From a bacterium (lineage in GTDB: Bacteria > SAR324 > JACQKK01): a stretch of DNA of 64,000 nucleotides. Each line of letters opens with the position of its first letter. Position 1 is the stretch's first letter. The stretch spans positions 1,316,080-1,380,079 of the forward strand of contig OZ252237.1 of assembly GCA_965249525.1 (NCBI GenBank). The letters run 5' to 3'. The notes under the pieces are model-generated. The model did no database searches. It saw nothing but the letters and a program-made list of their open reading frames with translations, and was not told the DNA's origin. A program made the translations under genes and the position numbers. Positions 1 to 64,000 of this stretch are shown in pieces.

Positions 1-1
1 C

Positions 2-2380
2 TTTGTGGTGTTGTTTAGTCTCATCCTCAGCTTGGGCTTGCTGGTAGACAACGCCATTGTGGTGGTAGAAAACATCTTCCGTCATTTGCAAAGCGGGAAA
101 AGCCATCTTGAAGCAGCACGAACGGGTGTACAAGAAGTCGCCATGCCAGTGTTCACCTCCACCCTCACCACCTTGGCTGCTTTTGGACCCTTGATTTTTA
201 TGCCAGGCATCATCGGTGAGTTCATGTCTTACCTGCCACGCACCTTGATATTCACCCTCAGTGCCTCCTTGGTGGTGGGTTTAATCATCAATCCGGTGAT
301 GTGTTCCCGCTTTATGAAACGTCCACGACAAATTTTTAAGAATAAGGATGAATTAGCCAATCTGCATCAATCTCCTATGCTGCTGCGCTATCGGGGCATG
401 CTGGAATTTTGCCTGCAGCGCCGCAAGCGGGTGCTGCTGGGCGCAGTAGCCGCATTCTTTGGAGTGATTTTTCTGTATGGGGTGCTGGTGTTTTCTCGCA
501 AGGGGGTGGAATTCTTTCCCAAAACGGAACCAGAAAGCGCCACCATCACTGTCACTGCTGCCCCTGGTGCCAGCCTGGATGTATCTGATGGCTTAATGCA
601 AGAGGTGGAACACATGGTGAATTCGCACCAGGACAGCCTGGTAGCCTACCTAACCAATGTGGGGGGTGGTGCGCGCGGCAGCTCGGGCAGCCATGTCAGC
701 CAGTTGACCATGGAATTTCCTGGCTGGAAGAAATGGCTGCTGCGTCCCAGCAAGGTGCTGGAAAATCTGCGTACCAGAATTAAAGAAGTGGCAGGGGCGG
801 ATGTCAATATCCACCAAGAGGCTGCTGGTCCGCCCACTGGCAAGCCTGTGAACATTGAACTCAGCGGCAATAATTTGCAAAAAATGCTGGAAACCTCTGA
901 TGCCATCAAGCGGCGCATCGTAGATGTGCCGGGACTGGTAGACCTGGATGACGACTTTGAACGCGTCCGTCCTGAGGTGCAAGTGCGACTGGATAGAGAA
1001 AAAATCGCCCGTGCTGGCTTTTCCAGCCAAGAGGTAGGACGACTGATACGCACCGCCTTTAATGGACGCACTGTTTCTACCATGCGACGGGGGAAAGAAG
1101 AATTTGATATCGTGGTGCGCCTGGATGAACGCTTTCGCAACGATGTACAGAACATTTCAGACCTCTACCTGTTCACCAAAGCCGGCGAGCAAATAGCTTT
1201 AAGCGAGCTGGCAGAAATCACCACCGCCCCCGCATTGGGTTCCATCCGTCATGTAGAATTGGATCGTGTGATTACCATCTCTGGCGATGCCCAGGGATAT
1301 CCCGGACCCGTGGTGCTGCGCGGGGTTCGCAGCCGTCTTAACAACTTCCCACTGCCTGATAATTTCAACCTCCGCTACACAGGCGAAAACGAAAACCGCG
1401 AAGAAGCCCAAAGCTTCCTGGGAGAAAGCTTCCTGGTGGTGCTGTTTTTAATTTTCATCATTCTGGTGACCCAGTTCAATTCCTTCTATATTCCACTGAT
1501 TATTCTAAGTTCCGTGATGCTCTCCCTGATTGGGGTGTTCTTGGGACTCATCATCCACAACCGCCCATTCAGCATTATGATGGGCGGCATTGGAGTAATC
1601 TCCCTAGCGGGCATCGTGGTGAACAATGCCATTGTGCTGCTGGATTTCATCACCCAGCTGCAGCGCAAGGGCTATCACATTAAAGAAGCGGTACTCCTCA
1701 GCGGAATGGCACGCCTGCGTCCTGTGCTGCTAACCGCCATTACCACCGTACTGGGCTTGCTGCCAGTAGCCATGAGGGCAGAAGTTTCCCTGTTCAGCTG
1801 GCCGTTTATCACCTTTGGCAGCGAAAGCAGCACCTTTTGGGTGCCCATGTCCCTGGCTGTGATTTACGGACTCTCGGCAGCCACCGTATTGACACTGTTT
1901 TTTGTACCCACCCTATACATCACCATGGCGGAATCCACCTGGAGTCTGCGCTCGCTGCGACGGGCGCTCAATCCCCTGGTGCTGCTGGGCTGGCTGATGC
2001 AGCTGGCTGATGCCGACTATCGTCGCCAGTTACGCAGCCGTGTGGGACAGCTGCTGCTACGCCTGGTGGAATTCATCATAGAACTGCCATCATGGATAAA
2101 AAGCCTGCCCCAGCGGGCAAATCCCTATCTTATGTCAGCCCTTCACCAGGCCCAAAAACTCAACACCCAAGCCAGCAAAAAAGAAACCTGGCGGGCACTC
2201 TGGCAGCAATTGCGCCTGCTGCTGCAGCAACTCTTTGATTGGCTGCGACAAAAACTGCAAAAAGGGCTGCAAAAATCCACCGCAGCATACCAGAAAGCTT
2301 CCCACAAACCTCAGCGCAAATCTCAGCGCAAATCTCAGCGCAAACCCCAGCGCAAACCCCAGCAACAAGACAAAGACTAA
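2..2380 (+). CDS. RND efflux transporter permease (AcrB/AcrD/AcrF family), 5'-truncated by window edge
   Basis: GLLVDNAIVVVENI (TM4), GIVVNNAIVLLD (TM10) and RLRPVLLTA motifs; unusually long C-terminal tail ending in RKSQ/RKPQ repeats. Confidence 0.93.
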   Translation, partial: FVVLFSLILSLGLLVDNAIVVVENIFRHLQSGKSHLEAARTGVQEVAMPVFTSTLTTLAAFGPLIFMPGIIGEFMSYLPRTLIFTLSASLVVGLIINPVMCSRFMKRPRQIFKNKDELANLHQSPMLLRYRGMLEFCLQRRKRVLLGAVAAFFGVIFLYGVLVFSRKGVEFFPKTEPESATITVTAAPGASLDVSDGLMQEVEHMVNSHQDSLVAYLTNVGGGARGSSGSHVSQLTMEFPGWKKWLLRPSKVLENLRTRIKEVAGADVNIHQEAAGPPTGKPVNIELSGNNLQKMLETSDAIKRRIVDVPGLVDLDDDFERVRPEVQVRLDREKIARAGFSSQEVGRLIRTAFNGRTVSTMRRGKEEFDIVVRLDERFRNDVQNISDLYLFTKAGEQIALSELAEITTAPALGSIRHVELDRVITISGDAQGYPGPVVLRGVRSRLNNFPLPDNFNLRYTGENENREEAQSFLGESFLVVLFLIFIILVTQFNSFYIPLIILSSVMLSLIGVFLGLIIHNRPFSIMMGGIGVISLAGIVVNNAIVLLDFITQLQRKGYHIKEAVLLSGMARLRPVLLTAITTVLGLLPVAMRAEVSLFSWPFITFGSESSTFWVPMSLAVIYGLSAATVLTLFFVPTLYITMAESTWSLRSLRRALNPLVLLGWLMQLADADYRRQLRSRVGQLLLRLVEFIIELPSWIKSLPQRANPYLMSALHQAQKLNTQASKKETWRALWQQLRLLLQQLFDWLRQKLQKGLQKSTAAYQKASHKPQRKSQRKSQRKPQRKPQQQDKD
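2305..2363 (+). repeat. 12-bp tandem repeat x5 (CAAATCTCAGCG variants) encoding the RND C-terminal tail
   Basis: Direct reading; in frame. Confidence 0.9.
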
Positions 2381-2381
2381 G

Positions 2382-2470
2382 TCCGCTGCCCCGTCATCCG
2401 CTGCCCCGTCATCCGCTGCCCCGTCATCCGCTGCCCCGTCATCTACTGCCCCGTCATCCACTGCCCCGTC
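2382..2470. repeat. 15-bp tandem repeat x6 (TCCGCTGCCCCGTCA)
   Basis: Direct reading; starts just after the RND stop codon. Confidence 0.95.
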
Positions 2471-2493
2471 CCATTTGCCAGCATGCCTCCCCC

Positions 2494-3258
2494 GTGTCTC
2501 ACACCAACCTTCCAGCTTCGGATTCACCCCTGGCATCCCCTGCTGCAGCTTTCTCCCGCTTCTCCCGCCTCTCCTGGCGCAGGCTGGCATCCCGCATTTT
2601 TCTGCCGCGCTGCTGGGACTGTGGCAAATGGCTGAACAGGCCCGACAGTGCAGAACACTTTTTCTGTCACACCTGCTTTCACAACCTGCCCTGGCAAATC
2701 CAAGCCCCTCCCTTTTCTCAGCAGCTGAGTCTGGATGGCATCTGGTCGGGCTTTTTGTATCAATCACCTCTGCAAAACTGGCTGTGGAACTTAAAATACT
2801 ACCGCCAAGACCACCTTGCCCCGCTGCTGGGCTGGCTGCTGGCACAAGCATCTGCGCCTGTCCCCTCCCAGTCATTTGACCCCCAATTATTCGATTGGGT
2901 AATCCCCGTTCCCCTGCACCCCCGCCGCACCGCCTGGAGAGGATTCAACCAATCAGAACTGCTGGCAACCCACTGGCAGCGCAACCTGAAGCTAAAAAAC
3001 CCACCCCAAATCAACAAGCACCTGTTGCAGCGCATCCGATTCACCACCCCGCAAATGCAGCTTTCCTTAGCACAACGCAAGAAAAACATGCAGAACGCCT
3101 TCGCCCCCACAACACCCATCCCCAAGCTGCAGGGCAAAAAACTGCTGCTGCTGGATGATGTCTTCACCAGCGGCAATACCCTTGGTGCTTGTGCAGCCGT
3201 GCTTAAATCTTTGGGTGCAGAAACAGTCTGGGGATTAACCCTCAGCTGGAGACCCTAA
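2494..3258 (+). CDS. comF: ComF family protein (double zinc ribbon + phosphoribosyltransferase)
   Basis: CWDC...CHTC, PVPLH, RGFNQSELLA and LLLDDVFTSGNT motifs; start uncertain (in-frame GTG 2494 chosen because the upstream ORF part is repeat-derived). Confidence 0.85.
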   Translation: MSHTNLPASDSPLASPAAAFSRFSRLSWRRLASRIFLPRCWDCGKWLNRPDSAEHFFCHTCFHNLPWQIQAPPFSQQLSLDGIWSGFLYQSPLQNWLWNLKYYRQDHLAPLLGWLLAQASAPVPSQSFDPQLFDWVIPVPLHPRRTAWRGFNQSELLATHWQRNLKLKNPPQINKHLLQRIRFTTPQMQLSLAQRKKNMQNAFAPTTPIPKLQGKKLLLLDDVFTSGNTLGACAAVLKSLGAETVWGLTLSWRP

Positions 3259-3259
3259 C

Positions 3260-3724
3260 ATGGCAAACTCTCCCAAATCGCCGCCTTCCTCCCCTCCTCC
3301 TCGCTGGCGGGTTCGCATGCCTTTGGGACTTGGCTTGGGGCTGCTGGCAGTCCTGGTGCTGGCCAGCAAACAAACCAACAGCCCCCTTAGAGAAATCTTC
3401 ACCATGGCAGCCATGATCATCGCCTTGTGGACAGCCTTCAGCCTGAACATCCCCCCCAAACGCCCCGAATACAGAGACTCTGTCTTCTTTCCTGGGCCCC
3501 CTGACATACATCCCGATACCCTCCCGTCCGATGACTTCCCGCCCGATGACCTGCAGCCTGATGACCTGCAGCATCCACCCGCTGCTGACACCACTGCTGA
3601 CACCGCTGCTGACACTGCTGCCAGAAAGTCCCCCAAAAAACCTTCCAAAAAACCTTCCAAAAAATCCCCCAAAAGACTTGCTAAAAGAACCCCCACCAAG
3701 CCTCAGCAACACAAAGACAGCTAA
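3260..3724 (+). CDS. Hypothetical membrane protein with low-complexity repeat C-terminus
   Basis: ATG 1 nt after the comF stop; two hydrophobic segments; PDDLQ/ADTA/KKPS repeats. Confidence 0.55.
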   Translation: MANSPKSPPSSPPPRWRVRMPLGLGLGLLAVLVLASKQTNSPLREIFTMAAMIIALWTAFSLNIPPKRPEYRDSVFFPGPPDIHPDTLPSDDFPPDDLQPDDLQHPPAADTTADTAADTAARKSPKKPSKKPSKKSPKRLAKRTPTKPQQHKDS

Positions 3725-3785
3725 GATGCTGCTTGCAGGGTGCTGTTTCGCAGGACACTGCCTAAGCTGGCAAAATTTTCACAAC

Positions 3786-4400
3786 TTAGAATAAGAAGAA
3801 ATAGTTGATATCTGTTGTAGCGAAATCTACATCCTCTGCAATGAAAGTCGCTCCCCCACCTATTTTGGTGCTCAACAAGCGATGTGCCAAACGCAAAGCC
3901 TTATTATTGGCTAAGTTCCACTCTACTCCCACACCAAAATGGGTTCCCCCATTTGCGCTTGTCTCAGAAATACTGGCGGATCCATCGGATTCCGTTATCT
4001 CAGCACCAACACCACTTCTACCAAAAATGAGCAAGGGAGTAGCCGTTCCCGCACCTTTGAAAAGATATTGTCCTTCTATCCGAAAAATTGCAGTTTCGAG
4101 AGTCTGCACTGCATCACCATCCGTTAATTCTTCTTCATCGCCTAAGAAATAGTTGATTTCAAATCCCCAATTAGAATTTGCTGGGCGAAAACCATAAGTC
4201 AAGCCAAGTCCTGATTGTGATGTAAAATCAATTTCATTCTCCCAATCCAAACTGCTGGAACCATAACCGAATCCCCAATAGCGATTGCTATTGCTATTGC
4301 TATCTTGTGCGTAGCTGTGCGTTCCCCATCCCAGCAACAGCCATGCTGCCAGCACAGGAAAGAAAAATAAGCAAGACTTACAAAAACATGATTTTTTCAT
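3786..4400 (-). CDS. Outer-membrane beta-barrel protein (OmpA-like TM/porin family), paralog A
   Basis: Signal peptide ending SYA-Q, alternating beta-strand pattern, C-terminal aromatic beta-signal YFFLF; start taken at MKKSC. Confidence 0.75.
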   Translation of the reverse strand: MKKSCFCKSCLFFFPVLAAWLLLGWGTHSYAQDSNSNSNRYWGFGYGSSSLDWENEIDFTSQSGLGLTYGFRPANSNWGFEINYFLGDEEELTDGDAVQTLETAIFRIEGQYLFKGAGTATPLLIFGRSGVGAEITESDGSASISETSANGGTHFGVGVEWNLANNKALRLAHRLLSTKIGGGATFIAEDVDFATTDINYFFLF

Positions 4401-4590
4401 TTTATTTTCTCTCTTTAGAAATGATAGATCCTCCATTTTTTTAGGAGAAGTTACAGAACAAAATGCCGTGAAACTTAGAAACCCTAATAAAATAGGGCAT
4501 TCCAAATACCTTCAACAAAATTGCCTAGTCCCTTTTATATTTTTTTCTTTACTGTGTCAGCATAAAAATAGGAATTTATACCCATATATT

Positions 4591-5289
4591 TTAGAAGAAG
4601 AAGAGAAAGCCGAACTCGCCTGAACTGGTACTGAGGTATTTATTGTCAGAAAATCTGTTGGGATTGGCACTTTCTGCGGCATCCAATTTAACATCAAACC
4701 AACGGATGGCGAAACGGGAGATAAATTCCTCATCACCAAATTCCATCCCAGCCCCATAATGCAGCCCGCTGCCTGAGATGGTGATGGTATCGCTGATATT
4801 GGTAAACTCCCCGTTCTCCACCCTGTTGGTCTCAAAATTGACCACCCCTCCAAAATTGCTAATGCCCATAAGCAGCAAGGGACGCACCCCTGTTGATTGA
4901 AAAAGATACTGCCACTCTAAGCGCAGCAGGACATTGGGCACAGTGACATCGTAGACCGTGCTGTCACTTCCATCAATTTCAGTGATGGTTTTTCCTTCTG
5001 AATCGTTGACCGCAAAATTCAGTTCATAACCAAGTCTGCCGTTTGCTGGGCGATACCCCACAAAGATGCCAATTCCCCCTTGATCCTTGGGCAGATGGGC
5101 ATTGTCTTGCCAGTCCAAACTGCTGGAACCCAAACCAATGCCCCAATAGCGACTGCTACTGCTATTGCTATTACTATTGCTATTGCTATCTTGTGCGTAG
5201 CTGTGCGTTCCCCATCCCAGCAGCCATGCTGCTAGTACAGGAACTAAAAGCAGGGGGGTCGCATGTTGAAGGAAAAATTTTTTGTTCAT
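4591..5289 (-). CDS. Outer-membrane beta-barrel protein, paralog B
   Basis: Same N-terminus as paralog A (WGTHSYAQDSNSN..RYWG.G.GSSSLDW); C-terminal FGFLFFF; GGAGG RBS upstream of MNKKF. Confidence 0.78.
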   Translation of the reverse strand: MNKKFFLQHATPLLLVPVLAAWLLGWGTHSYAQDSNSNSNSNSSSSRYWGIGLGSSSLDWQDNAHLPKDQGGIGIFVGYRPANGRLGYELNFAVNDSEGKTITEIDGSDSTVYDVTVPNVLLRLEWQYLFQSTGVRPLLLMGISNFGGVVNFETNRVENGEFTNISDTITISGSGLHYGAGMEFGDEEFISRFAIRWFDVKLDAAESANPNRFSDNKYLSTSSGEFGFLFFF

Positions 5290-5353
5290 GCTGATTCCTC
5301 CTGTTTTGAAGGTTTGCGGGGCTGAGAACAATGCTGAAAACAACAGCCAGCTA

Positions 5354-5968
5354 CTATGGCAGCCAGGGAGTTTCCTGCCTTCTTTTTACTTCGTAGGCTT
5401 TAATGTCAGGAAGGTGTCGCAAGGTGCGGGTGATATCATCCAGCCCTTGCAGGAGGGTCTGTTTGTCTTCTGCTTCCAGTTGGAAGGAGAAGTTTTCTCC
5501 ATCAGCAGTGGTGATGCGATCTGCTGGCAGGTGGATTTCTATGCGCTGGCGGGGATGCTGCTGGATGTATTGGAGCAGAATTTGTTGATCTGGGGAAGAA
5601 ATCTTGGCAGGCAGGAGACCGTTTTTGATAGCGTTGCTGTAGAAGATATCCGCAAAGCTGGTAGCAAGTACGGCGCGAATGCCGTAATCCATCAGGGACC
5701 ACACAGCGTGTTCGCGGCTGGAACCACAGCCGAAGTTGCGCCCAGCAAGCAAGATGCCTGCCTTGCGAAATGCTGGTTGGTTGAGGATGAAATCGGGGTT
5801 GGGCTGGTCTTTGCTGCCATTAAGATAGCGCCAGTCATTAAACAGATGCTGTCCGAATCCCTGGCGTCCGATAGCTTTTAGAAATTGCTTGGGGATGATC
5901 ACGTCGGTATTAATATCGTCGTGATCAAGATAAGCAGCAATAGCTGTATGTGAGATAAAAGGCTTCAT
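5354..5968 (-). CDS. leuD: 3-isopropylmalate dehydratase small subunit
   Basis: DINTDVIIPKQFLK and NFGCGSSREHA motifs; follows leuC. Confidence 0.97.
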   Translation of the reverse strand: MKPFISHTAIAAYLDHDDINTDVIIPKQFLKAIGRQGFGQHLFNDWRYLNGSKDQPNPDFILNQPAFRKAGILLAGRNFGCGSSREHAVWSLMDYGIRAVLATSFADIFYSNAIKNGLLPAKISSPDQQILLQYIQQHPRQRIEIHLPADRITTADGENFSFQLEAEDKQTLLQGLDDITRTLRHLPDIKAYEVKRRQETPWLP

Positions 5969-6063
5969 GGCTGTTACTGTATGGCTGTTACTGTATGGCT
6001 GTTACTGTATGGCTGTTACTGTATGGCTGTTACTGTATGGCTGTTACTGTATGGCTGTTACTG
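5967..6063. repeat. 14-bp tandem repeat x7 (ATGGCTGTTACTGT) filling the leuC-leuD gap
   Basis: Direct reading; the end copy overlaps the leuD start codon. Confidence 0.97.
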
Positions 6064-6071
6064 ATAGGTTG

Positions 6072-7481
6072 TCACTGCAGTTGACGGACATCGGTGAGGC
6101 GGCCTGTGAGGGCAGCGGCGGCTGCCATGGCGGGACTAAGCAGATGGGTGCGACCGCCCATGCCTTGGCGTCCTTCAAAATTGCGATTGCTGGTGGAAGC
6201 GCAGCGTTCACCTGGTTTGAGAATGTCTGGATTCATACCCAGACACATAGAACAACCCGGTTCTCTCCATTCCAAGCCGGCTTCGGTAAAGATGCGATTC
6301 AGTCCTTCGGCTTCAGCTTGTGTACGCACCTGCCCGCTGCCAGGCACCACCATGGCGCGTACATTATCAGCCACCCGCTTGCCCGCCACCAAGCGACCAA
6401 CTTCGCGCAAGTCTTCTATACGGCTGTTGGTGCATGAACCAATAAAAACACGGTCTATTTTAATGTCCTGCATGCGCATGCCTGGTTTTAGTCCCATATA
6501 GGCCAATGCACGCTGCCAGAGCTTGCGCTGGTTTTCATCGGTGGCATCTTTCAGCTGAGGAATGCTGTCTTCAATGGATGTCACCATGCCAGGGTTTGTT
6601 CCCCAGGTAACTTGGGGGGACAATCCGCTGACATTCAAGTGCACTTCTTTGTCAAAGTATGCGCCCTCTTCGCTAGACAGGCTGTCCCAATGGGATACCG
6701 CATGCTTCCAATCCTGCCCCTTGGGGGCATAAGGGCGACCTTTAACATAGGCGTAGGTGGTTTCATCTGGAGCCATCATGCCTGCACGCGCACCTGCCTC
6801 AATGGACATGTTGCAAATGGTCATGCGTGCTTCCATGCTCATGGATGTTACAGCTGAACCACTGTATTCAATCACATGACCCACCCCGCCATCCACACCA
6901 ATGCAGCCAATCAATCCCAAAATGACATCTTTGGCATATACCCCAGGTTTCAACTCTCCTTCCAAGCGTACCCGCATGGACCGCGGGTGTGCCAGCAGCA
7001 CCGTCTGGGTGGCAAACACATGCTCTACATCCGAAGTCCCTATGCCAAATGCCAATGAGCCAAATGCCCCATGGGTGGAAGTGTGGGAATCTCCACAAAC
7101 AATGGTCATGCCAGGCTGAGTCAGACCTTGTTCTGGCCCCACCATATGGACAATCCCATTACGGACATCGCCCATATCAAACAGCTGGATGCCGAATTCT
7201 TTGGCATTGCCACGCAGAGTCTCCACTTGCTTGGCAGCAATAGGGTCTGCTATAGGACTTGTTTGATTCTCAGTGGGAATGCTATGGTCTAGCACCGCCA
7301 ATGTCTGCTGGGGGCAGCGCAGCGAATGATGCCTCAGGCGCAGCCCCTCAAACGCTTGTGGAGAAGTAACTTCGTGGATGTAGTGTTGGTCAATGTATAG
7401 AACATAACGCGTGCCTTCTGGTTTCACTACATGGGCATTCCATATCTTTTCAAACAATGATTTTGGCATGACGGATACCAT
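6072..7481 (-). CDS. leuC: 3-isopropylmalate dehydratase large subunit
   Basis: [36 protein letters not shown] and [12 protein letters not shown] motifs. Confidence 0.98.
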
Positions 7482-7572
7482 GAGTAAATAGTTGATAAAG
7501 TAATTGATACCCTAGCAAAAAAGACCCAAAATAGCTACCAAATAGCTGCAAACATGATACCTGTCTGTTTTG

Positions 7573-7741
7573 ATTGCCACCAGTTATTGCCACCAGTTAT
7601 TGCCACCAGTTGCCCACAGCATAATTTTCTGTTAGGACACAGTCTGCTTGACAGTATTTCTCAAACAGTATTGTTCAAACAGTATTGTTCAAACATACAA
7701 AAACTAGCCTCCATACAAAAACTAGCCTCCATACAAAAACT
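7573..7741. repeat. Three adjacent short tandem repeats (13-bp ATTGCCACCAGTT x3; 14-bp TCAAACAGTATTGT x2+; 18-bp ATACAAAAACTAGCCTCC x2+)
   Basis: Direct reading of the divergent leuC/EVE intergenic region. Confidence 0.85.
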
Positions 7742-7788
7742 GGCAGCTTTGATTATTGTAACCAACACCATAACAAAATACTATCTCC

Positions 7789-8286
7789 ATGCAGTACTGG
7801 CTGTTGAAAAGCGAACCCACCACCTACGGCATTGAGCATCTGGCACAAGAGCCTGATCAGACAGATTTTTGGGACGGAGTTCGCAACTACCAAGCACGCA
7901 ACCTGATGCGCGACCAAATGCAGCCAGGAGATCTGGGCATTTTTTACCACAGTAGTTGTTCGCCTGCTGGAGCCGCAGGAGTGGTGCGCATCGTTGGTGC
8001 TGCCCAAGCCGACTCCACCGCCACCGATGCCCACAGCCCCTACTATGATCCCCGCTCATCTCTTGACAACCCCATTTGGCTGGGAGTAAAGGTGAAATTG
8101 GTAGAAGTGTTCCCTCAAATATTACCGCTTGCTGCCATGCGCACCATGCCCCCATTGCAAGACATGCTCTTGCTGCGGCGCGGCATGCGGCTGTCCATTC
8201 AACCAGTTGAAACCCAGGCTTTTTGGCACATCGTTCAGGCTGCCCAAGGACGCTTGAAACCAGAAACGGCATCCCATGAATTATAA
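7789..8286 (+). CDS. EVE domain-containing protein
   Basis: YWLLKSEP, WDGVRNYQARN, FYHS and RLSIQPV motifs. Confidence 0.95.
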   Translation: MQYWLLKSEPTTYGIEHLAQEPDQTDFWDGVRNYQARNLMRDQMQPGDLGIFYHSSCSPAGAAGVVRIVGAAQADSTATDAHSPYYDPRSSLDNPIWLGVKVKLVEVFPQILPLAAMRTMPPLQDMLLLRRGMRLSIQPVETQAFWHIVQAAQGRLKPETASHEL

Positions 8287-8941
8287 GCATATCCGCACCA
8301 CTCTCTGGGTTGCTGTGGCAGCAGTCTCCGTGCTGTGGGCAGCAGCAGCACTCAACAACTTCTTGCGTTTGCCCCCATCCTTAAAGCCCAATTTCCTCCT
8401 CACAGATGCCAACGGCAAGGCCACTACCCTGCAAAATTTTTCGGGCAAATGGGTGATTTTGGTCTTTGGCTTTACCTCCTGCCCAGATATCTGCGCAGCC
8501 ACGCTCAGCAAAACCTCTTTTGCCCTTCACCAACTGGGAGACGATGCCAAGCAAATCGCCACGCTGTTCATCAATATAGACCCCCAAGACACCCCCCAAG
8601 ACGTCGCCAACTGGCTGAAACCCTACCACCCCAGTATCCAAGCACTGCATGGAAATGCTGATGCCCTCCAGGCTGCAGCCCGCAGCCTGGGAGGTGATAT
8701 TGAAATCGGCGGCTTTCATCAACCAACCCCGCAACACACCCATCCCCCCAAGGCTGAGCTTCAAACCCGCCCATCCTCAGCCAATTCTGCTGCTCGCCAA
8801 CACAGCGAACATCGTCTGTTTAACCATCCTTCCTCATTGTTTCTGATTTCCCCCACAGGCAAACTGGCAGCTAAACTGCCTTTTACAGCCACACCACCAG
8901 AGTGGGCGGAAGCTATCCGAAAACAGCTTTATGGCGATTGA
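8276..8941 (+). CDS. SCO1/SenC family copper chaperone
   Basis: N-terminal TM anchor, FGFTSCPDIC motif, conserved His (NHPSS). Confidence 0.92.
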   Translation: MNYKHIRTTLWVAVAAVSVLWAAAALNNFLRLPPSLKPNFLLTDANGKATTLQNFSGKWVILVFGFTSCPDICAATLSKTSFALHQLGDDAKQIATLFINIDPQDTPQDVANWLKPYHPSIQALHGNADALQAAARSLGGDIEIGGFHQPTPQHTHPPKAELQTRPSSANSAARQHSEHRLFNHPSSLFLISPTGKLAAKLPFTATPPEWAEAIRKQLYGD

Positions 8942-10022
8942 TTCCCACTCCCCTGTTCCTGTCGGTACGCAGGCATCCCAGCTATTATCAGCACTTGCCA
9001 ATAAGTACGGACTGCCAGCTGTGGTACGCATAGAGGCTATGCAGGGTGGTGGTTCCACCAAACAATTTTTCCGTCTGTTCTTGCCAGACACCCACCAGCC
9101 AAAGAGCGTGGTGGGGGTGATAGCAGAATCAGCTGCACAGGTGCAGCAAATAGAAATTTGCGCAGGTTTTTTCCACAGCAAGGGTCTACGCATAGCCTGC
9201 CTGCTGGCAAGCAGCCCCGACCCCCCCTGCTACCTGCTGGAAGATTTAGGACAGTGGACGCTGTTTCAACGATTGGTCCAATGGCGCAACACCCCTGATA
9301 AACGATCCCAGCTGCTTCCTGCCCTCTCCAAAACCCTCCGCTGGCTGCCCCAATTCCAAAAACACGGCACCCAAGGCATGCGCACCCAGCAGCTGCCCGT
9401 TGCCCATCACATGAACAAAAAACTTATCCAGCAAGACTGGGGGAACTTCATGCAGTATTTCGTAGCCTCCAACCATCCTGAAATGCTGCCCCCATCCCCA
9501 CAAGTACAAGCAGATATCCAACAGCTGCTGGAACGGCTGCTGGCTTTGGAACATCGCTGGTTCTGCTACCGCGATTTTCAGTGCCGCAATATCATGTGGC
9601 CAGCAGACGATTGCTCGGGCGAACCCGTCTTTATTGACTACCAAGACGGCATGCAGGGACCGCTGGCTTATGATTTGGTGTCCCTGCTGTACAGCCCAGA
9701 TACCGGTCTTAGCCCTGTGCAACGGACACAGCTGACCCAGGTCTACCTGGAGGCCCTGGCTGAAGCAGATTTGCCCTACCCTCCAGATTTTGAAACACAG
9801 CACCATTTGCTGCTGTGGCAGCGACGCACCCAAGCCATCGCAGCCTATGCCCGCATCGCAAAAAGCGGCAAGGCCAATTACCTCAAAAAGCTGCCTCCTG
9901 CTATCGCTGACTTATTGAATCTGCTAGCAGCCGATTGTTTTCCCCCAGGGCTTCCCCATCTGAAAAACTGGCTGCAGCTGCTGCTGCAATACGCTTCAAG
10001 CAAACCTTGGTCCACGCCTTAA
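8931..10022 (+). CDS. Aminoglycoside phosphotransferase-family kinase (AmgK-like)
   Basis: LLEDLG, YRDFQCRNIM, IDYQD and GPLAYDLVSLL motifs. Confidence 0.85.
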   Translation: MAIDSHSPVPVGTQASQLLSALANKYGLPAVVRIEAMQGGGSTKQFFRLFLPDTHQPKSVVGVIAESAAQVQQIEICAGFFHSKGLRIACLLASSPDPPCYLLEDLGQWTLFQRLVQWRNTPDKRSQLLPALSKTLRWLPQFQKHGTQGMRTQQLPVAHHMNKKLIQQDWGNFMQYFVASNHPEMLPPSPQVQADIQQLLERLLALEHRWFCYRDFQCRNIMWPADDCSGEPVFIDYQDGMQGPLAYDLVSLLYSPDTGLSPVQRTQLTQVYLEALAEADLPYPPDFETQHHLLLWQRRTQAIAAYARIAKSGKANYLKKLPPAIADLLNLLAADCFPPGLPHLKNWLQLLLQYASSKPWSTP

Positions 10023-10059
10023 ACCAAGTCTTAAACCAAGTCTTAAACCTCGCCAAGTT

Positions 10060-11691
10060 CTACAAAAACAGCCGATAGACAAGATTATCGGTTTCTTCCT
10101 GATATGCATAATTGATGTCTTGCAGAAACTGTTGAAAATCTTTCTGTTCTGCAGAGGGTATCTCAAATCCCATCAGCACACGGCCATAATCTGCCCCGTG
10201 CATGCGGTAATGAAACAACGAAATATTCCAAGAAGGATGCATCTCCAGCAAAAATTTCATCAGCGCACCCGGGCGTTCTGGAAACTGAAAGCTGTAGATT
10301 CGTTCATTTTTAGACAAGGTGCTTTTCCCACCCACCATATGACGGATATGTGTTTTTGCCAATTCGTTGTCGGTGAGGTCGGTGTGCTGGTAGCCGTGGC
10401 TATCCAAGGCTTGGGAAAACTGCTGTCGTTCCTGAGCATCGTCCAGCCCAATACCGATAAAAATATGCGCCTGATTCCTATCTGCCAAGCGGTAGTTAAA
10501 TTCGGTAATGGCATGGCTGCCCACCACTTTTTCACAGAAATTGCGCAGCGCCTGGCGTCTTTCCGGAAGGGTCACCGCAAATAGGGCTTCTCGCTGTTCG
10601 CCTGTAAGGGTGCGCTCCGCCACAAATTGAAAGCGGTCAAAGTTCATGTTGGCACCAGAGTGAATGGCTGCCACCTTCATGCCCTTGCTTTCTGTACGCT
10701 GCATGTATTTGTTGACGCCTGCCAGACCCAGCGCTCCTGAAGGTTCTGCAATGCTGCGGGTTTCTTCATAAATCCACTTGATAGCAGAACAAATTTCATC
10801 CGTGCTTACCGCTATCACGCCATCCACATATTTGGCAGCACAAGCAAATGTGTAGCGACCAGCCTGGGCAACCGCCACGCCGTCGGCAAAACGACCCACC
10901 TGGGCCAACTTTACCCGTCTGCCTGCTTTCAACGCCTGCTGCATGCAATTGCTGTCCTCAGGTTCCACCCCAAATACCTGCACCTTGGGCGATATCTGCT
11001 TAATAAACGCCCCAATGCCAGCAATAAGACCGCCACCGCCCACAGGCACAAACACCGCCTGGACATCCGGCAGCTGCTGAATCACCTCCAGGCCCACTGT
11101 ACTTTGACCTGCAATCACCAAAGGGTCATCAAAAGGATGAATAAACACCGACCCCTTCTTTTCACACAATTGCTCACAAAATACTGCTGCCTCCTCAAAA
11201 CTATCGCCCTGCAGCATCACCTCCGCCCCTAAGGAACGCACCACATTGACCTTAATCTTGGGAGTGGTACTGGGCATGACCACAGTGGCTGCTATCCCCA
11301 AATGCCGTGCCGACATCGCCACCCCCTGGGCATGATTCCCTGCAGATACACACATAACCCCGCTTGCCCGTTCTTTTGCCGACAAACTGGCAATCTTGTT
11401 GTACGCACCACGAACCTTAAAGGAAAAACCAGGCTGTAAATCCTCCCGCTTTAACCATACATCGCAGCCCCAACGCTGGCTTAAATTGGGCAGCCGTTCC
11501 AAGGGGGTACGGCGCGCCAAATCATATACGCGACTTAACAATACATCGCGCAAGAAATTCTTGCCAAAATCTGCCTTGCCAAGATCTGCATTGCCAAAAT
11601 CTGCCTTGCTAAAATCTGCCTTGCCAAAATCTGCCTTGCCAAAATCTGCCTGCCCTTCCAAGCCAACCTGTTTCTTAGGTTTTGCAGACAT
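10060..11691 (-). CDS. ilvA: Threonine ammonia-lyase, biosynthetic
   Basis: KREDLQPGFSFKVRGA, SAGNHAQG, two C-terminal ACT-like domains (FPERPGAL, SLFHYR); start taken at MSAKP. Confidence 0.97.
   Translation of the reverse strand: MSAKPKKQVGLEGQADFGKADFGKADFSKADFGNADLGKADFGKNFLRDVLLSRVYDLARRTPLERLPNLSQRWGCDVWLKREDLQPGFSFKVRGAYNKIASLSAKERASGVMCVSAGNHAQGVAMSARHLGIAATVVMPSTTPKIKVNVVRSLGAEVMLQGDSFEEAAVFCEQLCEKKGSVFIHPFDDPLVIAGQSTVGLEVIQQLPDVQAVFVPVGGGGLIAGIGAFIKQISPKVQVFGVEPEDSNCMQQALKAGRRVKLAQVGRFADGVAVAQAGRYTFACAAKYVDGVIAVSTDEICSAIKWIYEETRSIAEPSGALGLAGVNKYMQRTESKGMKVAAIHSGANMNFDRFQFVAERTLTGEQREALFAVTLPERRQALRNFCEKVVGSHAITEFNYRLADRNQAHIFIGIGLDDAQERQQFSQALDSHGYQHTDLTDNELAKTHIRHMVGGKSTLSKNERIYSFQFPERPGALMKFLLEMHPSWNISLFHYRMHGADYGRVLMGFEIPSAEQKDFQQFLQDINYAYQEETDNLVYRLFL
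11561..11650 (-). repeat. 15-bp in-frame tandem repeat x6 encoding (GKADF)n in the IlvA N-terminus
   Basis: Direct reading. Confidence 0.93.
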
Positions 11692-11872
11692 AACGCTTCT
11701 CTCAAACAATACCTTCCTTCCCTTAGCAACCATGCCATCATCAAACAAAACTCCTGCCATTCCAAGTAAAAATAGAAAAGCAGAAAAATAAAAACACAGC
11801 CCTCACTTATGATATCCACCACTTGCCCTTAAAAGCACATCGGGGGATGCTTGCAGCAAGCCGCTTTTCTTA

Positions 11873-11931
11873 TGCTTATCTCTCTGCTTATCTCTCTGCT
11901 TATCTCTCTGCTTATCTCTCTGCTTATCTCT
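11873..11931. repeat. 12-bp tandem repeat x5 (TGCTTATCTCTC)
   Basis: Direct reading. Confidence 0.93.
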
Positions 11932-12006
11932 TCTGCCTCTCACCACAAAACCACCCTCTGAAACCCTCTTTTGGCATGCTGGGTAACCATATCGCAAAAA
12001 TCACCC

Positions 12007-13077
12007 ATGTCCTTTAAGCCCCACCTCAAACAAATCCCCGCCTACCAGCCTCCCCTGCAGAACAGAGATCCCCAAAAGCAGCTGCTGTTGGATTTCAACG
12101 AATCCACCATCCCGCCCTCCCCCCAAGTGATAACAGCCATCCAGAACGCCATCCAAGCCGACCGCCTGCGATGTTATCCCAACTATGGCGACCTCCAAGC
12201 AACCCTCGCCAACTACGCACAGGTTGCCCCAGAACAAATACTCTTCACCAACGGCGCAGATTCCGCCCTCGCCCTTATTACCCGTGCCTGCCTCAGCCCA
12301 GGCGATGAAGTCATCTTCCCCCAGCCCAGCTTCACCTTCATCGCCAATCTGGCACTCGGCTGCGGTGCAGCAGTGATAAGACCCCCATACCAAACCCCCG
12401 CACTCTCCTTTCCCAAAGAGCAAATCCTCAAAGCCATCAGCCCTCGCACCCAGCTGATAATGCTGGTACACCCCAACAACCCCACCGGCGACCTGCTAGA
12501 TACCCACTGGCTCCAACACCTGCTCTCCTCACATCCCCAACTCAGCGTTGCCGTGGATGAAACCTACTTTGAATTCTCACAACACACCACCCTTCCCCTG
12601 CTGCAAAAGCATGCCAACCTCATCATCGTGCGCAGTTTCTCCAAAGCCATGGCTATTGCCGGGCTGCGCTTTGGCTACCTGATTGCCCGCCAGGAAACCG
12701 TTAGCCAACTGGCAAAACTCTGCCCCCCTTACGATGTCAACATCCTGGCAGCAACCGCAGCCAAAGCCCTGCTTGACCACCCCCAAAGCTGGAGAAACTA
12801 TGTCAAAGAAGTCATGCAGCACAGTAAACCTCTGCTGGAAGCTTTCTTCTCCGAACACAACATCCCCTTCTCTCCCAGCCACGCCAACTTTCTGCTGTTC
12901 TGGCCCCGCAATCCCCAACAACTGCTGCTGCAGCTGGAACAGCAGCATATACTGCTAAGACCGCAGCCGCCTCCCATCCAACAAAGCCTCAGGGTTTCCA
13001 TCGGCAGCAGGGAGCAAATCAAACCCTTGCTGCAACAGCTGGCGTCACTGATTGCCCGCCATGAGTCCCACCAATAA
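12007..13077 (+). CDS. hisC: Histidinol-phosphate aminotransferase
   Basis: LDFNE, PNNPTG, VDETY and RSFSKAMAIAGLRFGY (PLP lysine) motifs. Confidence 0.9.
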   Translation: MSFKPHLKQIPAYQPPLQNRDPQKQLLLDFNESTIPPSPQVITAIQNAIQADRLRCYPNYGDLQATLANYAQVAPEQILFTNGADSALALITRACLSPGDEVIFPQPSFTFIANLALGCGAAVIRPPYQTPALSFPKEQILKAISPRTQLIMLVHPNNPTGDLLDTHWLQHLLSSHPQLSVAVDETYFEFSQHTTLPLLQKHANLIIVRSFSKAMAIAGLRFGYLIARQETVSQLAKLCPPYDVNILAATAAKALLDHPQSWRNYVKEVMQHSKPLLEAFFSEHNIPFSPSHANFLLFWPRNPQQLLLQLEQQHILLRPQPPPIQQSLRVSIGSREQIKPLLQQLASLIARHESHQ

Positions 13078-13107
13078 GCAGCTGAGTGCTAAGATGCTGC
13101 ACAGCAG

Positions 13108-14259
13108 CTAGGGCTGGTAAATATCGCTGTTGGGATGAAAGCGCAGCCAAGCGAAGGCAAAGTGAACACCGCTGTTGAGGGGTTGAAGCTGGGTGCGATT
13201 GAGCGACCCTTTGGTGGCTTTGCCCAGAAAGTTCCAGTGAGAGTTGGTTTGCGAGTCTATCCAGGATTTTCCTTGCTTGTTGGCGATTTGCTTAAAGACC
13301 AGCTTTTTGCCTTTGACGCTGCGCTTAAATGCTGCTGCTGCACCCACATTGCGAGACTTGTTGAAACTGGCGTTATCCACAGGTGAGGCCACCTCTGCTT
13401 GAAAAAACACCACGATGGGGGTATCACCCAGGGTGTCGTTAATCACCTGAGATTTGGCCAGCCGTGAAAAAGGATAAACTTTTTGGGAAGCGCCAACTTC
13501 CACCACCAGTACGCGTTCTTTGGCTGGCAGTCGCTTGCTGGGAATTTGATCCAGCAGGAAGGGTCGTTGGTTGGGGTCGCGGTCATAGCCGACATAGGGG
13601 TTGCGACCATAAGAGCGCAGGGAACCGGTCTCACGGCTGAGGATTTGCCCTTTGGGGAAGATCTGGGCGAAGGTCTGAAAAGATACCACAGGTGCGGGGA
13701 TTTGTTTGAGTTTGCTGCCTGTGAGGCTGCCCACGATGGCTTCGCCTGTGATTTGCTGCCACCAGGATTCCGTTTGTCTATCCCACATGACGAGGTCGCT
13801 GCCGCGCAGTTTGCCAGTGGTGCCAAAGTCCAGCACGCGGCTGCCCAGACGGCGGTCAAACGCCAGGGCGCTGTTGCAAAGTGGACAGTAGGTAACCGAG
13901 ATGGGTTGACCGTCTACGGTGTCATTGACAATTTCGTGCCAGATAAGAATTTGCAGCGGATAGGCGCGCTGGGTTTTGCTGCCTTGAAACACCATGACGG
14001 GTTCTCTTGGACTCAGCCATTTTTTTGCTAGGGAGACAGTAACAAAGCGGGGGGTGTCAATGGGAGGAATACCGTCCTTGGGGGGTCCGCCAGAAATAAT
14101 TTCTTCCAGCGGAATGGAATGCTTGGCAAAATTGGTGCGCGGCCATTCACGCTTGAGGGAAGAGGTGACCTCCACCGACCAAGCTGAAGTAGCCAGCAGT
14201 AGGGCAAGAACCGCAAGGAATCCCTGGCGCATGAAGGGGAGGAAACAATGTTTGAACAT
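13108..14259 (-). CDS. DUF3179 domain-containing exported protein
   Basis: SGGPPKDGIPPID, HEIVND, YCPLCNS, DRQTESWWQQ and FAW motifs; signal peptide. Confidence 0.88.
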   Translation of the reverse strand: MFKHCFLPFMRQGFLAVLALLLATSAWSVEVTSSLKREWPRTNFAKHSIPLEEIISGGPPKDGIPPIDTPRFVTVSLAKKWLSPREPVMVFQGSKTQRAYPLQILIWHEIVNDTVDGQPISVTYCPLCNSALAFDRRLGSRVLDFGTTGKLRGSDLVMWDRQTESWWQQITGEAIVGSLTGSKLKQIPAPVVSFQTFAQIFPKGQILSRETGSLRSYGRNPYVGYDRDPNQRPFLLDQIPSKRLPAKERVLVVEVGASQKVYPFSRLAKSQVINDTLGDTPIVVFFQAEVASPVDNASFNKSRNVGAAAAFKRSVKGKKLVFKQIANKQGKSWIDSQTNSHWNFLGKATKGSLNRTQLQPLNSGVHFAFAWLRFHPNSDIYQP

Positions 14260-14469
14260 AGGAGATCTTTATGAGAAGTCAATTATTTAATGCAGAGGTT
14301 TTTGTTGAGGATATACTTATAGCATACACATTTATAGCACACACATTTGCTGAAAAGCATGGCTTTGGCTGCCCTCAAACATTCAGCCTGCGAGCTCCTC
14401 ACCAGCGCAATTGGACAAAAAACTTGGGACAAAAACCTTGGGACAAAAACCATGGGATAAAAACCATGC

Positions 14470-16011
14470 CTAAAAGCGCGGGGCGCCTAGGGAACGATTG
14501 ATGAGGTCACGAATACGCTCCCTGAGATCTGGCGTGGGGGCAATAGCTTCTGCACGGAAAAGCAGCTGCTGGATATCTACCCGGTCAATAACACCGCTGG
14601 CGATTGCTTCTTCGGCGAAATTTGCCAATCTTTGGGGCAGAGTGGCGATGAGGCGATCCCGTTGTTCCAGGGCAGTTGCAAGTTCCAAATCGTTAGAGGA
14701 GAAGCGAGCGGCTTCTAGGAAATTGAGCAAGGCGGAGAGTTCCAAATCAAAGCGATCCACGCCAATCTTGGCAGAGGCTTCATCTATTTGGCCTAAGCCA
14801 GTGCGCATGTGTTCGCTGTAGCGTTGGTTGTCGCGGAAGGCTTCAAGCGATGGTTCAGTACGGAACACCTGCTGCTGCTTGCGAAATTTTTCTGCTTCTT
14901 CCAGTACTTGCGGGTCAAACACCGTGAGGTCTTCCAGTTGGGTGAACACAAACCGTACGGTGCTTCCCCTGACTTGCACATAGGGGGGAGTGGTGAAAAA
15001 TTGCGGATCCAGCCTAGCAACCAGCAATAAACGGTTGGGGTGTTCGGGATGTTTTTCCAGGTGCAGATTCTCCAAAAAACCCAGCCTTCTTATGCTGCCA
15101 ATCTTTCTTCTAAAAGAAACATTGGGCAAAACGATCTCCAAAAAGAAAGAAGTATTCAGTGCATCCAGTAAGATTCCGCGCCGTTCACGCACTTGAAAGC
15201 GATAGTGCTGAGGACTCAATTTCACCGGTTCGGCATATTGCAATTCCAAGCCAAACTGAGACACCCGCTTGCCCAGCTGCGGTCTCACAGGCAGCACCCG
15301 CATACTCTCCAAGCGGTTGACTTCATGCACCACATTCTGCGCACCCCTGGTTTCCCCTAAACCAGATGATGATAAAATATTGTACGCCTGACGAAAGCTA
15401 ACCAATTCACGATCCCCATTGCTAAGCTCCAACACATATTGATGGCGATAACCATGGGCATCATAGCTTTTCTCCAAGCGCAGCACCTCTACCAAGTTAA
15501 AACTGCGCAAGCCAAACAAAACCACCTCTCCAGCCAGCACATCCTCCCCCTCATACACCTTGGCATACACCGAAGAACTCAGCACCAAAGACACAAACTT
15601 GTTTTTATCCAATACATCAAAACGATTGCTTTCCAGTTGCGGAAATATCAAGGCACGATTGCCAGACAACACCAAGTCCCCGTTTTGACTCCATCTCCTC
15701 AAAGTATGCATATCCCACAATTGAGACCCCGTCTGTTCCAGCAGCACCCGCAACACATACCCTTCCCGTCTGCCACCTCCCTCAATCGCTATCCCACGCA
15801 CCAACCGCCCCCGAAATGATGCATTCTCCAACAACCCTGACATCCGCAGGGCAGTATCTCGCTGCATCCTGCGTGGCAAACTGCCCAATTGCTGGGAGCG
15901 CACCATCACCACCATGGCTGCCAGCAACAACCACACACATATGACAACCCGCAACCAATGCTTCAGCCTCCACATCATAGGCTTCCATCCTCTTGCAAAA
16001 ACCACTAACAA
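14470..16011 (-). CDS. Hypothetical exported/membrane-anchored protein
   Basis: 513-aa ORF with an N-terminal hydrophobic segment; no family recognised. Confidence 0.7.
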   Translation of the reverse strand: MLVVFARGWKPMMWRLKHWLRVVICVWLLLAAMVVMVRSQQLGSLPRRMQRDTALRMSGLLENASFRGRLVRGIAIEGGGRREGYVLRVLLEQTGSQLWDMHTLRRWSQNGDLVLSGNRALIFPQLESNRFDVLDKNKFVSLVLSSSVYAKVYEGEDVLAGEVVLFGLRSFNLVEVLRLEKSYDAHGYRHQYVLELSNGDRELVSFRQAYNILSSSGLGETRGAQNVVHEVNRLESMRVLPVRPQLGKRVSQFGLELQYAEPVKLSPQHYRFQVRERRGILLDALNTSFFLEIVLPNVSFRRKIGSIRRLGFLENLHLEKHPEHPNRLLLVARLDPQFFTTPPYVQVRGSTVRFVFTQLEDLTVFDPQVLEEAEKFRKQQQVFRTEPSLEAFRDNQRYSEHMRTGLGQIDEASAKIGVDRFDLELSALLNFLEAARFSSNDLELATALEQRDRLIATLPQRLANFAEEAIASGVIDRVDIQQLLFRAEAIAPTPDLRERIRDLINRSLGAPRF

Positions 16012-16026
16012 ACCTTCTTCCCCTAC

Positions 16027-16653
16027 TTAAGACGCATCCCCCAACTCAATCAGTATATCCACTTCCTTAGGCAAACTATCCTTGGCTGCCCGCAATATCA
16101 ATTGCTCTCCTTGCACCGCCTCAGCTATCAACAATGCAGCCCGCAAAAAACCTGCCCTATACCGCACCAACTGCTTCTTATGCCTAAGCTTCCCCTCTGA
16201 TAATCCCGTTACGCGCACTTGCATCCCCACCCGCTTGTCCAATGAAACCGAAGCCTCTCGCTCCAATAATAACTGCAGCTTTAACGTCCGTTCACGACTG
16301 CCCCTAGTACCCAACACCCTCACCCGCACCTCTGTCGGCTGATACGGACGCTTCAACAACACGCCACCGCTGCTGGCAGGCACCCCATATGCCAGCCCTT
16401 GTCCTCCCAAAGCCTCCCCTACCAACGGAGAAGCCCGATAACCCTTAATATGTGCTTGCTCCTTCTCCTGCTTCCCCTTATCCTGCTTCCCCTTATCCTG
16501 ACCCCAAACCACAGAACCCCACATCACAACCACTACTATCCATATCCCCATGGTTAGGGCAACCACACACACCCGTTGCAAGATAGTCGCCGCCTTTATC
16601 TCACGGAAACTCTCATGACCTGATATTCCACAGATACTCTTTGCTCGTTTCAT
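16027..16653 (-). CDS. Membrane-anchored protein, possible LytR C-terminal-like domain
   Basis: TM segment then VRVRVLG...VRYRAGFLRAALLIA...VDILIELG pattern resembling LytR_C; start uncertain. Confidence 0.5.
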   Translation of the reverse strand: MKRAKSICGISGHESFREIKAATILQRVCVVALTMGIWIVVVVMWGSVVWGQDKGKQDKGKQEKEQAHIKGYRASPLVGEALGGQGLAYGVPASSGGVLLKRPYQPTEVRVRVLGTRGSRERTLKLQLLLEREASVSLDKRVGMQVRVTGLSEGKLRHKKQLVRYRAGFLRAALLIAEAVQGEQLILRAAKDSLPKEVDILIELGDAS

Positions 16654-17049
16654 CACGCACTCCCTGTTTTGTTGTTGAATCGTACAGCTGTAAAGACAAG
16701 CATCATCCATGCCTCCCAGCCTTAGCTTCATAAAGAACAAGCAGCCATTAGACTCAAAAGGGAAAACAAGCTTAGAACCCTTCTATCTTAGCGCAATTTC
16801 CTGTTTTCCTACAGCACCTGCACCAAAACACCTGCACCAAAACACCAGCCCTGCAACCATACCCACTTGTCCTATACCAATTCTGGACACAGCTCCGCCA
16901 GAATCCAGATAGCCTGCAATATGCACAGAACACGCCAATTTGCCATCAGAAAGCATTCAGGTAATAATAACCCAAAGTAGCTTGTACTAGTCCATCCTTT
17001 ACTATTGATGGCTTGCATCAAGATCCATCCCAGACCCTTGTCCGATGCC

Positions 17050-18306
17050 ATGAAAGACCCTGCTGCCGAACCTGCTGCCAAACCTGCTGCCAGCCCGTAT
17101 AGCGAGATACGTTGCCCCAACTGCAGCTTTTTGTATCGGGTGCCCACCGATACTTTGCGCTCCCGCCGCCGCCTGCGATGCAGCAACTGTTCGCATGTCT
17201 TTCCTTCTGCCCTTCACCCTGATGCCCCCTCTCCTCCAGCAGCAGAATCCAGCACTCCACAGCAGCAGCCCCCTAAATCTTTGTTCATTTCCCCCGAAAA
17301 AGAACAAGCTTATCTCAGTGCCGTGGAATTCAGCGGTGATGATGAACAGAGCTTCTTTGAAAAAGTCCCCGACCATAAACTCCAACAAATTTTTATGCCC
17401 AGCCCAGAACAAACCCCAGACCCAAAACCACCCCCCAGCACCCCCATCCCCTCCACAGCTGCCCCCCCGCCCACAGACAGCAGCAAACATCCCGATACGC
17501 AAGAATCCCAGATGGAACAGCTGGCTAACTGGACCACCTCCCAGGCCAGCACCGCTTCAAAAACCGCTAAAGAATGGTCGGATGTCTTCTCTTATCCCGG
17601 CCAAAACGACTCCGATCATCCTGACTTCCCTGCAGCATCCTCCCTACAACACGCAAAAAAATCTCGTCGCAACATGGTTTTAGGTGCAGTCGCTTTGTTC
17701 TTGGCTATTGCTGCTATGGTGAGCGCCTGGGGATTCTGGCTAATCCCGCCACCAGCTGAATCGCAGGCAAACACCTTGTTCACCCTGAAACATTGGCCAC
17801 AAGGAGAAGTGATAAAAACGCAGCAAAATAAGCAGCTGCTGGTCATCAACGGTTCTATCACCCATCATGCAAAATCTTCACAAAATCTCTCCTCCATGCG
17901 GTTGGCTGCTGTGGTATTCACCGGCGCCCCTCCAAAAATCAAGCACCATACTGCCTTTGGCTGGGCTGGACCCACCTTGTCCCCACAGCAGTTGAGAAAC
18001 CTGCACACTTTCCAAACACTGATATGGCAAAACAGCAAAGAAACACAGCTGAAAGCCAGTAAAAAACTCCCCCCAGAAAAGCCCATCCCCTTCCAGCTGG
18101 TACTCAAAAAACCCTTGAAGCCCATTTCCTTTTTAGAAATAGAAGTACTGGAATACACTCTGGGAGACCAACGGGTTCAGCTAAAAAGCCAGTACCTCTC
18201 TCTCCCTCAACAATACTTGCACGCCCTCCACTTGCAGTACTACACCGTGGCACAATACACAATTCGACTACTGGACAAATTTCAACGACTGTTACCGCAG
18301 TCTTAG
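17050..18306 (+). CDS. Zinc-ribbon (MJ0042-type) / DUF3426-like membrane protein
   Basis: IRCPNC...LRCSNCSHVF, Pro-rich linker, single TM, periplasmic beta domain (LLVINGSI...IPFQLV). Confidence 0.8.
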   Translation: MKDPAAEPAAKPAASPYSEIRCPNCSFLYRVPTDTLRSRRRLRCSNCSHVFPSALHPDAPSPPAAESSTPQQQPPKSLFISPEKEQAYLSAVEFSGDDEQSFFEKVPDHKLQQIFMPSPEQTPDPKPPPSTPIPSTAAPPPTDSSKHPDTQESQMEQLANWTTSQASTASKTAKEWSDVFSYPGQNDSDHPDFPAASSLQHAKKSRRNMVLGAVALFLAIAAMVSAWGFWLIPPPAESQANTLFTLKHWPQGEVIKTQQNKQLLVINGSITHHAKSSQNLSSMRLAAVVFTGAPPKIKHHTAFGWAGPTLSPQQLRNLHTFQTLIWQNSKETQLKASKKLPPEKPIPFQLVLKKPLKPISFLEIEVLEYTLGDQRVQLKSQYLSLPQQYLHALHLQYYTVAQYTIRLLDKFQRLLPQS

Positions 18307-18422
18307 CGGGGCAGTATGCTTAGCAGATATGTGCAGATTTATTGAGATGAAAAGGGATGCTTTTAAGAGAAAGCTGTGGCAAGTTTAGTTGTGGGCTGTT
18401 TGTTGTGCGGCATGCAAAGGTT

Positions 18423-18891
18423 CTGGTGTAAGGGGTTTGCTGGAAGCGGCTGGTAGGGGGCTTGCCTGGTAAGGGGTTTGCCTGGTAAGGGCTGGTAAGG
18501 GGTTTGCTGGAAGCGGCTGGTAGGGGGCTTGCCTGGTAAGGGGTTTGCCTGGTAAGGGGTTTGCCTGGTAAGGGCTGGTAAGGGGTTTGCTGGAAGCGGC
18601 TGGTAGGGGGCTTGCCTGGTAAGGGGTTTGCCTGGTAAGGGGTTTGCCTGGTAAGGGCTGGTAAGGGGTTTGCTGGAAGCGGCTGGTAGGGGGGCTTGCA
18701 TGGTAAAGGCTGGTAAGGGGTTTGCTGGAAGCGGCTGGTAGGGGGGCTTGCATGGTAAAGGCTGGTAAGGGGTTTGCTGGAAGCGGCTGGTAGGGGGGCT
18801 TGCATGGTAAAGGCTGGTAAGGGGTTTGCTGGAAGCGGCTGGTAGGGGGGCTTGCCTGGTAAAGGCTGGCAAGGGCTGGTAAGGGGTTTGC
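18423..18891. repeat. Composite G-rich satellite (~470 bp) built from CTGG-initiated 10-17-bp modules
   Basis: 7 copies of CTGGAAGCGG spaced 67, 83, 83, 52, 52, 52 bp apart, interleaved with CTGGTAAGGGGTTTG(C) and CTGGTAGGGGGCTTGC. Confidence 0.97.
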
Positions 18892-18971
18892 TTTAGAAGG
18901 ACTTGCAACAGGTTTGCTGGAAGTGGCAAAAGGGTAGCTTTAAGAATTATTTTGACGCCAGGAGGCTTGCA

Positions 18972-20828
18972 TTGGATGCGCACACGATTGCATTGGTGAA
19001 AGAACGCGCTGATATTGCTCAGATCATCGCTGAGCATGTACAGCTTCGCCCCAGTGGGCAGGGGTATAAGGGATTGTGTCCATTTCATCAGGAGAAGACG
19101 CCCTCATTTACAGTGAATGTCCAGCGTGGGTTTTTCCATTGTTTTGGCTGTGGCAAGGGTGGGAGTGTGGTGGATTTCGTCATGGCACGGCAGGGGATGG
19201 AATTTGGTGAGGCCTTGGCTTGGCTGGCGGAGCGGGTGGGGGTGGAGTTGAAGCCAGGACAGGGAGGGATTCGTTGTGTACAAGCCTTAAAGTTGGCGAC
19301 TGAGTTTTATCATCAGCAGTTGATGCATGCTGCCCAGGGGGAGTCTTTCCGTGCCTATTTGCGCTCCCGTGGTTTTGAGGAGGCAGACTGGTCCAGTTTT
19401 CAACTGGGTGCTGCCCTGAATGATTGGCAAGGTCTGATCCATCAACTGCAAAGCAAGATAGACATAGAGACGCTGTTGAAGGCAGGACTTGTAGGCAAGG
19501 GGAAAAGCGGGCGGGCTTATGATTGGATGCGCGGGCGGGTGGTGTTTCCTATTCAAGATGCCAGCGGTCATACCTTGGGCTTGGGCGGACGCCTGCTGGA
19601 AGACGGCCCTGGCCAATCCAAATACTTGAACACCCCAGAGACGGTGTATTATCGCAAGCATCGGGTGCTGTTTGGCTTGCCCCAAGCCCTGGCTGCTTGG
19701 CGAGCATCCAAGTGCGCCTTGTTGGTGGAAGGATATCTGGATGTACTGCGCATGCACCAGCATGGATTCAGCCAAGCGGTAGCCGCCTGCGGGACCTCGC
19801 TTACGGGGGATCATGTGGCATTACTCAAACGCCACAACCAGGAAGTGATTCTGCTGTTTGACGGCGATTCGGCTGGTATGCGCGCAGTGATGCGTTCTGT
19901 TCCCTTGTTTTTGGAACACAATCTGGAAGCGCGGGTAGCCTTGCTGCCTAAGGGCTTAGACCCGGATGATCTGCTGGTGCAACAAGGGACACAAGCCTTG
20001 CAAAATTGTCTGGACGATGCCAAACCACTGTTAGAACATCTGGCTTTTGCCACCTTGCAGCAATTTCCTGCATCTGTACAAGGGAAGCAGCAAGCCCTGG
20101 CAGCCTTGGCAGACAATCTACAAGCAGCCAAAACCGCCACCCGCGCAGTAGCCATCCGTCATTTGGCTGACTTGCTGGGCATTGACCCCGCCAGTGTCCT
20201 ATCTCAGCTAGCAGCAAGCACCTCTCCCAAGCGCACCCTGACAGCAGCATCCCGCACCTCCTCCTCTGCTTTCTCCTCTGCTTCCTCCTCTGCTTCCTCC
20301 CCCGCCATCTCCCACAGAGAAAAACGCATCCTGGCACTGCTGGCATGGCATCCCTCCCTGGCAGATATCGCACGCACACTCTTTCAGCCCGGCGACTTCA
20401 GTTCAGACCTCGCCCGCAATCTCTTTGGGCAACTCACTTCCTCCGCTGCTTCACCTCAGATTCCCTCATCCCCGCAGCAAGCAGCATCCTCGCAAGAAGC
20501 CACCTTATTGCGCTCCCTGCAAGCAGAAAAACCCCTTCATGTACACGCCGCCAAAGACCCCAAAGCTGCCTTGCAGGCAGAAACCTATTATCTGAAACGC
20601 CCCAGACTGCTTGAATTACGCCGCGCCTGGCAGCAAGCCCTCAACACCCCTCAAGAAGAATTGGCTCAGCAACGCTGGCGTAAAGCACAACAGGCACTGC
20701 AAATCCTGAAACCTCCCAGATATACCTACCAACCGCGTGAAGAAATGCGCCTAAAATCTCCCGACCAAGCCATCTCTTCCCTGGCTGCCTCCAGCCCCGC
20801 ACCTCCGCATCCCCCTGCCGACCAATAA
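18972..20828 (+). CDS. dnaG: DNA primase
   Basis: CPFH..CFGC zinc finger, KYLNTPET, TOPRIM EGYLD and FDGDSAG; TTG start after GGAGG at 18961. Confidence 0.97.
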   Translation: MDAHTIALVKERADIAQIIAEHVQLRPSGQGYKGLCPFHQEKTPSFTVNVQRGFFHCFGCGKGGSVVDFVMARQGMEFGEALAWLAERVGVELKPGQGGIRCVQALKLATEFYHQQLMHAAQGESFRAYLRSRGFEEADWSSFQLGAALNDWQGLIHQLQSKIDIETLLKAGLVGKGKSGRAYDWMRGRVVFPIQDASGHTLGLGGRLLEDGPGQSKYLNTPETVYYRKHRVLFGLPQALAAWRASKCALLVEGYLDVLRMHQHGFSQAVAACGTSLTGDHVALLKRHNQEVILLFDGDSAGMRAVMRSVPLFLEHNLEARVALLPKGLDPDDLLVQQGTQALQNCLDDAKPLLEHLAFATLQQFPASVQGKQQALAALADNLQAAKTATRAVAIRHLADLLGIDPASVLSQLAASTSPKRTLTAASRTSSSAFSSASSSASSPAISHREKRILALLAWHPSLADIARTLFQPGDFSSDLARNLFGQLTSSAASPQIPSSPQQAASSQEATLLRSLQAEKPLHVHAAKDPKAALQAETYYLKRPRLLELRRAWQQALNTPQEELAQQRWRKAQQALQILKPPRYTYQPREEMRLKSPDQAISSLAASSPAPPHPPADQ

Positions 20829-21045
20829 GCACTACTCTAAGCACTGCAATAAACACTGCAATAAGCACTGCAATAAACACTGTGTCTGCCCATCACATCC
20901 CTCCCGCAAAGACCATGCGACCATGCAGACACCAGCCTGCACGCAGAGTAGGGTGACATCTCTGTTCACACATGGCATTCTGCTTGATGTGTAGATTGCT
21001 CACCCAGTCGCTGGTGTTCATACTTCCTTATCATAAACAGGCAAA

Positions 21046-23655
21046 TTGTCGTCCTTTGGCGAAGCTTCTTTTTTTGCTGTATCCAAACCCATATTTTTCG
21101 TGCAAAAACCCGCATTACTTCGCTTCTTTCGCAAAGAGACCTGGACCCCCTCCAAGTTGAAGCACATAGGTCTATTTATTGGTTTCGCCGTCATGGTGGC
21201 ACTGCTGGTGGCTCCCAGCTTTGCCCTAGTACCGCCAAGTTATAAAGAGGGGGAGATTGTCACCCGCACCATTGTGGTGGCTGAAGACGTCAACTTGCCT
21301 GATGAGCGTTCTACACAAACACGCATTGAGGAGGCCTTAAAAGAAACTCCGCCAGTGTATGACTTTGATCCGCAGCTAGCAACACAAACTACCAAGCGGG
21401 TACGGGAAGCCTTTAAGATGATGCGCCTTGGTCAACAGGAGTTAGAACAAAACCTGCAGCAGGCAGAAGAAGCCCTAAGGCAGAATTCGTTGGAACGGGT
21501 GGAATTGTTGCAGGAAATAGGGGCGCAGCTGAAGCAGCAGCAGCATCTGGGCAAAGAGCGTTCCCATGCACTGCGTAAGTTGGGCAGTTTGGGGGATGTG
21601 GAAAATTTGGATGAAAGATCAAGCATTCAGGCAGCCCGACTGCGGCAGAACGTTGGGGGCTTTCACACAGTCCGCCAGCAATTACGCAGCCAAGTACAGA
21701 CGAAACGTGAACAGCTGGAAATCTTAGAAAATGACATTGAATTCTTGCAGGAGAATATCCGCGATGCGCGGCTGCTTTTAAAACAGACGGCAGCGAGACT
21801 GCAAGAAGATTTTGAATCGCAGCTGGAAATACCGGTGCCGCCGCAAGTGCTGATAGTATTGACACAACAAAGATTTAACCAAACTTACGAGAATGCTTTG
21901 GCAGCAGTATTGTTGGTAATCTATTCGGAGCGTTTCACCATTTCTCCTGAATTGCTGGCAGAAGAGAAGGCTGTCCAGATACAAGATGTTTCCAATGGAG
22001 AAATAACCCGCTTGGAAAATTTAAGTGAGCTGGGCAATCTGCAGCGTGTGCGCCAACAAATCCCCCAGCAGCTGGCATCGCTGCTGCCAGCAGCAACCCC
22101 TGCCAGCACCAGAGAGGCTTTGTTGCTATTGGCGCAGTCTTTGACCAGACCCAATATAACAGAGAACAAAAACGCCACAGAAGCCTTGAAGCGTCGCTTG
22201 CGTCAAGAGGTGTCCCCAGTATTTTTCGCACTAAAGAAAGGCGATGTGGTTGCCCGTGCCAGAGATGTGGCCACAGCCCAGCAGGCAGAAATCATTCGTG
22301 CAATCAATGCACATAATCGCAAACATCCCAAGTACGCCCAGATACTGGGGACCCTTGGACTGGTGCTGCTGCTGTTGGCATTGGCAAGGTTTGTGATTGT
22401 ACCACGCATTCTGCATCAAGATGTTACCCGTTCCAGACAAACCCTGCTGGCTGTTGTGTTATTGGGAAATTTGGCGATTTCACAATTGCTGCTGCTGCTG
22501 GAGCCTGCCTTTAACACCCTGTACCAATTGCCTTTTCAGGTGTATAGTTTGTTGCTGCCGGTGGCACTCACCTCCATGCTGGTGAGCATTGTAGCCGGGC
22601 AGCAGGTCGGCATGCTGATGGGATTGCTGCAAGCCATATTCCACGCCATCTTGCTGGGCAACCAGTTGACCTTCTTTTTGTATGGGGCAGTGAGTTCCGT
22701 GGTGGCTGCAGCAGCACCCAGATATGACCGCCGTGCTGCCATTTGGCAGCAGGGAACCAGGATCGGACTGGCAAATATAGTAACCACCATCGTGCTCATG
22801 CTGATCAGTCAACGGTCTTTCTCCCCCACCAGCCTGGGCATGCTCGCCGCTGCTTTCAGCAACGGCATCCTGGTGGCAGTGTTATGCACCGCCTTGCTCC
22901 CTCTGATAGAAAAGCTGTTTGATCTCACCACCAACCTTCGTCTGCTGGAACTCGCCAACATAAATCAACCTGCCCTCAAACAGCTTTCTGCCACCGCCCC
23001 AGGCACCTACCAGCACAGCGTGGTGGTCAGCAACCTCAGCGAGGGAGCAGCAGATGGCATTCGCGCCAACCCTCTGCTGGTACGCGTAGCCTCTTACTAC
23101 CATGACTTAGGGAAAATGAACTGCCCTTTATATTTCGTTGAAAATCAAAAACCCGACCTCAATTACCACGAACAACTTGCCCCTGAAGTCTCTGCACGCA
23201 TTATCGTCAACCATGTACAAGACGGCTTGCTCATCGCCCGCCAACACAACCTGGGGCGCGCCATCTGTGCCATTATTCAGCAGCACCACGGAACATCATT
23301 GGTGCGCTATTTCTTCCACAAAGCCAAGAAAGAATCCTCTTCCCCCATAGATGAAACCATCTTCCGCTACAAAGGACCCAAACCACAGAGTAAAGAAGCC
23401 GGCCTGGTCATGGCTGCCGATATGACAGAAGCTTCCACCCGCAGCTTAAAAATCATGACGCCAAAATCGGTGCGCAAAATGATACAAGACATTACCAGCT
23501 ATCTTTATACAGATGGTCAGCTGGAAGAATCAGGTCTTACCTTCAATGATCTCAACTACATTGAAAAAACCTTTACCCGCATGATTCTGAGTGTCCACCA
23601 CCATCGGGTGCAATACCCCGGGCAGCCAGGTCACAAACCCCCCAAGGGTGATTAA
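21046..23655 (+). CDS. 7TM-HD (HDIG) phosphohydrolase, PgpH-like
   Basis: Extracytoplasmic domain + 7 TM + APGTYQHS, YYHDLGK, HHGTS and YKGPKPQ motifs; upstream of ybeY as is typical. Confidence 0.9.
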   Translation: MSSFGEASFFAVSKPIFFVQKPALLRFFRKETWTPSKLKHIGLFIGFAVMVALLVAPSFALVPPSYKEGEIVTRTIVVAEDVNLPDERSTQTRIEEALKETPPVYDFDPQLATQTTKRVREAFKMMRLGQQELEQNLQQAEEALRQNSLERVELLQEIGAQLKQQQHLGKERSHALRKLGSLGDVENLDERSSIQAARLRQNVGGFHTVRQQLRSQVQTKREQLEILENDIEFLQENIRDARLLLKQTAARLQEDFESQLEIPVPPQVLIVLTQQRFNQTYENALAAVLLVIYSERFTISPELLAEEKAVQIQDVSNGEITRLENLSELGNLQRVRQQIPQQLASLLPAATPASTREALLLLAQSLTRPNITENKNATEALKRRLRQEVSPVFFALKKGDVVARARDVATAQQAEIIRAINAHNRKHPKYAQILGTLGLVLLLLALARFVIVPRILHQDVTRSRQTLLAVVLLGNLAISQLLLLLEPAFNTLYQLPFQVYSLLLPVALTSMLVSIVAGQQVGMLMGLLQAIFHAILLGNQLTFFLYGAVSSVVAAAAPRYDRRAAIWQQGTRIGLANIVTTIVLMLISQRSFSPTSLGMLAAAFSNGILVAVLCTALLPLIEKLFDLTTNLRLLELANINQPALKQLSATAPGTYQHSVVVSNLSEGAADGIRANPLLVRVASYYHDLGKMNCPLYFVENQKPDLNYHEQLAPEVSARIIVNHVQDGLLIARQHNLGRAICAIIQQHHGTSLVRYFFHKAKKESSSPIDETIFRYKGPKPQSKEAGLVMAADMTEASTRSLKIMTPKSVRKMIQDITSYLYTDGQLEESGLTFNDLNYIEKTFTRMILSVHHHRVQYPGQPGHKPPKGD

Positions 23656-23700
23656 AACTTGATAGAAAAATCCTAGCCCCAGCTTGTCTCAGCTTGACCC

Positions 23701-24216
23701 ATGCCCGCCTCCCTTGCCCATTCTTCATTTCCCCCGCCTTCGCAAAGCGTACAGGTGGGCTGTTCAGCACAGCTGCCCGCACCTCCCATCTCTATGCCGC
23801 ATTTGCAGCTAATCACCCAAGGATTGCTGCAAGAGTTGGATTTGCTGGGAGGTGGACTTTCGCTATGGCTGGATACAGATGCTGGCATGCGTCAATTGAA
23901 TCAAACCTGGCGCCAGCAGCCAGCAGCCACCGATGTGCTTTCCTGGCGCTATTGGGAAGCATCGCCTGCGGAGTGTGCCTGCAGCGGTGGTCTGCTGGGG
24001 GAGGTGGCTATCTCGTTAGAATCTGCACAACGCCAGGCGGTTGTTTATGGCTGGAGTTGGCAAACAGAAATCCTGCGCCTGCTGGTGCATGGCTGCACCC
24101 ATGTGGCAGGCTATCATCACAGCACCCCTGGGGCTGCCCGCATCATGCGTGAGCAAGAAATGCTGCTGCTGGCTTCGCTAGGATTAACCTTGGACCAAAA
24201 GGACAGTAAAAGTTGA
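23701..24216 (+). CDS. ybeY: rRNA maturation endoribonuclease YbeY
   Basis: LN..WR....TDVLS, LGEVAIS and HGCTHVAGYHH motifs. Confidence 0.88.
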   Translation: MPASLAHSSFPPPSQSVQVGCSAQLPAPPISMPHLQLITQGLLQELDLLGGGLSLWLDTDAGMRQLNQTWRQQPAATDVLSWRYWEASPAECACSGGLLGEVAISLESAQRQAVVYGWSWQTEILRLLVHGCTHVAGYHHSTPGAARIMREQEMLLLASLGLTLDQKDSKS

Positions 24217-25979
24217 AACGAACACATCACTGCGGAGAACTCCGCGCCTCAGACGAGGGAATACCAGCCTCTTTGTGCGGCTGGGTGCATACCCGCCGCG
24301 ATCACGGCGGCGTCATATTTGTAGATTTGCGCGACCACAATGGTTTGACCCAGGTGGTTTTCAAAGCAGATGTCCACGCCGAAACCCATCGCCAGGCCAA
24401 TATTTTACGCAATGAATTCGTGATTACTGTCAGTGGAAAAGTGGCGCTGCGTGAAGCAGGTGCCGGCAACCCCGATTTGCCCACAGGCCAAATTGAATTA
24501 CTCAGCAATCACCTGGAAGTACTCAATGAGTCCCGACCACCGCCCTATGACCTGGATGATGAGGTGGAAGAACGCCATCGGCTGGTATGGCGCAGCTATG
24601 ACTTGCGCCGTCCTTTGATGCAGCATAATTTGCGCCTGCGTTCAGAAGCAGCCCGTTTAAGCAGAGAATATTTGCATCAACAAGGTTTCACAGAGGTAGA
24701 AACACCCATGCTGACCCGCGCCACACCAGAAGGGGCGCGTGATTACCTGGTGCCATCAAGGGTGCAGCCTGGCGCATTTTACGCCCTGCCGCAGTCGCCC
24801 CAATTATTTAAGCAGCTGCTGATGGCGGGGGGAATAGACCGCTATTACCAAATGGCACGTTGTTTCCGCGATGAAGACCTGCGCGGCAATCGCCAGCCAG
24901 AGTTCACCCAAATAGACCTAGAGATGGCTTTTGCCATCCCAGAGATGGTGATGGAATTGACCGACGGCATGATAGCGCACTTGTTTGGCAAATTGGGTGG
25001 TGGCGCACCGTCGCTGCCGATTGAACAGATGGACTACGACCAGGCGATAGCAGCATACGGCAGCGACGCCCCCGACCTTCGCTTTGATTTGAAGCTGTGC
25101 GATGTGGCTGATTTGGTAAAAGACACCCAGTGCCAAGTGCTGGCGTCCCCCTTGCAGCGAGGCGGTTGGGCGCGCGCCATTTGTGTACCGCAAGGGGCTG
25201 CTTTAAGTCGCAAAGATTTGGATGAATTGGTAGAAGCTGCTATCAGCTGGGGGGCAAAAGGATTGGCCTGGGTGAAAAAACAGGACTCCGAATGGCGTTC
25301 TCCCATTGCCAAGTTTTTCACCCCATCCCAACAGCAGGCCATAGAAGAAAGACTGAAGCTGCGCAATGATGACCTGGCACTCTTCAGTGCAGACAGTCCG
25401 CAAGTGGTAACAGCCTGCTTGGGTCAGGTACGGCGTTGGCTGGCAGAAAAGCTGGGGCTGATAAAAAAAGGCGTCCATCGGTTTGTCTGGGTGAAAAATT
25501 TTCCCCTGCTGGAAGCAGACTCCCAAGGTCACGGCTGGCACGCCATGCACCATCCCTTTACCGCACCCGTACCCGCAGAATGGCACCTCTGGAAACAAGA
25601 CCCCTCCCGCATCCATGCGCTGTCTTATGATTTGGTGCTGAATGGCGTAGAATTAGGTGGCGGCAGCATCCGCAACCATCGCAGAAACATACAAGAAAAA
25701 CTGTTTGACCTGATTGGAATCTCCCCAGAATTGGCAAAAGCACGTTTCGGCTTCCTGCTGGAAGCCCTAGCATGCGGCGCCCCCCCGCATGGAGGCATCG
25801 CCCTGGGATTTGACCGCATCGTCATGGCACTCTGCCAAACAGATTCCATCCGTGATGTCATCGCCTTCCCCAAAACCCAAAAAGCCGCAGACCTCATGGT
25901 AGGCGCACCCGCTGCTGTGGATGCCGAACAACTGCAAGAACTCTCTCTGCGCATCCTGGGAACGCCGCCTTCCTCTTAG
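24213..25979 (+). CDS. aspS: Aspartate--tRNA ligase
   Basis: RTHHCG, RRDHGG, LPQSPQLFKQ, FRDEDLR, HHPFT and PPHGGIALGFDR motifs. Confidence 0.98.
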   Translation: MKRTHHCGELRASDEGIPASLCGWVHTRRDHGGVIFVDLRDHNGLTQVVFKADVHAETHRQANILRNEFVITVSGKVALREAGAGNPDLPTGQIELLSNHLEVLNESRPPPYDLDDEVEERHRLVWRSYDLRRPLMQHNLRLRSEAARLSREYLHQQGFTEVETPMLTRATPEGARDYLVPSRVQPGAFYALPQSPQLFKQLLMAGGIDRYYQMARCFRDEDLRGNRQPEFTQIDLEMAFAIPEMVMELTDGMIAHLFGKLGGGAPSLPIEQMDYDQAIAAYGSDAPDLRFDLKLCDVADLVKDTQCQVLASPLQRGGWARAICVPQGAALSRKDLDELVEAAISWGAKGLAWVKKQDSEWRSPIAKFFTPSQQQAIEERLKLRNDDLALFSADSPQVVTACLGQVRRWLAEKLGLIKKGVHRFVWVKNFPLLEADSQGHGWHAMHHPFTAPVPAEWHLWKQDPSRIHALSYDLVLNGVELGGGSIRNHRRNIQEKLFDLIGISPELAKARFGFLLEALACGAPPHGGIALGFDRIVMALCQTDSIRDVIAFPKTQKAADLMVGAPAAVDAEQLQELSLRILGTPPSS

Positions 25980-26015
25980 CCTGGCTGCTTCGTTAACCAG
26001 GCGCCCACGCCTTTG

Positions 26016-26057
26016 CTGCCCGTCCATGTCTGCCCGTCCATGTCTGCCCGTCCATGT
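26016..26057. repeat. 14-bp tandem repeat x3 (CTGCCCGTCCATGT); last copy contains the next start codon
   Basis: Direct reading. Confidence 0.9.
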
Positions 26058-27106
26058 CTGCTTCCCCGCCCGATAATGTCTGTGTACTGCTGGTGCGCTT
26101 CAATTCGCTGGGGGATGTGGTCAAATGCACCGCCATACCCCGTCTGCTAAAGAAACGCTGGCCCCAAGCCCGCGTCATCTTTGCCACCCTCGCCCAGCAT
26201 GCCCCGCTGCTAGCCAACCATCCTCAAATAGATGAAGTCGCCTGCTATCATCGGCAGCAAGGATTCCAAGGTCTGCTGCAGCTAGCACATCAATTGCGCC
26301 GTCAACGCCCCCAGCTGGCAATTGACCTCCACAACAGCCTTAGAAGCCGTTTGCTGCGCCTGCTGACAGGCGGTCGCTGGCTGGTCTACAACAAACGCAG
26401 CTTCCAACGATGGTTGTTAGCGGTATGGGGCTGGGATACCTACCCCGCCACCTTTAACAAACAAGCCGATTTCCTTGCCCCTCTCTTGCCGTGGGGAGTA
26501 CAAGATGACGGCAGGGGGACAGAAATCCACCCCCAACACCTGGCAGCCGACAGCCGCTTCAACAAAAAATTTGCCAGCGAAATTCAATGGATCAAGCACT
26601 GCCGCAGCCCCCTGCTGGGCGCAGCCCCCGTAGCAGCCTGGCACTTAAAACGCTGGCCGCTGAACCACATGAAAACCTTGCTGCAAGATTTCATCACCCA
26701 GTGCGGCGGCAAGGTCATGCTGTTCGGCGGCGCTGATGAACCCCAACTCAACCTACTTGCCCAACAACTGGGTCCCTCGGCACTCAACCTGGCAGGGCGC
26801 ACCAACTTGTTGGAATCTGCCTGGTTTGCCTCCCAGACAGGCTTGATGGTAGCCAACGATACTGGCATGGCGCACATCGCTGAGGCTGTGGGGGTAGACA
26901 CCCTGGTGCTTTTTGGTCCCACCACCGAACACTGGGGTTATTTTCCCCAACGCCCCTCCAGCCGTGTGCTGCAACACCAGCTGCCCTGTCGTCCCTGCAC
27001 CCGCACAGGCAAAGGAAACTGCCACCACCCTTGGCAAAAAGCCTGTTTGGATGCCATCACTCCGCAAATCGCCCTGAAACAGGTGCGCCATATGCTTAAC
27101 TGTTAG
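26054..27106 (+). CDS. Glycosyltransferase family 9 (LPS heptosyltransferase-like)
   Basis: SLGDVV, KRWP, NDTGMAHIA, LFGPT and CRPC motifs. Confidence 0.92.
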   Translation: MSASPPDNVCVLLVRFNSLGDVVKCTAIPRLLKKRWPQARVIFATLAQHAPLLANHPQIDEVACYHRQQGFQGLLQLAHQLRRQRPQLAIDLHNSLRSRLLRLLTGGRWLVYNKRSFQRWLLAVWGWDTYPATFNKQADFLAPLLPWGVQDDGRGTEIHPQHLAADSRFNKKFASEIQWIKHCRSPLLGAAPVAAWHLKRWPLNHMKTLLQDFITQCGGKVMLFGGADEPQLNLLAQQLGPSALNLAGRTNLLESAWFASQTGLMVANDTGMAHIAEAVGVDTLVLFGPTTEHWGYFPQRPSSRVLQHQLPCRPCTRTGKGNCHHPWQKACLDAITPQIALKQVRHMLNC

Positions 27107-27200
27107 TTCTGTTAGTTCTGTTAGAACTGTTAGATTTGCTTAGGTCTTTTGTTTGGGTCTTTTATTTGGGTCTTTTATTTGGGTCTTTTATTTGGGTTTT
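27100..27200. repeat. 9-bp (CTGTTAGTT x4) and 13-bp (GGGTCTTTTATTT x4) tandem repeats
   Basis: Direct reading; the first unit contains the GT9 TAG stop. Confidence 0.85.
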
Positions 27201-27242
27201 TTGCTTAGATCTTTTGCTTAGACTTTTTGTTTGGGTCTGCTG

Positions 27243-28601
27243 ATGTCGGTTGCCAAGAGAACTTCCCCGCCTTCAAACCTGCTGCCCCCCTGTGCAGCCT
27301 GGCGCAGACCATTGTACTGCTGGCTGCTGCGACCCTTGATGCTGGTGCTGCTGAAGACAGGGAGTTGGTTCTCGCCCAAGCTGCGGGCAACCCTGCGACA
27401 ACAGCGGGAAATATGCTTGGAATCGGTCTTAGCCAAGCGAAATATGCAGCAGCCCTTGGTATGGTTTCACGCTGCCAGTGCAGGAGAATTTTTGCAGGGG
27501 CTGCCTGTTATGCGCCACCTGCTGGAAGCAAAGGTGTTGTGCGTATTGAGTTTCAGTTCACCCAGTACAGCTGCCTGGGCAAAACGCAGCCAGGCAAAGC
27601 ATGCGCTGTGGCGGGCAAGTTTTCCCCTGCCTTTGGACAACCGTCATCGTATACAGGGGCTGCTGCAGCGACTGAAACCGGCGGCATTGGTGTTCATCAA
27701 GTACGATTTATGGCCCAACTTGGTATGGGAGGCGCGCTTAACGGGAATTCCCATTCACCTGCTGGGTGGAACGCTGCATCGGCATTCTGGTCGCTGGAAG
27801 TGGGGGTTGCGGGGGTGGTTTCGCTGTTTGCTGGAAAGCACCTCACATTTAGCTGCGGCCAGCGAGACCGATGCTGGGTACTTCCGAGCGCTGTGTCCGC
27901 AGCATAAGTATATACGGGTGCTGGGAGACAGCCGATTTGACAGTGTGTTGGAGCGTTTGAAAGAAGCACCTCCCGCTGTTCCAGCAGGTATTGCCCAAGC
28001 CAAGCAGGTATTGGTGGTGGGCAGCAGTTGGCCGCAGGATGAGCGTTTGCTGCTGTCGGGAATCAAGCAGGCGCTGAGACAATTTGCGGACTTTGCGGTG
28101 GTGCTGGCGCCTCATGAACCTGCATCACAGCCCTTGGCATACTTGCAGCAGGCTTTGGGGGAATTTGGCTGTGTTCGTTTAAGCCAGGCGGGGAGGTCAG
28201 CTGCTGATGCCGCAACTAATGATTCCAGGGTGCTGCTGGTGGATGAGGTAGGGCGCCTGGCCAGCTGTTACAAACTGGGAAGCATGGCGTATGTGGGCGG
28301 GGGACACACCACAGGGGTTCATAGTGTGCTAGAACCTGCTGCTGCGGGCTTGGCGGTGAGTTTTGGACCGTTTTATCAAAACTCGGTGGAGGCTGGTGAG
28401 ATGGAAGCCCAAGGGCTGGCTGTTTGCACAGCCACGGCGCAAGCATTCAGCAGGCAATTGTTGAAGTGGCTACAATCACCTGCCACTACCCGCCAAATCG
28501 GTCAACAAGCCCAGGTCTTCGTTAAGCAGCGGGCAGGTGCAGCCAGAGCCTGCAGCCAGCAAATTCTAGACTCGCTGCCACCAGCACCCCAGCAGCCATA
28601 A
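27243..28601 (+). CDS. waaA: 3-deoxy-D-manno-octulosonic acid (Kdo) transferase
   Basis: WFHAASAGE, PLD, DLWPN, GDSRFD and GGG...HSVLEPA motifs. Confidence 0.9.
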   Translation: MSVAKRTSPPSNLLPPCAAWRRPLYCWLLRPLMLVLLKTGSWFSPKLRATLRQQREICLESVLAKRNMQQPLVWFHAASAGEFLQGLPVMRHLLEAKVLCVLSFSSPSTAAWAKRSQAKHALWRASFPLPLDNRHRIQGLLQRLKPAALVFIKYDLWPNLVWEARLTGIPIHLLGGTLHRHSGRWKWGLRGWFRCLLESTSHLAAASETDAGYFRALCPQHKYIRVLGDSRFDSVLERLKEAPPAVPAGIAQAKQVLVVGSSWPQDERLLLSGIKQALRQFADFAVVLAPHEPASQPLAYLQQALGEFGCVRLSQAGRSAADAATNDSRVLLVDEVGRLASCYKLGSMAYVGGGHTTGVHSVLEPAAAGLAVSFGPFYQNSVEAGEMEAQGLAVCTATAQAFSRQLLKWLQSPATTRQIGQQAQVFVKQRAGAARACSQQILDSLPPAPQQP

Positions 28602-28632
28602 CCCAAGCAGCCATAACCCCAGCAGCCATAAC
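28588..28632. repeat. ~15-bp tandem repeat x3 (CCCCAGCAGCCATAA-like) including the waaA stop
   Basis: Direct reading. Confidence 0.85.
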
Positions 28633-28653
28633 ACTGAAAAGCCACCAGCCAAG

Positions 28654-30060
28654 CTAGATGTGGATGGCTTGCCCCCTCACCCCCAAGGCAGCCTCTTTCA
28701 CCGCTTCTGACAGGGTAGGGTGCGCATGCACCGAGCAGGCAATATCTTCCGCATTGGCAGCAAATTCCATCGCCAAGCCTGCCTCAACTATCATGTCTGA
28801 AGCCCGCGGCGCCAAAATCCACAGCCCCAGCAGCTTGTCTGTGGCTGCATCAGCCAGCACTTTCACCATCCCGTCCCGTTCCCCCATAGTACGAGCCCGA
28901 GCATTTGCCATCAACGGATACTTGCCCACTTTGTAAGCATGTCCCTGGCGTTTTAATTCATCTTCGCCCTGCCCCACCCAAGCAATCTCTGGCCAGGTAT
29001 ACACAATCCAAGGAATGGCAGCATAATTTAAATGGTTGACCTTTCCCGCCAAGCCTTCCACCACCGCTATGGCTTCTTCAGAAGCCTTGTGCGCCAGCAT
29101 AGGACCCGCCACCACATCGCCCACCGCATACACCCCCGCAACACTGCTTTGGTAGGACTCATCCACCACAATCCGTCCCTGTTCATCCTGCTTCACCCCC
29201 GCCTCTTTTAACCCCAGCCCTTGGGTACAAGGACGCCGACCCACCGATACCAACATCACATCCCCCTCCAAACGCACTTCCTTCTGGTCTGCCTGCTGCA
29301 CCACAGCAGTCACCCCGCCCTTAGAATGCTCCACCTTTTCCAAACGCGACCCTAAATAAAAAGACATCCCCTGCCGTTTGAATATGCGCTCCGCCTGCCT
29401 GCTGATTTCCTCATCCAGCCCTCCCAACAGCGTGGGCATCATTTCCACCACGCTCACTTTAGCCCCCAATCGCAGCCACACAGAACCCATCTCCAATCCA
29501 ATGGCTCCCCCGCCAATCACCACCAAGTGTTCAGGCACCTTGGTCAAAGCCAGCGCCTGAGTAGAATCAATCACCTGCTTGCCGTCAAATGGCACTGACC
29601 CCAACTCCATAGGCTGGCTGCCGGTTGCCAGCAGCACATGCTTGCATCCCAGTTCCAGGGCTTCCCCCTTTGCCCTTATTACCTTCACCCGTCCTGCCGA
29701 CAACAACTGTCCCCTCCCCTCCAGCCTCTCTATCTTGTTTTTCTTCATCAGCATGTCTATGCCCCGCGTGGTGTCAGTCACCACCTTGTCCTTGCGAGCC
29801 ATCATGGCAGGCAAATCCAGCTTCACTTCTGAGACAGACACTCCGTGAACCGCAATGCCGCTGCGAACCTGGGCGTATAACTCACTGGATTCCAACAGCG
29901 CCTTGCTGGGGATGCAGCCCACATTCAAACAAGTGCCTCCCAGGGTGGAATGTTTTTCCACACAAGCCACCCGCATGCCCAGCTGGGACCCCCGAATGGC
30001 TGCCACATATCCTGCTGGACCCCCGCCAATCACCACCAAATCAAACTGCTGCTGCGACAT
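28654..30060 (-). CDS. lpdA: Dihydrolipoyl dehydrogenase
   Basis: GGGPAGY, GGTCLNVGCIPSK and HAHPTLSE motifs. Confidence 0.97.
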   Translation of the reverse strand: MSQQQFDLVVIGGGPAGYVAAIRGSQLGMRVACVEKHSTLGGTCLNVGCIPSKALLESSELYAQVRSGIAVHGVSVSEVKLDLPAMMARKDKVVTDTTRGIDMLMKKNKIERLEGRGQLLSAGRVKVIRAKGEALELGCKHVLLATGSQPMELGSVPFDGKQVIDSTQALALTKVPEHLVVIGGGAIGLEMGSVWLRLGAKVSVVEMMPTLLGGLDEEISRQAERIFKRQGMSFYLGSRLEKVEHSKGGVTAVVQQADQKEVRLEGDVMLVSVGRRPCTQGLGLKEAGVKQDEQGRIVVDESYQSSVAGVYAVGDVVAGPMLAHKASEEAIAVVEGLAGKVNHLNYAAIPWIVYTWPEIAWVGQGEDELKRQGHAYKVGKYPLMANARARTMGERDGMVKVLADAATDKLLGLWILAPRASDMIVEAGLAMEFAANAEDIACSVHAHPTLSEAVKEAALGVRGQAIHI

Positions 30061-30187
30061 CTACACGCTACCTAGCTAAAAACATTTTCTTAAAAGCCCA
30101 CACTGTCCTTAAAATACCCCCTCCAACTGATATTCTGGCCTGACATCTTTGCATGGTATTCTTATTTGGCACCTTTATTTGGCATCT

Positions 30188-31867
30188 TTATTTGGCTTGA
30201 ATGCGATCAAACCACCAATAGTCGGTCCCCACGGCGTAATTGTACCAAAGTTTTTCCTGCTGTAATTTGGCATTAAAACTCAGCAGCTGGCGGTCAGATT
30301 CCACCAGGAAAGCATAAGGCTGGTCTTTGTCTATCAGTTCGTGGATGCTGCGGTAAAGCCGAATACGCTCCTGCCTGCCAATAGAACGGATGCTGCGTTC
30401 AATCAGCTTGTCCACCGCAGGATTCTTGTAGCGCACCACATTTAGCCCGCCTGCCACAGCACTTTTGGAGTGCCACAAGGCGGTGGGATCGGGCCAGGAG
30501 GTGCGAGACCATCCCAGCATGACAGCATCGTAGTTGTACTCGTCAATCAGCTTGGTGAGTGTGGACCACTCCACCACCTTGATACGCATTTCAACACCAG
30601 CCTTGCGCATGTTGGCTTGGGTAAAGGTGAGAATCTTGACAGAATCGTCGGGGTCAGCGGTCAACACGGTAAAGCGAAAGGCACCACTTTTGTCCAACAA
30701 GCCGTCATTGTTGGTGTCTTTCCAGCCAGCAGCTTTTAGCAGGGCGATGGCTTTAGGAATAGAGAAATCCAGCGGCTTCACCTTGGGCGAAGAATAAGAT
30801 GAATTAGCCTCAAATGGTCCCACCGCAGGCGTACGCAAGTTAAAGAAGAACTTTTGGATAATGGTTTTCCGATCAAACAAATGCGACATCGCCTGGCGTA
30901 CACGACGGTCATTGAACAAGGGCGATTCCAAATTCCAGCCCACATAGCTGTACGAGCGCGGCTGTTTGTTGCGAATATCCAGCTTTATGAAAGATTTTTT
31001 GGGCTGACGCCCCAGTCCAAAACGCGAGTCTTGGGTTTCACGCACCCATTGACGCGCAGTAAGCGAAAGGGTGTCCAACTCCCCTTTTTTGAAGGTTTCC
31101 AAAGCCACCTTGTCATTCAAAATCACCTTTACCAGCGAATGCTTGGGATTAAACCGCCCCTTGTTTTGCCTCAAACCCCACCCCCAATAATCCTGGCGCC
31201 GTTCCAGCAGCAAACTCTGTCCTTTGCGGTGTCGCACCAGCCGATAGGCTCCACTGCCCATCGGCTGCTTGGCCAGCTTGGTCTTGTTGGGATCATTAGG
31301 GTCAAATTGATGACGCGGCAAAATCCGCATCAAGCCAATGTTCACTAGGTTGCGAAAATGGTCGCGACTCACCCGAAAACGCACCGTGCGTGAATCCAAC
31401 ACTTCTGCACTTTCTATCTGCGAATAGTATGCCTGCCATTTGGCGCGGGTCTTTAACTTGGGATGCAGCCGCACATCCAGACTGAATTTCACATCTTCTG
31501 CGGTAACCGACTTGCCGTCTGCCCATTTGGCCTGCGGATTCAAATAAAAAGTGTAGGTGCGCTTGTCCTTAGAAACCTGCCAGCGTTTTGCCAGCAAGGG
31601 AATAAATTCCAAGTTGTTATAATTCACCTCCACCAAACTCTCATAGATCCTGTCCAGCACATTGTTGCCATAAGCATCTGAAGCATTTAACGGATGCAAG
31701 GACTCCGGCGCAACAGGAAACCGCCCCCTGTTCAACCCTCCCTGCTGGGCACGCTCGCTGCCTTGCATCACCCTGGCTTGTGACCAAGCAGCCGAATCCC
31801 ATAAAACCACCCCCGCCAATACCCCCAGAACAACTGCTGCCTGTTTATATCTGTTTTGCAAATGCAT
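30188..31867 (-). CDS. ABC transporter peptide-binding protein (SBP family 5)
   Basis: Signal peptide; PLLAKRW, WADGKSVTAEDVKFS, GSGAY and DRRVRQAMS motifs. Confidence 0.92.
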   Translation of the reverse strand: MHLQNRYKQAAVVLGVLAGVVLWDSAAWSQARVMQGSERAQQGGLNRGRFPVAPESLHPLNASDAYGNNVLDRIYESLVEVNYNNLEFIPLLAKRWQVSKDKRTYTFYLNPQAKWADGKSVTAEDVKFSLDVRLHPKLKTRAKWQAYYSQIESAEVLDSRTVRFRVSRDHFRNLVNIGLMRILPRHQFDPNDPNKTKLAKQPMGSGAYRLVRHRKGQSLLLERRQDYWGWGLRQNKGRFNPKHSLVKVILNDKVALETFKKGELDTLSLTARQWVRETQDSRFGLGRQPKKSFIKLDIRNKQPRSYSYVGWNLESPLFNDRRVRQAMSHLFDRKTIIQKFFFNLRTPAVGPFEANSSYSSPKVKPLDFSIPKAIALLKAAGWKDTNNDGLLDKSGAFRFTVLTADPDDSVKILTFTQANMRKAGVEMRIKVVEWSTLTKLIDEYNYDAVMLGWSRTSWPDPTALWHSKSAVAGGLNVVRYKNPAVDKLIERSIRSIGRQERIRLYRSIHELIDKDQPYAFLVESDRQLLSFNAKLQQEKLWYNYAVGTDYWWFDRIQAK

Positions 31868-32066
31868 ACGAGCTAGCCTTCCATACAACCAAAACCAAAG
31901 CTGGGAATATCCTCAATCAATTGCTCCAAAACTTGCCCATCAGCGGTAAAGACCGCAACAACACAAAAATCAACACTGCTGATTCGCCAAGTATGATGAA
32001 AATGAGTATAGTCTAAAGAAACTCTCATAAGCAAAACTTTCCTTACCTTCCTCTTAAAAAACCCAC

Positions 32067-32585
32067 TTGCTGATGAACCACCCTGACGACACTCCCAAAA
32101 TCAACCAGCCCTCACTCATTCCTAATGACCACCAAGCCCCTGCTGCCTCCAGCACCACCCCCCATGCTTCACCCCATCCCCCAGACCCTTCCACCTTTAA
32201 TCAAGCACCTGCCGCCACAACCCAAGACACTCCCAGCCTAACCGCCGCCACCCAAAACGCCACAGCCCAAAACGCCACAGCCCAAAACGCCACAGCCCAA
32301 AACGCCACAGCCCAAAACGCCACAGCCCAAGACACTCCCAGCCTAACCGCCGCCACCCAAAACGCCACAGCCCAACCCGTAGCCGAACCCCAGCAAGAGA
32401 TGATCCCTGAACCCTTGGAACTAGTACTCAACTCAACAGACAGCTGGTGTATTCATCCTAACGGAGAGCGACAATCCCTCTCTCTGGATGAATGGAAAGC
32501 CAACTTGCATCGCTTGATTACAGCTAGGACAGATGCGAAATCCGAAGCCGTGAAAGATACCCAACCAACATCAGAGGAGGAATAG
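32067..32585 (+). CDS. Hypothetical low-complexity protein ((QNATA)n repeats)
   Basis: Open frame across the 15/30-bp repeats; short globular-looking C-terminus. Confidence 0.5.
32221..32375 (+). repeat. Nested in-frame repeats: 15-bp CCCAAAACGCCACAG x6 with two 30-bp flanking copies
   Basis: Direct reading. Confidence 0.92.
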
Positions 32586-32657
32586 CCTCATTCCCGTGGC
32601 AGAGGCAGTCTATCCTTTGTATGTTTGCTCACATATTCTTATAACCCACAGCACCCC

Positions 32658-32882
32658 ATGACCAAGCGGCGACGCGGATTTATTTGTCACAATTGTCAAG
32701 TGCAGCTAACCAAATGGATGGGACATTGTCCCCACTGTGGTGCCTGGAATCAGGTGCGAGACAACTTAAAGGGACTGGGAGACAATGTCATCTCTCTCCA
32801 CGACGCCCTACGCTCCTCTGCAAATCCAGTGAAGCCCCCGCAGCCACCATCCCACCGCCGAGGGCAGCCCCAAGATAATTGA
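32658..32882 (+). CDS. Small protein consisting of a RadA-type C4 zinc finger
   Basis: FICHNC....KWMGHCPHCGAWN matches the RadA/Sms N-terminal motif; no ATPase domain follows. Confidence 0.7.
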   Translation: MTKRRRGFICHNCQVQLTKWMGHCPHCGAWNQVRDNLKGLGDNVISLHDALRSSANPVKPPQPPSHRRGQPQDN

Positions 32883-32926
32883 GATGGCTAACTGAGATGG
32901 CTAACTGAGATGGTTAACTGAGATGC
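32878..32926. repeat. 13-bp tandem repeat x4 (TAACTGAGATGGC-like)
   Basis: Direct reading; overlaps the zinc-finger ORF stop. Confidence 0.85.
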
Positions 32927-32996
32927 TTGGCAGCCCCACAAGGTGTCAAGCACTCTATGGAAAAACAGCTTCGCTTGAGCAAAACCACCACGGCTG

Positions 32997-33368
32997 TTAA
33001 GACTCAATAAAAGTCTGATAGGCTGCTGCATCCATGAAGTCACCCTCCACACTTTCTGCTTTAAGGCGAAAGATCCAGCCGTCTTGATAGGGGCTGGAAT
33101 TGATGCGGTCAGGTGTGTCTTCCAACGCCTGGTTAACCTCTACCACCTCACCTGCAACAGGAGCATATACATCAGCCACAGACTTGACCGATTCCAATAC
33201 AGCAGCCGAGTCACCCACATTCACTTTGCGTCCCACTTCTGGCAATTCTACAAAAACCACCTCAGTGAGTTGATCTTGCGCATAATCGGTAATGCCTACG
33301 GTAACGGTGCCGTTGTCTGATTTAATCCATTCGTGTGCTTTGGTGTATTTGAGATCTTCAGGAATCAT
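32997..33368 (-). CDS. gcvH: Glycine cleavage system H protein
   Basis: HEW, GITDYAQ, ESVKSVAD lipoyl-lysine motif, N.SPY..GW. Confidence 0.97.
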   Translation of the reverse strand: MIPEDLKYTKAHEWIKSDNGTVTVGITDYAQDQLTEVVFVELPEVGRKVNVGDSAAVLESVKSVADVYAPVAGEVVEVNQALEDTPDRINSSPYQDGWIFRLKAESVEGDFMDAAAYQTFIES

Positions 33369-33742
33369 GGATAATCTCCAATAAGGGATGGGATATGATG
33401 AATAATACTACCACATGGCAGCAGGTGAACAAGAAGAATGGTTGTGATACAGGAAAGTTGACAATGCCAAAAAGCCTATATTCTTTTGAATAACAAGCGA
33501 CACCCGTGTTGGCGTTTCTCTCAAAGTTCTATGCCCAACGTAAAACATTTGCTCCTTTACCATGATAATCATCCGCTGCCCTGTTTGATTAATTCGCATT
33601 TAAACTTATACCTAAAATATTTTGCTGTGGAGTTGATGTTTTATGAGGGGGAGCAAGCATTTTACATCATTGATTAAGCGGCTTGCTTGATTCTGGTTTA
33701 TTGATTCTCATAGCAAGTATCGGTTGAAGGTGATTGTTATTA

Positions 33743-34360
33743 TTACATTTCTTTCCAAAAAGTTTCCCATCTGCTGTACGGCGTATATTCAAATCCTTGC
33801 TTTACCCAGTTAACACGCAGTGAGATAGTTTCCTTGTGTCCACTTAATAATTTGATGGCTTTACTACTAGCTTCGATTCCTCTATTGTTTGTATTTCTAC
33901 TTGAACTAAGATATTTGAATCGTCCTATACTTAGAAATACATATTTTTGAACTTCCAAAGGAATATAAAATACACTTTCCTTGTCTTCATCCCACCATAT
34001 GCGAGTCAACAACATATCGCAACTGGGGGTGTATTTGGTGTGAATCTCATCATCAACGCTATTGTTGTCAACAGTCCAAACCATTTTTACTCCCCCGTTT
34101 CTAGTGACCGTTTTAATAGATAATTCTTTCCCGCAAACAACTATATCGTATCCCTTTTTAACGCCTCCATCTGGTATCACTACATTGTCCCTGCCAAATT
34201 CGCATACAAAAAATCCCGTAATGGCGTGTTCTCTTAAAAAACCAACAGCAGGATTATTGGGCATTTCGATTCCTGCTTTTTCAAATGCTATTGGCAATCC
34301 AGTTATTAGTTTCTGGCGTTTGCCTGGGTCAGCAAACAAATCTACTATATGCTGATTCAT
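33743..34360 (-). CDS. Type II restriction endonuclease, ThaI-like family
   Basis: VG..RE, D-I..SIKT PD-(D/E)xK-type core, GVKMVWTVD and N.RGIE motifs; ATGA overlap with the upstream MTase; AT-rich. Confidence 0.75.
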   Translation of the reverse strand: MNQHIVDLFADPGKRQKLITGLPIAFEKAGIEMPNNPAVGFLREHAITGFFVCEFGRDNVVIPDGGVKKGYDIVVCGKELSIKTVTRNGGVKMVWTVDNNSVDDEIHTKYTPSCDMLLTRIWWDEDKESVFYIPLEVQKYVFLSIGRFKYLSSSRNTNNRGIEASSKAIKLLSGHKETISLRVNWVKQGFEYTPYSRWETFWKEM

Positions 34361-35241
34361 TTTGAACCCCTCAGCCGTGCATGAGATATTTGGATATATT
34401 CCTTTGATATTTCATAACCAATGTAATGGCGCCCTGCCTGCTTAGCTGCCAAAGCAGTTGTTCCGCTGCCCATAAACGGGTCAAGCACAATGTCATCCGT
34501 GTAGGTATATAACTGAATAAATCGAGCAGGCAATTCAAGTGGATACGGAGCAGGGTGCTTTACCTTCTTGGCTGATTCAGCGTGAAAAGTCCAGATGCTT
34601 TTGGTGTATTCCAAAAACTGATCTTTATTAATTGTCGCCTTATTCCCGTTTGTTGGAGGCATATCAAAGCTTTCTTTACAGAAAACCATGATGTATTCAT
34701 GGACATCTCGCAGCACGGGGTTGGATGGGGACATCCAACTTCCCCAAGCACAAGAACTGCCTGCACTGGCAGCTTTATTCCAAATAATCTCGCCCCGCAT
34801 CTGGAAACCAAGATCCAGCATATCGCTGGTGATAATGGCGTTTAGCGGTAAATACGGCTTGCGACCAAGATTCGCCACATTAATACAAACACGTCCACCA
34901 TCAACCAACACACGAAAAACTTCGCTCCACGCCCTGCAAAGCATGTCGCGATATTCCCCAGCAGTTAAATTGTTGTCATACTCTTTACCCACATTGTAAG
35001 GCGGAGAGGTAACCATTAAATGAACACTGTTGTCGGGCAGCTGGCTCATTGACTCGCAAGATTGTGCGTATATTTTATCAAGATCAGCTGCCGGTATCTT
35101 GTTTGTCGGCGACTCCCCTTTTTTCTTTACTTTTGACCGCACTTCATCATAAATCTTGCGACTATAAAACCCAGTTGAGTCATGCCCTATTCGGCTGCCA
35201 ACACCGAATGACCTCATGGTAGTGCGTGGTGTTGAACTCAT
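34357..35241 (-). CDS. Site-specific DNA methyltransferase (beta class, probably N4-cytosine)
   Basis: Motif IV TSPPY precedes HPAPYP and motif I DPFMGSGTT. Confidence 0.93.
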   Translation of the reverse strand: MSSTPRTTMRSFGVGSRIGHDSTGFYSRKIYDEVRSKVKKKGESPTNKIPAADLDKIYAQSCESMSQLPDNSVHLMVTSPPYNVGKEYDNNLTAGEYRDMLCRAWSEVFRVLVDGGRVCINVANLGRKPYLPLNAIITSDMLDLGFQMRGEIIWNKAASAGSSCAWGSWMSPSNPVLRDVHEYIMVFCKESFDMPPTNGNKATINKDQFLEYTKSIWTFHAESAKKVKHPAPYPLELPARFIQLYTYTDDIVLDPFMGSGTTALAAKQAGRHYIGYEISKEYIQISHARLRGSK

Positions 35242-35404
35242 GGTGCATCACCCATTAATTTGTCAAAGGTGGTTGTTTTGCCTTGCATTGAAGTATCTCC
35301 GACACAATTTACACCCATACCGTTCAAGATATTTTTCCTGCTGGGTAATGCTCTATTGTATGTATTCTTGAGAAAAATGGTTGTGATGGCAGCCCATCAG
35401 GTCA

Positions 35405-36634
35405 CTAGATGGCACGAAACAATAAGGTGGCATTGGTGCCTCCAAAACCAAAAGAGTTGCTCATGGCGACCTTGATATCACGCTCTTTGGCTTCATTGGG
35501 GGTGACATCCAGGTCACAGGCGGGGTCTAATTCATCAATGTTAATGGTGGGGTGCACCACGCCTGCTTTCATGCATTGAATGGTGGCCACAGCTTCTATT
35601 GCACCTGATGCACCCAGCAGATGCCCCACCATAGATTTGGTAGAAGAGATGTTGATATTTTTGGCATGGTCGCCCAGTACCATTTTTAATGCGTTGAGTT
35701 CATTCAGATCTCCCAGGGGTGTGGATGTGCCATGGGCATTGATATAGTCTATTTTTTCCACATTGACCTGGGCATCTTTCATAGCAGATTTCATGCTGCG
35801 GGCAGGACCTTCTGTACTGGGAGCAGTGATATGATGGGCATCTGAACTGTAACCGTAGCCAATGAGTTCACAATAGATTTTGGCACCGCGCTTGCGGGCA
35901 TGTTGGTATTCTTCTAGTACCAGAATGCCTGCACCTTCGCCCATGACAAAGCCGTCGCGGCTGATATCATAGGGACGAGAGGCGCGCTGGGGGTCATCAT
36001 TACGGGTGGAAAGGGCTTTCATGGCAGCAAATCCGCTTATTCCCAGCGGGGTGATAGGAGCTTCTGTGCCGCCGGTGAGCATCACGTCTGCATCGCCTCG
36101 CTGCAAGATGCGCAAACCATCGCCGATGGAGTGATTAGAAGACGCACAAGCAGAGGTGGTGCAAGCCGAATAATTGCGGCAATTAAACCGCATAGACACC
36201 TGCCCAGCTGCCATGTTGGGAATAATCATGGGAATAAGAAATGGAGTGACCTTGCGGGGACCACGTTTTAGCAGTATTTCATGATTTTTCTCAATGCTGG
36301 TCAGTCCTCCAATGCCAATCCCCAAGGACACCCCCGTGCGCTCAGCCAACTCACCTTCTAGCAGCAAATTGCTGTCGTTTATGGCTTCCTGAGCGGCTAC
36401 CAGCCCATAATGAATGAATAAATCCATCTTGCGCATCTCGGTTTTATCCAGCACTACACCAGCATCAAAACCTTTCAATTCCGCAGCCACCTGACAGCGA
36501 TATTCAGATGCATCAAACCTTGAAATCTTCTCCGTCCCAGAACGACCCTCTCTCAATGCCTCCCAAGTACTTTGCACATCATTGCCTACAGGACTAACAC
36601 AGCCCAAGCCGGTAACTACAACCCGCCTGTTCAT
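35405..36634 (-). CDS. fabF: Beta-ketoacyl-ACP synthase II
   Basis: SACAS, NAHGTST, GHLLGA and SNSFGFGG motifs. Confidence 0.97.
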   Translation of the reverse strand: MNRRVVVTGLGCVSPVGNDVQSTWEALREGRSGTEKISRFDASEYRCQVAAELKGFDAGVVLDKTEMRKMDLFIHYGLVAAQEAINDSNLLLEGELAERTGVSLGIGIGGLTSIEKNHEILLKRGPRKVTPFLIPMIIPNMAAGQVSMRFNCRNYSACTTSACASSNHSIGDGLRILQRGDADVMLTGGTEAPITPLGISGFAAMKALSTRNDDPQRASRPYDISRDGFVMGEGAGILVLEEYQHARKRGAKIYCELIGYGYSSDAHHITAPSTEGPARSMKSAMKDAQVNVEKIDYINAHGTSTPLGDLNELNALKMVLGDHAKNINISSTKSMVGHLLGASGAIEAVATIQCMKAGVVHPTINIDELDPACDLDVTPNEAKERDIKVAMSNSFGFGGTNATLLFRAI

Positions 36635-36722
36635 GGCTTATCTCCTACTTTGGTAAACAATATTCAAGACGCACGACAACCATGCCATTGCCAGTACCTG
36701 CAGCAGCGGTATCGTTTTAGCC

Positions 36723-36962
36723 CTATTTACTACTTTTTGAAACGTAATCAACAGCAGATTGTACAGTGTTGATTTTTTCAGCTTCTTCATCAGGAATTTC
36801 AATGCCGAATTCTTCTTCCATAGCCATCACCAATTCCACAGTATCTAGAGAATCAGCCCCCAAGTCATTGACAAAATGGGACTCGGGTTTAATTTCGGAT
36901 TCTTCAATCCCTAACTGTTCAGCAATAATAGTTCTTACCTTGTCAGGAACAGCAACATTCAT
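36723..36962 (-). CDS. acpP: Acyl carrier protein
   Basis: [14 protein letters not shown] phosphopantetheine motif. Confidence 0.98.
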
Positions 36963-37055
36963 AAATTCTCTCCAACAGTATGATTAGAAAGTTTCTCTTA
37001 ACCGCACAGACATGCCCAAAATGGACACTCCTGCTTCAGCGGAGTCTTGCTAGGG

Positions 37056-37083
37056 TTTATATTATGCAGCCGATAAAAGTCAA
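37056..37083 (-). promoter_or_regulatory. Putative sigma70 promoter for acpP-fabF
   Basis: Minus strand TTGACT-N16-TATAAA about 95 bp upstream of acpP. Confidence 0.45.
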
Positions 37084-37118
37084 CTACCTTTTTCAAATTT
37101 ACCCAACACCTTCAAAGG

Positions 37119-37856
37119 CTAAAACATACCACCATTCACATGCAATACCTCACCAGTAATATAACTGGCATCTTCACTTGCCAAAAAACGCACCACACGC
37201 GCCACCTCTTCTGCCTGACCAATGCGCCCCAAAGGAATGCTCGCCAGCAGATGGCTGCGCTGCTTCTCTTCCAGTACTTCCGTCATAGCAGTTTCAATAA
37301 AGCCAGGCGCCACTGTATTGCAAGTGATGCCACGCGACCCTAACTCCTTGGCTACAGATTTCGTCAGTCCCACCAAAGCAGCCTTGGTACTGGCATAGTT
37401 TGCCTGACCAGCATTGCCCGTACTCCCCAACACCGAACCAATGTTCACAATCCGCCCCCAACGCTGCCGCACCATTTGCTTCACCACCCCACGAATGGCA
37501 TAAAAACTCCCATCCAAATTCACCCGCATCACCTCTCGCCAGTCACTCACGCTCATGCGCAGCAACAAACCATCCTTGGTTAATCCCGCATTGTTGACCA
37601 AAATATCCACCCGTCCCCAAGTTTTAATCACCTGCTCAATAAATTTTTGCATCTGTTCCGCATCCCCCACATCCGCCTCCACAGCCAAACACTTGCGCCC
37701 CAGTGCTTCAATCTCCCCCTTTACCCCAGCCCTTGCCTCTGCATTGCGGTTGCAAAAAGCCACATCCGCCCCACAACCACCCAACTCCAACGCTATGGCA
37801 CGACCAATCCCACGACCAGCACCCGTTACTATCGCTACTTTTCCCGCTAATTCCAT
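37119..37856 (-). CDS. fabG: 3-oxoacyl-ACP reductase
   Basis: TGAGRGIG, NNAG, YASTK and PGFIET motifs; in fab cluster. Confidence 0.96.
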   Translation of the reverse strand: MELAGKVAIVTGAGRGIGRAIALELGGCGADVAFCNRNAEARAGVKGEIEALGRKCLAVEADVGDAEQMQKFIEQVIKTWGRVDILVNNAGLTKDGLLLRMSVSDWREVMRVNLDGSFYAIRGVVKQMVRQRWGRIVNIGSVLGSTGNAGQANYASTKAALVGLTKSVAKELGSRGITCNTVAPGFIETAMTEVLEEKQRSHLLASIPLGRIGQAEEVARVVRFLASEDASYITGEVLHVNGGMF

Positions 37857-37929
37857 CTTTCCCTGCTGTCTTTCCCTGCTGTCTTTCCCTGCCGTTTGCT
37901 GCCAATAGACTGCTGGTTATTCACAAGAC

Positions 37930-38066
37930 TGCTTGTATCCGCAGTGCTTTATGCTTGTTATCCGCAGTGCCTTATGCTTGTTATCCGCAGTGCCTTATGC
38001 TTGTTATCCGCAGTGCCTTATGCTTGTTATCCGCAGTGCCTTATGCTTGTTATCCGCAGTGCTTTA
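37930..38066. repeat. 23-bp tandem repeat x6 (TGCTTGTTATCCGCAGTGCCTTA)
   Basis: Direct reading; first copy has a 1-nt deletion. Confidence 0.97.
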
Positions 38067-38160
38067 TGAAGTGCCTTATAAGATGCTCTCTTGCTTTATC
38101 TCATATTTGCAGCACCAATGCACCCTGCGCTTGCACGAAATAAGCACCCACCCCCATCCT

Positions 38161-39090
38161 TTAAGCCTCCAACACCTTTATAGCAGTCTTCAGGGAGCCA
38201 TCATCCGCAACTTGCAATCGCTGGGGGGCTGCATCAATGCGCTTTATCAAACCACTTAACACCTGACCACTGCCTAATTCTATAAAACGATTGGCACCCT
38301 TGCCAATCATAGCACGCACCCCGCTTTGCCAAAGAACAGCAGCTGTTATTTGCTGTTTTAATGACCCCGCAAACATGTGGGCTTCTGTCAAAAAGCGATT
38401 GTCACAGTTGGCCACCACCGCATACAGCGCATCTCTCCAGGCAATAGCTTCCAACAAGGGTGCCAGACCCTCGGCTGCAGGCAGCATCAAGGGCGAGTGA
38501 AAAGGCGCACTGACTGCCAGCTTTTTGCCCTTGGCATGCTGCAAAATGCGCTCTACCGCAGCTGTGTGTCCCGATACCACCACCTGACCCGCACAGTTGT
38601 AATTGGCAGCCACCAATACTTGTGTATCGGAATCTGACTCCTCCAAGACTTTTTGGCACAGGGCATTCACCGCCTGGTCTTCCAGCCCCAAGATGGCAGC
38701 CATGGTCCCTTCACCCAAGGGCACCGCCTCTTGCATCAGCTGTCCTCTGCGATACACCAGCTGCAAAGCGTCGGCAAAATCCAGCGCCCCTGCTGCCGCC
38801 AAGGCAGCATATTCTCCCACACTGTGTCCTGCCAGGCAGCTGGGTTTTAAGGACACACGCTCTGCCAGCAGCCGATACGCTATCACCCCCACCGTCACCA
38901 AGGCTGCTTGGGCCTTGTGGGTTAGGGTGAGTTCTTCAAAAGGTCCCTTTTGGCACAGCCGCCGCAAATTAAAACCCAGGGTATCATTGGCTTCTTCAAA
39001 CAACTGGCGCCCCAAGGCGTGATGTTCAGCAAAACTCGCCCCCATACCCACCTGCTGAGAACCTTGACCTGGGAAAATCAGTGCATTCAT
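38161..39090 (-). CDS. fabD: Malonyl CoA-ACP transacylase
   Basis: FPGQGSQ, GHSVGEY and VSAPFHS motifs. Confidence 0.97.
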   Translation of the reverse strand: MNALIFPGQGSQQVGMGASFAEHHALGRQLFEEANDTLGFNLRRLCQKGPFEELTLTHKAQAALVTVGVIAYRLLAERVSLKPSCLAGHSVGEYAALAAAGALDFADALQLVYRRGQLMQEAVPLGEGTMAAILGLEDQAVNALCQKVLEESDSDTQVLVAANYNCAGQVVVSGHTAAVERILQHAKGKKLAVSAPFHSPLMLPAAEGLAPLLEAIAWRDALYAVVANCDNRFLTEAHMFAGSLKQQITAAVLWQSGVRAMIGKGANRFIELGSGQVLSGLIKRIDAAPQRLQVADDGSLKTAIKVLEA

Positions 39091-39128
39091 GATGATTCAA
39101 GCTGTGGCGAGGCTGGCAAGTGCATCAG

Positions 39129-39191
39129 CTGTTTTTACAGCACCTGTTTTTACAGCACCTGTTTTTACAACACCTGTTTTTACAACACCTG
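39129..39191. repeat. 15-bp tandem repeat x4 (CTGTTTTTACAGCAC)
   Basis: Direct reading; between rpmF and fabD. Confidence 0.92.
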
Positions 39192-39222
39192 GGCTGCTTA
39201 CGGCATAAGGGTGCTGGCTGGA

Positions 39223-39414
39223 CTAGCTACTGGTTGGCTGTTCTGCTGCCACCAATGCTTTCTCTTTAAAATAACCGCAAGAGGAACATACCCGATGCGG
39301 CAAAATCAGTGCTTCACACTGCTTGCAGCGCACCAATGAAGGCGCACGCAGAGCATCATGGCTGCGACGCATATTGCGCTTGCGGGGAGATGTACGCGCC
39401 TGAGGAACCGCCAT
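39223..39414 (-). CDS. rpmF: 50S ribosomal protein L32
   Basis: MAVP..RTS...RRSH and C..C...PHRVC..CGY motifs. Confidence 0.95.
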   Translation of the reverse strand: MAVPQARTSPRKRNMRRSHDALRAPSLVRCKQCEALILPHRVCSSCGYFKEKALVAAEQPTSS

Positions 39415-39511
39415 CGTTTATGTACTCCAAAAAATTATCCCCATCACGCCTCTGTGTTTTTCCACAACTTCTACGGTGTATAACCACTTTGTCCAAACGT
39501 CAACCCTATGT

Positions 39512-40393
39512 TTATTTCAACTCTCGCAGGAAATCTGGACGATCTATCCAATGGGGCTGGGAACTCACCTGCAATTCCAAATACACCTTGCAACCAAAAT
39601 GCTGCTGCAATGCCAGCCTGGCCTGCTTGCCCACCTTGGCTATCATCTTACCTTGGCGACCCACCACCATGGCTTTCTGCGAATCCCGCAGCGTGTAAAT
39701 GCGCGCAGCCACCCGCACCAACGATGCTCCCACCTCACAATGCTCCACTGACACCGCCGTTTGATGCGGCAGCTCATCCCTTACAAATCGCAGCAGCTGC
39801 TCACGAATCAACTCCGCCAGCCGAACCCGTTCTGACTGATCAGACACCTGCCCCTCAGGAAACCACGGCGGTCCTTGAGGCAAATGCGCCACCAGCCTCC
39901 GTTCCAACTCCTCCACCCCCTCGCCCCTAAGACCTGACACCAACAACACCTGCTCCACAAATCCCAAGCTCAACAACCGCTCCCTGCATCGCTGCTGCTG
40001 CAACTCACTGGCAGCATCTATCTTATTCACCACCCCCAATACACACCCCGCATGCCCCCCCGCCAACTCCTCCACTGCCTGCTGTTCCTCCCTCAACGGA
40101 CGCAGCGCATCCACCACCAACACCTGTATGTCCGCCTCCCTGGCTGCCAGCCGCAGGGCTGCGCCCATCCCCTGCTCCAAACGACTGCCTGCCTTCACAC
40201 GCATCCCCGGCGTATCTGCAAACACCAACTGATATCCCTCTCCGTGACGCACCCCCAGCAAACGATGACGCGTGGTGTGAGGATGCCGAGAAACTATGGC
40301 TACATGCTCGCCCAGCAGCCGATTCAGCAAGGTGGACTTCCCGACATTGGGACGACCCAGCAAACACACCATCCCCGAGCGAAAATTTTTCAC
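39512..40393 (-). CDS. era: GTPase Era
   Basis: GRPNVGKSTL, TTR, DTPG, NKID motifs and KH domain. Confidence 0.95.
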   Translation of the reverse strand: MKNFRSGMVCLLGRPNVGKSTLLNRLLGEHVAIVSRHPHTTRHRLLGVRHGEGYQLVFADTPGMRVKAGSRLEQGMGAALRLAAREADIQVLVVDALRPLREEQQAVEELAGGHAGCVLGVVNKIDAASELQQQRCRERLLSLGFVEQVLLVSGLRGEGVEELERRLVAHLPQGPPWFPEGQVSDQSERVRLAELIREQLLRFVRDELPHQTAVSVEHCEVGASLVRVAARIYTLRDSQKAMVVGRQGKMIAKVGKQARLALQQHFGCKVYLELQVSSQPHWIDRPDFLRELK

Positions 40394-40435
40394 CTTAAAC
40401 CCGACTCCTTCTCCTGGTCATTTTCTCCTGGTCTC

Positions 40436-40730
40436 CTTCCCCTGGGCACCTTCCCCTGGGCACCTTCCCCTGGGCACCTGGTTAACTTGTCACCACAGCT
40501 GCTGCCTGGTCTGCTGACTGGTCTGCTGCCTGGTCTGCTGCCTGGTTGCATCTTGCATTTCCCCTAAGATTTTATACGGTTTTTTTATACAATGCTTTTT
40601 TATACAATGCTTTTTTATGCAGTGCTTTTTTATGCAGTGCTTTTTTGTACAGTGCTTTATAAAGCAAAGGGCAAAGTTTTTGCTTGTCACCCTATAACGA
40701 AGCCATGCACGCAGCCATGCACGCAGCCAT
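40436..40730. repeat. Cluster of four different short tandem repeats (14-bp TTCCCCTGGGCACC x3; 12-bp TGCTGCCTGGTC x4; 15-bp TTTTTTATACAATGC-like x5; 12-bp AGCCATGCACGC x2+)
   Basis: Direct reading of the era/hisB divergent gap. Confidence 0.88.
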
Positions 40731-40760
40731 ATCATCGCAACCATACCACCTACAACCGCC

Positions 40761-41348
40761 ATGCCTCGCCAAGCCAGCATAGAACGTCTCACCACAGAAA
40801 CCAAGGTGCAGGCAGCCATCAATCTGGACGGGACAGGCCGTTGTGAAGCCCACAGCGGGATTGGTTTCCTAGACCACATGCTGAACCAGCTGGCTTTCCA
40901 CAGCCTGCTGGATATCAAACTCCACTGCCAAGGCGACCTGGCCGTTGACGCCCACCACTCCATTGAAGATATCGCCCTTACCCTGGGCGACGGGCTGCAT
41001 CAAGCCCTGGGGGAACGCAAAGGCATCTGCCGTTTCGGCTGGGCTTACGCCCCCATGGATGAAGCACTGGCACGCGCCGTGCTGGATTTCTCCGCCCGCC
41101 CCGAGTGCCACTTCCACGCCAGCTTTCAAAACCCCATGCTGGGAGAAATGCCCACCGAGATGGTGGCGCACTTCTTTAAATCGCTGGCACTCAGTGCCAA
41201 AATCACCCTGCATCTAGATCTCCTCAAAGGTCAAAATGACCACCACTGTTGTGAAGCAATCTTTAAGGCTTTTGCGCTGGCACTCTCCCAGGCTGTACGC
41301 CTTGAACCCCGCCGTCAGCACATTGCTTCCACCAAAGGAAAACTATAA
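40761..41348 (+). CDS. hisB: Imidazoleglycerol-phosphate dehydratase
   Basis: GFLDHML, DAHHSIED, PMDEAL, NDHHCCEAIFKA and STKG motifs. Confidence 0.96.
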   Translation: MPRQASIERLTTETKVQAAINLDGTGRCEAHSGIGFLDHMLNQLAFHSLLDIKLHCQGDLAVDAHHSIEDIALTLGDGLHQALGERKGICRFGWAYAPMDEALARAVLDFSARPECHFHASFQNPMLGEMPTEMVAHFFKSLALSAKITLHLDLLKGQNDHHCCEAIFKAFALALSQAVRLEPRRQHIASTKGKL

Positions 41349-41396
41349 GATAGCCACAAAACCTCCCCTCCCTGCTTTTAGAAATGGCACACCCCG

Positions 41397-41999
41397 ATGA
41401 TAGCCATCGTGAACTATGGAGTAGGCAACCTGGGCAACCTGAAAAACGCCCTAGATTGCTTAGGACAGCCCTGCCAGCTGGTGACAGAACCCCAAGCACT
41501 CTCCCAAGCAGACCGCATCATTCTGCCGGGGGTGGGTGCCTTTGCTGCTGCTATGGACCGTCTCAGTGCCAGTGGTATGCACCAGGCCATCAAAGAACAA
41601 CTGGCACAGGGCAAACCGCTGTTGGGGGTGTGTGTGGGCATGCAGCTGCTGTTTGAATCATCCCAAGAAGGTACACCCGCCCCCCAAGGCCTGGGATTGA
41701 TACCTGGGCATGTCGTCCGTTTTCAAACCGATTTGAAAATTCCCCAAATCGGTTGGAATCAAGTACACTGGCAGCAAGCCAATCCCCTCACCCGAGATAT
41801 TCCTCAAGGCAGCTACTTTTATTTTGTGCATTCTTATTATCCCCAGCCTGTAAAAGCGCAGTGTAACTTAGGGCTTAGCGACTACGGTGGGGAATTTTGT
41901 TCTGTGGTGCATCATGACCGCATCTGGGGGGCGCAGTTTCATCCAGAAAAAAGCCAAAAGTGGGGCCTGCAGCTGCTGGCTAATTTTGCCCGCATATAG
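41397..41999 (+). CDS. hisH: Imidazole glycerol phosphate synthase glutaminase subunit
   Basis: PGVGAF, GVCVGMQ, YFVHSY and QFHPEKS motifs. Confidence 0.96.
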   Translation: MIAIVNYGVGNLGNLKNALDCLGQPCQLVTEPQALSQADRIILPGVGAFAAAMDRLSASGMHQAIKEQLAQGKPLLGVCVGMQLLFESSQEGTPAPQGLGLIPGHVVRFQTDLKIPQIGWNQVHWQQANPLTRDIPQGSYFYFVHSYYPQPVKAQCNLGLSDYGGEFCSVVHHDRIWGAQFHPEKSQKWGLQLLANFARI

Positions 42000-42023
42000 C
42001 CCGCTTTTTTCCCCTCATCCCCC

Positions 42024-43529
42024 ATGTCCAAATCTACCGCCAAATCCACCGCCAAATCTACCGCCAGATCCACCGCCAAGAAGCCTTCAGCAGCCCCCCA
42101 GATCTTGGCTGTGCTGCCCTCTGTGCGAGAAGCCGAGGACTATTTGCGCTCCTGCGGTTGGCTAGAAGCTGAAGCCAGCAGGCATCCACCAGGCTGGAAC
42201 AAGCAGGTGCGCAGCCAGTTGCAGCAGGCCTTGGAACACCTGCGAACCGCCTTGCTGCAGCAAGCCCCAGGGGCGCCCGCTTCACGTCAGCAGGCCTTGG
42301 AACAGCTGGAGACATTGATACGACCGCCCCCAGTAGGCTTGCGTGCGGTGGTGAATGCCAGCGGGGTTATCTTGCATTCCAATTTGGGTCGCTCGCCCTT
42401 GGGCAGGGAGCTGTTTGAACGGACAGCAGAACGCCTGTGGGACTGTGTCAATTTGGAATATGACTTGTCACAGGGGAAACGAGGGCGTCGTGCTGAGGGG
42501 GTGGAGCATATACTGCGACAATTGTCTGGTGCGGAAGATGGGTTGGTGGTCAACAACAATGCAGCTGCCATGCTGCTGATGCTGGCTGCCTTGGCTTCCG
42601 CAGCCGAGGTGGTGGTATCGCGCGGGGAACTGGTGGAAATTGGCGGGGGATTTCGGGTGCCAGAGATTATGCAGCAGTCTGGAGTAAAGTTGGTAGAGGT
42701 GGGCAGCACCAATTGCACCCGACTGTCAGATTACGCCCAGGCTATTACTCCAAACACCTGTGCCTTGCTGAAGGTGCATCGTTCCAACTTCACCATGCAG
42801 GGATTTGTGGAAGAAGCCCCCTTGGAGGCATTGGCGCAGCTGGCGCATCAACGGAGTATTGCCCTGTGGTGTGATCAAGGCAGTGCCAGTTTTTATCGTT
42901 TTTACCAGCCTGGGCTGCAAGCCCTGCCAACCCCAGCAGAACTGCTGCAGGCAGGCGTGGGACTGTTGGCATTCAGTGCAGACAAACTGCTGGGGTCGGT
43001 GCAAGCCGGTATTGTACTGGGGGATGCCAAAAGCATCCAGCGCATGCGCACACATCCCCTGTTTCGCAGCCTGCGCTGCGACCAAGTACGCCTGGCACTC
43101 TTGGAACAAACCCTGCTGGACTGCCTCCATCCCCAAACCTTCCCGCAGCACAATCTCACCACCGCACTGCTGGAACGCTCCCCAGACGACCTGAAACCCT
43201 TAGCCGAAAAGCTGCTGGCTTTGCTGCATCCACTAAGCACAAAAGGCTTAAAAACCCAGCTGCTCCCCAGCGAAAGCCTCATCGGTGCTGGCGCCGCCCC
43301 CGAAATACACCTGCCCAGTTTCTCCGTAGCCCTAACCATCCCCCACATCTCAGCCTCCACCCTGCTCCAACGACTGCGCACCTGCCCCACTCCCATCCTG
43401 GCACGCATACACCAAGACCAAGTATGTCTAGATCTGCGCACCCTGTTTCCCCATCAGCTGGACACCATCGCCCAAGCCCTCGCCCAGATCCTTGATGCAG
43501 CGCCCAAGCCCCCCCATTCCTCCCCATAA
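42024..43529 (+). CDS. selA: L-seryl-tRNA(Sec) selenium transferase
   Basis: VNASGVILHSNLGRSP, VNNNAAA, SRGELVEIGGGFR and FSADKLLG motifs; N-terminal (KSTA)n repeat. Confidence 0.95.
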   Translation: MSKSTAKSTAKSTARSTAKKPSAAPQILAVLPSVREAEDYLRSCGWLEAEASRHPPGWNKQVRSQLQQALEHLRTALLQQAPGAPASRQQALEQLETLIRPPPVGLRAVVNASGVILHSNLGRSPLGRELFERTAERLWDCVNLEYDLSQGKRGRRAEGVEHILRQLSGAEDGLVVNNNAAAMLLMLAALASAAEVVVSRGELVEIGGGFRVPEIMQQSGVKLVEVGSTNCTRLSDYAQAITPNTCALLKVHRSNFTMQGFVEEAPLEALAQLAHQRSIALWCDQGSASFYRFYQPGLQALPTPAELLQAGVGLLAFSADKLLGSVQAGIVLGDAKSIQRMRTHPLFRSLRCDQVRLALLEQTLLDCLHPQTFPQHNLTTALLERSPDDLKPLAEKLLALLHPLSTKGLKTQLLPSESLIGAGAAPEIHLPSFSVALTIPHISASTLLQRLRTCPTPILARIHQDQVCLDLRTLFPHQLDTIAQALAQILDAAPKPPHSSP

Positions 43530-43574
43530 ACCCCACGTCAACCCTCCATGATTGCTTGCCTGTGTCCCGTACCT

Positions 43575-44537
43575 TCAAGACAACTCTTCCAATAACTTTA
43601 AATAACCCTCCCAACGCCAGACCTCCAATTCATGGCGTTCCACTGCTTCCCGCACCGCACAGCGAGGCTCTTCACGATGCAAACAATTGTGAAATCCACA
43701 CCTCCCCTCCCAAGCCGATATCCCCGGATAACACCCTCCCAAGCTCCCAGGGCTGATCCCTTGAGGACCAAACTCTCGCAAACCAGGCGAATCAATCAAC
43801 CACCCACCCTTGGGCAGCCGCAGCAACTGTGACGCACTGGTGGTATGACGACCTCTCTCACTCCTCCCCCCCACACCTGAGGACACCTCCCCCACCCGAC
43901 GCATGCCTCCACACAAGGTATTCACCAAGCTGGTCTTGCCCACCCCAGAATGTCCCACCAACAAGCTCATCCCCTCTGCCAGTAACCTTTCCAACTCCCC
44001 CAGGGTCTCCCTCTGGGTAGTCACCACCCCCAATACCTTTAAACCTAATTTCCTATAAGGCTCGCTCAATGCTTCCAACACCCCCCCAGTCACCAAATCC
44101 AACTTGGTAACACACAATACCGCATCCAAACCAGCATGTTCGGCTGCCACCAATAATCTGTCTACCAACCCCCTGCGAAATGACGGTGACACGGCTGCTG
44201 CCGTTATCAGTACACGGCTTATATTTGCTGCCAATAACTGTGCCCCACCTCTTCCCCCACGTTTACGATCCGCCCCCCGACGATACAACCTACTCGTCCT
44301 CGGCAACTGTTCTCGCACCAAACCTTTCTTCCCCTCCCAGCGTTCAAAACGTACCCTGTCTCCCACCACTAAAGGCATCCCCCTTCGCAACTCCCCCCCC
44401 AAGCGACAGGTGTACTCGGCATCCTTCCATAATACCTTGCACAATTCACCATAACTGGCTGCCACCCATCCTTCTTCCCATTCCCCTTTCTCAACACCCC
44501 CTAACTTTTGCCCCTTCTTGTTACTTGTATTCGCCAT
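43575..44537 (-). CDS. rsgA: Ribosome small subunit-dependent GTPase A
   Basis: VVGDRV, TKLD, GHSGVGKTSL, GRHTT, IDSPG and C.F.NC.H..EP.C motifs. Confidence 0.95.
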   Translation of the reverse strand: MANTSNKKGQKLGGVEKGEWEEGWVAASYGELCKVLWKDAEYTCRLGGELRRGMPLVVGDRVRFERWEGKKGLVREQLPRTSRLYRRGADRKRGGRGGAQLLAANISRVLITAAAVSPSFRRGLVDRLLVAAEHAGLDAVLCVTKLDLVTGGVLEALSEPYRKLGLKVLGVVTTQRETLGELERLLAEGMSLLVGHSGVGKTSLVNTLCGGMRRVGEVSSGVGGRSERGRHTTSASQLLRLPKGGWLIDSPGLREFGPQGISPGSLGGCYPGISAWEGRCGFHNCLHREEPRCAVREAVERHELEVWRWEGYLKLLEELS

Positions 44538-44599
44538 GCTACACAGCCCACCTGTTATTTTTCTTCCCCTCTCCCTTCATCATCACCTCCCAGGTTTTC

Positions 44600-45000
44600 T
44601 AACACAAAACCTGTGTATATTACTAGATAAAAGATAACAAATAAAATCCAAATTATTAGAAAAGTTTTTTATTAAATGCTCGCATAAAAATAAGAAAAAT
44701 CCTATGCATACTTATCCAAGAAATCCATACTGTTGACTTTGACTGCATCCATATCTGGTGTGTATTTTTTCACTATTACAAGCATAGGTTCTTTGGTTTT
44801 TCTTTTTATATCAACCATTTAGAAAACATCCCTCTCTGGGCAAGCCTCCGTGGCTGGCCCTGCTGCCAAGCTGCAAAAAGGTGACCTGGGTAAAGAAACA
44901 AAAATCCTTATGAGAACAAACAACAAGGGAATTATGCAAAAAGTTTTTACAAATTCTTCTTGAAAATCTAAAATGTTTTATGACAAACTACATTCTAGTT
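44600..45000. other. AT-rich non-coding tract
   Basis: Long A/T runs, no ORF; lies between divergent rsgA and the 45453 ORF. Confidence 0.7.
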
Positions 45001-45052
45001 GGACAAACGGGTGTCTCTAGCATCTGTTGTTTTTATAAGTGCTGTGCCTGGT

Positions 45053-45224
45053 GCATGCAATGCCGAGCATGAGAAGCCGAGCATGAAATGTCGTGCATGA
45101 GATGCCGAGCATGAAATGTCGTGCATGAGAAGCCGAGCATGAAATGTCGTGCATGAGATGCCGAGCATGAAATGTCGTGCATGAAATGTCGTGCATGAGA
45201 TGCCGAGCATGAAATGTCGTGCAT
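45053..45224. repeat. 14-bp tandem array x12 mostly alternating GCATGAAATGTCGT and GCATGAGAWGCCGA
   Basis: Direct reading. Confidence 0.97.
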
Positions 45225-45452
45225 TCAATACTGTGCCGTAGTGCAGTTGCCGATACGCTCCTTTGTCCATCTGCTGTATCCTTCTAGCGCAATAAACAGC
45301 AACGCCAGCCAAGGAATACTGCAAAGAAAATCCTATCTCCATTGCGGGTATGGTTGCCCGTAGGCGGAAGTTTGCCAACTTTCGGGTGGGGGTTTTTGCC
45401 AAAAATACGCAGCTAGTGTGCTGTTTTACTAAGAAGCCGAGGACTGGTCTCT

Positions 45453-47132
45453 ATGTTTGTATGTGAAGGTGTCGCCAAAACACAGATCGGTTTGAAGCGT
45501 ATCCGTTTTAAGCATCGTTTATGGGATGCCCTGGCCTGCTGGCGTGAGTTGTATGAAGAAAACCAAGGAGATACCGCCGCTATGGAAGTGGTATTAAACA
45601 CCCAGCTAGAGATGCATGTGGCGCGTGAAGCCATGGAGAAATCACTGTTGAGCGAGCAGATGAGTCGTATGTTGCGGGTGCGCGATATTCACCGTTTTGT
45701 GGCCTTGCCGACTTGCTTGGCTGAGGTAAAAACCCAAATATTGGAACACATCCTGTTGGAGCATTCTTTGCTCACACGCTGGGCAGCAGTGCGTGAGGCC
45801 TTGCTGCAACATGCCAACACCTTGTGCAATTTACAACCCATGCCGCCCCCAGCCCGCATAGAAGCCTTGAAACGCCAATTTTCAGACCCTACTTCTGCAC
45901 TAGGACAACTTCTGGTAGCCACAGCCCTGTTTAATTTTGACCAAGACGAAGAACGCCCGCCGCTCAACTGGATGGTGCACTTTAAGAGCCGAGCATTTCC
46001 TGAACATTGTTGGCGCAGCAGCTTGGGGGAGAACAACAGCTGGCGTCCTGCCAATCCTTTATGCCGTTGGGAATACCTGGCCACTGATTTGGTGCATTCC
46101 CTGGTACGCCAAGGCTCTCAGTGGTCACAGCGCAGGCAAAAGCTCTCCACCACCAAAAAAGATACCCTATCCAACTCCTTCCCATCCGCCACCCCCCAAG
46201 AACAAAGCGCACTGCGCAAAATCTACTGCCTTTTTCAACCGCTGACCAAGGAGGGTCAGCGGCCTCCTCACCAAGCAGCCAGCAATAACCCCCAGCAGCC
46301 CACCCCTGCCGCCAGCCCCCCATCACCCCCGCAGCAAATAGAACTCCTGCCACTCACAGCCCAAACCTTCCTGCCTCAATTGCATCGCTTTGCACATCGT
46401 CGCTTAGGTCCGCAAACACCCCGTCTGTTTGCCGTATTGATGGAACAACTGGCATGTGCCGTCCCCGCAGAACCCCTCACCCTGTCTTTGACAGATCTCA
46501 GCCTCCGCAGCGCAGCCCAAAGTGACAGCCCCCAGCGACGCACCTCCCGCAGACGCAGCCTGGGACGCATGCTTCAATGGCTACAACAAGAAGTCTGCAT
46601 GCACCATGTGTTGGAATCTCCCAGCAGCGGAGAACAAACCTTTAGCAGAAGCGGACTCCTGCATGTCTTGCGTTGGGAAGCCCCCCACGACTCTCCCCAA
46701 CAAGATACCTACCAAGTCAAAATTTTGCTAGACAGCGGATTCTTCCACCCCCAAGGTGATTGCCTGGCATCCCATTGGCAGCATCTACCCCCTGCCCTAT
46801 TTGTCCCAGATCCCCAAGAACACCCCTATGCCCCAGCACTATTTGTCTTCATCCGAAGATACTGGAACACCTACCAACACCACAGCTGGGAACTCAGCGT
46901 AGAAAGCCTGCTGCAATCTTGCGGAATTTGGCACAGCCCCTCAGGACGCTACCAGGCACTAGCAACACTGAAAAGAGACCTGGACTTCTTACAACAACAA
47001 GGCTGGCTGCAACAATGGAACATCACCCAAGACCACAGACGTGACTGCCTGCGACAAAACTGCAGCCTAAAAGCGCCCAAACCCCCCTCTCAACTGTCCA
47101 CCAAAACCAAACTTGCTACCACCAGCAGCTAA
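45453..47132 (+). CDS. Hypothetical protein; C-terminal half resembles tandem winged-helix Rep/TrfA-type initiators
   Basis: 559-aa ORF; RLFAVLMEQL...LTLSLTDL...LGRMLQWL and LSVESLLQSCGI...LKRDLDFLQQQGWL patterns judged by eye only. Confidence 0.6.
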   Translation: MFVCEGVAKTQIGLKRIRFKHRLWDALACWRELYEENQGDTAAMEVVLNTQLEMHVAREAMEKSLLSEQMSRMLRVRDIHRFVALPTCLAEVKTQILEHILLEHSLLTRWAAVREALLQHANTLCNLQPMPPPARIEALKRQFSDPTSALGQLLVATALFNFDQDEERPPLNWMVHFKSRAFPEHCWRSSLGENNSWRPANPLCRWEYLATDLVHSLVRQGSQWSQRRQKLSTTKKDTLSNSFPSATPQEQSALRKIYCLFQPLTKEGQRPPHQAASNNPQQPTPAASPPSPPQQIELLPLTAQTFLPQLHRFAHRRLGPQTPRLFAVLMEQLACAVPAEPLTLSLTDLSLRSAAQSDSPQRRTSRRRSLGRMLQWLQQEVCMHHVLESPSSGEQTFSRSGLLHVLRWEAPHDSPQQDTYQVKILLDSGFFHPQGDCLASHWQHLPPALFVPDPQEHPYAPALFVFIRRYWNTYQHHSWELSVESLLQSCGIWHSPSGRYQALATLKRDLDFLQQQGWLQQWNITQDHRRDCLRQNCSLKAPKPPSQLSTKTKLATTSS

Positions 47133-47176
47133 CCATAAACGGAGAAAAACACATACCCATAGAAAAGACAGGCATT

Positions 47177-47319
47177 CAATAAAGGAGAAAAGGGGTGGCT
47201 CTTGCTTTGTGCGACCAACAAAACCCGGCGCATCATGGATGAATTGCGCTTCTTCCCCAAGGAGGGGTACGGGTTAAAACAAGTCGACAACGGGGGTCAC
47301 CCCCCATCTTCCTTTATTG
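47177..47319 (+). ncRNA. Putative structured non-coding RNA (long rod with A/C-rich bubble and branched tip), family unknown
   Basis: Nested pairings 47177-86/47310-19, 47192-204/47291-303 (4 G-U), 47207-15/47283-90, 47222-27/47270-75, plus two apical hairpins; G-U wobbles give + strand. Confidence 0.6.
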
Positions 47320-47326
47320 GCAGCCA

Positions 47327-47745
47327 TGCCTATGCAATGCCTGTTCAATGCCTGTTCAATGCCTATGCAATGCCTATGCAATTGTATCCCGCAAGGGCAC
47401 TCCTGAGTGGCAAAAAAACCATCGCAGAAAAACCATCGCAGAAAAACCATCGCAGAAAAACCATCGCAAAAAAACCATCGCAAAAAAACCATCGCAGAAA
47501 CCAAATGCAAGCCTGAGACGCAAAAACCCCTGCATTGCAGCGCACATCCCAGGTGTGCAGAAAGCAGGTGTGCAGAAAGCAGGTGTGCAGAAAGCAGTGG
47601 TTGAAATGCAGAGGATGCTTTCTGCCTTGCTGCTTGTGTGAGGGGTATCACTTGACTCAACCCCGCCCCAGCTTTTAGGGTTACCAAGAGTGTTTGGGCT
47701 GGCATCTGCTGGCTGGCATCTGCTGGCTGGCATCTGCTGGCTGGC
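47327..47745. repeat. Cluster of short tandem repeats (11-bp TGCCTATGCAA/TGCCTGTTCAA x5; 14-bp AAAAACCATCGCAG x6; 15-bp CAGGTGTGCAGAAAG x3; 14-bp GGCTGGCATCTGCT x3)
   Basis: Direct reading. Confidence 0.9.
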
Positions 47746-47823
47746 GAATGTTGGCTTCTAAGTACCCTCACCAGCAGCACTCCCGCTTGAATCACCCTTA
47801 AAAATCTCCCCCAGGAAGCGATT

Positions 47824-49206
47824 TTGATAGATCACACCAACGCACCCATGCGAGCCGTATTGTTGGGAATACAATTGCCCCTGGTATCGGCTGCACAGCT
47901 GCAGGAATCGCTGGATGAGTTGAGGCAATTGTTGGTGGGATTGGAATGCTGCTTGGTGGGACAAATCCACCAACAGCGCCCTGTCAAACACCCCACCAAT
48001 GTATTTGGCGAGGGCAAGCTGCAAGAAATCAAGCATTTGGTGCATGCCAAGGGTGCGGATTTAGCAGTGTTTGACGGCAGCCTTTCGCCGGCACAGGGAC
48101 GCAAGCTGGAAAGTGTGCTGGAGGTGATGGTGGCTGACCGCACCCAGGTGATTTTAGATATTTTCAGCAAAAATGCCCGCACCCGTGAAGCCCATAAACA
48201 AGTAGAATTGGCTAGGCTGGAATATACACTGCCGCGCTTGGTAGGTATGTGGGCGCACCTGGACCGAGAACGGGGAGGCATCGCAGGAGGCAGGGGTGCA
48301 GGGGAAAAACAAATTGATCTAGACCGCACCCTGTTGCGCAGCCGCATTGCGCGCTTACGAAAAGAACTGCACAAGCTGGACACCCGCCGCCGCACCCATG
48401 TAAAAAAACGCCGCAGCTGCTTAAAAGTCTCCCTAGTGGGCTATACCAATGCAGGAAAATCCACCCTGATGAACCGCTTGACCAATGCCCACCTCCTCAC
48501 ACAAGACCGCTTGTTCGCCACTTTGGACTCCACCACCCGCCAACTGGACGCCCAAAACCCTCCGCCCATTCTCATCTCTGACACCGTCGGTTTTATCCGC
48601 AATCTGCCTCACCAGCTGGTGGCATCCTTCCGTTCCACCTTGCAGGTGGTGATAGATGCCGATTTGCTGCTGCATGTGGTGGACATCAGCCATCCCAACT
48701 TCCAAGAACAAATGGCAGTAACCAAAGACACCCTCAAAGAGATTGGCGCAGATACCATCCCCATGCTGGTGGTATTCAACAAAACCGATAAAACCTCCAA
48801 CACGCAAAAGCTGCTTGCCAAGCAAATGGTTCCCCAGGCTGTTTTCACCAGCGCCATCAACCAAGACACCGACATCCGAAAACGGGACATCCGAAAACAG
48901 GACCTCAGAAAACGCATCTCTGATTTCTTCAGCCAAAGCATGCGCACCGCAAAACTCACCCTCCCCTGCACCCAAGAAGACTTGTACCTGCTCCACCGCT
49001 GGAGTCACGTACAACACATCCATCAGGTTGCCCACCACAACCAAGAGGTGGTTTTTAGCTGCACCCCAGACAACCTGGCACGTATTCTTGCGCATTTTGG
49101 ACCCGTTGAATTGCTTCCCAACCATGCCGCAGCCCACACCCCCCGTCACACCACAACCAATCCCCCCAAGGCAGCACAGCTGGAAGAACGCCAATACGCG
49201 CCCTAG
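47824..49206 (+). CDS. hflX: GTPase HflX
   Basis: DRTQVILDIF, QVELARLEY.LPRL, GYTNAGKSTL, LFATLD, DTVGF and FNKTD motifs. Confidence 0.96.
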   Translation: MIDHTNAPMRAVLLGIQLPLVSAAQLQESLDELRQLLVGLECCLVGQIHQQRPVKHPTNVFGEGKLQEIKHLVHAKGADLAVFDGSLSPAQGRKLESVLEVMVADRTQVILDIFSKNARTREAHKQVELARLEYTLPRLVGMWAHLDRERGGIAGGRGAGEKQIDLDRTLLRSRIARLRKELHKLDTRRRTHVKKRRSCLKVSLVGYTNAGKSTLMNRLTNAHLLTQDRLFATLDSTTRQLDAQNPPPILISDTVGFIRNLPHQLVASFRSTLQVVIDADLLLHVVDISHPNFQEQMAVTKDTLKEIGADTIPMLVVFNKTDKTSNTQKLLAKQMVPQAVFTSAINQDTDIRKRDIRKQDLRKRISDFFSQSMRTAKLTLPCTQEDLYLLHRWSHVQHIHQVAHHNQEVVFSCTPDNLARILAHFGPVELLPNHAAAHTPRHTTTNPPKAAQLEERQYAP

Positions 49207-49221
49207 AGAGAACAGTTGCCG

Positions 49222-50070
49222 ATGTCTGCAACCTTGCCTTTGAAAAACTATCGCCTGGCCCTGGTGCAAATGACTGCTGGCAGCCATGTCCAAGAAAATC
49301 TTGCCCAGGCGCTGCATTGGATAGCAGAAGCCAAACGGGAGAAAGCCGCACTGGTGGCTTTACCAGAGATGTTTTTGTACCTGGGGGGACACCAGGGACG
49401 CCTGCAGGCTGCTGTTCGTCCCGACCATGCCAACGATGCCACCATGAAGTGCTTGCGCCAGGCTGCTGTCCAGCACCGCATCTGGCTGATGTTGGGCAGC
49501 GTGCCAGAATATGCCCCAGACCAACCACAAAAGGTCTACAACACCACCCTGCTGCTGGCACCAGATGGTCAGTTGTGTGCGCGCTACCGCAAGCGACATT
49601 TGTTTGAAATCCAGCTGCCAAATTTATCGGTGCGTGAAGCAGATTATTTTCTGGCAGGCGATGTTCCTTCTCCCGTAGCTGAGACGCCTTTGGGCAGGCT
49701 GGGGTTTTCTATTTGCTTTGATTTGCGCTATGGGGAGCACTATCAGCAGCTGCGCCAGCAAGGTGCAGAATTGGTATTTGTTCCTTCCAATTTCACTGTG
49801 CCTACAGGTCAGGCACATTGGGAAGTCCTGCTGCGTTCGCAGGCCATCGCCAACCAGTTGTTCATCGCTGCCCCCGCCCAAGTAGGCACGCACCCCACAG
49901 CACCTGAATCCCATGCCTCCTACGGGCACAGTATGCTGGTATCCCCCTGGGGAGAAGTCTTGTGCTGCAAGCCCAAGGAAACAGGAATAGTGGTGAGGGA
50001 GGTGGATTTAACACAAGTGAAGAAAGTGCGCAGCCGTCTGCCGCTGCACCACACATTCCCCCACAACTAG
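49222..50070 (+). CDS. Carbon-nitrogen hydrolase (Nit1-like deaminated glutathione amidase)
   Basis: LPE, YRKRHLF, ICFDLRY, TGQAHWEVLLR and YGHSMLVSPWG motifs. Confidence 0.9.
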   Translation: MSATLPLKNYRLALVQMTAGSHVQENLAQALHWIAEAKREKAALVALPEMFLYLGGHQGRLQAAVRPDHANDATMKCLRQAAVQHRIWLMLGSVPEYAPDQPQKVYNTTLLLAPDGQLCARYRKRHLFEIQLPNLSVREADYFLAGDVPSPVAETPLGRLGFSICFDLRYGEHYQQLRQQGAELVFVPSNFTVPTGQAHWEVLLRSQAIANQLFIAAPAQVGTHPTAPESHASYGHSMLVSPWGEVLCCKPKETGIVVREVDLTQVKKVRSRLPLHHTFPHN

Positions 50071-50080
50071 CTGCCCCCCG

Positions 50081-50539
50081 CTATTCCACCGCCAGAGTCA
50101 TCTCCACTTCCACCGCAGCATTTAACGGCAAGGAAGAACAGCCCACCGCGGCCCGCGCATGACGACCGCGATCCTCAAACAAGCCTACCAACAAATCCGA
50201 GGCCCCGTTGATCACCTTGGGATGATCCACAAAACCAGCAGCAGCATTAACAAATCCGCCCACTCGCAGCACCCGCTGGATGCGGTCCAAATCTCCAATG
50301 CTGACTCGTACTTGTGCCAAAGCATTCAGCACACACAACCGCGCTGCTTCTATGCCTTCCTCCAAGCTTACATCCCCGCCCACCTGACCACTATAACGCA
50401 GCCCGTTCTCATCCAGAGGCAATTGACCAGAAACCAACAACAGCTTCCCATGCAGTACGCAAGGAACATAATTGGCTATAGGCGAATTCACTACTGGCAA
50501 AGTTAAACCTTGTGTTTTCATTCGTTCTTCAATGCTCAT
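50081..50539 (-). CDS. RidA/YjgF family protein
   Basis: ANYVP, SGQLP, NGASDL and GRHARAAVG..SLP motifs. Confidence 0.92.
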   Translation of the reverse strand: MSIEERMKTQGLTLPVVNSPIANYVPCVLHGKLLLVSGQLPLDENGLRYSGQVGGDVSLEEGIEAARLCVLNALAQVRVSIGDLDRIQRVLRVGGFVNAAAGFVDHPKVINGASDLLVGLFEDRGRHARAAVGCSSLPLNAAVEVEMTLAVE

Positions 50540-50625
50540 AAGGTATTTTCCTTTTCTTCTATTAACAACCATCCATCCCCCTTGGCAGACAACCACGCCT
50601 GCCAGCATATGATACACTAAAATCT

Positions 50626-51237
50626 ATGAATCCAATGCAAATATTCTTGGATGTGGATGGCGTCTTGCTGAACTTTGAGGAAACCTTTGTTCAGTTCTTG
50701 AATCGGTACTGGGGACAAAACCTGCCAGCAGGCTATCGGGCCAACCAGTGGGACTTCGCTGACATTATGCCCCCTGAAAAAATGCATGCTGCCTGGCAAG
50801 ACTTTGTCTCCTCAGAAAGCTGCGCCCAAATGCCGCCCTTGGTCAATCCCGTCCATTTTAATGAGCAAACCCAGGGCTGTTCAGTTCATCTACTAACCAA
50901 CTTTCCCCTGATGGAAATACACCGCCGTTGGAACAATCTCAATGCCTTGGGATTTTGCTATCAAGGATTGCATTACTGCGGACTCCAAAGCCACGGCAGT
51001 GCCAAAGCACAGCCCAAATCTGCCGCCATCCAACAATTGCGCCAACCCGAACTCCCTGCCATCTTTGTGGATGACCACTCAGAAAACTGCAAGGATGTTG
51101 TCCAACACTGCCCCCAGGTAGAGGTGTGGCTGATGGACTGTCGGTTTAACCGAGACTTCCATCACCACGGAATCAAACGCTCTTTTGATTGGTCCACCCT
51201 GTTTGAACGCATGCGCCAACTGCGCTGCATCAGCTAG
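50626..51237 (+). CDS. HAD-superfamily hydrolase
   Basis: FLDVDGVL motif I, LLTN, K and FVDD motif IV. Confidence 0.82.
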   Translation: MNPMQIFLDVDGVLLNFEETFVQFLNRYWGQNLPAGYRANQWDFADIMPPEKMHAAWQDFVSSESCAQMPPLVNPVHFNEQTQGCSVHLLTNFPLMEIHRRWNNLNALGFCYQGLHYCGLQSHGSAKAQPKSAAIQQLRQPELPAIFVDDHSENCKDVVQHCPQVEVWLMDCRFNRDFHHHGIKRSFDWSTLFERMRQLRCIS

Positions 51238-51312
51238 TTGAAGAGGGGGAGGGGCTAAGCCTTATGGCGGGGTTTTGGCAGAACTGGCTGGCTGGGGAGG
51301 TTCTTTTTCAGC

Positions 51313-52146
51313 TTATTTTTTTGCAGCCTGTTTTTTTGCAGCCTGTTTTTTTGCAGCCTGTTTTTTTGCGGGCTGGTTTTTTGCGGGCTGGTCTGCTGCC
51401 GATTCTGCCTGCGGGGTATCACTGGAAGGGGCAGCTTTTTGCGCTGCGGCAGCTGTTTCTTCCGCTGGGGGCTGAGCTTTTGGCTGTGGAGACTCCACCC
51501 CAGGTCCAGCAACAGGGGGGATGTCCTCCAAGGTGTATTTAAAAATCTCCACTATCCCGCCATTAGCACCAGGCACAGCCCCTCTCAGCAGCAGCAGATT
51601 TTTCTCAGGAGCAACTTTTTCCACCCACAAGTTGTGTACGCTGATGCGTTTGTTGCCCATGTGTCCTGGGAGGCGTTTCCCCTTAAACACCCGTCCTGGG
51701 AAGGTGTGGTTGCCGATGGATCCAGGGGTGCGATGAAATCGGGAACCATGTGAGGCAGGACCGCCTGCGAATCCGTGGCGTTTCAGTACTCCTTGAAAGC
51801 CGCGCCCTTTGGAAATCCCAGAGACACGCACGTATTCACCTTCATTAAAAACACGCACATCCCAGCTTTGTCCTGGCTGTGCTTTGGAAATATCGGCGAC
51901 AGGGTACTCCTTCAAGTAGCGCATGGGGGGCAGCTGCTTGAAATGTCCCTTGAGCGGGCGTTTGATGAGCTTTTGCTTTTTGATGGGTTGATAACCCACT
52001 TGCAGTGCATCGTAGCCCTCTTTTTGCTTGGTTTTCACTTGTACCACCACCACCGGTCCTACTTCTAGTACGGTTATGGGCACGCATCTGCCATCTTTAC
52101 GAAACAGCTGAGTCATTCCTACTTTGCGTCCCAGCATACCTATCAT
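51313..52146 (-). CDS. rplC: 50S ribosomal protein L3 with Ala/Lys-rich C-terminal extension
   Basis: KVGMTQ, SKGRGFQG, HGS.FHR.PGSIG, PGRVFKG, GHMG and GAVPG motifs. Confidence 0.97.
   Translation of the reverse strand: MIGMLGRKVGMTQLFRKDGRCVPITVLEVGPVVVVQVKTKQKEGYDALQVGYQPIKKQKLIKRPLKGHFKQLPPMRYLKEYPVADISKAQPGQSWDVRVFNEGEYVRVSGISKGRGFQGVLKRHGFAGGPASHGSRFHRTPGSIGNHTFPGRVFKGKRLPGHMGNKRISVHNLWVEKVAPEKNLLLLRGAVPGANGGIVEIFKYTLEDIPPVAGPGVESPQPKAQPPAEETAAAAQKAAPSSDTPQAESAADQPAKNQPAKKQAAKKQAAKKQAAKK
51316..51390 (-). repeat. 15-bp in-frame repeat x5 encoding QPAK(N/K)/QAAKK at the L3 C-terminus
   Basis: Direct reading. Confidence 0.9.
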
Positions 52147-52206
52147 GGTGCAATTACTCTTATAAGGGGATAGAAATCTCTGCCAGCCCGCCAGCAGCGG
52201 AACGCA

Positions 52207-52482
52207 TTATTCTTTGAGAGAGAACTGCTGCTGCAGTGCCAGGCTGAGGCGGGATTTATATCGGCGTCCCGTGTTGCGATGGAGTATGCCCTTGCTGATG
52301 GATTTATCAATGGTTTTTTGGGTAAGGGGCATTGCGGAACGGGCTTTTTCGGTTTCTTTGGCGCTTAAAAGGGCGCGCAATTTTTTGATGCTGCTGCGCA
52401 GGGTGGAGCGCAGGTGGCTGTTGCGCCGATTGCGTCGCTGGGTTTGACGGATGCGCTTTATTGCCGATTTATGCTGTGCCAT
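52207..52482 (-). CDS. rpsT: 30S ribosomal protein S20
   Basis: MAQHKSAIKRIRQ and ID...KGILH.N...R.KSRL motifs. Confidence 0.96.
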   Translation of the reverse strand: MAQHKSAIKRIRQTQRRNRRNSHLRSTLRSSIKKLRALLSAKETEKARSAMPLTQKTIDKSISKGILHRNTGRRYKSRLSLALQQQFSLKE

Positions 52483-52644
52483 TGAATGCAACCAGTCTGA
52501 ATAAAACAATGCTGAATGGATAAACACCACAGTAACACATCAGTGTGGCATGCAGACAAACAGGCTTGCAAACATTTTCTCTGGAAATGATACGGTTGAG
52601 TCCACAAACTGTATTATGATAGAAAACCACACGGAGAGAGACCG

Positions 52645-53865
52645 ATGAAAAATACATTATGGACAGGTGATAATCTGTATGTTCTGCACGGGATGAACAG
52701 TGAAACTGTTGATCTGATTTACCTTGATCCGCCTTTCAATACTAACAGGATATTTGCAGCACCTTTGAAAAATAAGGAGTCAAAGGTGGTGTTTGAGGAT
52801 ATGTGGACTTGGCAAAAAGTAGATAAATATCACTTAGAAGAATTAGCAGGTGATTACCCATCTATTTTTGCTTTTATTCAATCAGTAATGGGGATACACG
52901 GTAAGTCGATGGCAGCCTACCTCATCTACATAGCGCAAAGATTAGTAGAAATGAAAAGAGTCCTTAAAAGTACAGGCAGCATCTACCTACACTGCGATCC
53001 TACTGCTAGCCATTACCTAAAATTATTGATGGATGAGATATTTGGGAAGAGTAATTTTAGGAATGAGATTGTGTGGTGCTATCGTGGTGCGGGTTACCCC
53101 AAAAAAGATTTTGGAAAACGACATGATATTATATTCAAATACTCCAAAGAGGATTCGTATATTTTTAATTTAGATGATGTTAGAGACGAATATGCAGAAA
53201 CCACCAAAGAAAGATTCAAACATTTTATAGGCAACAAAAGATATGGCAAGGATTTTGGTGTCCAAAAATTGAATCCCAAAGGCCGTCATCCTGATGATTG
53301 GTGGCAAATACAGCCAATAGCACCTTCTGCGAAAGAAAGAACTGGGTACCCAACACAAAAGCCTCTCAAACTTTTATACCGTATTATTAAAGCATCTAGT
53401 AATGAGGAAGATATAGTGCTTGACCCCTTTTGTGGATGTGCAACCACCTGCGTAGCAGCTCAACAGTTAGGCAGAAAGTGGGTAGGGATAGATGTAGCCA
53501 AAGAGTCAGCTGATCTGGTGGCAGATAGATTAGCAGATGATGCGGGTTTATTTAAGGACTTCGTGCATAGATATGATCTTCCAAAAAGAACAGATGTTGA
53601 AAAAATAGAAGAAACAAAAACAGTTAAAGAAAGATTATTCAAGGATCAAAATGGCACATGCAATGGTTGCAAAAGAAAGATGGAGATCTATGATTTTGAA
53701 ATAGATCACATTGTACCACGAGCAAAGGAGGGCGGAGACTACTACGAAAATTATCAGTTGCTATGCCCAAAATGTAATAGGGATAAGGGAACAAAAACGA
53801 TGGCATATTTACTAATGAAAGTGGAGACCAGAAAGAAATTGCTAATAGAAGAAATATCTTTTTGA
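52645..53865 (+). CDS. DNA amino-methyltransferase (beta class) fused to a C-terminal HNH endonuclease
   Basis: IYLDPPF, YPTQKP and DPFCGCATT, followed by CNGC...IDHIVP...GG....N.QLLC..CN..KG; AT-rich. Confidence 0.92.
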   Translation: MKNTLWTGDNLYVLHGMNSETVDLIYLDPPFNTNRIFAAPLKNKESKVVFEDMWTWQKVDKYHLEELAGDYPSIFAFIQSVMGIHGKSMAAYLIYIAQRLVEMKRVLKSTGSIYLHCDPTASHYLKLLMDEIFGKSNFRNEIVWCYRGAGYPKKDFGKRHDIIFKYSKEDSYIFNLDDVRDEYAETTKERFKHFIGNKRYGKDFGVQKLNPKGRHPDDWWQIQPIAPSAKERTGYPTQKPLKLLYRIIKASSNEEDIVLDPFCGCATTCVAAQQLGRKWVGIDVAKESADLVADRLADDAGLFKDFVHRYDLPKRTDVEKIEETKTVKERLFKDQNGTCNGCKRKMEIYDFEIDHIVPRAKEGGDYYENYQLLCPKCNRDKGTKTMAYLLMKVETRKKLLIEEISF

Positions 53866-54010
53866 TAGTGTTTGTGGATTCAAGCGTATAATTACCTTTT
53901 CTCTTAGCAAAGCATGCACCCTAGGGACACGGAAATATCTTGTCAATCTTTTGCATTTTCACCAATTGCCTGCCTTTCTCTCACTGTTGCTTAAAAGCCA
54001 GGGAGTGGTA

Positions 54011-55090
54011 CTAGCGTTCATCCCAGGCGAATGCCAAGCTGCTGCGGATATCCGACAGTCCGCACAACAGCATCACCAGGCGGTCTACCCCCAGTGCCAT
54101 GCCGACAGAAGGCGGCAGTCCTTGGCGGACGGCTTTGAGAAATTGCTGATCCAGCGGCACCGCAGGCAGCCCCAGCTGCTGGCGGCGGGCGAGTTCCGCT
54201 TGAAAGCGACGTTGGTGTTCTTGAAAGTCGGTGAGTTCATCAAAGCCGTTGGCTAATTCTAAGCCGTGGGCATAAAGTTCCAGGCGCAAAGCCCAGCCCT
54301 GGGCATCCAGGCGCGCCAAGGAGGCACAGGGGGCAGGCCAATGGGTGATTAACAAGGGACGCACAGGAAGCCTGTCCTCCAGCAGCAGCCACAGTGCCGA
54401 AAACAAGGAGAGGTAGTCAGGAAAAGATTCCAGCTGCTGTTTCAGTCCTGCCTTTGCCACCGCCTCACTGCTGGCAGCACGCACGGCATGCTGCAGCTGA
54501 GACAGCTGCACCACCCCCTGCAAGGACATTCCCAGATGCTGTTCAAATAACTCCCCCACCCGCACCCGCAACGGCGGCTGGGACAGCCACACCGCCAACT
54601 GCTGCAATCTGTCCATACGGCGAGTCCCCTCAGCCTGACTAACACGCCCCTCCACCAGTCGACAGACCTGCCGGCACATCGGCGCACAAGCCAGGCACAA
54701 AGCCTGGACATCTTCCGCCAACAACTCCAGCGAACCCCCCACACGCCCCCACTCCAATAAGGTGAACTCAGGATTGTGATGCCTCCCCAACTCTCCCCTA
54801 CGAAAAGCTGCCCCCAGCCGATAAATACGCCGAAATCCCCCCGCCAGCATGCGCTTCAATTGAAACTCAGGAGACCATGCCAGCCAGCCATCCCCTGCCT
54901 CAAACGACTCACATGCAGCCTCAGGATTGGGCGCACGCACCAAACAAGGAGTCTCCACCTCCAAGAAACCACGTGCTGCCATCACCCCACGCAGACTGCC
55001 CAACACATCCCCCCGCACCTCTAAAACCTCCCTGCGGGACATCCAGCCCCCTCCTGCCTCCCAATGACCCCCCGCCTTATTATGCTTCAT
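54011..55090 (-). CDS. epmA: EF-P lysine aminoacylase (EpmA/GenX)
   Basis: EVETP, SPEFQLKR, HNPEFTLLEW, ELANGFDEL and ALGVDRL motifs; adjacent to efp. Confidence 0.92.
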   Translation of the reverse strand: MKHNKAGGHWEAGGGWMSRREVLEVRGDVLGSLRGVMAARGFLEVETPCLVRAPNPEAACESFEAGDGWLAWSPEFQLKRMLAGGFRRIYRLGAAFRRGELGRHHNPEFTLLEWGRVGGSLELLAEDVQALCLACAPMCRQVCRLVEGRVSQAEGTRRMDRLQQLAVWLSQPPLRVRVGELFEQHLGMSLQGVVQLSQLQHAVRAASSEAVAKAGLKQQLESFPDYLSLFSALWLLLEDRLPVRPLLITHWPAPCASLARLDAQGWALRLELYAHGLELANGFDELTDFQEHQRRFQAELARRQQLGLPAVPLDQQFLKAVRQGLPPSVGMALGVDRLVMLLCGLSDIRSSLAFAWDER

Positions 55091-55179
55091 CCCTTGCCCC
55101 TCTGCTGCCAGCCCTTATCCCCAACGCTCCCTTGAACAACCCGCACACCTGCTAACACACCCCTCGCCCTCCCCCAAAC

Positions 55180-55749
55180 CTAACCACTGCGTTTGACACG
55201 CTCCACATATTCTCCACTGCGGGTATCTATCTTCAACACTGCCCCTTTTTCCACAAATAACGGCACTTGAATCACCGCACCCGTACTCAAAGTGGCAGGC
55301 TTGCGACCCCCAGAAACCGTATCGCCCTTTACACCAGGATCAGTCTCTGCCACTTCCAACTCCACAAAATTGGGCAGCGATAAACTCACAGGACGCTCAT
55401 TAAACAACAACACCTGCGCTTCGGTATTCTCTAACAAAAAGCTGGCCCCCTCACCCACCTCTGCTTCAGACAGTGTGTATTGTTCAAAACTGTTCTGATC
55501 CATAAAATTCCAGCCGTTATCATCCTTGTAAAGAAATTGCATGAGGCACTCGGTAAGTCGGGCAGGAATCAATTTCTCTCCTGATTTCCAGGTACGATCC
55601 AATACCGAACCACTCAGCATGTTGCGCACCTTGCAGCGCGTAAAAGCATTGCCCTTGCCAGGCTTGACGAACTGAAAATCAATCACCACATAAGGATCGC
55701 CGTCTATTTCTATCTTCAACCCTTTGCGTATATCAGAAGTTTCATGCAT
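55180..55749 (-). CDS. efp: Elongation factor P
   Basis: KPGKG, PGVKGDT, VPLF and IDTR motifs. Confidence 0.98.
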   Translation of the reverse strand: MHETSDIRKGLKIEIDGDPYVVIDFQFVKPGKGNAFTRCKVRNMLSGSVLDRTWKSGEKLIPARLTECLMQFLYKDDNGWNFMDQNSFEQYTLSEAEVGEGASFLLENTEAQVLLFNERPVSLSLPNFVELEVAETDPGVKGDTVSGGRKPATLSTGAVIQVPLFVEKGAVLKIDTRSGEYVERVKRSG

Positions 55750-56008
55750 CTTTTATCTCCTGCTAACTGTGTTCTACTGCAATGTTTTTTGCTGCAATGT
55801 TTTTTGCTAAAGGTAAAAAAACGCCCCCTTTATTCTTATCCTTCCCAAACTTTTTTTGCCAGCATTGCTGCAATAATCTCCTTGTTCAAGATTCTCCATG
55901 ATTGACATTCTGTCCGTATTAGCCTAATTATATTTTAATCCCCTGCAATCTGGCAGGGCATCCGTAGCGCAAAAGGTTTTTTCTTAAACAGCCAGAGGAT
56001 AAGTTGTT

Positions 56009-56515
56009 GTGTCATTAAGCATTCGTATGGCTCGCGGGGGCAACAAACACCGACCATTTTTCCGCATTGTAGTGCAAGAACGTTCAGCACCCAGAGACGG
56101 TCGTTTTGTTGAACGTCTTGGCAGTTACAACCCTTTGTTGGCAGACAACAAAAGCCAGATCAACATGGAACGCGCCATCTACTGGATGGATGTCGGCGCC
56201 CAGCCCAGTCAACGTGTCAGCCGTCTGTTGGACTGGCACGGAGTCAAGCATGCCCGCATCCTGCCTGTGGGCACCCGCAAGCACAAACCCAAGTCTGAAG
56301 CAGCTTTGGCTTCCGCAATGGAAGCCCCAACCCAAGCAGCAGCCCCACTCAAAGCAGCAGCCCCGCCCCAAGCAGCAGCCCCGCAAGAAACTCAGCCTGA
56401 GACGGCAACAGCAGCAGAAAAAGCTGCTGAGGAGCAACCAGCCAGCCAGCAAGCCCCAGCAAAGCAGGAAGCCCCAGCTGCTTCCAAAGAAGCCCCAGCT
56501 GTTTCCACCGATTAA
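56009..56515 (+). CDS. rpsP: 30S ribosomal protein S16 with Ala/Pro/Gln-rich tail
   Basis: IRMARGG...PFFRIVV, RDGRFVE.LGSYNP and GAQPS motifs. Confidence 0.96.
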   Translation: MSLSIRMARGGNKHRPFFRIVVQERSAPRDGRFVERLGSYNPLLADNKSQINMERAIYWMDVGAQPSQRVSRLLDWHGVKHARILPVGTRKHKPKSEAALASAMEAPTQAAAPLKAAAPPQAAAPQETQPETATAAEKAAEEQPASQQAPAKQEAPAASKEAPAVSTD

Positions 56516-56536
56516 TCCTCATCACCCCCATGCGCC

Positions 56537-57133
56537 ATGTCCTGGATGGATCGCGACCAACTGGTGTGCATCGGGTGCATTGCAGCCGCATACGGATTAG
56601 AGGGGGGACTGCGCGTACTTCCTCTCACCGCCAGCCCCCATTACTACCTCAAGCTTGCCAGCCTGATTGTGGATGACGGCAGCAGCCTGCAAACCTTCAA
56701 ACTCAAGCAAGCCCGCCTGCATGCCAACCAATGGCGCATGTGGCTGCATGGCATCCATAACCGCCAGCAAGCCCAAGCCTTAAAAGGAGCACAACTGCTG
56801 CTGCCCCCGCAGCAGTTAAAACCCTTGGAACCAGATGAATACTTCCAGCATGACCTCATCGGCTGCCGTGTAACCGACCAGCACAACCACCCCATCGGAC
56901 AAGTCCAAAGCCTATTAAGTTCGCCCCACCACCAAGTACTAGAAATAGCCCGACCTGATGCACCTCCCCTCCTAGCCCCTTTCACCAAGGAGGTCTTTCC
57001 CCAGGTCAACTTAAAAGAGCGCTGTCTCACCCTCCATCCGCTGCCTGAGATGGATGTTCCCCACACCAAGCTGCCCCGCCGTTCCCTGGCTTCTGCCAGC
57101 CCCCTCAATCTCCAGCAATCTTCCAAGGACTAA
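56537..57133 (+). CDS. rimM: Ribosome maturation factor RimM
   Basis: IG.I..AYGL.G and EYF.HDLIGC motifs; operon context. Confidence 0.92.
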   Translation: MSWMDRDQLVCIGCIAAAYGLEGGLRVLPLTASPHYYLKLASLIVDDGSSLQTFKLKQARLHANQWRMWLHGIHNRQQAQALKGAQLLLPPQQLKPLEPDEYFQHDLIGCRVTDQHNHPIGQVQSLLSSPHHQVLEIARPDAPPLLAPFTKEVFPQVNLKERCLTLHPLPEMDVPHTKLPRRSLASASPLNLQQSSKD

Positions 57134-57165
57134 AATATCTCCCTGCCTTGTGTTTATAACAACCC

Positions 57166-57933
57166 ATGATGACAGACGCTGCTACCAACCCTGCCCCGCC
57201 TGCTGCCACCTCACCCAAATACATTGAGGTACTCACCTTGTTTCCTCAGTTGTTTGAATCATTCGTGACGCACGGCATCTTGCAGCGCGCCCTGGCACAA
57301 GACCTGTTGCAGCTAAAAGTGACTCCATTGCGTGAATTTGGCAGGGGGCGCTGGAAATCGGTGGATGATTCTCCTTATGGCGGTGGTGCTGGCATGGTGC
57401 TGCGAGCCGATGTGCTGGCAGCAGCACTCAACGCCATCAGCCAGCGACATGCTGTCCATCAGCGCAGGCTGCGGCGGGTTTTGCTAACCCCCCAGGGCAA
57501 AACATTTGATCAAGCCACCGCACATGCCTATGCCCATTCTGAGGAAGTGCTGGTTTTAATTTGCGGTCGCTACGAAGGATTTGACGAGCGGGTGCGCACG
57601 CAGCTGGTGGATGAAGAACTGTCCTTGGGTGATTTTATCTGCCAAGGGGGAGAAGTCCCTGCCCTGGCGGTTTTGGAGTCGCTCACCCGTTTGCTGCCAG
57701 GGGTGTTGGGCAATCCTGCTTCCACCATAGAAGAAAGTTTTAGTGATGGACTGCTGGAATATCCCCAATACACCAGACCTGAGAAATTTGAGGGAGAAAG
57801 TGTGCCCTCCGTGCTGCTTTCTGGCGACCATCAGCGCATCCATCAATGGCGCAAACAACAAGCCCAGCAGCGCACCGCCCGCAGACGACCAGACCTGCTG
57901 CAGCCAGCAAAAGCTCCCTCACCAAAAAAATAA
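57166..57933 (+). CDS. trmD: tRNA (guanine-N1)-methyltransferase
   Basis: TLFP, VDDSPYGGGAGMV, CGRYEGFDER, YTRP and LLSGDH motifs. Confidence 0.97.
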   Translation: MMTDAATNPAPPAATSPKYIEVLTLFPQLFESFVTHGILQRALAQDLLQLKVTPLREFGRGRWKSVDDSPYGGGAGMVLRADVLAAALNAISQRHAVHQRRLRRVLLTPQGKTFDQATAHAYAHSEEVLVLICGRYEGFDERVRTQLVDEELSLGDFICQGGEVPALAVLESLTRLLPGVLGNPASTIEESFSDGLLEYPQYTRPEKFEGESVPSVLLSGDHQRIHQWRKQQAQQRTARRRPDLLQPAKAPSPKK

Positions 57934-58054
57934 ATGCAAAAAAGCTTGTCAGTACACCTTTATAAATGCGATAGAAAAACATAGTTGACTGCCCAAAACC
58001 CCATAAGAAAACTTTGGGTGCTTTTTCTCACCTCTTCCCCTTAGGCTTGCAGCC

Positions 58055-58411
58055 ATGAAAGCCCCCTTGATGCAATGGCTGGATGAAACCTACCAGCGTC
58101 GTGATATTGACCTCCCCAAAGTAGGGGCGCAAGTGCGCATCAACTACTGGATTCGTGAAGGCGAAAAACAACGCATCCAAGCATTTGAGGGGTTGGTAAT
58201 CCGTTGTCATCAACGCAAAGAGTATTTAGATGCCACCTTCACGGTGCGCAAATTATCACAAAACTTTGGTGTAGAACGCACATTTCCCCTGCACTCGCCA
58301 TTGATTGAAAGTATCACCTCCAAGCGCCAAGGACGTGTGCGACGAGCCAAACTGTATTATCAACGAGGCCGGCGGGGACGCAGAGCGCGATTGCGCGAAG
58401 TGAATGCCTGA
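58055..58411 (+). CDS. rplS: 50S ribosomal protein L19
   Basis: RIQAFEG, FTVRK, GVERTFPLHSP and VRRAKLYY motifs. Confidence 0.97.
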   Translation: MKAPLMQWLDETYQRRDIDLPKVGAQVRINYWIREGEKQRIQAFEGLVIRCHQRKEYLDATFTVRKLSQNFGVERTFPLHSPLIESITSKRQGRVRRAKLYYQRGRRGRRARLREVNA

Positions 58412-59369
58412 TTTTTCCCTGGAACGCCAACTATGGCAGACAGGTATTACCCATGTAGTCGGCATAGATGAAGCCGGGCGCGGCCCTTTGGCAGGTCCTG
58501 TGGCAGCAGCAGCAGTGGTGCTTCCTCAAGACTGGCCTTCAGCCCTTCCCTTAGCAGACAGCAAAAAACTCTCTGCGCCTGAACGTCAACGGCTGGCACT
58601 TGAAATTAAACAACGCGCACCTGCTTGGTCTGTCCGCCTGGCATCAGCAGCAGAAATTGACCGCCTCAACATTCTACAAGCCACCTTGCAAGCCATGTCG
58701 CGCGCGGTCTCCAGTCTTTCCATCTCTCCCAGCTATGCCCTGGTAGACGGCAATCGCTCCCCCATACTCCCCTGTGCCTGCAAACCCATCGTTAAGGGCG
58801 ATGACCTCAGCAACTCCATCGCCGCCGCTTCTATTCTAGCCAAAACCACCCGCGACCAACTGATGCAGTCCGCCCACCATCGTTGGCCGCAGTGGAACTT
58901 TGCCCAACACAAGGGCTATCCCACCCCCGCCCATCGCCAAGCCATCTTAGACCACGGACCCAGCCCTATCCATCGGATTTCTTTCTTGAAAAAGCTGCTC
59001 CAGCTTCAGGCATCGCAGCACCCCAACCAAATCCTGGCACGCCAAGGAGAAAACCAGGCAGCAGCCCACCTCATCTCCCTGGGATACCGCATCCGCGCCC
59101 GCAATGTCCACCTGGCTGGCGGGGAACTTGACCTCATCGCTGAAAAAGATGACTTCCTCGTCTTCGTTGAGGTAAAAACCCGCAAGCTCAACGGCATTCA
59201 TCCCAGCTTCTCAGTAACCTCTGCCAAGCAGGCACAACTGCGCAAGCTGGGTGAAAGCTACCTAGAACAAGAAAATCTCTGGCATCTGGTCCAGCCCTGC
59301 TTTGATGTCATTACTGTCCAAATTAGCCCTCACAAAACCATCTTGGAACATTTCCCCAACGCCTGCTAG
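58404..59369 (+). CDS. rnhB: Ribonuclease HII fused to a YraN-family (UPF0102) domain
   Basis: GIDEAGRGPLAGPV, DSKKL, VKGD, AASILAK and KGYPT, then GE..A...L...GY...RN....GELDLIA....LVFVEVKTR in one frame. Confidence 0.93.
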   Translation: MPDFSLERQLWQTGITHVVGIDEAGRGPLAGPVAAAAVVLPQDWPSALPLADSKKLSAPERQRLALEIKQRAPAWSVRLASAAEIDRLNILQATLQAMSRAVSSLSISPSYALVDGNRSPILPCACKPIVKGDDLSNSIAAASILAKTTRDQLMQSAHHRWPQWNFAQHKGYPTPAHRQAILDHGPSPIHRISFLKKLLQLQASQHPNQILARQGENQAAAHLISLGYRIRARNVHLAGGELDLIAEKDDFLVFVEVKTRKLNGIHPSFSVTSAKQAQLRKLGESYLEQENLWHLVQPCFDVITVQISPHKTILEHFPNAC

Positions 59370-59448
59370 ACTGAACAAACAGCCCTGGCTTTCATGCTTG
59401 ATGCAAAAAATAAAGAAAACATAAAGAAAACATAAAGAAAGACTGACC

Positions 59449-60681
59449 GTGAGCAAAATATGGGTGACCCACCCCGTGGTAGAATTGGATGGGGATGAAA
59501 TGACCCGCGTGATTTGGCAGCAAATCAAACAACGCTTAATTTTACCCTTCTTAAAACTGCAACTACTGTATTACGACCTCTCCATTGAGAATCGTGATGC
59601 CACCAATGACCAGGTAACCGTGGATGCAGCACATGCCATCTTAAAACACCAAGTGGGGATAAAGTGCGCCACCATCACCCCCGATGAAGCCCGCCTCAAA
59701 GAATTTGGCTTAAAGCAGATGTGGCGAAGCCCCAACGGCACCATTCGTAATATTGTGAAGGGCACCATTTTCCGTTCCCCAATTGTGTGTTCAAACATCC
59801 CCCGTCTGGTTCCCAATTGGAAGAAACCCATCGTGATAGCGCGCCATGCTTATGGAGATCAATACAAAGCAGTGGATGTGCGCATTCCTGGACCAGGGAA
59901 ATTAAAACTGGTCTATCAGCCCCCAAACGGCAGCCCCCAAACTTGGGATATTCATGACTTTGCAGGAGAAGGCGTTGCCTTGGGTATGTTCAACACGCTG
60001 GAATCCATCACCGATTTCTCCCGTGCAGTCTTTAACTACGGGCTGCAAAACCAGCTGGATACCTACCTCAGCACCAAGGACACCATCTTGAAACAATACG
60101 ACGGCTGTTTCCGCGATGTTTTTGCCTCTGTATTTGCCAAAGAATTCAAAGAAGCTTTTGAAGCTGCAGGTTTGGGCTATGAGCATCGTTTGATTGATGA
60201 CCTGGTGGCGCAAGTGTTGAAATGGGAGGGAGGTATTTTGTGGGCTTGCAAAAATTACGACGGCGATGTCCAATCTGATACCGTGGCGCAAGGCTTTGGA
60301 TCCCTGGGGCTGATGACCTCTACCTTGCTAACCCCTGACGGCAAGACCATGGAAGCTGAAGCTGCCCACGGCACAGTCACCCGACATTATCGCCAGCATC
60401 AACAAGGCAAGCCCACCAGCACCAACCCCATTGCCAGTATTTTCGCCTGGACACGCGGCTTAGCCCATCGCGGCACCTTGGACAACACCCCCGATGTGGT
60501 CAGCTTTGCCCGCACACTAGAAAAAGTGTGTGTGGACACCGTGGAAGCAGGACAAATGACCAAGGACCTCGCAGCTTGCATCCACCAAAACCCGCCCCCC
60601 CCAGACAGCTACCTCACTACCGAGCACTTTTTGGAAGCCTTGGAAAGCAATCTGCGCACTGCCCTGGGCACTGTGGGGTAA
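59449..60681 (+). CDS. icd: NADP-dependent isocitrate dehydrogenase
   Basis: [34 protein letters not shown] and [10 protein letters not shown] motifs. Confidence 0.97.
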
Positions 60682-60701
60682 CCTGTGGGTTAAACTGCGG
60701 A

Positions 60702-61511
60702 CTAAAACGCATCTTTGGCTTGGCGCAATGCCCTAAACACTGCCTCAGCATCATCCCCCTTGGCCTGATGCGCCACAGCCCTCTTGATAGACTCCTCCCC
60801 GCAGCGCAAAAAAGGATTGGTCGCCAACTCCAACGCTACCTGAGAAGGCGAACTCCAACCTCCCCCTGCCAGCAGCTGCTGGGTTTGCTGCAGCCGTTCA
60901 GCCAGCTGCGGATTGTCCCCCTCCACGCTAAGGGCAAACCGCAAATTGCTCAGGGTATACTCATGCCCCACATACAGCCGAGTACTCGGCGACAGGGAGG
61001 CAATCTTCTGCAAAGAATGATACATCTGCTGATGCGTCCCCCCAAAAATACGACCACATCCCCCGCCAAACAAGGCATCGCCAGTAAAGGCTGCATCTTG
61101 CACCACATAGGTCATATGCTCACGGCTGTGACCCGCTGTGGACATGGCACGCACCTCCAAGCCTCCCACCTGAAACCGCGCTTCATCCGACAGCCCACGA
61201 GTCATGCCCGCAATAGGCGCACCTTGAGGACCAAACACTTCCACCTCTGCACCACCCACCTGCGCCTGCCCCAGCAGCTGCCCCAACCCCGCCACATGAT
61301 CCCCATCACCATGCGTCAACAACACCCCCGCCAAATGCCAGCCCTTCTCCGCCAGCACCGATAACAGCGGCTGCGCCTCCCCCACATCCACCGCCAATGC
61401 CTGCTGTGATCCCTCGGCACTCACCAAATACACATAATTATCCTGCAAACAAGGAATCACACACACCGAAAACCCCCCATGCTGGTGTTCTGCAAAACTG
61501 GGACTCGTCAT
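60702..61511 (-). CDS. gloB: Hydroxyacylglutathione hydrolase (glyoxalase II)
   Basis: DNYVY, THGDGDHVAG, FTGDALF..GCGR, GHEYT..N and E..TNPFLR motifs. Confidence 0.92.
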   Translation of the reverse strand: MTSPSFAEHQHGGFSVCVIPCLQDNYVYLVSAEGSQQALAVDVGEAQPLLSVLAEKGWHLAGVLLTHGDGDHVAGLGQLLGQAQVGGAEVEVFGPQGAPIAGMTRGLSDEARFQVGGLEVRAMSTAGHSREHMTYVVQDAAFTGDALFGGGCGRIFGGTHQQMYHSLQKIASLSPSTRLYVGHEYTLSNLRFALSVEGDNPQLAERLQQTQQLLAGGGWSSPSQVALELATNPFLRCGEESIKRAVAHQAKGDDAEAVFRALRQAKDAF

Positions 61512-61525
61512 AGTGCTTACTCCTT

Positions 61526-62326
61526 CTACCTTAATATTTTAAAAGCCCGAACAGCCTGCCCGTATGTTACTATTTGAGAACTGGCTTCTTTCTTTTCTGG
61601 TATTTTGTTGGTCAAAATATCAAAAACACATCCAGCATTAAGCCTGAACTTCATTTGCCGATAATGCCTTTTACTGTCATGACGATCCTCAATCTCTCCA
61701 ATGTTTATAGAACAAAGATGGGAACGAAAAGTAACCTTTTGGTCGTCCATCTGCCTCGGATTTCTTGCCCTTGAATTTTGGAGCGTCACATTAGCCGCAA
61801 GTGCCTTAACCACATCGTCTTTATGGAAAATGTGAAAAATTTTATCTGTTATATCCTCGTTTGCCCTGCCCAAAAACATACTCAGGTATTGTGCGCTGCC
61901 ACCATCAAACAACGCTTTATCAAGAAAAGCCTTGAAGGTTTTTGGCTTCTGTAGTTCCGCAAGAAGTTCCCGCATCTGCGGCTGAAGTTTCTGCTTGGCT
62001 AGTATCTTATTCGCTTCATAATCAGCTCGATTAACAGGATAAGCATCAATACAAGCAATCATGATATCAGCAACATTTCCAAGCCCTTGAAAGATAGAGT
62101 CCTTCTCTAAACGACTACGACCATAGAGAAATATCTGCCACCAAGTACCTGACTTTACCGAATGGAAACAACTACTTGCATCTAGTACATCTTTTTTGTC
62201 ATTAGGATGACCTTTTACCTCGCCTCCAATCAAAGAGGCAAAATGTTTTTCGTTCAGATGACCAGCGAGTTTCACTTCTTGGGCATGTTGAGAAGTCATA
62301 GCCCTTTTCCGTGACATATTAATCAT
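61526..62326 (-). CDS. Putative type II restriction endonuclease
   Basis: GH.NE...KKDV.D....SVK PD-(D/E)xK-like core; overlaps the MTase stop; AT-rich. Confidence 0.6.
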   Translation of the reverse strand: MINMSRKRAMTSQHAQEVKLAGHLNEKHFASLIGGEVKGHPNDKKDVLDASSCFHSVKSGTWWQIFLYGRSRLEKDSIFQGLGNVADIMIACIDAYPVNRADYEANKILAKQKLQPQMRELLAELQKPKTFKAFLDKALFDGGSAQYLSMFLGRANEDITDKIFHIFHKDDVVKALAANVTLQNSRARNPRQMDDQKVTFRSHLCSINIGEIEDRHDSKRHYRQMKFRLNAGCVFDILTNKIPEKKEASSQIVTYGQAVRAFKILR

Positions 62327-63398
62327 CCTTCACAATCAGCAGTTCGTGGGACTTTTTCACATGGTGATGGGTGCCATTCTCTATGCGATTTTTACCGATG
62401 CGGGTTTCCCCCTGACCCAGGGTATACTGCCATTGAACTTCTACGATGCGAAAGTCCCGATACCAGTCACGCACCGTCTGGCAGTCATTATAAGAAAGAA
62501 TAAAGCCCCCCCTTCTTGAGTGCAGCAGATCGCACAGCTTGGCATGGTCAAAGCCGTTGTGGTGGACAGGAAAATTGCGCTGGGGATAAATACCGCGAAA
62601 CATTTTGCTGTCTTCTCCTAAATAATAGGGAGGGTCACAGTATAAGAAATCGCCCTCATGTGCGGGAATGGACTTCTCAAAGCCTGCACGCTTCACCCTA
62701 AGCTGACCCGCAGAAAAATCACGCACGCGCTGCAGCAGTTTTTGGTAGCGCCTTTTGCAGTTATAGATTTTGGACATCCAGCCCAAAAATCCAGGACCAT
62801 AAGACAAATTGTAGTTAAAATAATAATGCGCTGCCAGGTCTTCTTTGCTCAGCAGTCTCTGCTTTAACCAATGGGCTTTTAAGCGCGCTTTCACCTGCTG
62901 ATAGCACTCCAAGGTGGGCTGCCAGCATGACAGCCTGCGGAATAATGTATAGGGCTTTTTCAGCTGCATCTGCCAGTAGCAAGTGAGAATATTAAACACA
63001 TCATAAGCCAACACCTCCATGCCCAACTCTTTGGCGCAGGCTATCTCCAGGCTGCCCCCTCCCAGAAAGGGTGATACCAAGCGGGTAAGATGACGGGGCA
63101 GCTGTTGAACAATGTGTCCCACAGCCAGACTTTTACCGCCGGCATAACGAATGGGCGAGCCCACATAGCGCTTGTAGCCCCTATGGTTGGGGCGTTTCAG
63201 CGAACGCAGGAAGTCTTCGGGACTTTTGACAGTCGGAGAAAAGACACTGGCAATCGGAGAAGATCCATTGCCAGTCGGAGAAGAACCATTGGCGGTTGGA
63301 GAAGATCCATTGACGGTCTCCAACAAAGACTCCCATGACACATTAAAAGGGGCAGCTGTTGTTGCTGGGCGTATTTCTGGGGCAGTCCGTTGTTTCAT
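62319..63398 (-). CDS. DNA adenine methyltransferase (Dam/D12 alpha class)
   Basis: RYAGGKS, motif I SPFLGGGS, motif IV YCDPPY, LSYND; N-terminal NGSSPT repeats. Confidence 0.93.
   Translation of the reverse strand: MKQRTAPEIRPATTAAPFNVSWESLLETVNGSSPTANGSSPTGNGSSPIASVFSPTVKSPEDFLRSLKRPNHRGYKRYVGSPIRYAGGKSLAVGHIVQQLPRHLTRLVSPFLGGGSLEIACAKELGMEVLAYDVFNILTCYWQMQLKKPYTLFRRLSCWQPTLECYQQVKARLKAHWLKQRLLSKEDLAAHYYFNYNLSYGPGFLGWMSKIYNCKRRYQKLLQRVRDFSAGQLRVKRAGFEKSIPAHEGDFLYCDPPYYLGEDSKMFRGIYPQRNFPVHHNGFDHAKLCDLLHSRRGGFILSYNDCQTVRDWYRDFRIVEVQWQYTLGQGETRIGKNRIENGTHHHVKKSHELLIVKDD
63235..63316 (-). repeat. 21-bp in-frame repeat x4 (degenerate) in the MTase N-terminus
   Basis: GGAGAAGATCCATTGCCAGTC variants. 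Confidence 0.8.
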
Positions 63399-63480
63399 GC
63401 TCTCTCCATCCTTGGAAACACGTAGCTAACCACACCTCCAAAGGCTCATAAGAATAAGCTTATCTGGAGGGGAAATTATT

Positions 63481-63520
63481 TTTCATTCATAAAAAATGAA
63501 ATAGTTTTTCATGAATGAAA
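63481..63520. promoter_or_regulatory. Inverted repeat TTTCATTCAT-N20-ATGAATGAAA (operator or hairpin candidate)
   Basis: Perfect 10-bp arms with inner AAAAA/TTTTT; abuts the -10 element of the predicted MTase promoter. Confidence 0.55.
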
Positions 63521-63547
63521 CATATCATGATAAGATTAGGTTGTCAA
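63519..63547 (-). promoter_or_regulatory. Putative sigma70 promoter for the MTase-endonuclease pair
   Basis: Minus strand TTGACA-N17-TATGTT with extended TGn. Confidence 0.6.
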
Positions 63548-63575
63548 GTTTTTTTCATAAAAAAAAGAGGTAGTC

Positions 63576-64000
63576 ATGCAAGATCGGGTGTTGTTGGTGT
63601 ATGGCAGCCAGTGGTGGCTGGTGCGTCGGGAGGCGAAGCATTTTTCACAAAGGGTGCTGGGGGATGCGCCTGTGGATTTTGCTTTGCAGCAATTTGATAT
63701 GGGGGAGTTATTGATGGGACAGCGCGGGATGGGAGAGGGGGTGGAGAAATTGGAGGCAGCTTTGCGGAATAGACCTTTGTTGTGTGAGTGCTATTTGGTG
63801 AGATTGGATGGGGTTGAGCGTTTGAAGGCCAGCGGTGCGGGGAGTGAAGTGGGGCGGGGTGTGTTGCAGGTGTTGGGGGAGGTATGGGGGAATATGCCTG
63901 CGGGGCTGCATGTGCTGTTGACAGGGCGTGCCACAGGAGAGGGGGAGTTGAGCAAGCCTTTGTTGAGGGAAGTGCGCAAACGGGGAGTAGGTCGGGTGGT
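63576..64000 (+). CDS. holA: DNA polymerase III delta subunit (N-terminal part, runs off the window)
   Basis: Own translation, absent from the ORF track: MQDRVLLVYGSQWWLVRREAKHFSQRVLGDAPVDFALQQFD...NRPLLCECYLVRLD; GAGG RBS upstream; HolA-like by eye. Confidence 0.6.
   Translation, partial: MQDRVLLVYGSQWWLVRREAKHFSQRVLGDAPVDFALQQFDMGELLMGQRGMGEGVEKLEAALRNRPLLCECYLVRLDGVERLKASGAGSEVGRGVLQVLGEVWGNMPAGLHVLLTGRATGEGELSKPLLREVRKRGVGRV

What the first reader, a model, noticed from the sequence alone, without database searches (positions are those of the whole stretch)
1..64000. Kilobase-scale sawtooth G/C strand skew, independent of gene orientation
Seen: the + strand repeatedly starts G-rich, drifts to C-rich over about 2-6 kb, then resets, mostly near intergenic gaps (about 13.1, 18.4, 21, 27.1, 30.2, 42, 45.0, 47.6, 51.25 and 63.55 kb). 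Hand counts of selected 60-nt lines: dnaG 19201-19260 G29/C9 vs 20221-20280 G8/C30; selA 42601-42660 G29/C10 vs 43321-43380 G7/C30; hisC 12241-12300 G10/C28 vs 13141-13200 G23/C12; 63841-63900 G33/C4. The skew changes within single genes. The 5' ends of divergent ilvA(-) and hisC(+) are both C-rich on +, so transcription direction does not explain it. It also appears to bias proteins (Gly/Val/Glu-rich RsgA and HolA; Pro/His/Gln-rich HisC). Established: bacterial chromosomes normally keep one skew sign per replichore, with the C-to-G jump at oriC. Inference: each sharp C-to-G jump has origin-like polarity, suggesting many dispersed, reused sites of replication initiation or restart, or another localized strand-asymmetric mutational process.
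Basis: partly seen in the sequence, partly recalled or inferred. Interest (0 to 1): 0.88.

Follow-up and report, generated by a model that had tools for sequence, protein, structure and literature searches.

The report
Gene-scale G-to-C sawtooth strand skew
In this small bacterial genome most genes and tight operons start G-rich and end C-rich on their coding strand, giving a kilobase sawtooth that follows gene boundaries rather than replication origins and has no bacterial precedent that I could find.

Summary
All seven hand counts are exact. Across the whole 1.72-Mb genome, 500-bp G/C skew varies three times more than chance (SD 0.20 vs 0.063).

It is not evidence for many replication origins. 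The chromosome has one ordinary origin-terminus skew (about +-0.05). The sawtooth rides on it with the same polarity in both replichores.

Teeth are bounded by intergenic gaps. On the coding strand, genes and tight operons run from G-rich (5') to C-rich (3'). Such a gradient is its own reverse complement, so + and - genes look alike on the + strand. 548 of 760 genes of at least 900 bp follow it (16 of 25 in the window).

At fourfold sites G is swapped for C while A and T stay put. The replichore skew, by contrast, also moves T and A. Protein composition shifts too.

The pattern is present in both species of this reduced-genome genus and in none of 19 other genomes sampled from the class.

The cause is unresolved. 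I favour a transcription-unit-anchored strand bias in G:C-pair substitution (0.4). The main rival is selection on transcript C-versus-G content, which Rho reads (0.3). Four literature searches found no bacterial precedent; fungi show the mirror image.

The parts
1..64000 (.). Whole window: kilobase patches of strong G or C excess on the + strand, riding on a mean of about -0.12 (C-rich replichore)
   Evidence: In the window, 16 of 25 genes of at least 900 bp have a 5' third more G-rich than the 3' third on the coding strand. 13 of 24 gap-bounded blocks of at least 900 bp decline on the + strand.
13050..13110 (.). Sharp C-to-G jump (+0.44) at the 30-bp convergent junction between the hisC stop (13077) and the stop of the gene at 13108-14259
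14470..16740 (-). Two tightly linked minus-strand genes forming one tooth: + strand +0.10 at the left end, -0.43 at the right end (coding strand G-rich at 5', C-rich at 3')
18296..18902 (.). Largest jump in the window (+0.85), in the gap upstream of dnaG
18450..18875 (+). G-rich tandem repeat array (units of 16, 52 and 83 bp) that inflates the skew of this stretch and interrupts short-read contigs
   Evidence: contigs end at 18457 and resume at 18826
18903..20828 (+). dnaG: G-rich first part, C-rich last part, with the switch near 19988 (-0.46)
   Evidence: G minus C per 90 bp runs from +12..+28 down to -9..-30.
21046..25979 (+). Three-gene block (HDIG protein, ybeY, aspS) following the jump at about 21153 (+0.45), with a shallow decline
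42024..43529 (+). selA: G-rich middle, then a sharp switch to C-rich at about 43026 (-0.55)
44538..45452 (.). 915-bp divergent gap holding a jump (+0.63 near 44720-44850) and a 14/28-bp tandem array at 45053-45224
63399..63575 (.). Divergent gap with a jump (+0.55); the gene starting at 63576 has G33/C4 in 63841-63900
11971..13077 (+). hisC, an exception: C-rich on its coding strand from start to end (-0.41 to -0.31)
28654..30060 (-). Dihydrolipoyl dehydrogenase gene, an exception: G-rich on its coding strand throughout (+0.29, +0.27)
52645..53865 (+). AT-rich (GC 0.37-0.39) methyltransferase-HNH gene with no G-to-C decline (+0.14 to +0.32)

Best explanation
What it is (shown): a genus-specific polarity of G versus C at the scale of transcription units, laid over an ordinary single-origin replication skew.
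- A tooth is a run of genes with no real intergenic gap between them.
- On the coding strand it begins G-rich, from about 100 nt before the start codon. It ends C-rich, until about 50 nt after the stop codon, and crosses zero near the middle.
- Such a gradient is its own reverse complement. On the + strand, plus and minus genes therefore both read G-rich on the left and C-rich on the right, and every gap between units becomes a sharp C-to-G step.
- Chemically it is an exchange of G for C with A and T untouched. It is strongest at synonymous sites, weaker at codon positions 1 and 2, and strong enough to change protein composition.

How it most likely works (inferred, not shown): a strand-asymmetric substitution bias acts on G:C pairs and is coupled to transcription. 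Pairs with C on the coding strand are lost or flipped faster near the start of a unit. Pairs with G on the coding strand are lost or flipped faster near its end. The simplest form is two opposed effects that fade over about 1 kb from the two ends of each unit. One would be tied to polymerase entering from the promoter side. The other would be tied to the far end: read-in or antisense transcription, or the positive supercoiling ahead of polymerase. The bias appeared in the ancestor of this genus, together with genome reduction and a fall in G+C from 52-70% to 44-50%.
For: - Metagene, 754 genes of at least 300 aa: coding-strand skew at codon position 3 falls from +0.19 to -0.17, position 1 from +0.15 to 0.00, position 2 from -0.08 to -0.17. 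The fall is seen in all four combinations of gene strand and replichore, with the replichore adding only an offset of about +-0.1.
- Zero crossing scales with gene length. End values at position 3 grow from about +-0.1 (600-900 bp) to about +-0.25 (1.5 kb and longer) and then saturate.
- 548 of 760 genes of at least 900 bp have the 5' third more G-rich than the 3' third. Among 466 genes of at least 1200 bp the G-then-C class outnumbers C-then-G 88 to 6.
- + strand steps at junctions: divergent +0.21; convergent +0.14; tandem with a gap over 60 bp +0.10 to +0.17; tandem overlapping or within 10 bp -0.025 and -0.001; mid-gene control -0.059.
- Correlation of skew across a junction: 0.71 for tight tandem and 0.68 within genes, against 0.06, 0.15 and -0.26 across gaps over 60 bp.
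- Tight pairs, including 19 convergent ones, behave as one tooth.
- 75% of 485 gap-bounded blocks of at least 1250 bp decline on the + strand, against 50% (maximum 53%) for 20 random shifts of the block coordinates.
- The skew starts about 100 nt upstream of start codons and ends within about 50 nt after stop codons; gap centres are near zero.
- The base changes differ from the replication skew and are the same in the sister species: last minus first fifth at fourfold sites is A -0.007, C +0.085, G -0.076, T -0.002.
- The G-for-C exchange is similar in every codon box and neighbouring-base context.
- The same pipeline gives a flat profile in 19 other genomes of the class.
- Orthologues in the two species (median 64% amino-acid identity) keep their pattern: gradient r = 0.70 over 147 pairs.
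Against: - Known transcription-linked damage (cytosine deamination on the exposed strand) should raise T where C falls. At fourfold sites T and A do not move in either species. The mutational route would have to be G:C to C:G transversions or a finely balanced mix. The shift at twofold sites (G/(G+A) 0.44 to 0.29; C/(C+T) 0.36 to 0.47) then needs amino-acid replacements or transitions as well.
- Convergent gaps, which should hold no promoters, give steps as large as divergent ones (-0.165 to +0.114 against -0.110 to +0.104). Sense transcription alone cannot be the source.
- rpoB-rpoC, expected to be highly expressed, runs the other way at its start (position-3 skew -0.64 in the first fifth).
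- Position within a block explains only about 8% of the variance of 250-bp skew. Gene means vary widely (SD 0.149). In the window itself only 13 of 24 blocks decline.
- No RNA data exist to place transcript ends; units are inferred from gaps between genes called by my own simple caller.
- None of the 12 candidate families searched differs in a genus-specific way.
Confidence: 0.4

Rival explanations
1. Selection, or a selection-like fixation bias, acts on the C-minus-G content of the transcript. RNA from the first half of a unit is G-rich and C-poor and so a poor Rho substrate. RNA from the second half is an uninterrupted C>G stretch and so Rho-prone. Because the pattern is self-complementary, an RNA entering a unit from either side becomes Rho-prone only as it nears the far boundary.
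For: - The variable that changes is exactly C versus G, with A and T neutral, in two species of different base composition.
- Any synonymous route that lowers G or raises C is used: fourfold sites swap G for C, twofold sites shift G to A and T to C.
- The log-odds shifts are modest, about +0.4 for C and -0.3 for G (my arithmetic on the frequencies). From my own knowledge, this is the size usually attributed to codon-bias selection.
- The share of 78-nt windows with C>G on the coding strand rises from 0.31 to 0.61 along genes, and from 0.35 to 0.65 along their antisense RNAs. It is flat at 0.43-0.47 in relative G009.
- Passages read in PMC6144790: 28 of 32 tested regions without C>G bubbles gave no Rho termination in vitro; all tested templates with bubbles longer than 78 bp did; G-rich motifs were among the explanatory variables.
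- rho and nusG are present.
- The crude scan finds no excess of hairpin-plus-T terminators: 28 against 25.6 +- 5.2 in shuffles.
Against: - The C gain shows no preference for a preceding pyrimidine, which Rho's YC-binding cleft would favour: +0.11 after C, +0.10 after T, +0.09 after G.
- The untranslated parts, where Rho can actually load, are less skewed than the coding ends. The 5' leader is +0.05 to +0.08 against +0.13 inside the gene. C excess stops about 50 nt after the stop codon, short of the 60-80 nt that Rho needs.
- A kilobase-long gradient is not what a local signal requires.
- Relatives carry the same rho and nusG without the pattern, and G009 shows no terminator excess either.
- rpoB starts C-rich.
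Confidence: 0.3
2. Each gap between units is a repeatedly used start point of bidirectional DNA synthesis (replication restart, R-loop-primed or nick-primed long-patch synthesis). The strand made away from the gap becomes G-rich, as at an origin.
For: - Every jump has origin polarity, in both replichores.
- All four gap types act as sources, convergent ones included.
- Tight junctions with no gap give no jump, even between convergent genes.
- End values that grow with tooth length and then saturate fit sources whose effect fades over about 1 kb.
- A polymerase other than the replisome could have its own error spectrum.
Against: - The base changes differ from the genome's replication skew: no T/A component.
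- The chromosome-wide skew shows a single origin and terminus.
- The skew switches within about 50 nt after stop codons and about 100 nt before start codons, not at gap centres, which are near zero.
- No common motif at the 120 strongest jumps. The best k-mer, GGGAGA, is in 35 of 120 against 63 of 622 control gaps and resembles a ribosome-binding site.
- Jump flanks are not AT-rich: G+C is about 0.48 and 0.45.
Confidence: 0.1
3. Artefact or by-product: a chimeric assembly with small inversions, tandem repeats, G-runs, amino-acid composition, or chance.
For: - One of the strongest stretches (18450-18875) is a G-rich tandem array.
- Genes for membrane proteins are more G-rich at position 3: whole-gene +0.16 for 4 or more predicted helices against -0.035 for none. 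This fits the preference for CTG and GTG codons.
Against: - Independent contigs are colinear, with 0 differences across the jumps.
- Reading frames with full-length family matches run through the sign changes (dnaG, selA).
- Only 10% of up-jumps have a tandem array within 300 bp, against 15% of all gaps.
- Runs of four or more G are as expected from composition: 1461 against 1450.
- The gradient is present in every fourfold codon box.
- It is absent from 19 control genomes run through the same scripts.
Confidence: 0.02

Closest known systems
[quoted passage not shown]
   Same: The coding strand has opposite G/C bias at the two ends of genes, with intermediate values in the middle. Fourfold sites are affected, amino-acid usage differs between gene ends, and the bias extends into flanking untranslated DNA. 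That paper also leaves mutation versus adaptation open.
   Different: The sign is reversed: fungi are C-biased at 5' and G-biased at 3'. Those are eukaryotic Pol II genes, whereas here the unit is a bacterial gene or tight operon. Here the trait is confined to one genus among those sampled. The passages I read mention bacteria only for replication skew and C-avoidance.
Replication-associated GC skew of bacterial replichores (established knowledge; measured here)
   Same: Each C-to-G step has the polarity of an origin and each G-to-C transition that of a terminus.
   Different: The scale is 1-4 kb instead of about 800 kb. Boundaries are tied to gene boundaries. The polarity is the same in both replichores. 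There is no T/A component at fourfold sites, while the genome's own replichore skew has one.
N-domains ('factory-roof' skew) of mammalian genomes
   Same: Sharp upward jumps followed by roughly linear declines.
   Different: As I recall, those are megabase domains bounded by mapped replication origins and include a T-versus-A component. Here the teeth are gene-sized, the end values grow with tooth length up to about 1.5-2 kb, and only G and C take part.
C>G bubbles of Rho-dependent terminators (Nadiras et al. 2018, PMC6144790; passages read)
   Same: The same compositional variable (C over G on the non-template strand) with a start-to-end logic along a transcription unit.
   Different: Known signals are local (about 80 nt) and lie in ribosome-free RNA. 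Here the gradient spans whole units, shows no YC preference, and is weaker in the untranslated ends.
Skew gradients along vertebrate mitochondrial genomes, attributed to time spent single-stranded (recalled; not read here)
   Same: An approximately linear change of strand skew with position at synonymous sites.
   Different: As I recall, that gradient involves transitions (C to T, A to G), so T and A move with it, and it spans one replication unit. Here the skew reverses sign within each gene and leaves A and T unchanged.

Membership tests
Replication origin/terminus skew switches | The + strand switches from C-rich to G-rich at the site | tested here: met
   236 up-jumps of at least 0.4, with the same polarity in both replichores
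Replication origin/terminus skew switches | Same base-change signature as the genome's own leading/lagging asymmetry (G and T rise together) | tested here: not met
   Leading minus lagging at fourfold sites: T +0.035, A -0.019. Along genes: T -0.005, A -0.017 in G000 and T -0.002, A -0.007 in G001.
Replication origin/terminus skew switches | Position set by replication signals rather than by gene boundaries | tested here: not met
   173 of 236 jumps lie in gaps or within 100 bp of a gene end. From the gap share and the 1365 genes, I estimate these zones cover about 29% of the genome. No jump at tight junctions. No shared motif.
Replication origin/terminus skew switches | DNA synthesis actually starts there | not testable with these tools
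   Needs marker-frequency or nascent-strand sequencing
Uniform transcription-associated strand asymmetry (coding versus template strand) | Skew sign follows gene strand over the whole gene | tested here: not met
   Gene strand explains R2 = 0.006; the sign reverses within genes
Uniform transcription-associated strand asymmetry (coding versus template strand) | Boundaries coincide with transcription units | tested here: inconclusive
   Resets occur at gaps over 60 bp and not at tight junctions, and the skew spans about -100 to +50 nt around reading frames. But units are inferred from gaps; no RNA run is listed.
Uniform transcription-associated strand asymmetry (coding versus template strand) | Strength scales with expression | not testable with these tools
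   No expression data. The one presumably highly expressed long operon examined (rpoBC) does not follow the rule.
Fungal-type opposite 5'/3' gene skews | Opposite G/C bias at the two ends of genes, intermediate in the middle | tested here: met
Fungal-type opposite 5'/3' gene skews | Coding strand C-biased at 5' and G-biased at 3' | tested here: not met
   Here it is G-biased at 5' (+0.19) and C-biased at 3' (-0.17) at position 3. Fungal sign as stated in the abstract.
Fungal-type opposite 5'/3' gene skews | Affects fourfold sites and amino-acid usage, and extends beyond the reading frame | tested here: met
Rho-type C>G signal along transcription units | Non-template strand C>G towards the end of the unit and G>C at its start | tested here: met
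   Share of 78-nt C>G windows rises from 0.31 to 0.61 along genes; flat in control G009
Rho-type C>G signal along transcription units | Enrichment of YC dimers beyond what base composition gives | tested here: not met
   C gain at fourfold sites is the same after C, T and G (+0.11, +0.10, +0.09)
Rho-type C>G signal along transcription units | C-rich stretch of 60-80 nt in ribosome-free RNA downstream of the stop codon | tested here: not met
   On average the C excess ends within about 50 nt after the stop
Rho-type C>G signal along transcription units | Rho and NusG present | tested here: met
   they are also present in relatives that lack the pattern
Rho-type C>G signal along transcription units | Termination at unit ends depends on Rho | not testable with these tools
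   Needs Rho inhibition plus mapping of RNA 3' ends

The most novel reading that the evidence does not exclude
The skew is an evolved, genome-wide, two-way termination code. Every gap-bounded transcription unit is written so that an RNA entering from either side is Rho-proof (G over C) for the first half and an uninterrupted Rho-loading substrate (C over G) for the second half. Sense and antisense transcription alike are thereby confined to one unit, in a compact, heavily rearranged genome that shows no excess of hairpin terminators.
Probability: 0.2. Interest if true: 0.85.

Novelty: new variant of a known kind. Interest (0 to 1): 0.78.

Why it matters
Strand skew in bacteria is read almost entirely as a record of replication, and tools that place origins or infer gene inversions from skew rely on that. 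In this genome a gene-scale process leaves a signal several times stronger than replication, which explains only 7% of local skew variance. That signal changes protein composition along every gene.

If the cause is mutational, it reveals a transcription-unit-anchored, G:C-pair-specific asymmetry unlike deamination-type damage. If it is selective, it would be the first genome-wide compositional code for where transcripts may end.

Either way, the genus and its unaffected relatives form a natural contrast for the unresolved question raised by the mirror-image pattern in fungi. The pattern is also a practical warning: in such genomes, local skew switches are not evidence of origins, inversions or misassembly.

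Tried and rejected
- RNA evidence: no RNA holder is listed for the stretch, so transcript ends and antisense transcription could not be examined.
- Rfam: no family reaches its gathering score in the window.
- The search for related loci with DnaG returned only two distant metagenome bins (39-40% identity) and nothing useful about the organism.
- Candidate genes that might have been lost in the genus:
  - Present in G000 and G001 and in the three relatives searched: mfd, rho, RNase HI, UDG, topA, mutS, mutL, nusG.
  - dnaA was searched in G000 and G001 only. It is present but scores 202-207 bits against a cut-off of 343.9.
  - Y-family polymerase: not found in G000, G001 or G009, so not genus-specific.
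  - mutY: over the cut-off in G000 but not in G001.
  - recG: over the cut-off in none of the five genomes.
- Motifs: k-mers of 6-8 around the 120 strongest jumps, compared with 622 other gaps, gave nothing convincing.
- G-quadruplex or G-run idea: GG dinucleotide ratio 0.99, and G4+ runs 1461 against 1450 expected.
- Tandem repeats as the cause of the jumps: no association.
- Membrane-protein genes as supercoiling anchors: the gradient is only slightly larger (0.33 against 0.23), and the main difference is a codon-composition offset.
- Promoter and terminator consensus scans: no excess over shuffles in the window or in relative G009, so uninformative.
- Changed neighbours between the two species. 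Correlation of the first third drops from 0.81 (33 pairs with both neighbours conserved) to 0.52 (65 pairs with the upstream neighbour changed). The gradient stays correlated (0.65-0.68). My neighbour criterion is strict, so this is suggestive only.
- Okazaki-fragment sawtooth, rejected by reasoning: it would give the same polarity in both replichores, but it could not change sign or exceed about twice the replichore mean. Observed local values reach +-0.2 to 0.5 against a mean of +-0.05.

Full report

Yes.

In the window, 500-bp GC skew ranges from -0.50 to +0.55. The window is positions 1,316,080-1,380,079 of a single 1,724,560-base contig. Over that whole genome:
- The SD of 500-bp skew is 0.20, against 0.063 expected from sampling.
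- 13% of windows exceed |0.3|.
- Autocorrelation turns negative at about 1.25-2.25 kb and is only faintly positive at 3-4.5 kb. There is a characteristic length but no strict period.

The sawtooth shape holds without any annotation:
- Left-right differences have skewness of about +0.4 in both replichores.
- 48 sampled positions have steps above +0.7 and none has a step below -0.7.
- 111 distinct up-jumps of at least 0.5 stand against 59 down-shifts.

Inside the window the asymmetry shows only in the largest steps: at the 0.4 threshold it is 8 up against 8 down.

The sequence is not a misassembly. Contigs from two samples of one study are colinear with zero differences across jumps and down-shifts. 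Contigs of a strain with about 3-4 differences per 100 bases, from another study, are colinear too. Full-length dnaG and selA reading frames run straight through the sign changes.

**2. The chromosome replicates in the ordinary way, as far as skew can tell.**

- Cumulative skew has one minimum (1,716,538) and one maximum (925,378).
- Replichore means are +0.049 and -0.060.
- A full-length but divergent DnaA gene lies at 24,138-25,457.
- Replichore explains 7.4% of the variance of 500-bp skew and gene strand explains 0.6%.

**3. What the teeth are.**

I called genes with a simple codon-model caller: 1365 genes of at least 80 aa covering 87% of the genome. Shorter genes are missed and starts are taken as the longest frame.

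*The gradient.* On the coding strand of the 754 genes of at least 300 aa:
- Skew at codon position 3 falls steadily from +0.19 in the first tenth to -0.17 in the last.
- Position 1 falls from +0.15 to 0.00 and position 2 from -0.08 to -0.17.
- The fall is the same for + and - genes in both replichores. Replication adds only an offset of about +-0.1.

A sequence that starts G-rich and ends C-rich is its own reverse complement in composition. On the + strand, genes of either orientation therefore read G-rich on the left and C-rich on the right, and every boundary between them is a C-to-G step.

*How general it is.*
- The zero crossing follows the gene centre. End values grow with length and saturate near +-0.25 at position 3.
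- 548 of 760 genes of at least 900 bp follow the rule (16 of 25 in the window).
- Among 466 genes of at least 1200 bp, G-then-C outnumbers C-then-G 88 to 6. But 165 are flat and 58 rise.

*The unit is the stretch between real intergenic gaps, not the reading frame.*
- Mean + strand steps: +0.21 at divergent junctions; +0.14 at convergent ones; +0.10 to +0.17 at tandem junctions with gaps over 60 bp; about zero (-0.025, -0.001) where tandem genes overlap or lie within 10 bp.
- Skew is as correlated across tight tandem junctions (0.71) as within genes (0.68). It is uncorrelated or anticorrelated across gaps over 60 bp.
- Pairs of abutting genes behave as one tooth whether they are ++, -- or convergent (19 pairs).
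- 173 of 236 up-jumps lie in a gap or within 100 bp of a gene end, in all four gap types. 119 of 153 down-shifts lie inside genes and peak mid-gene.
- On average the skew begins about 100 nt before start codons and ends within about 50 nt after stop codons. Gap centres are neutral. That is what transcript boundaries would look like, but no RNA data are available.
- 75% of 485 gap-bounded blocks of at least 1250 bp decline on the + strand, against 50% (at most 53%) for 20 random shifts of the same blocks.

**4. How much this rule leaves unexplained.**

- Position within a block accounts for only about 8% of 250-bp skew variance.
- Gene means differ widely (SD 0.149).
- In this window only 13 of 24 blocks decline.
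- Clear exceptions in the window are hisC (C-rich throughout), the dihydrolipoyl dehydrogenase gene (G-rich throughout) and an AT-rich methyltransferase-HNH gene.
- rpoB starts strongly C-rich.
- Part of the gene-to-gene spread is codon context. CTG and GTG are the preferred Leu and Val codons, so genes for membrane proteins are G-rich at position 3.

**5. The chemistry of the change.**

At fourfold-degenerate sites of genes of at least 1200 bp (about 27,000 sites per fifth), from the first to the last fifth:
- C rises from 0.257 to 0.365.
- G falls from 0.285 to 0.199.
- A (0.215 to 0.198) and T (0.243 to 0.238) hardly move.

The same holds in every codon box and for every neighbouring base. 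It also holds in the sister species, which has a different base composition: A -0.007, C +0.085, G -0.076, T -0.002.

Twofold sites shift as well: G/(G+A) goes from 0.44 to 0.29 and C/(C+T) from 0.36 to 0.47.

By contrast, this genome's replication asymmetry at fourfold sites has the classical form in which T rises with G: leading minus lagging is A -0.019, C -0.058, G +0.042, T +0.035. The sawtooth is therefore a different process from the replication skew.

It is not a matter of G-runs or of tandem repeats.

It does reach the proteins. The last fifth relative to the first has less Trp (0.73), Val (0.80) and Gly (0.83), and more Gln (1.35), Asn (1.24), His (1.21) and Pro (1.17). The trend is the same in the sister species and absent in two relatives.

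**6. Who has it.**

The same scripts were run on fetched stretches.
- The only other species of the genus (G001; 1.6 Mb; 400 kb examined) shows it fully: SD 0.17-0.19, position-3 fifths +0.21 to -0.12.
- None of 19 other genomes of the class shows a gradient:
  - G009, G008, G020;
  - G002, G006;
  - 14 genomes of other families, including four other small genomes of 1.5-2.4 Mb.

Two of those small AT-rich genomes have a raised SD (0.16) but no intragenic decline. For most of these genomes only 20-60 kb were examined.

The genus differs from its family in genome size (1.6-1.7 against 2.3-5.2 Mb) and in G+C (0.44-0.50 against 0.52-0.70 in the stretches read).

Orthologues in the two species (258 reciprocal pairs; median 64% identity; 147 of at least 900 bp) keep their individual patterns (gradient r = 0.70). 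This holds despite heavy rearrangement of gene order.

**7. Mechanism.**

Shown: the anatomy, the boundaries, the G-for-C nature, the independence from replication, and the taxonomic restriction.

Inferred: the cause. The profile is antisymmetric about the centre of each unit and fades over roughly 1 kb from its two ends. That calls for two opposed effects, one anchored at each end.

*Favoured reading (0.4).* A transcription-coupled strand bias in the substitution of G:C pairs. One effect would be tied to polymerase entering from the promoter side. The other would be tied to the far end, through read-in or antisense transcription or the positive supercoiling ahead of polymerase. In the twin-domain picture (my own reasoning, not tested here), mean torsional state is itself linear and antisymmetric along a unit.

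In line with this, 3' ends facing a convergent gap are about twice as C-rich as 3' ends in tandem arrangement (-0.165 and -0.114 against about -0.07). However, 5' ends do not differ between divergent and tandem arrangement.

The weakness of this reading is the spectrum. Ordinary exposure damage would move T and A, and they do not move.

*Main rival (0.3).* Selection on the C-minus-G content of transcripts. This explains the A/T neutrality naturally. It matches the one bacterial system known to read that variable: Rho needs uninterrupted C>G stretches and is blocked by G-rich RNA (passages of PMC6144790). Coverage by 78-nt C>G windows rises from 0.31 to 0.61 along genes, and equally along their antisense RNAs.

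Against it:
- There is no YC preference.
- The untranslated ends are less skewed than the coding ends.
- The gradient is kilobase-wide.
- Relatives have the same rho and nusG but no pattern.

They do not fit the spectrum, the placement of the switches at stop and start codons, or the single-origin chromosome skew.

*Candidate genes.* None of the 12 candidate families searched differs in a genus-specific way.

**8. Comparison with what is known, and novelty.**

The closest described pattern is the opposite 5'/3' skew of genes in unicellular fungi (PMC3315797; abstract and passages read). It shares the sign reversal, the effect on fourfold sites and amino acids, and the extension into flanks. 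It has the opposite sign and concerns eukaryotic genes.

Four full-text searches brought up no report of such a pattern in a bacterium:
- GC skew, intragenic, gradient, bacterial genomes, transcription;
- GC skew, within genes, coding strand, operon, bacteria, fourfold;
- GC skew, transcription units, R-loop, bacterial, non-template strand;
- Rho-dependent termination, C-rich, G-poor, GC skew, along genes.

These searches cover open-access papers and bioRxiv only, and I looked only at the listings apart from the two papers named. Supplementary files were not consulted.

I rate it a new variant of a known kind (gene-scale strand asymmetry). It is surprising in a bacterium because of its strength, its G-for-C purity and its restriction to one genus.

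Noticed in passing
window 2305-63318 (for example 5967-6063, 11560-11651, 18450-18875, 37930-38068, 45053-45224, 47410-47500): The window is littered with short-period tandem repeats (units mostly 11-23 bp, each array with its own unit), many in gaps or at gene ends. Genome-wide there are 231 arrays, clustered at 0.3-0.6 Mb and 1.0-1.5 Mb and absent near the origin. 89 of 96 fully genic arrays have a period divisible by 3, against 57 of 128 intergenic ones. They are not linked to the skew jumps.
   Followed up: partly
G000 whole genome; window 51313-52530: There is no gene-strand bias: 353 + against 352 - genes in one replichore and 357 against 302 in the other. Classic operons are broken up. 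The L3 gene stands apart from an S10 operon, next to S20. rpoB has a divergent ribF upstream instead of rplJL. Gene order differs heavily between the two species of the genus.
   Followed up: partly
window 34357-35241, 52645-53865, 62319-63398: Three adenine DNA methyltransferase genes lie within 64 kb, one fused to an HNH nuclease domain of the Cas9/IscB type. Two sit in AT-rich stretches (GC about 0.36-0.45) that look recently acquired and lack the G-to-C decline.
   Followed up: no
window 58404-59369: RNase HII fused to a YraN-family (endonuclease-like) domain in one 321-aa frame.
   Followed up: no
G001:C1:261288-271494: Four fragments matching only the last 40 residues of RNase H, each with an internal stop, spaced about 3.1-3.5 kb apart and downstream of the intact gene at 255696-256100. 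This suggests a repeated segment.
   Followed up: no
G000, G001, G009, G008, G004 (whole genomes): No true recG in any of the five family genomes; the best hits are the mfd gene. No Y-family polymerase in G000, G001 or G009. mutY is over its cut-off in G000 but not in G001. The second MutS-like hit seen in the three relatives is missing in both species of the genus.
   Followed up: partly
G000:C1:60870-66728: A 1952-aa protein with UvrA-interaction and ABC domains, about twice the usual UvrA length. It shows one of the cleanest gradients: position-3 skew +0.49, +0.45, +0.01, -0.28, -0.56 by fifths.
   Followed up: no
G000 whole genome: G+C varies regionally from about 0.465 near the origin to about 0.537 at 1.2-1.28 Mb. 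The GC-richer regions are also where the tandem repeats cluster.
   Followed up: no
G009 (360-760 kb of contig 4) and G008: Relatives carry as many tandem arrays per 100 kb (11-13) but with long periods (median 54-67 bp). The arrays cover 3-4% of the stretches read. Their nature was not examined.
   Followed up: no

Follow-up and report, generated by a model that had tools for sequence, protein, structure and literature searches.

Tandem arrays of 12–15 bp units in a bacterial chromosome point to a length-measured duplication process

What duplicates short pieces of local sequence, over and over and at nearly constant length, along a bacterial chromosome? The question is raised by a stretch of 64,000 nucleotides (the window) from a 1.72 Mb genome assembled as one contig (G000), which we analysed together with a second genome of the same genus (G001).

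Tandem arrays in the window

A sequence-only reading of the window had noted pervasive arrays of unrelated units. Tandem Repeats Finder (TRF) confirmed these arrays, and the pattern proved stronger than described: all 20 positions named in that reading are TRF arrays (Table 1). Hand-merging of 80 TRF rows gave 63 non-overlapping arrays with scores of at least 30, of which 46 have periods of 11–15 bp. The claim that most intergenic gaps carry an array holds narrowly, with 22 of 40 gaps of at least 30 bp, as delimited by crude gene calls (longest ORF plus codon score). Arrays occupy 1,986 of the 9,614 gap bases in the window (20.7%). Genome-wide, TRF finds about 455 arrays in G000 and 645 in G001, with the same spectrum in both.

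The arrays are not confined to one assembly. Independent short-read contigs from three runs of one study, which may derive from the source sample, show 0 differences from the window. They span the arrays at 30162, 32876, 37856, 39129, 42028 and 48871, and their only breaks fall within longer arrays.

Table 1. Tandem arrays and array clusters in the window, with the basis of each assignment
Position	Strand	Feature	Basis
2305..2470		Two adjacent arrays, 12 bp x4.9 and 15 bp x5.9, at and just past the end of an RND-permease ORF (5-2380)	TRF scores 90, 157; ORF and family match
3522..3695		Three-array cluster: 15 bp x3, 12 bp x3.6, 12/24 bp x3.8	TRF
5967..6063		Perfect 14 bp x6.9 array forming the whole leuC-leuD spacer	TRF, 100% matches, score 194
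7573..7741		Three unrelated neighbouring arrays: 13 bp x3, 14 bp x3.2, 18 bp x2.7	TRF
10018..10049		Perfect 12 bp x2.7, intergenic	TRF
11560..11651		15 bp x6.1, ilvA N-terminal extension or leader; family match from residue 66	TRF and family match
11873..11936		12 bp x5.2, intergenic	TRF
14317..14465		Two intergenic arrays: 15 bp x2.1, 14 bp x3.8	TRF
16461..16500		15 bp x2.7, in-frame within ORF	TRF and gene calls
16815..16846		Perfect 14 bp x2.3, intergenic	TRF
18450..18885		G-rich array of complex structure ahead of dnaG: sub-units of 10/16 bp, higher-order periods of 52, 83 and 104	TRF
20259..20312	+	12/24 bp in-frame array within dnaG	TRF and family match
20823..20882		12 bp x5 array over the dnaG stop codon (20828)	TRF and ORF
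26016..26061		Perfect 14 bp x3.3 between aspS and heptosyltransferase gene	TRF and family match
27100..27238		9 bp x3.8 and 13/39 bp x8 in the same gap	TRF
28586..28632		15 bp x3.1 at gene end	TRF
30162..30196		13 bp x2.7, intergenic	TRF; contigs span, 0 differences
32251..32375	+	15 bp x8.3, in-frame within ORF 32067-32585	TRF
32876..32925		13 bp x3.8 array	TRF
37856..38068		13 bp x2.8 and 23 bp x6.1 between fabG and fabD	TRF and family match
39129..39191		15 bp x4.2, intergenic	TRF; contigs span
40407..40730		Four unrelated arrays (14, 12, 15, 12 bp) filling the divergent era-hisB gap	TRF
42028..42079	+	12/24 bp in-frame, beginning 4 nt past the selA start codon	TRF and family match
45051..45224		14 bp x12.3, higher-order structure of 28 and 42 bp	TRF
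47326..47756		Four unrelated arrays (11, 14, 15, 14 bp) in the gap preceding hflX; contigs break here	TRF
48871..48914	+	15 bp x2.9, in-frame in hflX	TRF and family match
51300..51384	-	15 bp x5.7, C-terminal end of L3 gene (277 aa; family match to near residue 201)	TRF and family match
55777..55808		Perfect 15 bp x2.1 upstream of efp	TRF
56323..56507	+	18-bp, 8-bp and 21-bp arrays forming the C-terminal extension of ribosomal protein S16	TRF and family match
59405..59440		11 bp x3.3, intergenic	TRF
63226..63318	-	21/42 bp array within Dam-like methyltransferase ORF	TRF and family match

Unit length, turnover and coding arrays

Unit length is narrowly set. A threshold-free count of exact tandem duplications in G000 gives 18, 23, 91, 57, 43, 87, 13 and 0 events for units of 10, 11, 12, 13, 14, 15, 16 and 17 bp. 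The 12–15 bp peak thus holds 278 events, and a whole genome simulated with an order-3 Markov model has none at any unit length of at least 12 bp. The intergenic TRF spectrum of G000 (12 bp, 25; 13 bp, 28; 14 bp, 38; 15 bp, 43; 16 bp, 12) peaks at 13–15 bp and that of G001 at 13–14 bp. Unit length and unit GC are uncorrelated (Spearman -0.02 and -0.08), and this narrow, GC-independent unit length is new here.

Units had been said to share no sequence. They are mostly unrelated, but 74 of 13,130 same-length pairs lie within two mismatches, against 8–9 for shuffled units; the near-identical pairs listed fall mostly in paralogous gene copies. Inverted partners of array units occur at the control level (8/345 versus 7). 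Unrelated units, a sharp length peak and the lack of GC dependence bear out the proposal of a sequence-independent local process with a preferred length.

The arrays turn over. Ninety of the 345 arrays of period 11–17 are perfect, and units at the edges are more diverged than interior ones, with 0.85 versus 0.67 mismatches per unit in G000 and 2.25 versus 1.70 in G001. Unit divergence shows no polarity along the fork direction (32 versus 40 in G000; 68 versus 68 in G001). Partial copies of any length, roughly uniformly distributed, flank the arrays, and all but 23 of the 96 two-copy arrays of G000 have them. Strain X4, which is 2–3% diverged, has five of its six listed loose contig ends in or at arrays. 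Its contig departs from the window at 32251..32375, and at 32876..32925 it carries one variant unit before the sequence leaves the array. Its era-hisB gap lacks the 14-bp array and contains a duplication of a different unit, of 8 bp.

Arrays within genes are filtered by selection, as had been proposed: period spectra differ between coding and intergenic arrays in both genomes, and the coding TRF spectrum of G000 is dominated by 12 bp (54) and 15 bp (63), with nine arrays at 13 bp and one at 14 bp. The stricter claim that only multiples of 3 occur in coding sequence describes 161 arrays of period up to 30 (203 coding arrays genome-wide) and fails for 22, most of which are found in the first deciles of ORFs with possibly over-extended starts. 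G001 has nine such non-multiples at period 8–24 among 341 coding arrays in total. The window too has an exception, 13 bp x1.9 at 1989-2013, where the RND-permease ORF ends in a non-homologous C-terminal tail. AT-rich restriction-modification genes were thought to lack arrays; this applies to two of the three methyltransferase loci in the window, but the ORF at 62319-63398 carries a 21-bp array.

In the peptides that the repeats encode, P, A, T, S, D and K are over-represented and Y, C, W and I under-represented. Of the residues encoded by coding arrays, 49% are unaligned to the G001 ortholog, compared with 12% in control segments, and 64 of 138 coding arrays are at least half unaligned.

Lineage and chromosome domains

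The arrays characterise this genus of small genomes and recur more weakly in one relative from the family. Arrays of period 11–17 number 200 per Mb in G000 and 238 in G001. Density is lower in the eight sampled family and order relatives (105 in G009, 45 in G008 and 0–35 in the other six), of which six are fragmented and may under-assemble repeats, while G008 and G009 are near-complete. Both of these near-complete genomes contain tandem repeats, either less dense or of a different kind.

Along the chromosome, arrays are confined to GC3-rich domains, which is also new here. Array density correlates with GC3 (Spearman 0.80 in G000, 0.60 in G001) and with GC (0.73 in G000). In G000, 124 of 281 gaps at 1.00-1.48 Mb carry arrays versus 1 of 134 at 0-0.24 Mb. 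Arrays are predicted by regional GC3, not by the deviation of a gene from it. A cause shared with the GC-skew domains had been suggested. Array density, which tracks GC and GC3, is uncorrelated with skew (Spearman -0.02 signed, -0.01 absolute), and a local positive skew jump in the window is due to the G-rich array at 18450..18885.

The array-free zone of G000 is centred on dnaA and the skew origin. This arrangement relative to the origin is not conserved in G001, the array/GC3 domains of the two genomes do not coincide, and a mirror-symmetry scan did not single out the origin axis. Wave-like, origin-symmetric variation in mutation rate has been described for bacterial chromosomes (Dillon et al. 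2018, PMC6106087; Niccum et al. 2019, PMC6606806). As far as these accounts go, both cases involve a regional mutational regime over hundreds of kb, but theirs concern base substitutions in laboratory lines and ours tandem duplications and GC3.

Origin of the arrays

The closest known case is that of the tandem repeats (TRs, and aaTRs) of Borg elements of Ca. Methanoperedens (Schoelmerich et al. 2023, PLoS Biol, PMC9879509). As described there, Borg repeats are likewise pervasive, mostly perfect, head-to-tail and unique in unit per locus. About half lie in ORFs, with units divisible by 3, while intergenic units mostly are not. They too have flanking partial repeats and arise from local sequence, differ between close strains, are rare in related genomes and encode peptides in which P, T and K are frequent and W, C and F scarce. 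Under the Borg criterion (perfect, at least 3 units, at least 50 nt), G001 has 77 regions per Mb, which make up 0.66% of its sequence, and G000 has 37 (0.29%); the Borgs of Table 1 of that paper used here have 50–76 regions per 0.66–1.09 Mb (0.63–1.02%).

The two cases also differ. Here the arrays occupy the bacterial chromosome of two species of one genus, whereas Borgs are archaeal extrachromosomal elements. Units of 12–15 bp are shorter and narrower in range than the 9–54 bp among the Black Borg rows of S14 Table used here, where intergenic units of 17–20 bp are common. The strong A bias of Borgs is weak here and inconsistent between genomes: sense-strand A and AA are enriched in G000 only. 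Confinement to GC3-rich domains is not described for Borgs in the part of the paper used here (PMC9879509).

Classical slipped-strand mispairing repeats share copy-number change by slippage and in-frame protein repeats with our arrays. They affect a few loci per genome, typically surface or virulence genes, whereas ours number about 200–240 per Mb and are found within housekeeping genes as well as in roughly half of rich-domain gaps.

We consider it somewhat better than an even chance that these are Borg-type locus-autonomous repeats, produced by regionally modulated local duplication with an enzyme-set step, slippage expansion and a selection filter. We infer the enzyme-set step and an order of events in which de novo duplication precedes slippage. 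A short tract of local sequence would be duplicated in tandem, with a step length set in nucleotides (12–15, rarely 11 or 16–18). A putative protein or complex would set this length, because base-pairing energy does not. Loops of 12–15 nt lie beyond the range of bacterial MutS, and the duplication could become fixed because of this. Two or more copies would then gain or lose units through ordinary slipped-strand mispairing. Selection would purge frame-breaking arrays and retain those in frame chiefly at protein termini and as hydrophilic peptides of disorder type. Duplication is probably still going on, because many arrays are perfect. Since duplication occurs only in high-GC3 domains hundreds of kb long, a positional factor may modulate it.

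We speculate that a displaced flap of fixed length is re-ligated during gap filling or Okazaki-fragment maturation. Bacterial tracts of similar length include primase primers (about 10–14 nt) and UvrABC excision patches (12–13 nt). The roughly uniform lengths of the flanking partial copies speak against a simple one-step duplication of a fixed tract and would have to be explained by secondary deletions or by events out of phase. A length ruler could be mimicked if misalignment stability rose while opportunity fell, with a smooth product of the two, but this is disfavoured because unit GC has no effect on unit length.

Selected function seems unlikely as the source of the pattern. Intergenic arrays would then be contingency or regulatory elements (promoter spacing, RNA leaders), in-frame arrays would provide new disordered segments, and selection would shape both length window and domains. 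In its favour, the peptides of in-frame arrays are of disorder type, an argument also made for Borg aaTRs (PMC9879509), arrays abut start or stop codons (e.g. 5967-6063, 20823-20882 and 42028), and sense-strand T is depleted in G000 and G001 alike. However, arrays show no preference among convergent (19/44), divergent (28/53) and co-directional (77/184) gaps, and units are non-orthologous between species as well as unrelated. Where arrays occur depends not on gene identity but on a regional variable, the one that also governs synonymous GC3, and the length window common to coding and non-coding arrays is left unexplained.

Recombination-hot domains are slightly less credible again. GC-biased gene conversion would lift GC3 there, and recombination-associated synthesis or unequal exchange would make and expand arrays. 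The array-GC3 correlation in two genomes fits, as do the many gene-scale tandem duplicates and mosaic paralogues of G000 and the reported variation of recombination rate along bacterial genomes (PMC11879095). Unequal exchange does not predict a 12–15 nt unit, however, and homogenised array interiors are equally compatible with slippage.

Footprints of staggered breaks or transposition are quite improbable. Nicks 12–15 nt apart, filled in and re-joined by end-joining or after insertion and excision of an element with target-site duplications, would supply a sequence-independent ruler through a fixed stagger. But Ku occurs in 0 of 5 genomes, which counts against NHEJ as the route of the fill-in suggested earlier, and G000 has no dispersed IS-like or multi-copy repeat families. 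Most arrays end in partial copies, not blunt whole units, and multi-copy arrays would still require slippage.

That the arrays or their domains are assembly errors, or a mosaic of two populations, is very improbable. The source is an uncultured metagenome-type genome, and poor and rich chunks lie further apart in dinucleotide signature (48) than chunks of one class do (25 and 32). The poor-rich distance is, however, well below the distance to G001 (79–103). GC3 shifts gradually over 100–300 kb, contamination of G000 is 0.21%, the short-read contigs reproduce the arrays, and G001 has the same kind of arrays and GC3 coupling.

Slippage through loss of mismatch repair, as suggested in the sequence-only reading, or of Pol I is scarcely credible and contradicted at gene level: repeat abundance and lowish MutS family scores (859.8 bits in G000, 800.2 in G001, below most full-length relatives) would fit, but MutS and MutL occur in 31 of 31 genomes searched, including both genus members, with intact key motifs, mutS, mutL and polA are full length, the 5'-nuclease motifs of polA are conserved, and TRF and exact-duplication counts show no expansion of the 1–4 bp units that are MMR-sensitive.

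The obvious repair genes are intact, and among those compared across relatives no difference explains the trait. A UvrD-like paralogue is missing from both genus members and likewise from array-poor G005 and G018; RecQ, Pol IV and the DnaQ/RNase T family are missing, as they are from array-poor relatives. RecJ, ExoVII and RNase HI are present in G000.

Short tandem arrays and their unit length

The arrays are real and stem from an active mutational phenomenon at the level of the genus, of the same kind as the tandem repeats of Borgs, the extrachromosomal elements of Ca. Methanoperedens. New beyond Borg repeats are a length ruler, i.e., a narrow unit length of 12-15 bp, and a positional confinement, both of which constrain any mechanism.

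Tandem Repeats Finder (TRF) returned 80 rows in the window; merging by hand leaves 63 arrays without overlap, 46 with a period of 11-15 bp. All 20 array positions named in the sequence-only reading were recovered. The genome that holds the window (G000) is one contig of 1,724,560 bp with 49.8% GC, on which the window occupies C1:1316080-1380079. At a score of at least 50 it carries 572 TRF rows in ~455 arrays, with periods of 12 (89), 13 (55), 14 (51), 15 (112), 16 (17) and 11 bp (12). A threshold-free count restricted to exact tandem duplications with at least two copies gave 18, 23, 91, 57, 43, 87, 13, 0 and 8 cases at unit lengths from 10 through 18 bp, and a genome simulated with an order-3 Markov model contained none from 12 bp upward. 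The narrow length peak is thus real and not a detector effect.

The units had been described as sharing no sequence between loci, and this held: of 13,130 pairs of equal length, 74 differ at no more than 2 positions vs 8-9 after shuffling, and the listed pairs are mostly in paralogous genes. No common motif was found in the units, and an Rfam gathering search across the window had no matches. CRISPR arrays are ruled out because the copies are directly adjacent, with no unique spacers between repeats. Heptamer/hairpin arrays (STRR/LSSR) are ruled out by the period spectrum, which does not peak at 7-9 nt, and by inverted partner units that occur at control level (8 of 345 arrays vs 7).

Our gene calls are crude (1,359 genes in G000, taken as the longest ORFs and scored by codon usage) and place 183 arrays in intergenic DNA, 67 across a gene end and 203 in coding sequences (CDS). 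The intergenic periods are 11 (8), 12 (25), 13 (28), 14 (38), 15 (43), 16 (12) and 17 bp (7). CDS arrays have periods of 12 (54), 15 (63), 18 (10) and 21 bp (15), vs 13 (9), 14 (1) and 16 bp (3). Unit length is divisible by three in ORFs and mostly not in intergenic DNA, both in G000 and in G001, the second genome of the genus. The earlier claim that CDS units are only multiples of three is therefore mostly right; a few exceptions exist, mostly near the ends of these crudely called ORFs, and in G001 they number 9 (period 8-24) out of 341 CDS arrays. Arrays had also been reported for most intergenic gaps of the window, and 22 of the 40 gaps of at least 30 bp indeed have one, with 20.7% of gap bases being array. 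Within the domain at 1.00-1.48 Mb, gap type has no influence: arrays occur in 19/44 convergent, 28/53 divergent and 77/184 co-directional gaps.

In three runs from a single study, covering two samples that may be the source, Logan contigs agree with the window at 0 differences. Six shorter arrays are crossed in full, and the only breaks fall in longer arrays, where de Bruijn contigs necessarily break. Contig comparison is informative only where X3 or X4 contigs cover the window, X4 being a related strain from a run of another study. X4 differs by ~2-3% in genes, and five of the six listed loose ends of its contigs are in or at arrays, a result from a single strain known from contigs. At window position 40420, X4 skips a 14-bp array; what it duplicates instead is another unit, of 8 bp, which the window has only once. 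A 12-bp insertion in X4 behind 49174 is no obvious copy of neighbouring window sequence. A search for close strains in metagenome contigs found only six distant relatives with 29-32% identity.

Many arrays with periods of 11-17 bp match at 100% (90/345 in G000, 84/381 in G001), indicating a recent process. Among isolated perfect two-copy arrays in G000, 73 of 96 have a partial extra copy of 1-14 nt and 23 have none; in G001, the perfect two-copy arrays divide into 83 and 31 of 114. The calculated expectation for blunt duplication in random flanks is ~56% without an extra base. Arrays break off at any point within a unit. Units at the edges have diverged further than those inside, and variant units have no polarity along the fork direction, as slippage-type turnover gives.

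Relatives and GC3-linked domains

G001 (1.60 Mb, 45.4% GC, ~60-65% protein identity to G000) carries 645 arrays with the same spectrum: 12 (100), 13 (54), 14 (52), 15 (116), 16 (27), 17 (17) and 18 bp (43). Its intergenic periods peak at 13-14 bp. Arrays with periods of 11-17 bp number 200 per Mb in G000 and 238 per Mb in G001. For family and order relatives, the densities come from samples of 100-200 kb each, and except for G008 and G009 the assemblies are fragmented and may be missing repeats: 105 per Mb in G009 (mostly weak, imperfect two-copy arrays), 45 in G008, 35 in G005, 20 each in G004 and G026, 10 in G018 and 0 in G019 and G020. G008 yet has many repeats of 20-280 bp. It holds long perfect arrays of other unit lengths (see table) and many tandem repeats of 40-280 bp. 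The family as a whole may be prone to tandem repeats, with a differing spectrum.

G000 also has many gene-scale tandem duplicates with 78-97% identity, indicating that kb-scale duplication is frequent too. One 15-bp array has been inherited in at least seven paralogous copies. In G001, a series of RNase H fragments looks like a tandemly reiterated segment.

Along G000, arrays per 40 kb are ~0 at 0-240, 600-760 and 1,520-1,724 kb and 10-34 at 240-600 and 1,000-1,480 kb; the window sits in the densest region. Density follows the GC3 of long ORFs (Spearman 0.80 in G000 over 87 bins of 20 kb; 0.60 in G001). A cause shared with the GC-skew domains had been suggested and finds no support, with Spearman coefficients of -0.02 and -0.01 between density and skew. 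The fraction of genes with an array rises with the tercile of regional GC3 (0.06-0.10, 0.21-0.28 and 0.49-0.58), and how far a gene itself departs from the GC3 of its region is no predictor. GC3 shifts gradually along G000. The dinucleotide signature distance between domain types is 48, where stretches of one type differ by 25-32 and the distance to G001 is 79-103; so modest a difference speaks against a chimeric assembly.

The origin, located by skew minimum and dnaA, is near 0 kb in G000, where the surroundings are array-free, and near 605 kb in G001, where they are array-rich. Orthologs located in array-rich DNA in one genome only (338 and 335) exceed those that are poor in both (122) or rich in both (109), counts that stem from a few large blocks and are not a statistical test. 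We conclude that the domain is positional and lineage-specific and not tied to gene content. A mirror scan gives four equivalent axes, which is compatible with symmetry about the origin without singling it out, and G001 lacks the pattern of G000. Faster protein evolution in array-rich domains was rejected, as there is only a small trend (median identity 64.1, 62.1, 62.3 and 60.4%) that is confounded by repeat insertions. In G000, genes run with replication about as often as against it (657 of 1,359 co-oriented) even though the GC skew marks two replichores cleanly, so that effects of replication and transcription are separable here, unlike in Borgs.

Candidate mechanisms and comparison with Borg repeats

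The flap or patch length of a DNA transaction could set the duplication step. The length of a unit does not depend on its GC (Spearman -0.02 and -0.08), which favours a length set in nucleotides and speaks against a thermodynamic ruler based on a pairing-energy threshold. One reading, to which we assign a low probability, is that 12-15-nt tandem duplication and GC-biased substitution both come from a single positional process, e.g., a repair or replication mode limited to certain chromosome parts while they are copied (alternative gap-filling or ligated fixed-length flaps), in which one patch length would be duplicated per misfire. Chromosome position or replication timing, rather than gene content, would then determine the zone, given that the ortholog classes place it differently in the two species. 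If this one-process reading is true, the genomes of this genus naturally record how long a patch or flap some DNA transaction makes, and the genus can serve as a bacterial model of the origin of Borg-type repeats.

Three sequence or strand requirements were rejected. Replication-strand asymmetry is limited to a weak purine excess (z 2.0); variant units lack polarity, and arrays beside co-oriented and head-on genes number 59 v 63. Runs of A/T are enriched in G000 (24% v 14%) and not in G001 (14% v 17%). For a primase site, there is no near-universal trinucleotide in leading-strand-oriented units (best AAG, 42% vs 26%), and CTG/CAG is not enriched in intergenic units. Sense-strand composition differs between the two genomes. 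A is raised in G000 in intergenic arrays (0.320 v 0.263, z 4.4) and CDS arrays (0.277 v 0.245); in G001 it is not enriched, and T depletion is the sole bias.

The genes polA, mutS and mutL were found in 31 of 31 genomes searched and are full length in G000 and G001. Intact are what we take to be the 5'-nuclease motifs of PolA, the FYE and Walker A motifs of MutS and the endonuclease motifs of MutL (DQHAxxExxxxE, CPHGRP). Slippage without mismatch repair, a cause put forward initially, is therefore not supported, and neither is a Pol I defect. RecJ, xseA and RNase HI genes are present. A second proposal, fill-in of staggered breaks, finds no support as an end-joining (NHEJ) process from a search for Ku, found in none of five genomes; a search for dispersed repeats lends none to target-site-duplication footprints, as G000 has no dispersed IS-like families and its large repeats derive from genes duplicated in tandem. 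RecQ, the DnaQ/RNase T family and Pol IV were not found in G000 or G001 and are missing from array-poor relatives too. Both G000 and G001 lack a high-scoring UvrD-like paralogue, whose loss was rejected as the cause because G005 and G018, with few arrays, share this loss. Of the two paralogues in most relatives, G000 and G001 retain only the lower-scoring UvrD/Rep-like one. None of the replication and repair genes compared differs in a way that explains the trait.

In the excerpted text of Schoelmerich et al. 2023 (PMC9879509), the mechanism by which Borg tandem repeats originate is left unsettled. Features described there that G000 and G001 have in common with Borgs are near-perfect, locus-unique units of local origin, divisibility by three in ORFs only, flanking partial repeats, disorder-type peptides and rarity in related genomes. 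Rapid change between close strains, another Borg feature, may also occur here, judging by contigs of the one strain X4. Counted by the Borg criterion, G000 has 63 and G001 123 perfect regions. The density in G001 (77 per Mb, 0.66%) is within the Borg range reported in these excerpts and that in G000 (37 per Mb, 0.29%) is below it (PMC9879509). According to the same excerpts, Black Borg units are 9-54 bp and intergenic ones commonly 17-20 bp, whereas the spectrum here is shorter and much narrower, and Borg units are A-enriched on the coding strand (PMC9879509). The composition bias here is weak, with A raised in G000 and not in G001. GC3-linked domains are a further difference from Borg repeats as the excerpts portray them. 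Finally, the arrays reside on a bacterial chromosome, which has dnaA as well as ribosomal-protein and LPS genes, and not on an element of Methanoperedens; they work like Borg repeats and are not members by host. Three constraints are added: a sharp, GC-independent step, intact obvious repair genes, and arrays that switch on and off with synonymous GC in places that differ between two related species. A literature search with subscription journals outside its scope found no paper on such repeats in SAR324 or on a 12-15 bp spectrum in bacteria.

Protein ends and neighbouring genes

CDS arrays concentrate at protein termini (49, 27, 20, 16, 13, 11, 12, 20, 9 and 26 per decile), where the first count is inflated by ORF starts that are possibly over-extended. 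Residues in CDS arrays are unaligned to the G001 ortholog in 49% of cases vs 12% for control segments, which identifies CDS arrays as lineage-specific insertions. Their peptides are rich in P, A, T, S, D and K. The repeats reshape the ends of essential proteins (S16, L3, SelA, DnaG, HflX), and such remodelled ends bear on annotation and on the origin of new disordered segments.

Coordinates of arrays, duplicated segments and genes
Sequence	Position	Feature	Detail
Window	5-2380	RND permease	Family match stops near residue 645/791 (~nt 1940); tail of ~146 aa
Window	1989-2013	Array in permease tail	13 bp x1.9
Window	2305-2363	Array in permease tail	12 bp
Window	18450-18885	Large G-rich compound array upstream of dnaG	10/16-bp sub-units; higher-order periods 52, 83, 104 bp; alone yields local GC-skew reversal (+0.25, 18-20 kb bin)
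Window	51313-52146	L3, 277 aa	C-terminal extension from 15-, 18-, 21-bp repeats (with S16)
Window	52645-53865	Adenine methyltransferase ORF	AT-rich (41% GC bin); C-terminal HNH region matches Cas9/IscB HNH models
Window	56009-56515	S16, 168 aa	C-terminal extension, as for L3
Window	58404-59369	Single ORF	RNase HII (residues 1-200) and YraN-type nuclease domain (residues 204-320)
G000:C1	365683-367635	Lower-scoring UvrD/Rep-like paralogue	
G000	541943; six sites within 1251939-1262788	Inherited 15-bp array	
G000	698599-701693; 920170-923392; 1198539-1203675; 1252-1264 kb	Gene-scale tandem duplicates (examples)	
G001:C1	255696	Intact RNase H gene	Adjoins the fragments
G001:C1	261288-271494	Four C-terminal RNase H fragments	Internal stops; ~3.3 kb apart
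G008, joined C5 sample	160418-161051	Long perfect array	11 bp x57.6
G008, joined C5 sample	174356-174642	Long perfect array	24 bp x12
G008, joined C5 sample	186810-187094	Long perfect array	22 bp x13

Repeat events may have given rise to the tail of the RND permease or shifted its frame. The L3 gene is solitary and outside the usual ribosomal-protein operon context. The ORF with adenine methyltransferase and HNH regions is probably a restriction-modification fusion.

Follow-up and report, generated by a model that had tools for sequence, protein, structure and literature searches.

A structured RNA downstream of P0001

The stretch of SAR324 DNA analysed here (64 kb; the window) carries on its + strand the gene P0001 (45453–47132), which encodes a protein of 559 amino acids that is annotated as 'hypothetical' and is conserved in the family to which the window's genome belongs (f1). 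The stop codon of P0001 occupies 47130–47132, and the first helix of a highly structured element starts 45 nt beyond it, at 47177, as a preliminary description of the locus had reported. Tandem arrays of 11–15 bp, iteron-like in look, flank the element on both sides; an array of 11-bp units (47326–47382) lies 3′ of the element. Such arrays fill intergenic regions throughout the window (56 rows of Tandem Repeats Finder output).

All of the nested helices listed in the preliminary description are present on the + strand, and the minimum free energy structure computed with RNAfold has the same architecture. Outermost in the element is a basal extension helix, in which CAATAAAGGA (47177–47186) pairs with TCCTTTATTG (47310–47319). 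Within it lies P1, a G–U-rich helix of 13 bp formed by GGGGTGGCTCTTG (47192–47204) and CGGGGGTCACCCC (47291–47303), followed by P1a, a bulged helix of 8 bp between TTGT(G)CGAC (47207–47215) and GTCGACAA (47283–47290). The fold then opens into an internal loop of 6 × 7 nt (47216–47221 on the 5′ side, 47276–47282 on the 3′ side), beyond which the 6-bp helix P1b (AACCCG, 47222–47227, with CGGGTT, 47270–47275) closes a three-way junction. Two hairpins complete this junction. P2 (47228–47249) consists of GCGCA/UGCGC plus UCA/UGA around a UGGA loop, with a GGA at 47237–47239, and P3 (47255–47267) has the form CCC(C)-AAGGAG-GGG, with a GGA at 47261–47263.

The predicted structure is far more stable than expected from composition. 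The + strand of 47168–47344 folds at −77.2 kcal/mol (z = −5.63) and none of 200 shuffled sequences is equally stable; the core at 47177–47320 folds at −64.5 kcal/mol (z = −6.09), a value that again none of 200 dinucleotide shuffles equals. The comparison with shuffled sequence that had been proposed for this locus therefore returns z-scores of −5.6 to −6.1. The minus strand folds more weakly over both intervals (z = −4.29 for 47168–47344 and −4.42 for the core). The element is present once in the single-contig genome of 1.72 Mb and is therefore not a dispersed repeat. An open reading frame that overlaps it (47202–47516) was considered as coding sequence and rejected: its alignment between the window's genome (G000) and a genome of the same genus (G001) contains gaps of 2 and 5 nt, and it crosses tandem repeats.

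Differences from a closely related strain, read from assembled contigs, bear on individual helices. In P1a, 47212 C>T occurs together with a change of its partner, 47286 G>A, a compensatory replacement of C–G by U–A. In P1, 47203 U>C converts U–G to C–G; this change and 47287 A>G are both exchanges between G–U and Watson–Crick pairs. A further change, 47258 C>A, disrupts the base pair that closes P3. The preliminary description had allowed for an optional outermost helix between ACAGGCATT (47168–47176) and AATGCCTGT (47336–47344), and this is the one helix that we doubt, because its 3′ arm coincides with one repeat of the 11-bp tandem array and because strain differences break the pairing: the related strain has 47172 G>A without compensation and lacks one 11-nt unit of the array. 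The outermost helix is thus probably fortuitous and lies outside the element proper.

Searches against known RNA families

Comparison of the whole window with Rfam 15 at gathering thresholds gave no matches, and relaxing the search to E ≤ 10 over 46900–47900 yielded only a chance match to a miRNA family, outside the element. Across the corresponding loci of 17 relatives, the Rfam search found only an unrelated TPP riboswitch and chance matches, and the Csr/Rsm families were matched neither in the window nor at these loci. A scan of the window for tRNA and tmRNA found none, in line with the lack of such signatures noted from the letters of the DNA. The Rfam search suggested in the preliminary description thus leaves the element without a match to a known family.

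A divergent 6S RNA had been one of the identities put forward for the element, and a similar length and a long irregular hairpin speak for it. 6S RNA has a large central bubble between two long stems, and its apex is unbranched. This architecture is not found here, where the internal loop measures only 6 × 7 nt and a three-way junction forms the apex. The 6S family (RF00013) has no match with E ≤ 10 in 46900–47900, and a bona fide 6S RNA is encoded elsewhere in the genome (G000:C1:1155914–1156122; RF00013, 69.9 bits against a cut-off of 46.4 bits). The 6S identity is therefore almost certainly wrong.

Conservation and covariation

When compared at the DNA level with the genomes of 40 relatives, the element gives matches at chance level only. 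Because DNA similarity alone finds no homologues, these were sought through the neighbouring gene. An orthologue of P0001 is present in all 18 other f1 genomes, and the element, as a motif of about 85 nt or in an expanded form, lies directly 3′ of the gene in 18 of the 19 f1 genomes, the window's own included. The short form of about 85 nt follows the orthologue on the gene's strand in 16 other f1 genomes, and an expanded form like that of the window is found in G001. The exception is G008, which has a divergent P0001 orthologue but no recognisable element within 1.4 kb downstream.

The short form consists of a basal stem of at least 17 bp (P1) that encloses two hairpins, P2 and P3, and the short forms individually fold into this architecture. 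Their consensus for P1 is GGGUGG...CCACYC. Relative to this layout, P1a and P1b are extra helices of the window's expanded element, and the basal extension helix is confined to the expanded form of the window's genus; a helix in the corresponding position in G001 is analogous but differs in sequence.

A covariance model (R1) was built from the 16 short forms, aligned with MAFFT (alignment A3). R1 finds exactly one hit in each of its 16 seed genomes, and it has no match in 45 genomes of the sister family (f2) or in 24 genomes of five further families (f3–f7). Metagenome contigs provided additional loci: 15 were fetched, four of which stop at or before the end of the gene, and in all 11 loci with sufficient sequence past the gene R1 detects the element there, on the + strand. 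Of the 11 elements, five are absent from the seed of R1, and they differ from it in their stems while retaining the same fold and loops.

R1 gives no significant match on the window's own genome. With filters off, the core of the window's element scores 5.9 bits and the element of G001 7.3 bits, neither of which is significant, so that the expanded forms escape a model of the short forms. The expanded forms of the window and G001 are nevertheless likely to be homologous to the short form, a judgement that rests on synteny, helix words and architecture. They occupy the same position and enclose a corresponding junction, and they share with the short forms the P1 words GGGUGG ... CACYCC; the 5′ arm of P1 in the window (GGGGUGGCUCUUG, 47192–47204) would then be the homologue of the basal stem that covaries in the short forms, and the window's P3 is the counterpart of an invariant hairpin that they carry. 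Compensatory changes point the same way, as the P2 stem reads GCGCA/UGCGC in the window and GCACA/UGUGC in G001 (loop AGGA), a replacement of G–C by A–U.

Covariation supports the pairing in the short forms. In alignment A3, 90.7% of cells in the 21 pairs of P1 and P3 can pair, compared with 76.8% in shuffles, and 14 of the 21 pairs vary on both sides; none of 500 shuffles matches the observed values, and controls in which partners were slid reach at most 53% pairing. Aligning 21 sequences to the model gives similar covariation, in an alignment that is biased towards the structure by construction. The same data identify the strand. A3 contains 41 G–U or U–G cells and 10 A–C or C–A cells, and at an example locus R1 scores 70.4 bits on the + strand and 25.8 bits on the minus strand at the same place. 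The excess of G–U pairs and the higher + strand scores indicate that the selected structure is that of the + strand, the sense strand of the gene, as had been proposed from the G–U pairs of the window alone.

These observations confirm the element as a real, strand-specific, conserved structured RNA. The proposal of a novel non-coding RNA stands, and, with covariation support and a strand assignment, the element is well supported as a structured-RNA family new to Rfam 15. The suggested test, a search for homologues downstream of the same gene, is what revealed both its conservation and its covariation.

P0001 is predicted to share the fold of replication initiators

P0001 has no match in Pfam or NCBIfam, a profile of the protein finds nothing below E = 0.5 among PDB sequences, and its database relatives are all annotated 'hypothetical'. 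An AlphaFold2 model based on eight orthologues has a mean pLDDT of 70 and is confident in the C-terminal half. The best PDB matches of this model in Foldseek are RctB domains 2–3, Pi and RepE54. Over residues 300–546, VIA-align gives Z-scores of 10.7 for RctB domains 2–3, about 10 for RepE54 and 9.3 for Pi, and matches of P0001 in a viral library are annotated as replication initiators. Because these three lines agree, the earlier label 'Rep-like' holds for P0001 at the level of fold, and the C-terminal half of the protein (approximately residues 300–546) is predicted to form the double winged-helix fold of iteron-type replication initiators. The tandem winged-helix likeness extends over about 190–223 aligned residues to RctB (domains 2–3), RepE, Pi and RepA, with overall Z-scores of 9.0–10.7. 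Unlike these proteins, P0001 lacks a sequence match to any Rep family and has an extra conserved N-terminal domain, for which the ESM Atlas returned only weak matches (0.76) to unnamed clusters. Distant relatives of P0001 carry a C-terminal Xre-type helix-turn-helix.

P0001 does not behave like the initiator of a replicon. It is chromosomal and single copy, and has a conserved neighbourhood (rsgA / P0001 / (SDR) / hflX), and tblastn against plasmids finds no homologue. It also lies away from the origin: judged by GC skew, the origin is close to 0 and the terminus at about 0.91 Mb, the skew does not shift at 1.36 Mb, and dnaA is at 24.5 kb. The possibility that the flanking arrays make up an iteron origin was rejected, as the arrays occur everywhere in the window and are not conserved in relatives, and the GC skew indicates no origin here.

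These results bear on the idea, raised in the preliminary description, that the element is a single-stranded DNA signal for priming or replication, used together with the Rep-like protein. The Rep fold of P0001 and the tandem repeats on the element's flanks would suit such a role, and the + strand also folds well under DNA parameters (z = −4.88). The locus is neither origin nor terminus, however, and the tandem arrays upstream of the gene are restricted to the two reduced genomes of the window's genus and are missing in most relatives. The many G–U pairs and the hairpin loops of the form ANGGAN (see below) fit RNA better than DNA, and in two relatives the element overlaps coding sequence and so would lie inside a transcript. 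We consider a DNA signal very improbable, and found no positive evidence for it.

The constant association with P0001 could also mean that the RNA is a partner of the protein or its autoregulatory site, in which case the protein would bind the 3′ end of the mRNA that encodes it, or else be guided or regulated by the RNA. The RNA is always directly 3′ of P0001 and on the same strand, gene and RNA are both missing from f2 (0 of 45 genomes), and winged-helix domains can bind RNA hairpins, as in SelB. The protein family, however, predates the RNA and has a broader distribution. Members turn up in four further families of the class (22 of the 24 f3–f7 genomes), where neither the element nor a similar hairpin pair is found in any of 15 stretches downstream of the gene, and G008 has the gene without the RNA. 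Moreover, the loops of the element fit the site of another, well-defined protein. A partnership with the upstream protein, which the preliminary description had offered together with the novel RNA, is weakened by these findings and appears unlikely.

The element as the predicted 3′ end of the P0001 transcript

In two relatives the basal stem reaches into the gene, starting 10 nt (G012) and 16 nt (G003) upstream of where the stop codon ends. This overlap leaves no room for a separate promoter, so that the element is predicted to be part of the P0001 transcript.

As a long G+C-rich stem located where P0001 ends, the element might be just a terminator or a 3′-end stabilizer of the gene, with loops that have no partner. 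Judged by eye, a run of at least three U residues follows the basal stem in about 10 of the 16 short forms, and the metagenome locus L093 has a run of eight. The window's form has no U-tract after the stem, as had been observed, and termination does not need a three-way junction. Termination or stabilization alone would also leave unexplained why the loop nucleotides CUC-A-GGA-GAG do not change over 21 sequences in which the stem varies freely. A role limited to the 3′ end is about as unlikely as a partnership with P0001.

Alternatively, the element could act on what lies downstream, as a 5′ leader or intercistronic control of SDR and hflX. The order P0001–element–SDR–hflX on one strand is common in f1, and in the window hflX is the next gene. 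Yet the next gene is convergent in G006 (an FGGY kinase) and in G015 (coaBC), which argues that the element is not the leader of a downstream gene. In the window, about 500 nt and four tandem arrays separate the element from hflX, and the GGA loops do not overlap a ribosome-binding site. We rate control of the downstream genes as quite improbable.

The hairpin loops resemble CsrA-binding sites

The two GGA-containing loops escaped the preliminary description and are, in our analysis, the best predictor of the element's function. Every one of the 21 short forms has P3 as a hexaloop hairpin of the form CUC-ANGGAN-GAG, and all 23 sequences have ANGGAN as the P3 loop (AAGGAU in G001). The loop is AAGGAN in 17 of the 23 and AYGGAN in five, with strict AYGGAY in two. 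By comparison, 13,244 nt of unrelated downstream DNA contain only three ANGGAN hairpins with 3-bp stems. P2 is more variable. Its stem may be UCAU/AUGA, CCUCCC/GGGAGG, CAC/GUG or others, and its loop varies as well, but by eye a GGA lies in or at the loop in all 18 f1 sequences inspected; in some sequences this GGA is predicted to be partly paired. The spacing between the GGA of P2 and that of P3 is 13–31 nt in the 23 sequences (median 19).

These loops look like binding sites of the global regulator CsrA. CsrA/RsmE is described as recognizing hairpins whose loop is the hexamer ANGGAN, SELEX is said to give the consensus RUACARGGAUGU, and one CsrA dimer is stated to bridge two sites that are 10–63 nt apart, with an optimum above 18 nt (PMC7652899). 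P3 (UCA-A-GGA-U-GA) agrees position by position with this description of the site, and the distance between the two GGA motifs falls within the bridging range in 23 of 23 sequences.

The regulator itself is widespread in these bacteria. csrA is found in 63 of the 64 genomes of the order, and it is intact in the window's genome (PF02599, 89 bits; 76 amino acids, with L4 and R44). fliW adjoins csrA in most genomes of the order; neither of the two reduced genomes, the window's and G001, yielded it. Putative CsrA targets that share their sequence words with the loops of the element can also be recognized: inspection by eye of 11 flagellin 5′ leaders from five relatives finds that seven carry ACAAGGAGGU at the ribosome-binding site and that five have a second NNGGA site 20–35 nt upstream, a layout that is, as far as sequence can tell, that of a classic two-site CsrA target. 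In f2, csrA is present in 44 of 45 genomes, though neither P0001 nor the element occurs there, and the phyletic pattern of the RNA therefore tracks the gene and not CsrA. A literature search found no paper that joins SAR324 and CsrA.

The element shares several features with the Csr/Rsm decoy RNAs (CsrB, CsrC and RsmX/Y/Z) and with dual-site targets such as the hag/flagellin leader. All present GGA in the loops of short hairpins, with an ANGGAN hexaloop, flanking CA...G and two sites at a bridging distance. The element differs from the decoys in having only two sites, which are enclosed by one long stem, and it sits in a 3′ UTR rather than in a small RNA gene or a 5′ leader. It also belongs to a lineage with the FliW-partnered type of CsrA, and matches none of the Csr/Rsm families in Rfam.

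Relationship to TwoAYGGAY RNAs

Among described RNAs the element comes closest, in architecture, to TwoAYGGAY (RF01731), which is described as two sequential hairpins with AYGGAY loops on a common basal stem, with lineage-specific extensions of the basal stem and flanking repeats (bioRxiv 10.64898/2026.09.22.753630). TwoAYGGAY is reported as a multicopy RNA of Pseudomonadota and Bacillota, with a median of 11–23 copies per genome and doublets in Pseudomonas (bioRxiv 10.64898/2026.09.22.753630), and the paper that introduced it classed it as a probable RNA that is not cis-regulatory (PMC2864571). The passages that describe the family in these two sources assign no function to it (bioRxiv 10.64898/2026.09.22.753630; PMC2864571).

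The element resembles TwoAYGGAY in its two sequential hairpins on a basal stem, its GGA-centred hexamer loops, the lengthening of its basal stem and its neighbouring repeats. It might therefore be a lineage-specific relative of TwoAYGGAY that is bound by a factor other than CsrA, a reading for which the elongated basal stem and flanking repeats of both RNAs (bioRxiv 10.64898/2026.09.22.753630) and the AUGGAU loop of P2 in the window can be cited. RF01731, however, has no match with E ≤ 10 in the 1-kb region of the window or at the loci of 17 relatives. The second loop of the element is ANGGAN with a preference for A at position 2, as the predominance of AAGGAN in P3 attests, and strict AYGGAY does not occur in both loops, that of P2 being variable outside the window. 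In place of the many copies and doublets reported from Pseudomonas, the element, confined to one SAR324-group family, has a single copy with a fixed location, the 3′ end of one gene. We consider a TwoAYGGAY relative with a different ligand fairly unlikely. Kinship with TwoAYGGAY would in itself be compatible with CsrA binding.

Because the Rfam model does not match, the loop consensus is different and the element occurs as a single copy at a fixed place, we do not count it among the members of TwoAYGGAY but regard it as a new family of broadly similar type.

Discussion

The reading that we favour is that the element is a dual-site CsrA-binding module in the 3′ UTR of P0001, with an architecture like that of TwoAYGGAY. 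Transcription and binding are both predictions in this proposal, which we put forward tentatively, at somewhat less than an even chance. The element would form the 3′ end of the P0001 mRNA, where a long basal stem and a three-way junction present two short GGA hairpins, with about 19–24 nt between the two triplets, and one CsrA dimer would clamp both GGA loops. The consequence could be of two kinds. The RNA may titrate CsrA as a small decoy derived from the 3′ UTR; as an RNA for a single dimer it would be a weak sponge compared with RNAs of the CsrB or RsmZ types. Alternatively, CsrA may decide the fate of the P0001 transcript, through its stability, the formation of its 3′ end or read-through into SDR and hflX. 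In either case the basal stem may double as a terminator-like hairpin that protects the 3′ end. In the window's genus, with its reduced genomes in which FliW was not found, the basal stem has been lengthened by the extra helices.

RNA antagonists of CsrA have been described mainly in Gammaproteobacteria, and in lineages with FliW, CsrA is thought to be controlled by protein (PMC7652899). A bolder reading, which we regard as rather doubtful, is that the element is the first example outside Gammaproteobacteria of an RNA that serves specifically as ligand of a FliW-type CsrA, a one-dimer clamp carried in the 3′ UTR by a Rep-fold gene that has been domesticated, and that in the two reduced genomes without a detected FliW the enlarged RNA is the remaining antagonist or sensor of CsrA.

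For the SAR324 group, the locus reveals an uncharacterized chromosomal protein family with a predicted replication-initiator fold, conserved across much of the group. The signature of the RNA's loops gives a precise and testable prediction of its binding partner, and loops of the CsrA type may offer a functional lead for the architecturally similar TwoAYGGAY RNAs. If the prediction is true, a conserved dual-GGA RNA in a lineage with FliW-type CsrA would extend RNA-based control of CsrA, and its enlarged form persists in genomes where no FliW was found.

Tandem arrays and the region upstream of the Rep-fold gene

Perfect or near-perfect tandem arrays with units of 11-24 bp crowd the intergenic regions throughout the window (1-64000), where Tandem Repeats Finder (TRF) returns 56 rows in 64 kb. 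The repeat unit differs from array to array, each having its own; examples lie at 5967-6063, 18450-18875, 37930-38068, 45053-45224 and 47326-47756. Large arrays likewise surround the orthologue of the Rep-fold gene in the same-genus genome G001; around the orthologues of larger-genome relatives they are mostly absent.

The array at 45053-45224 comprises 12 copies of a 14-bp unit (28-bp super-unit) and lies in the 900-nt gap between rsgA and the Rep-fold gene (44538-45452). This gap also contains an A+T-rich stretch (GC 0.35 at 44500-44999) and three AGATAAA repeats. Its appearance is origin-like, but GC skew gives no support for a replication origin here.

Another tandem repeat, with a 12-bp unit (4.3 copies, 42024-42079), falls within the opening 56 nt of selA as its open reading frame is predicted. 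The true selA start may therefore lie farther downstream than this prediction.

Other structured RNAs and additional model matches

The window's own genome carries a bona fide 6S RNA gene outside the window (C1:1155914-1156122; RF00013, 69.9 bits). In the relative G002, a TPP riboswitch scoring above the cut-off (60.6 bits) is located on the minus strand at L072:290-420, about 1 kb away from the structured RNA element. R1, the covariance model built from 16 short forms of the element, gives weak second matches at L095/L096:3365-3451 and L091:2898-2984 (21.5 and 17.1 bits), downstream of the genuine element at a distance of approximately 70-150 nt. The L095/L096 match probably overlaps the start of an SDR gene, as placed in the matching genome sequence, and the second matches at all these loci are probably chance likenesses to an arm of the element's basal stem, P1.

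Gene content of the reduced genomes

The window's genome (1.72 Mb) and G001 (1.6 Mb) belong to the same genus; both are reduced, and each consists of a single contig. Both retain csrA, and fliW, which adjoins csrA in 58 of the 64 genomes of the order, was not found in either whole genome. When the window's HflX was used as a single-protein query against the whole genome of G001, nothing matched at E <= 1e-20.

The Rep-fold protein family

P0001, the product of the Rep-fold gene (45453-47132), belongs to an uncharacterised family of chromosomal proteins whose C-terminal half is modelled as a Rep/RctB-like double winged-helix; distant relatives of this half carry an Xre-type HTH. The N-terminal block is poorly modelled in structure prediction. 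It is strongly conserved within the family, with an invariant PxxxxCRWEYL motif at approximately residues 199-209. Most of the class's families have this protein family, but it was not found in any of the 45 genomes of the sister family f2.
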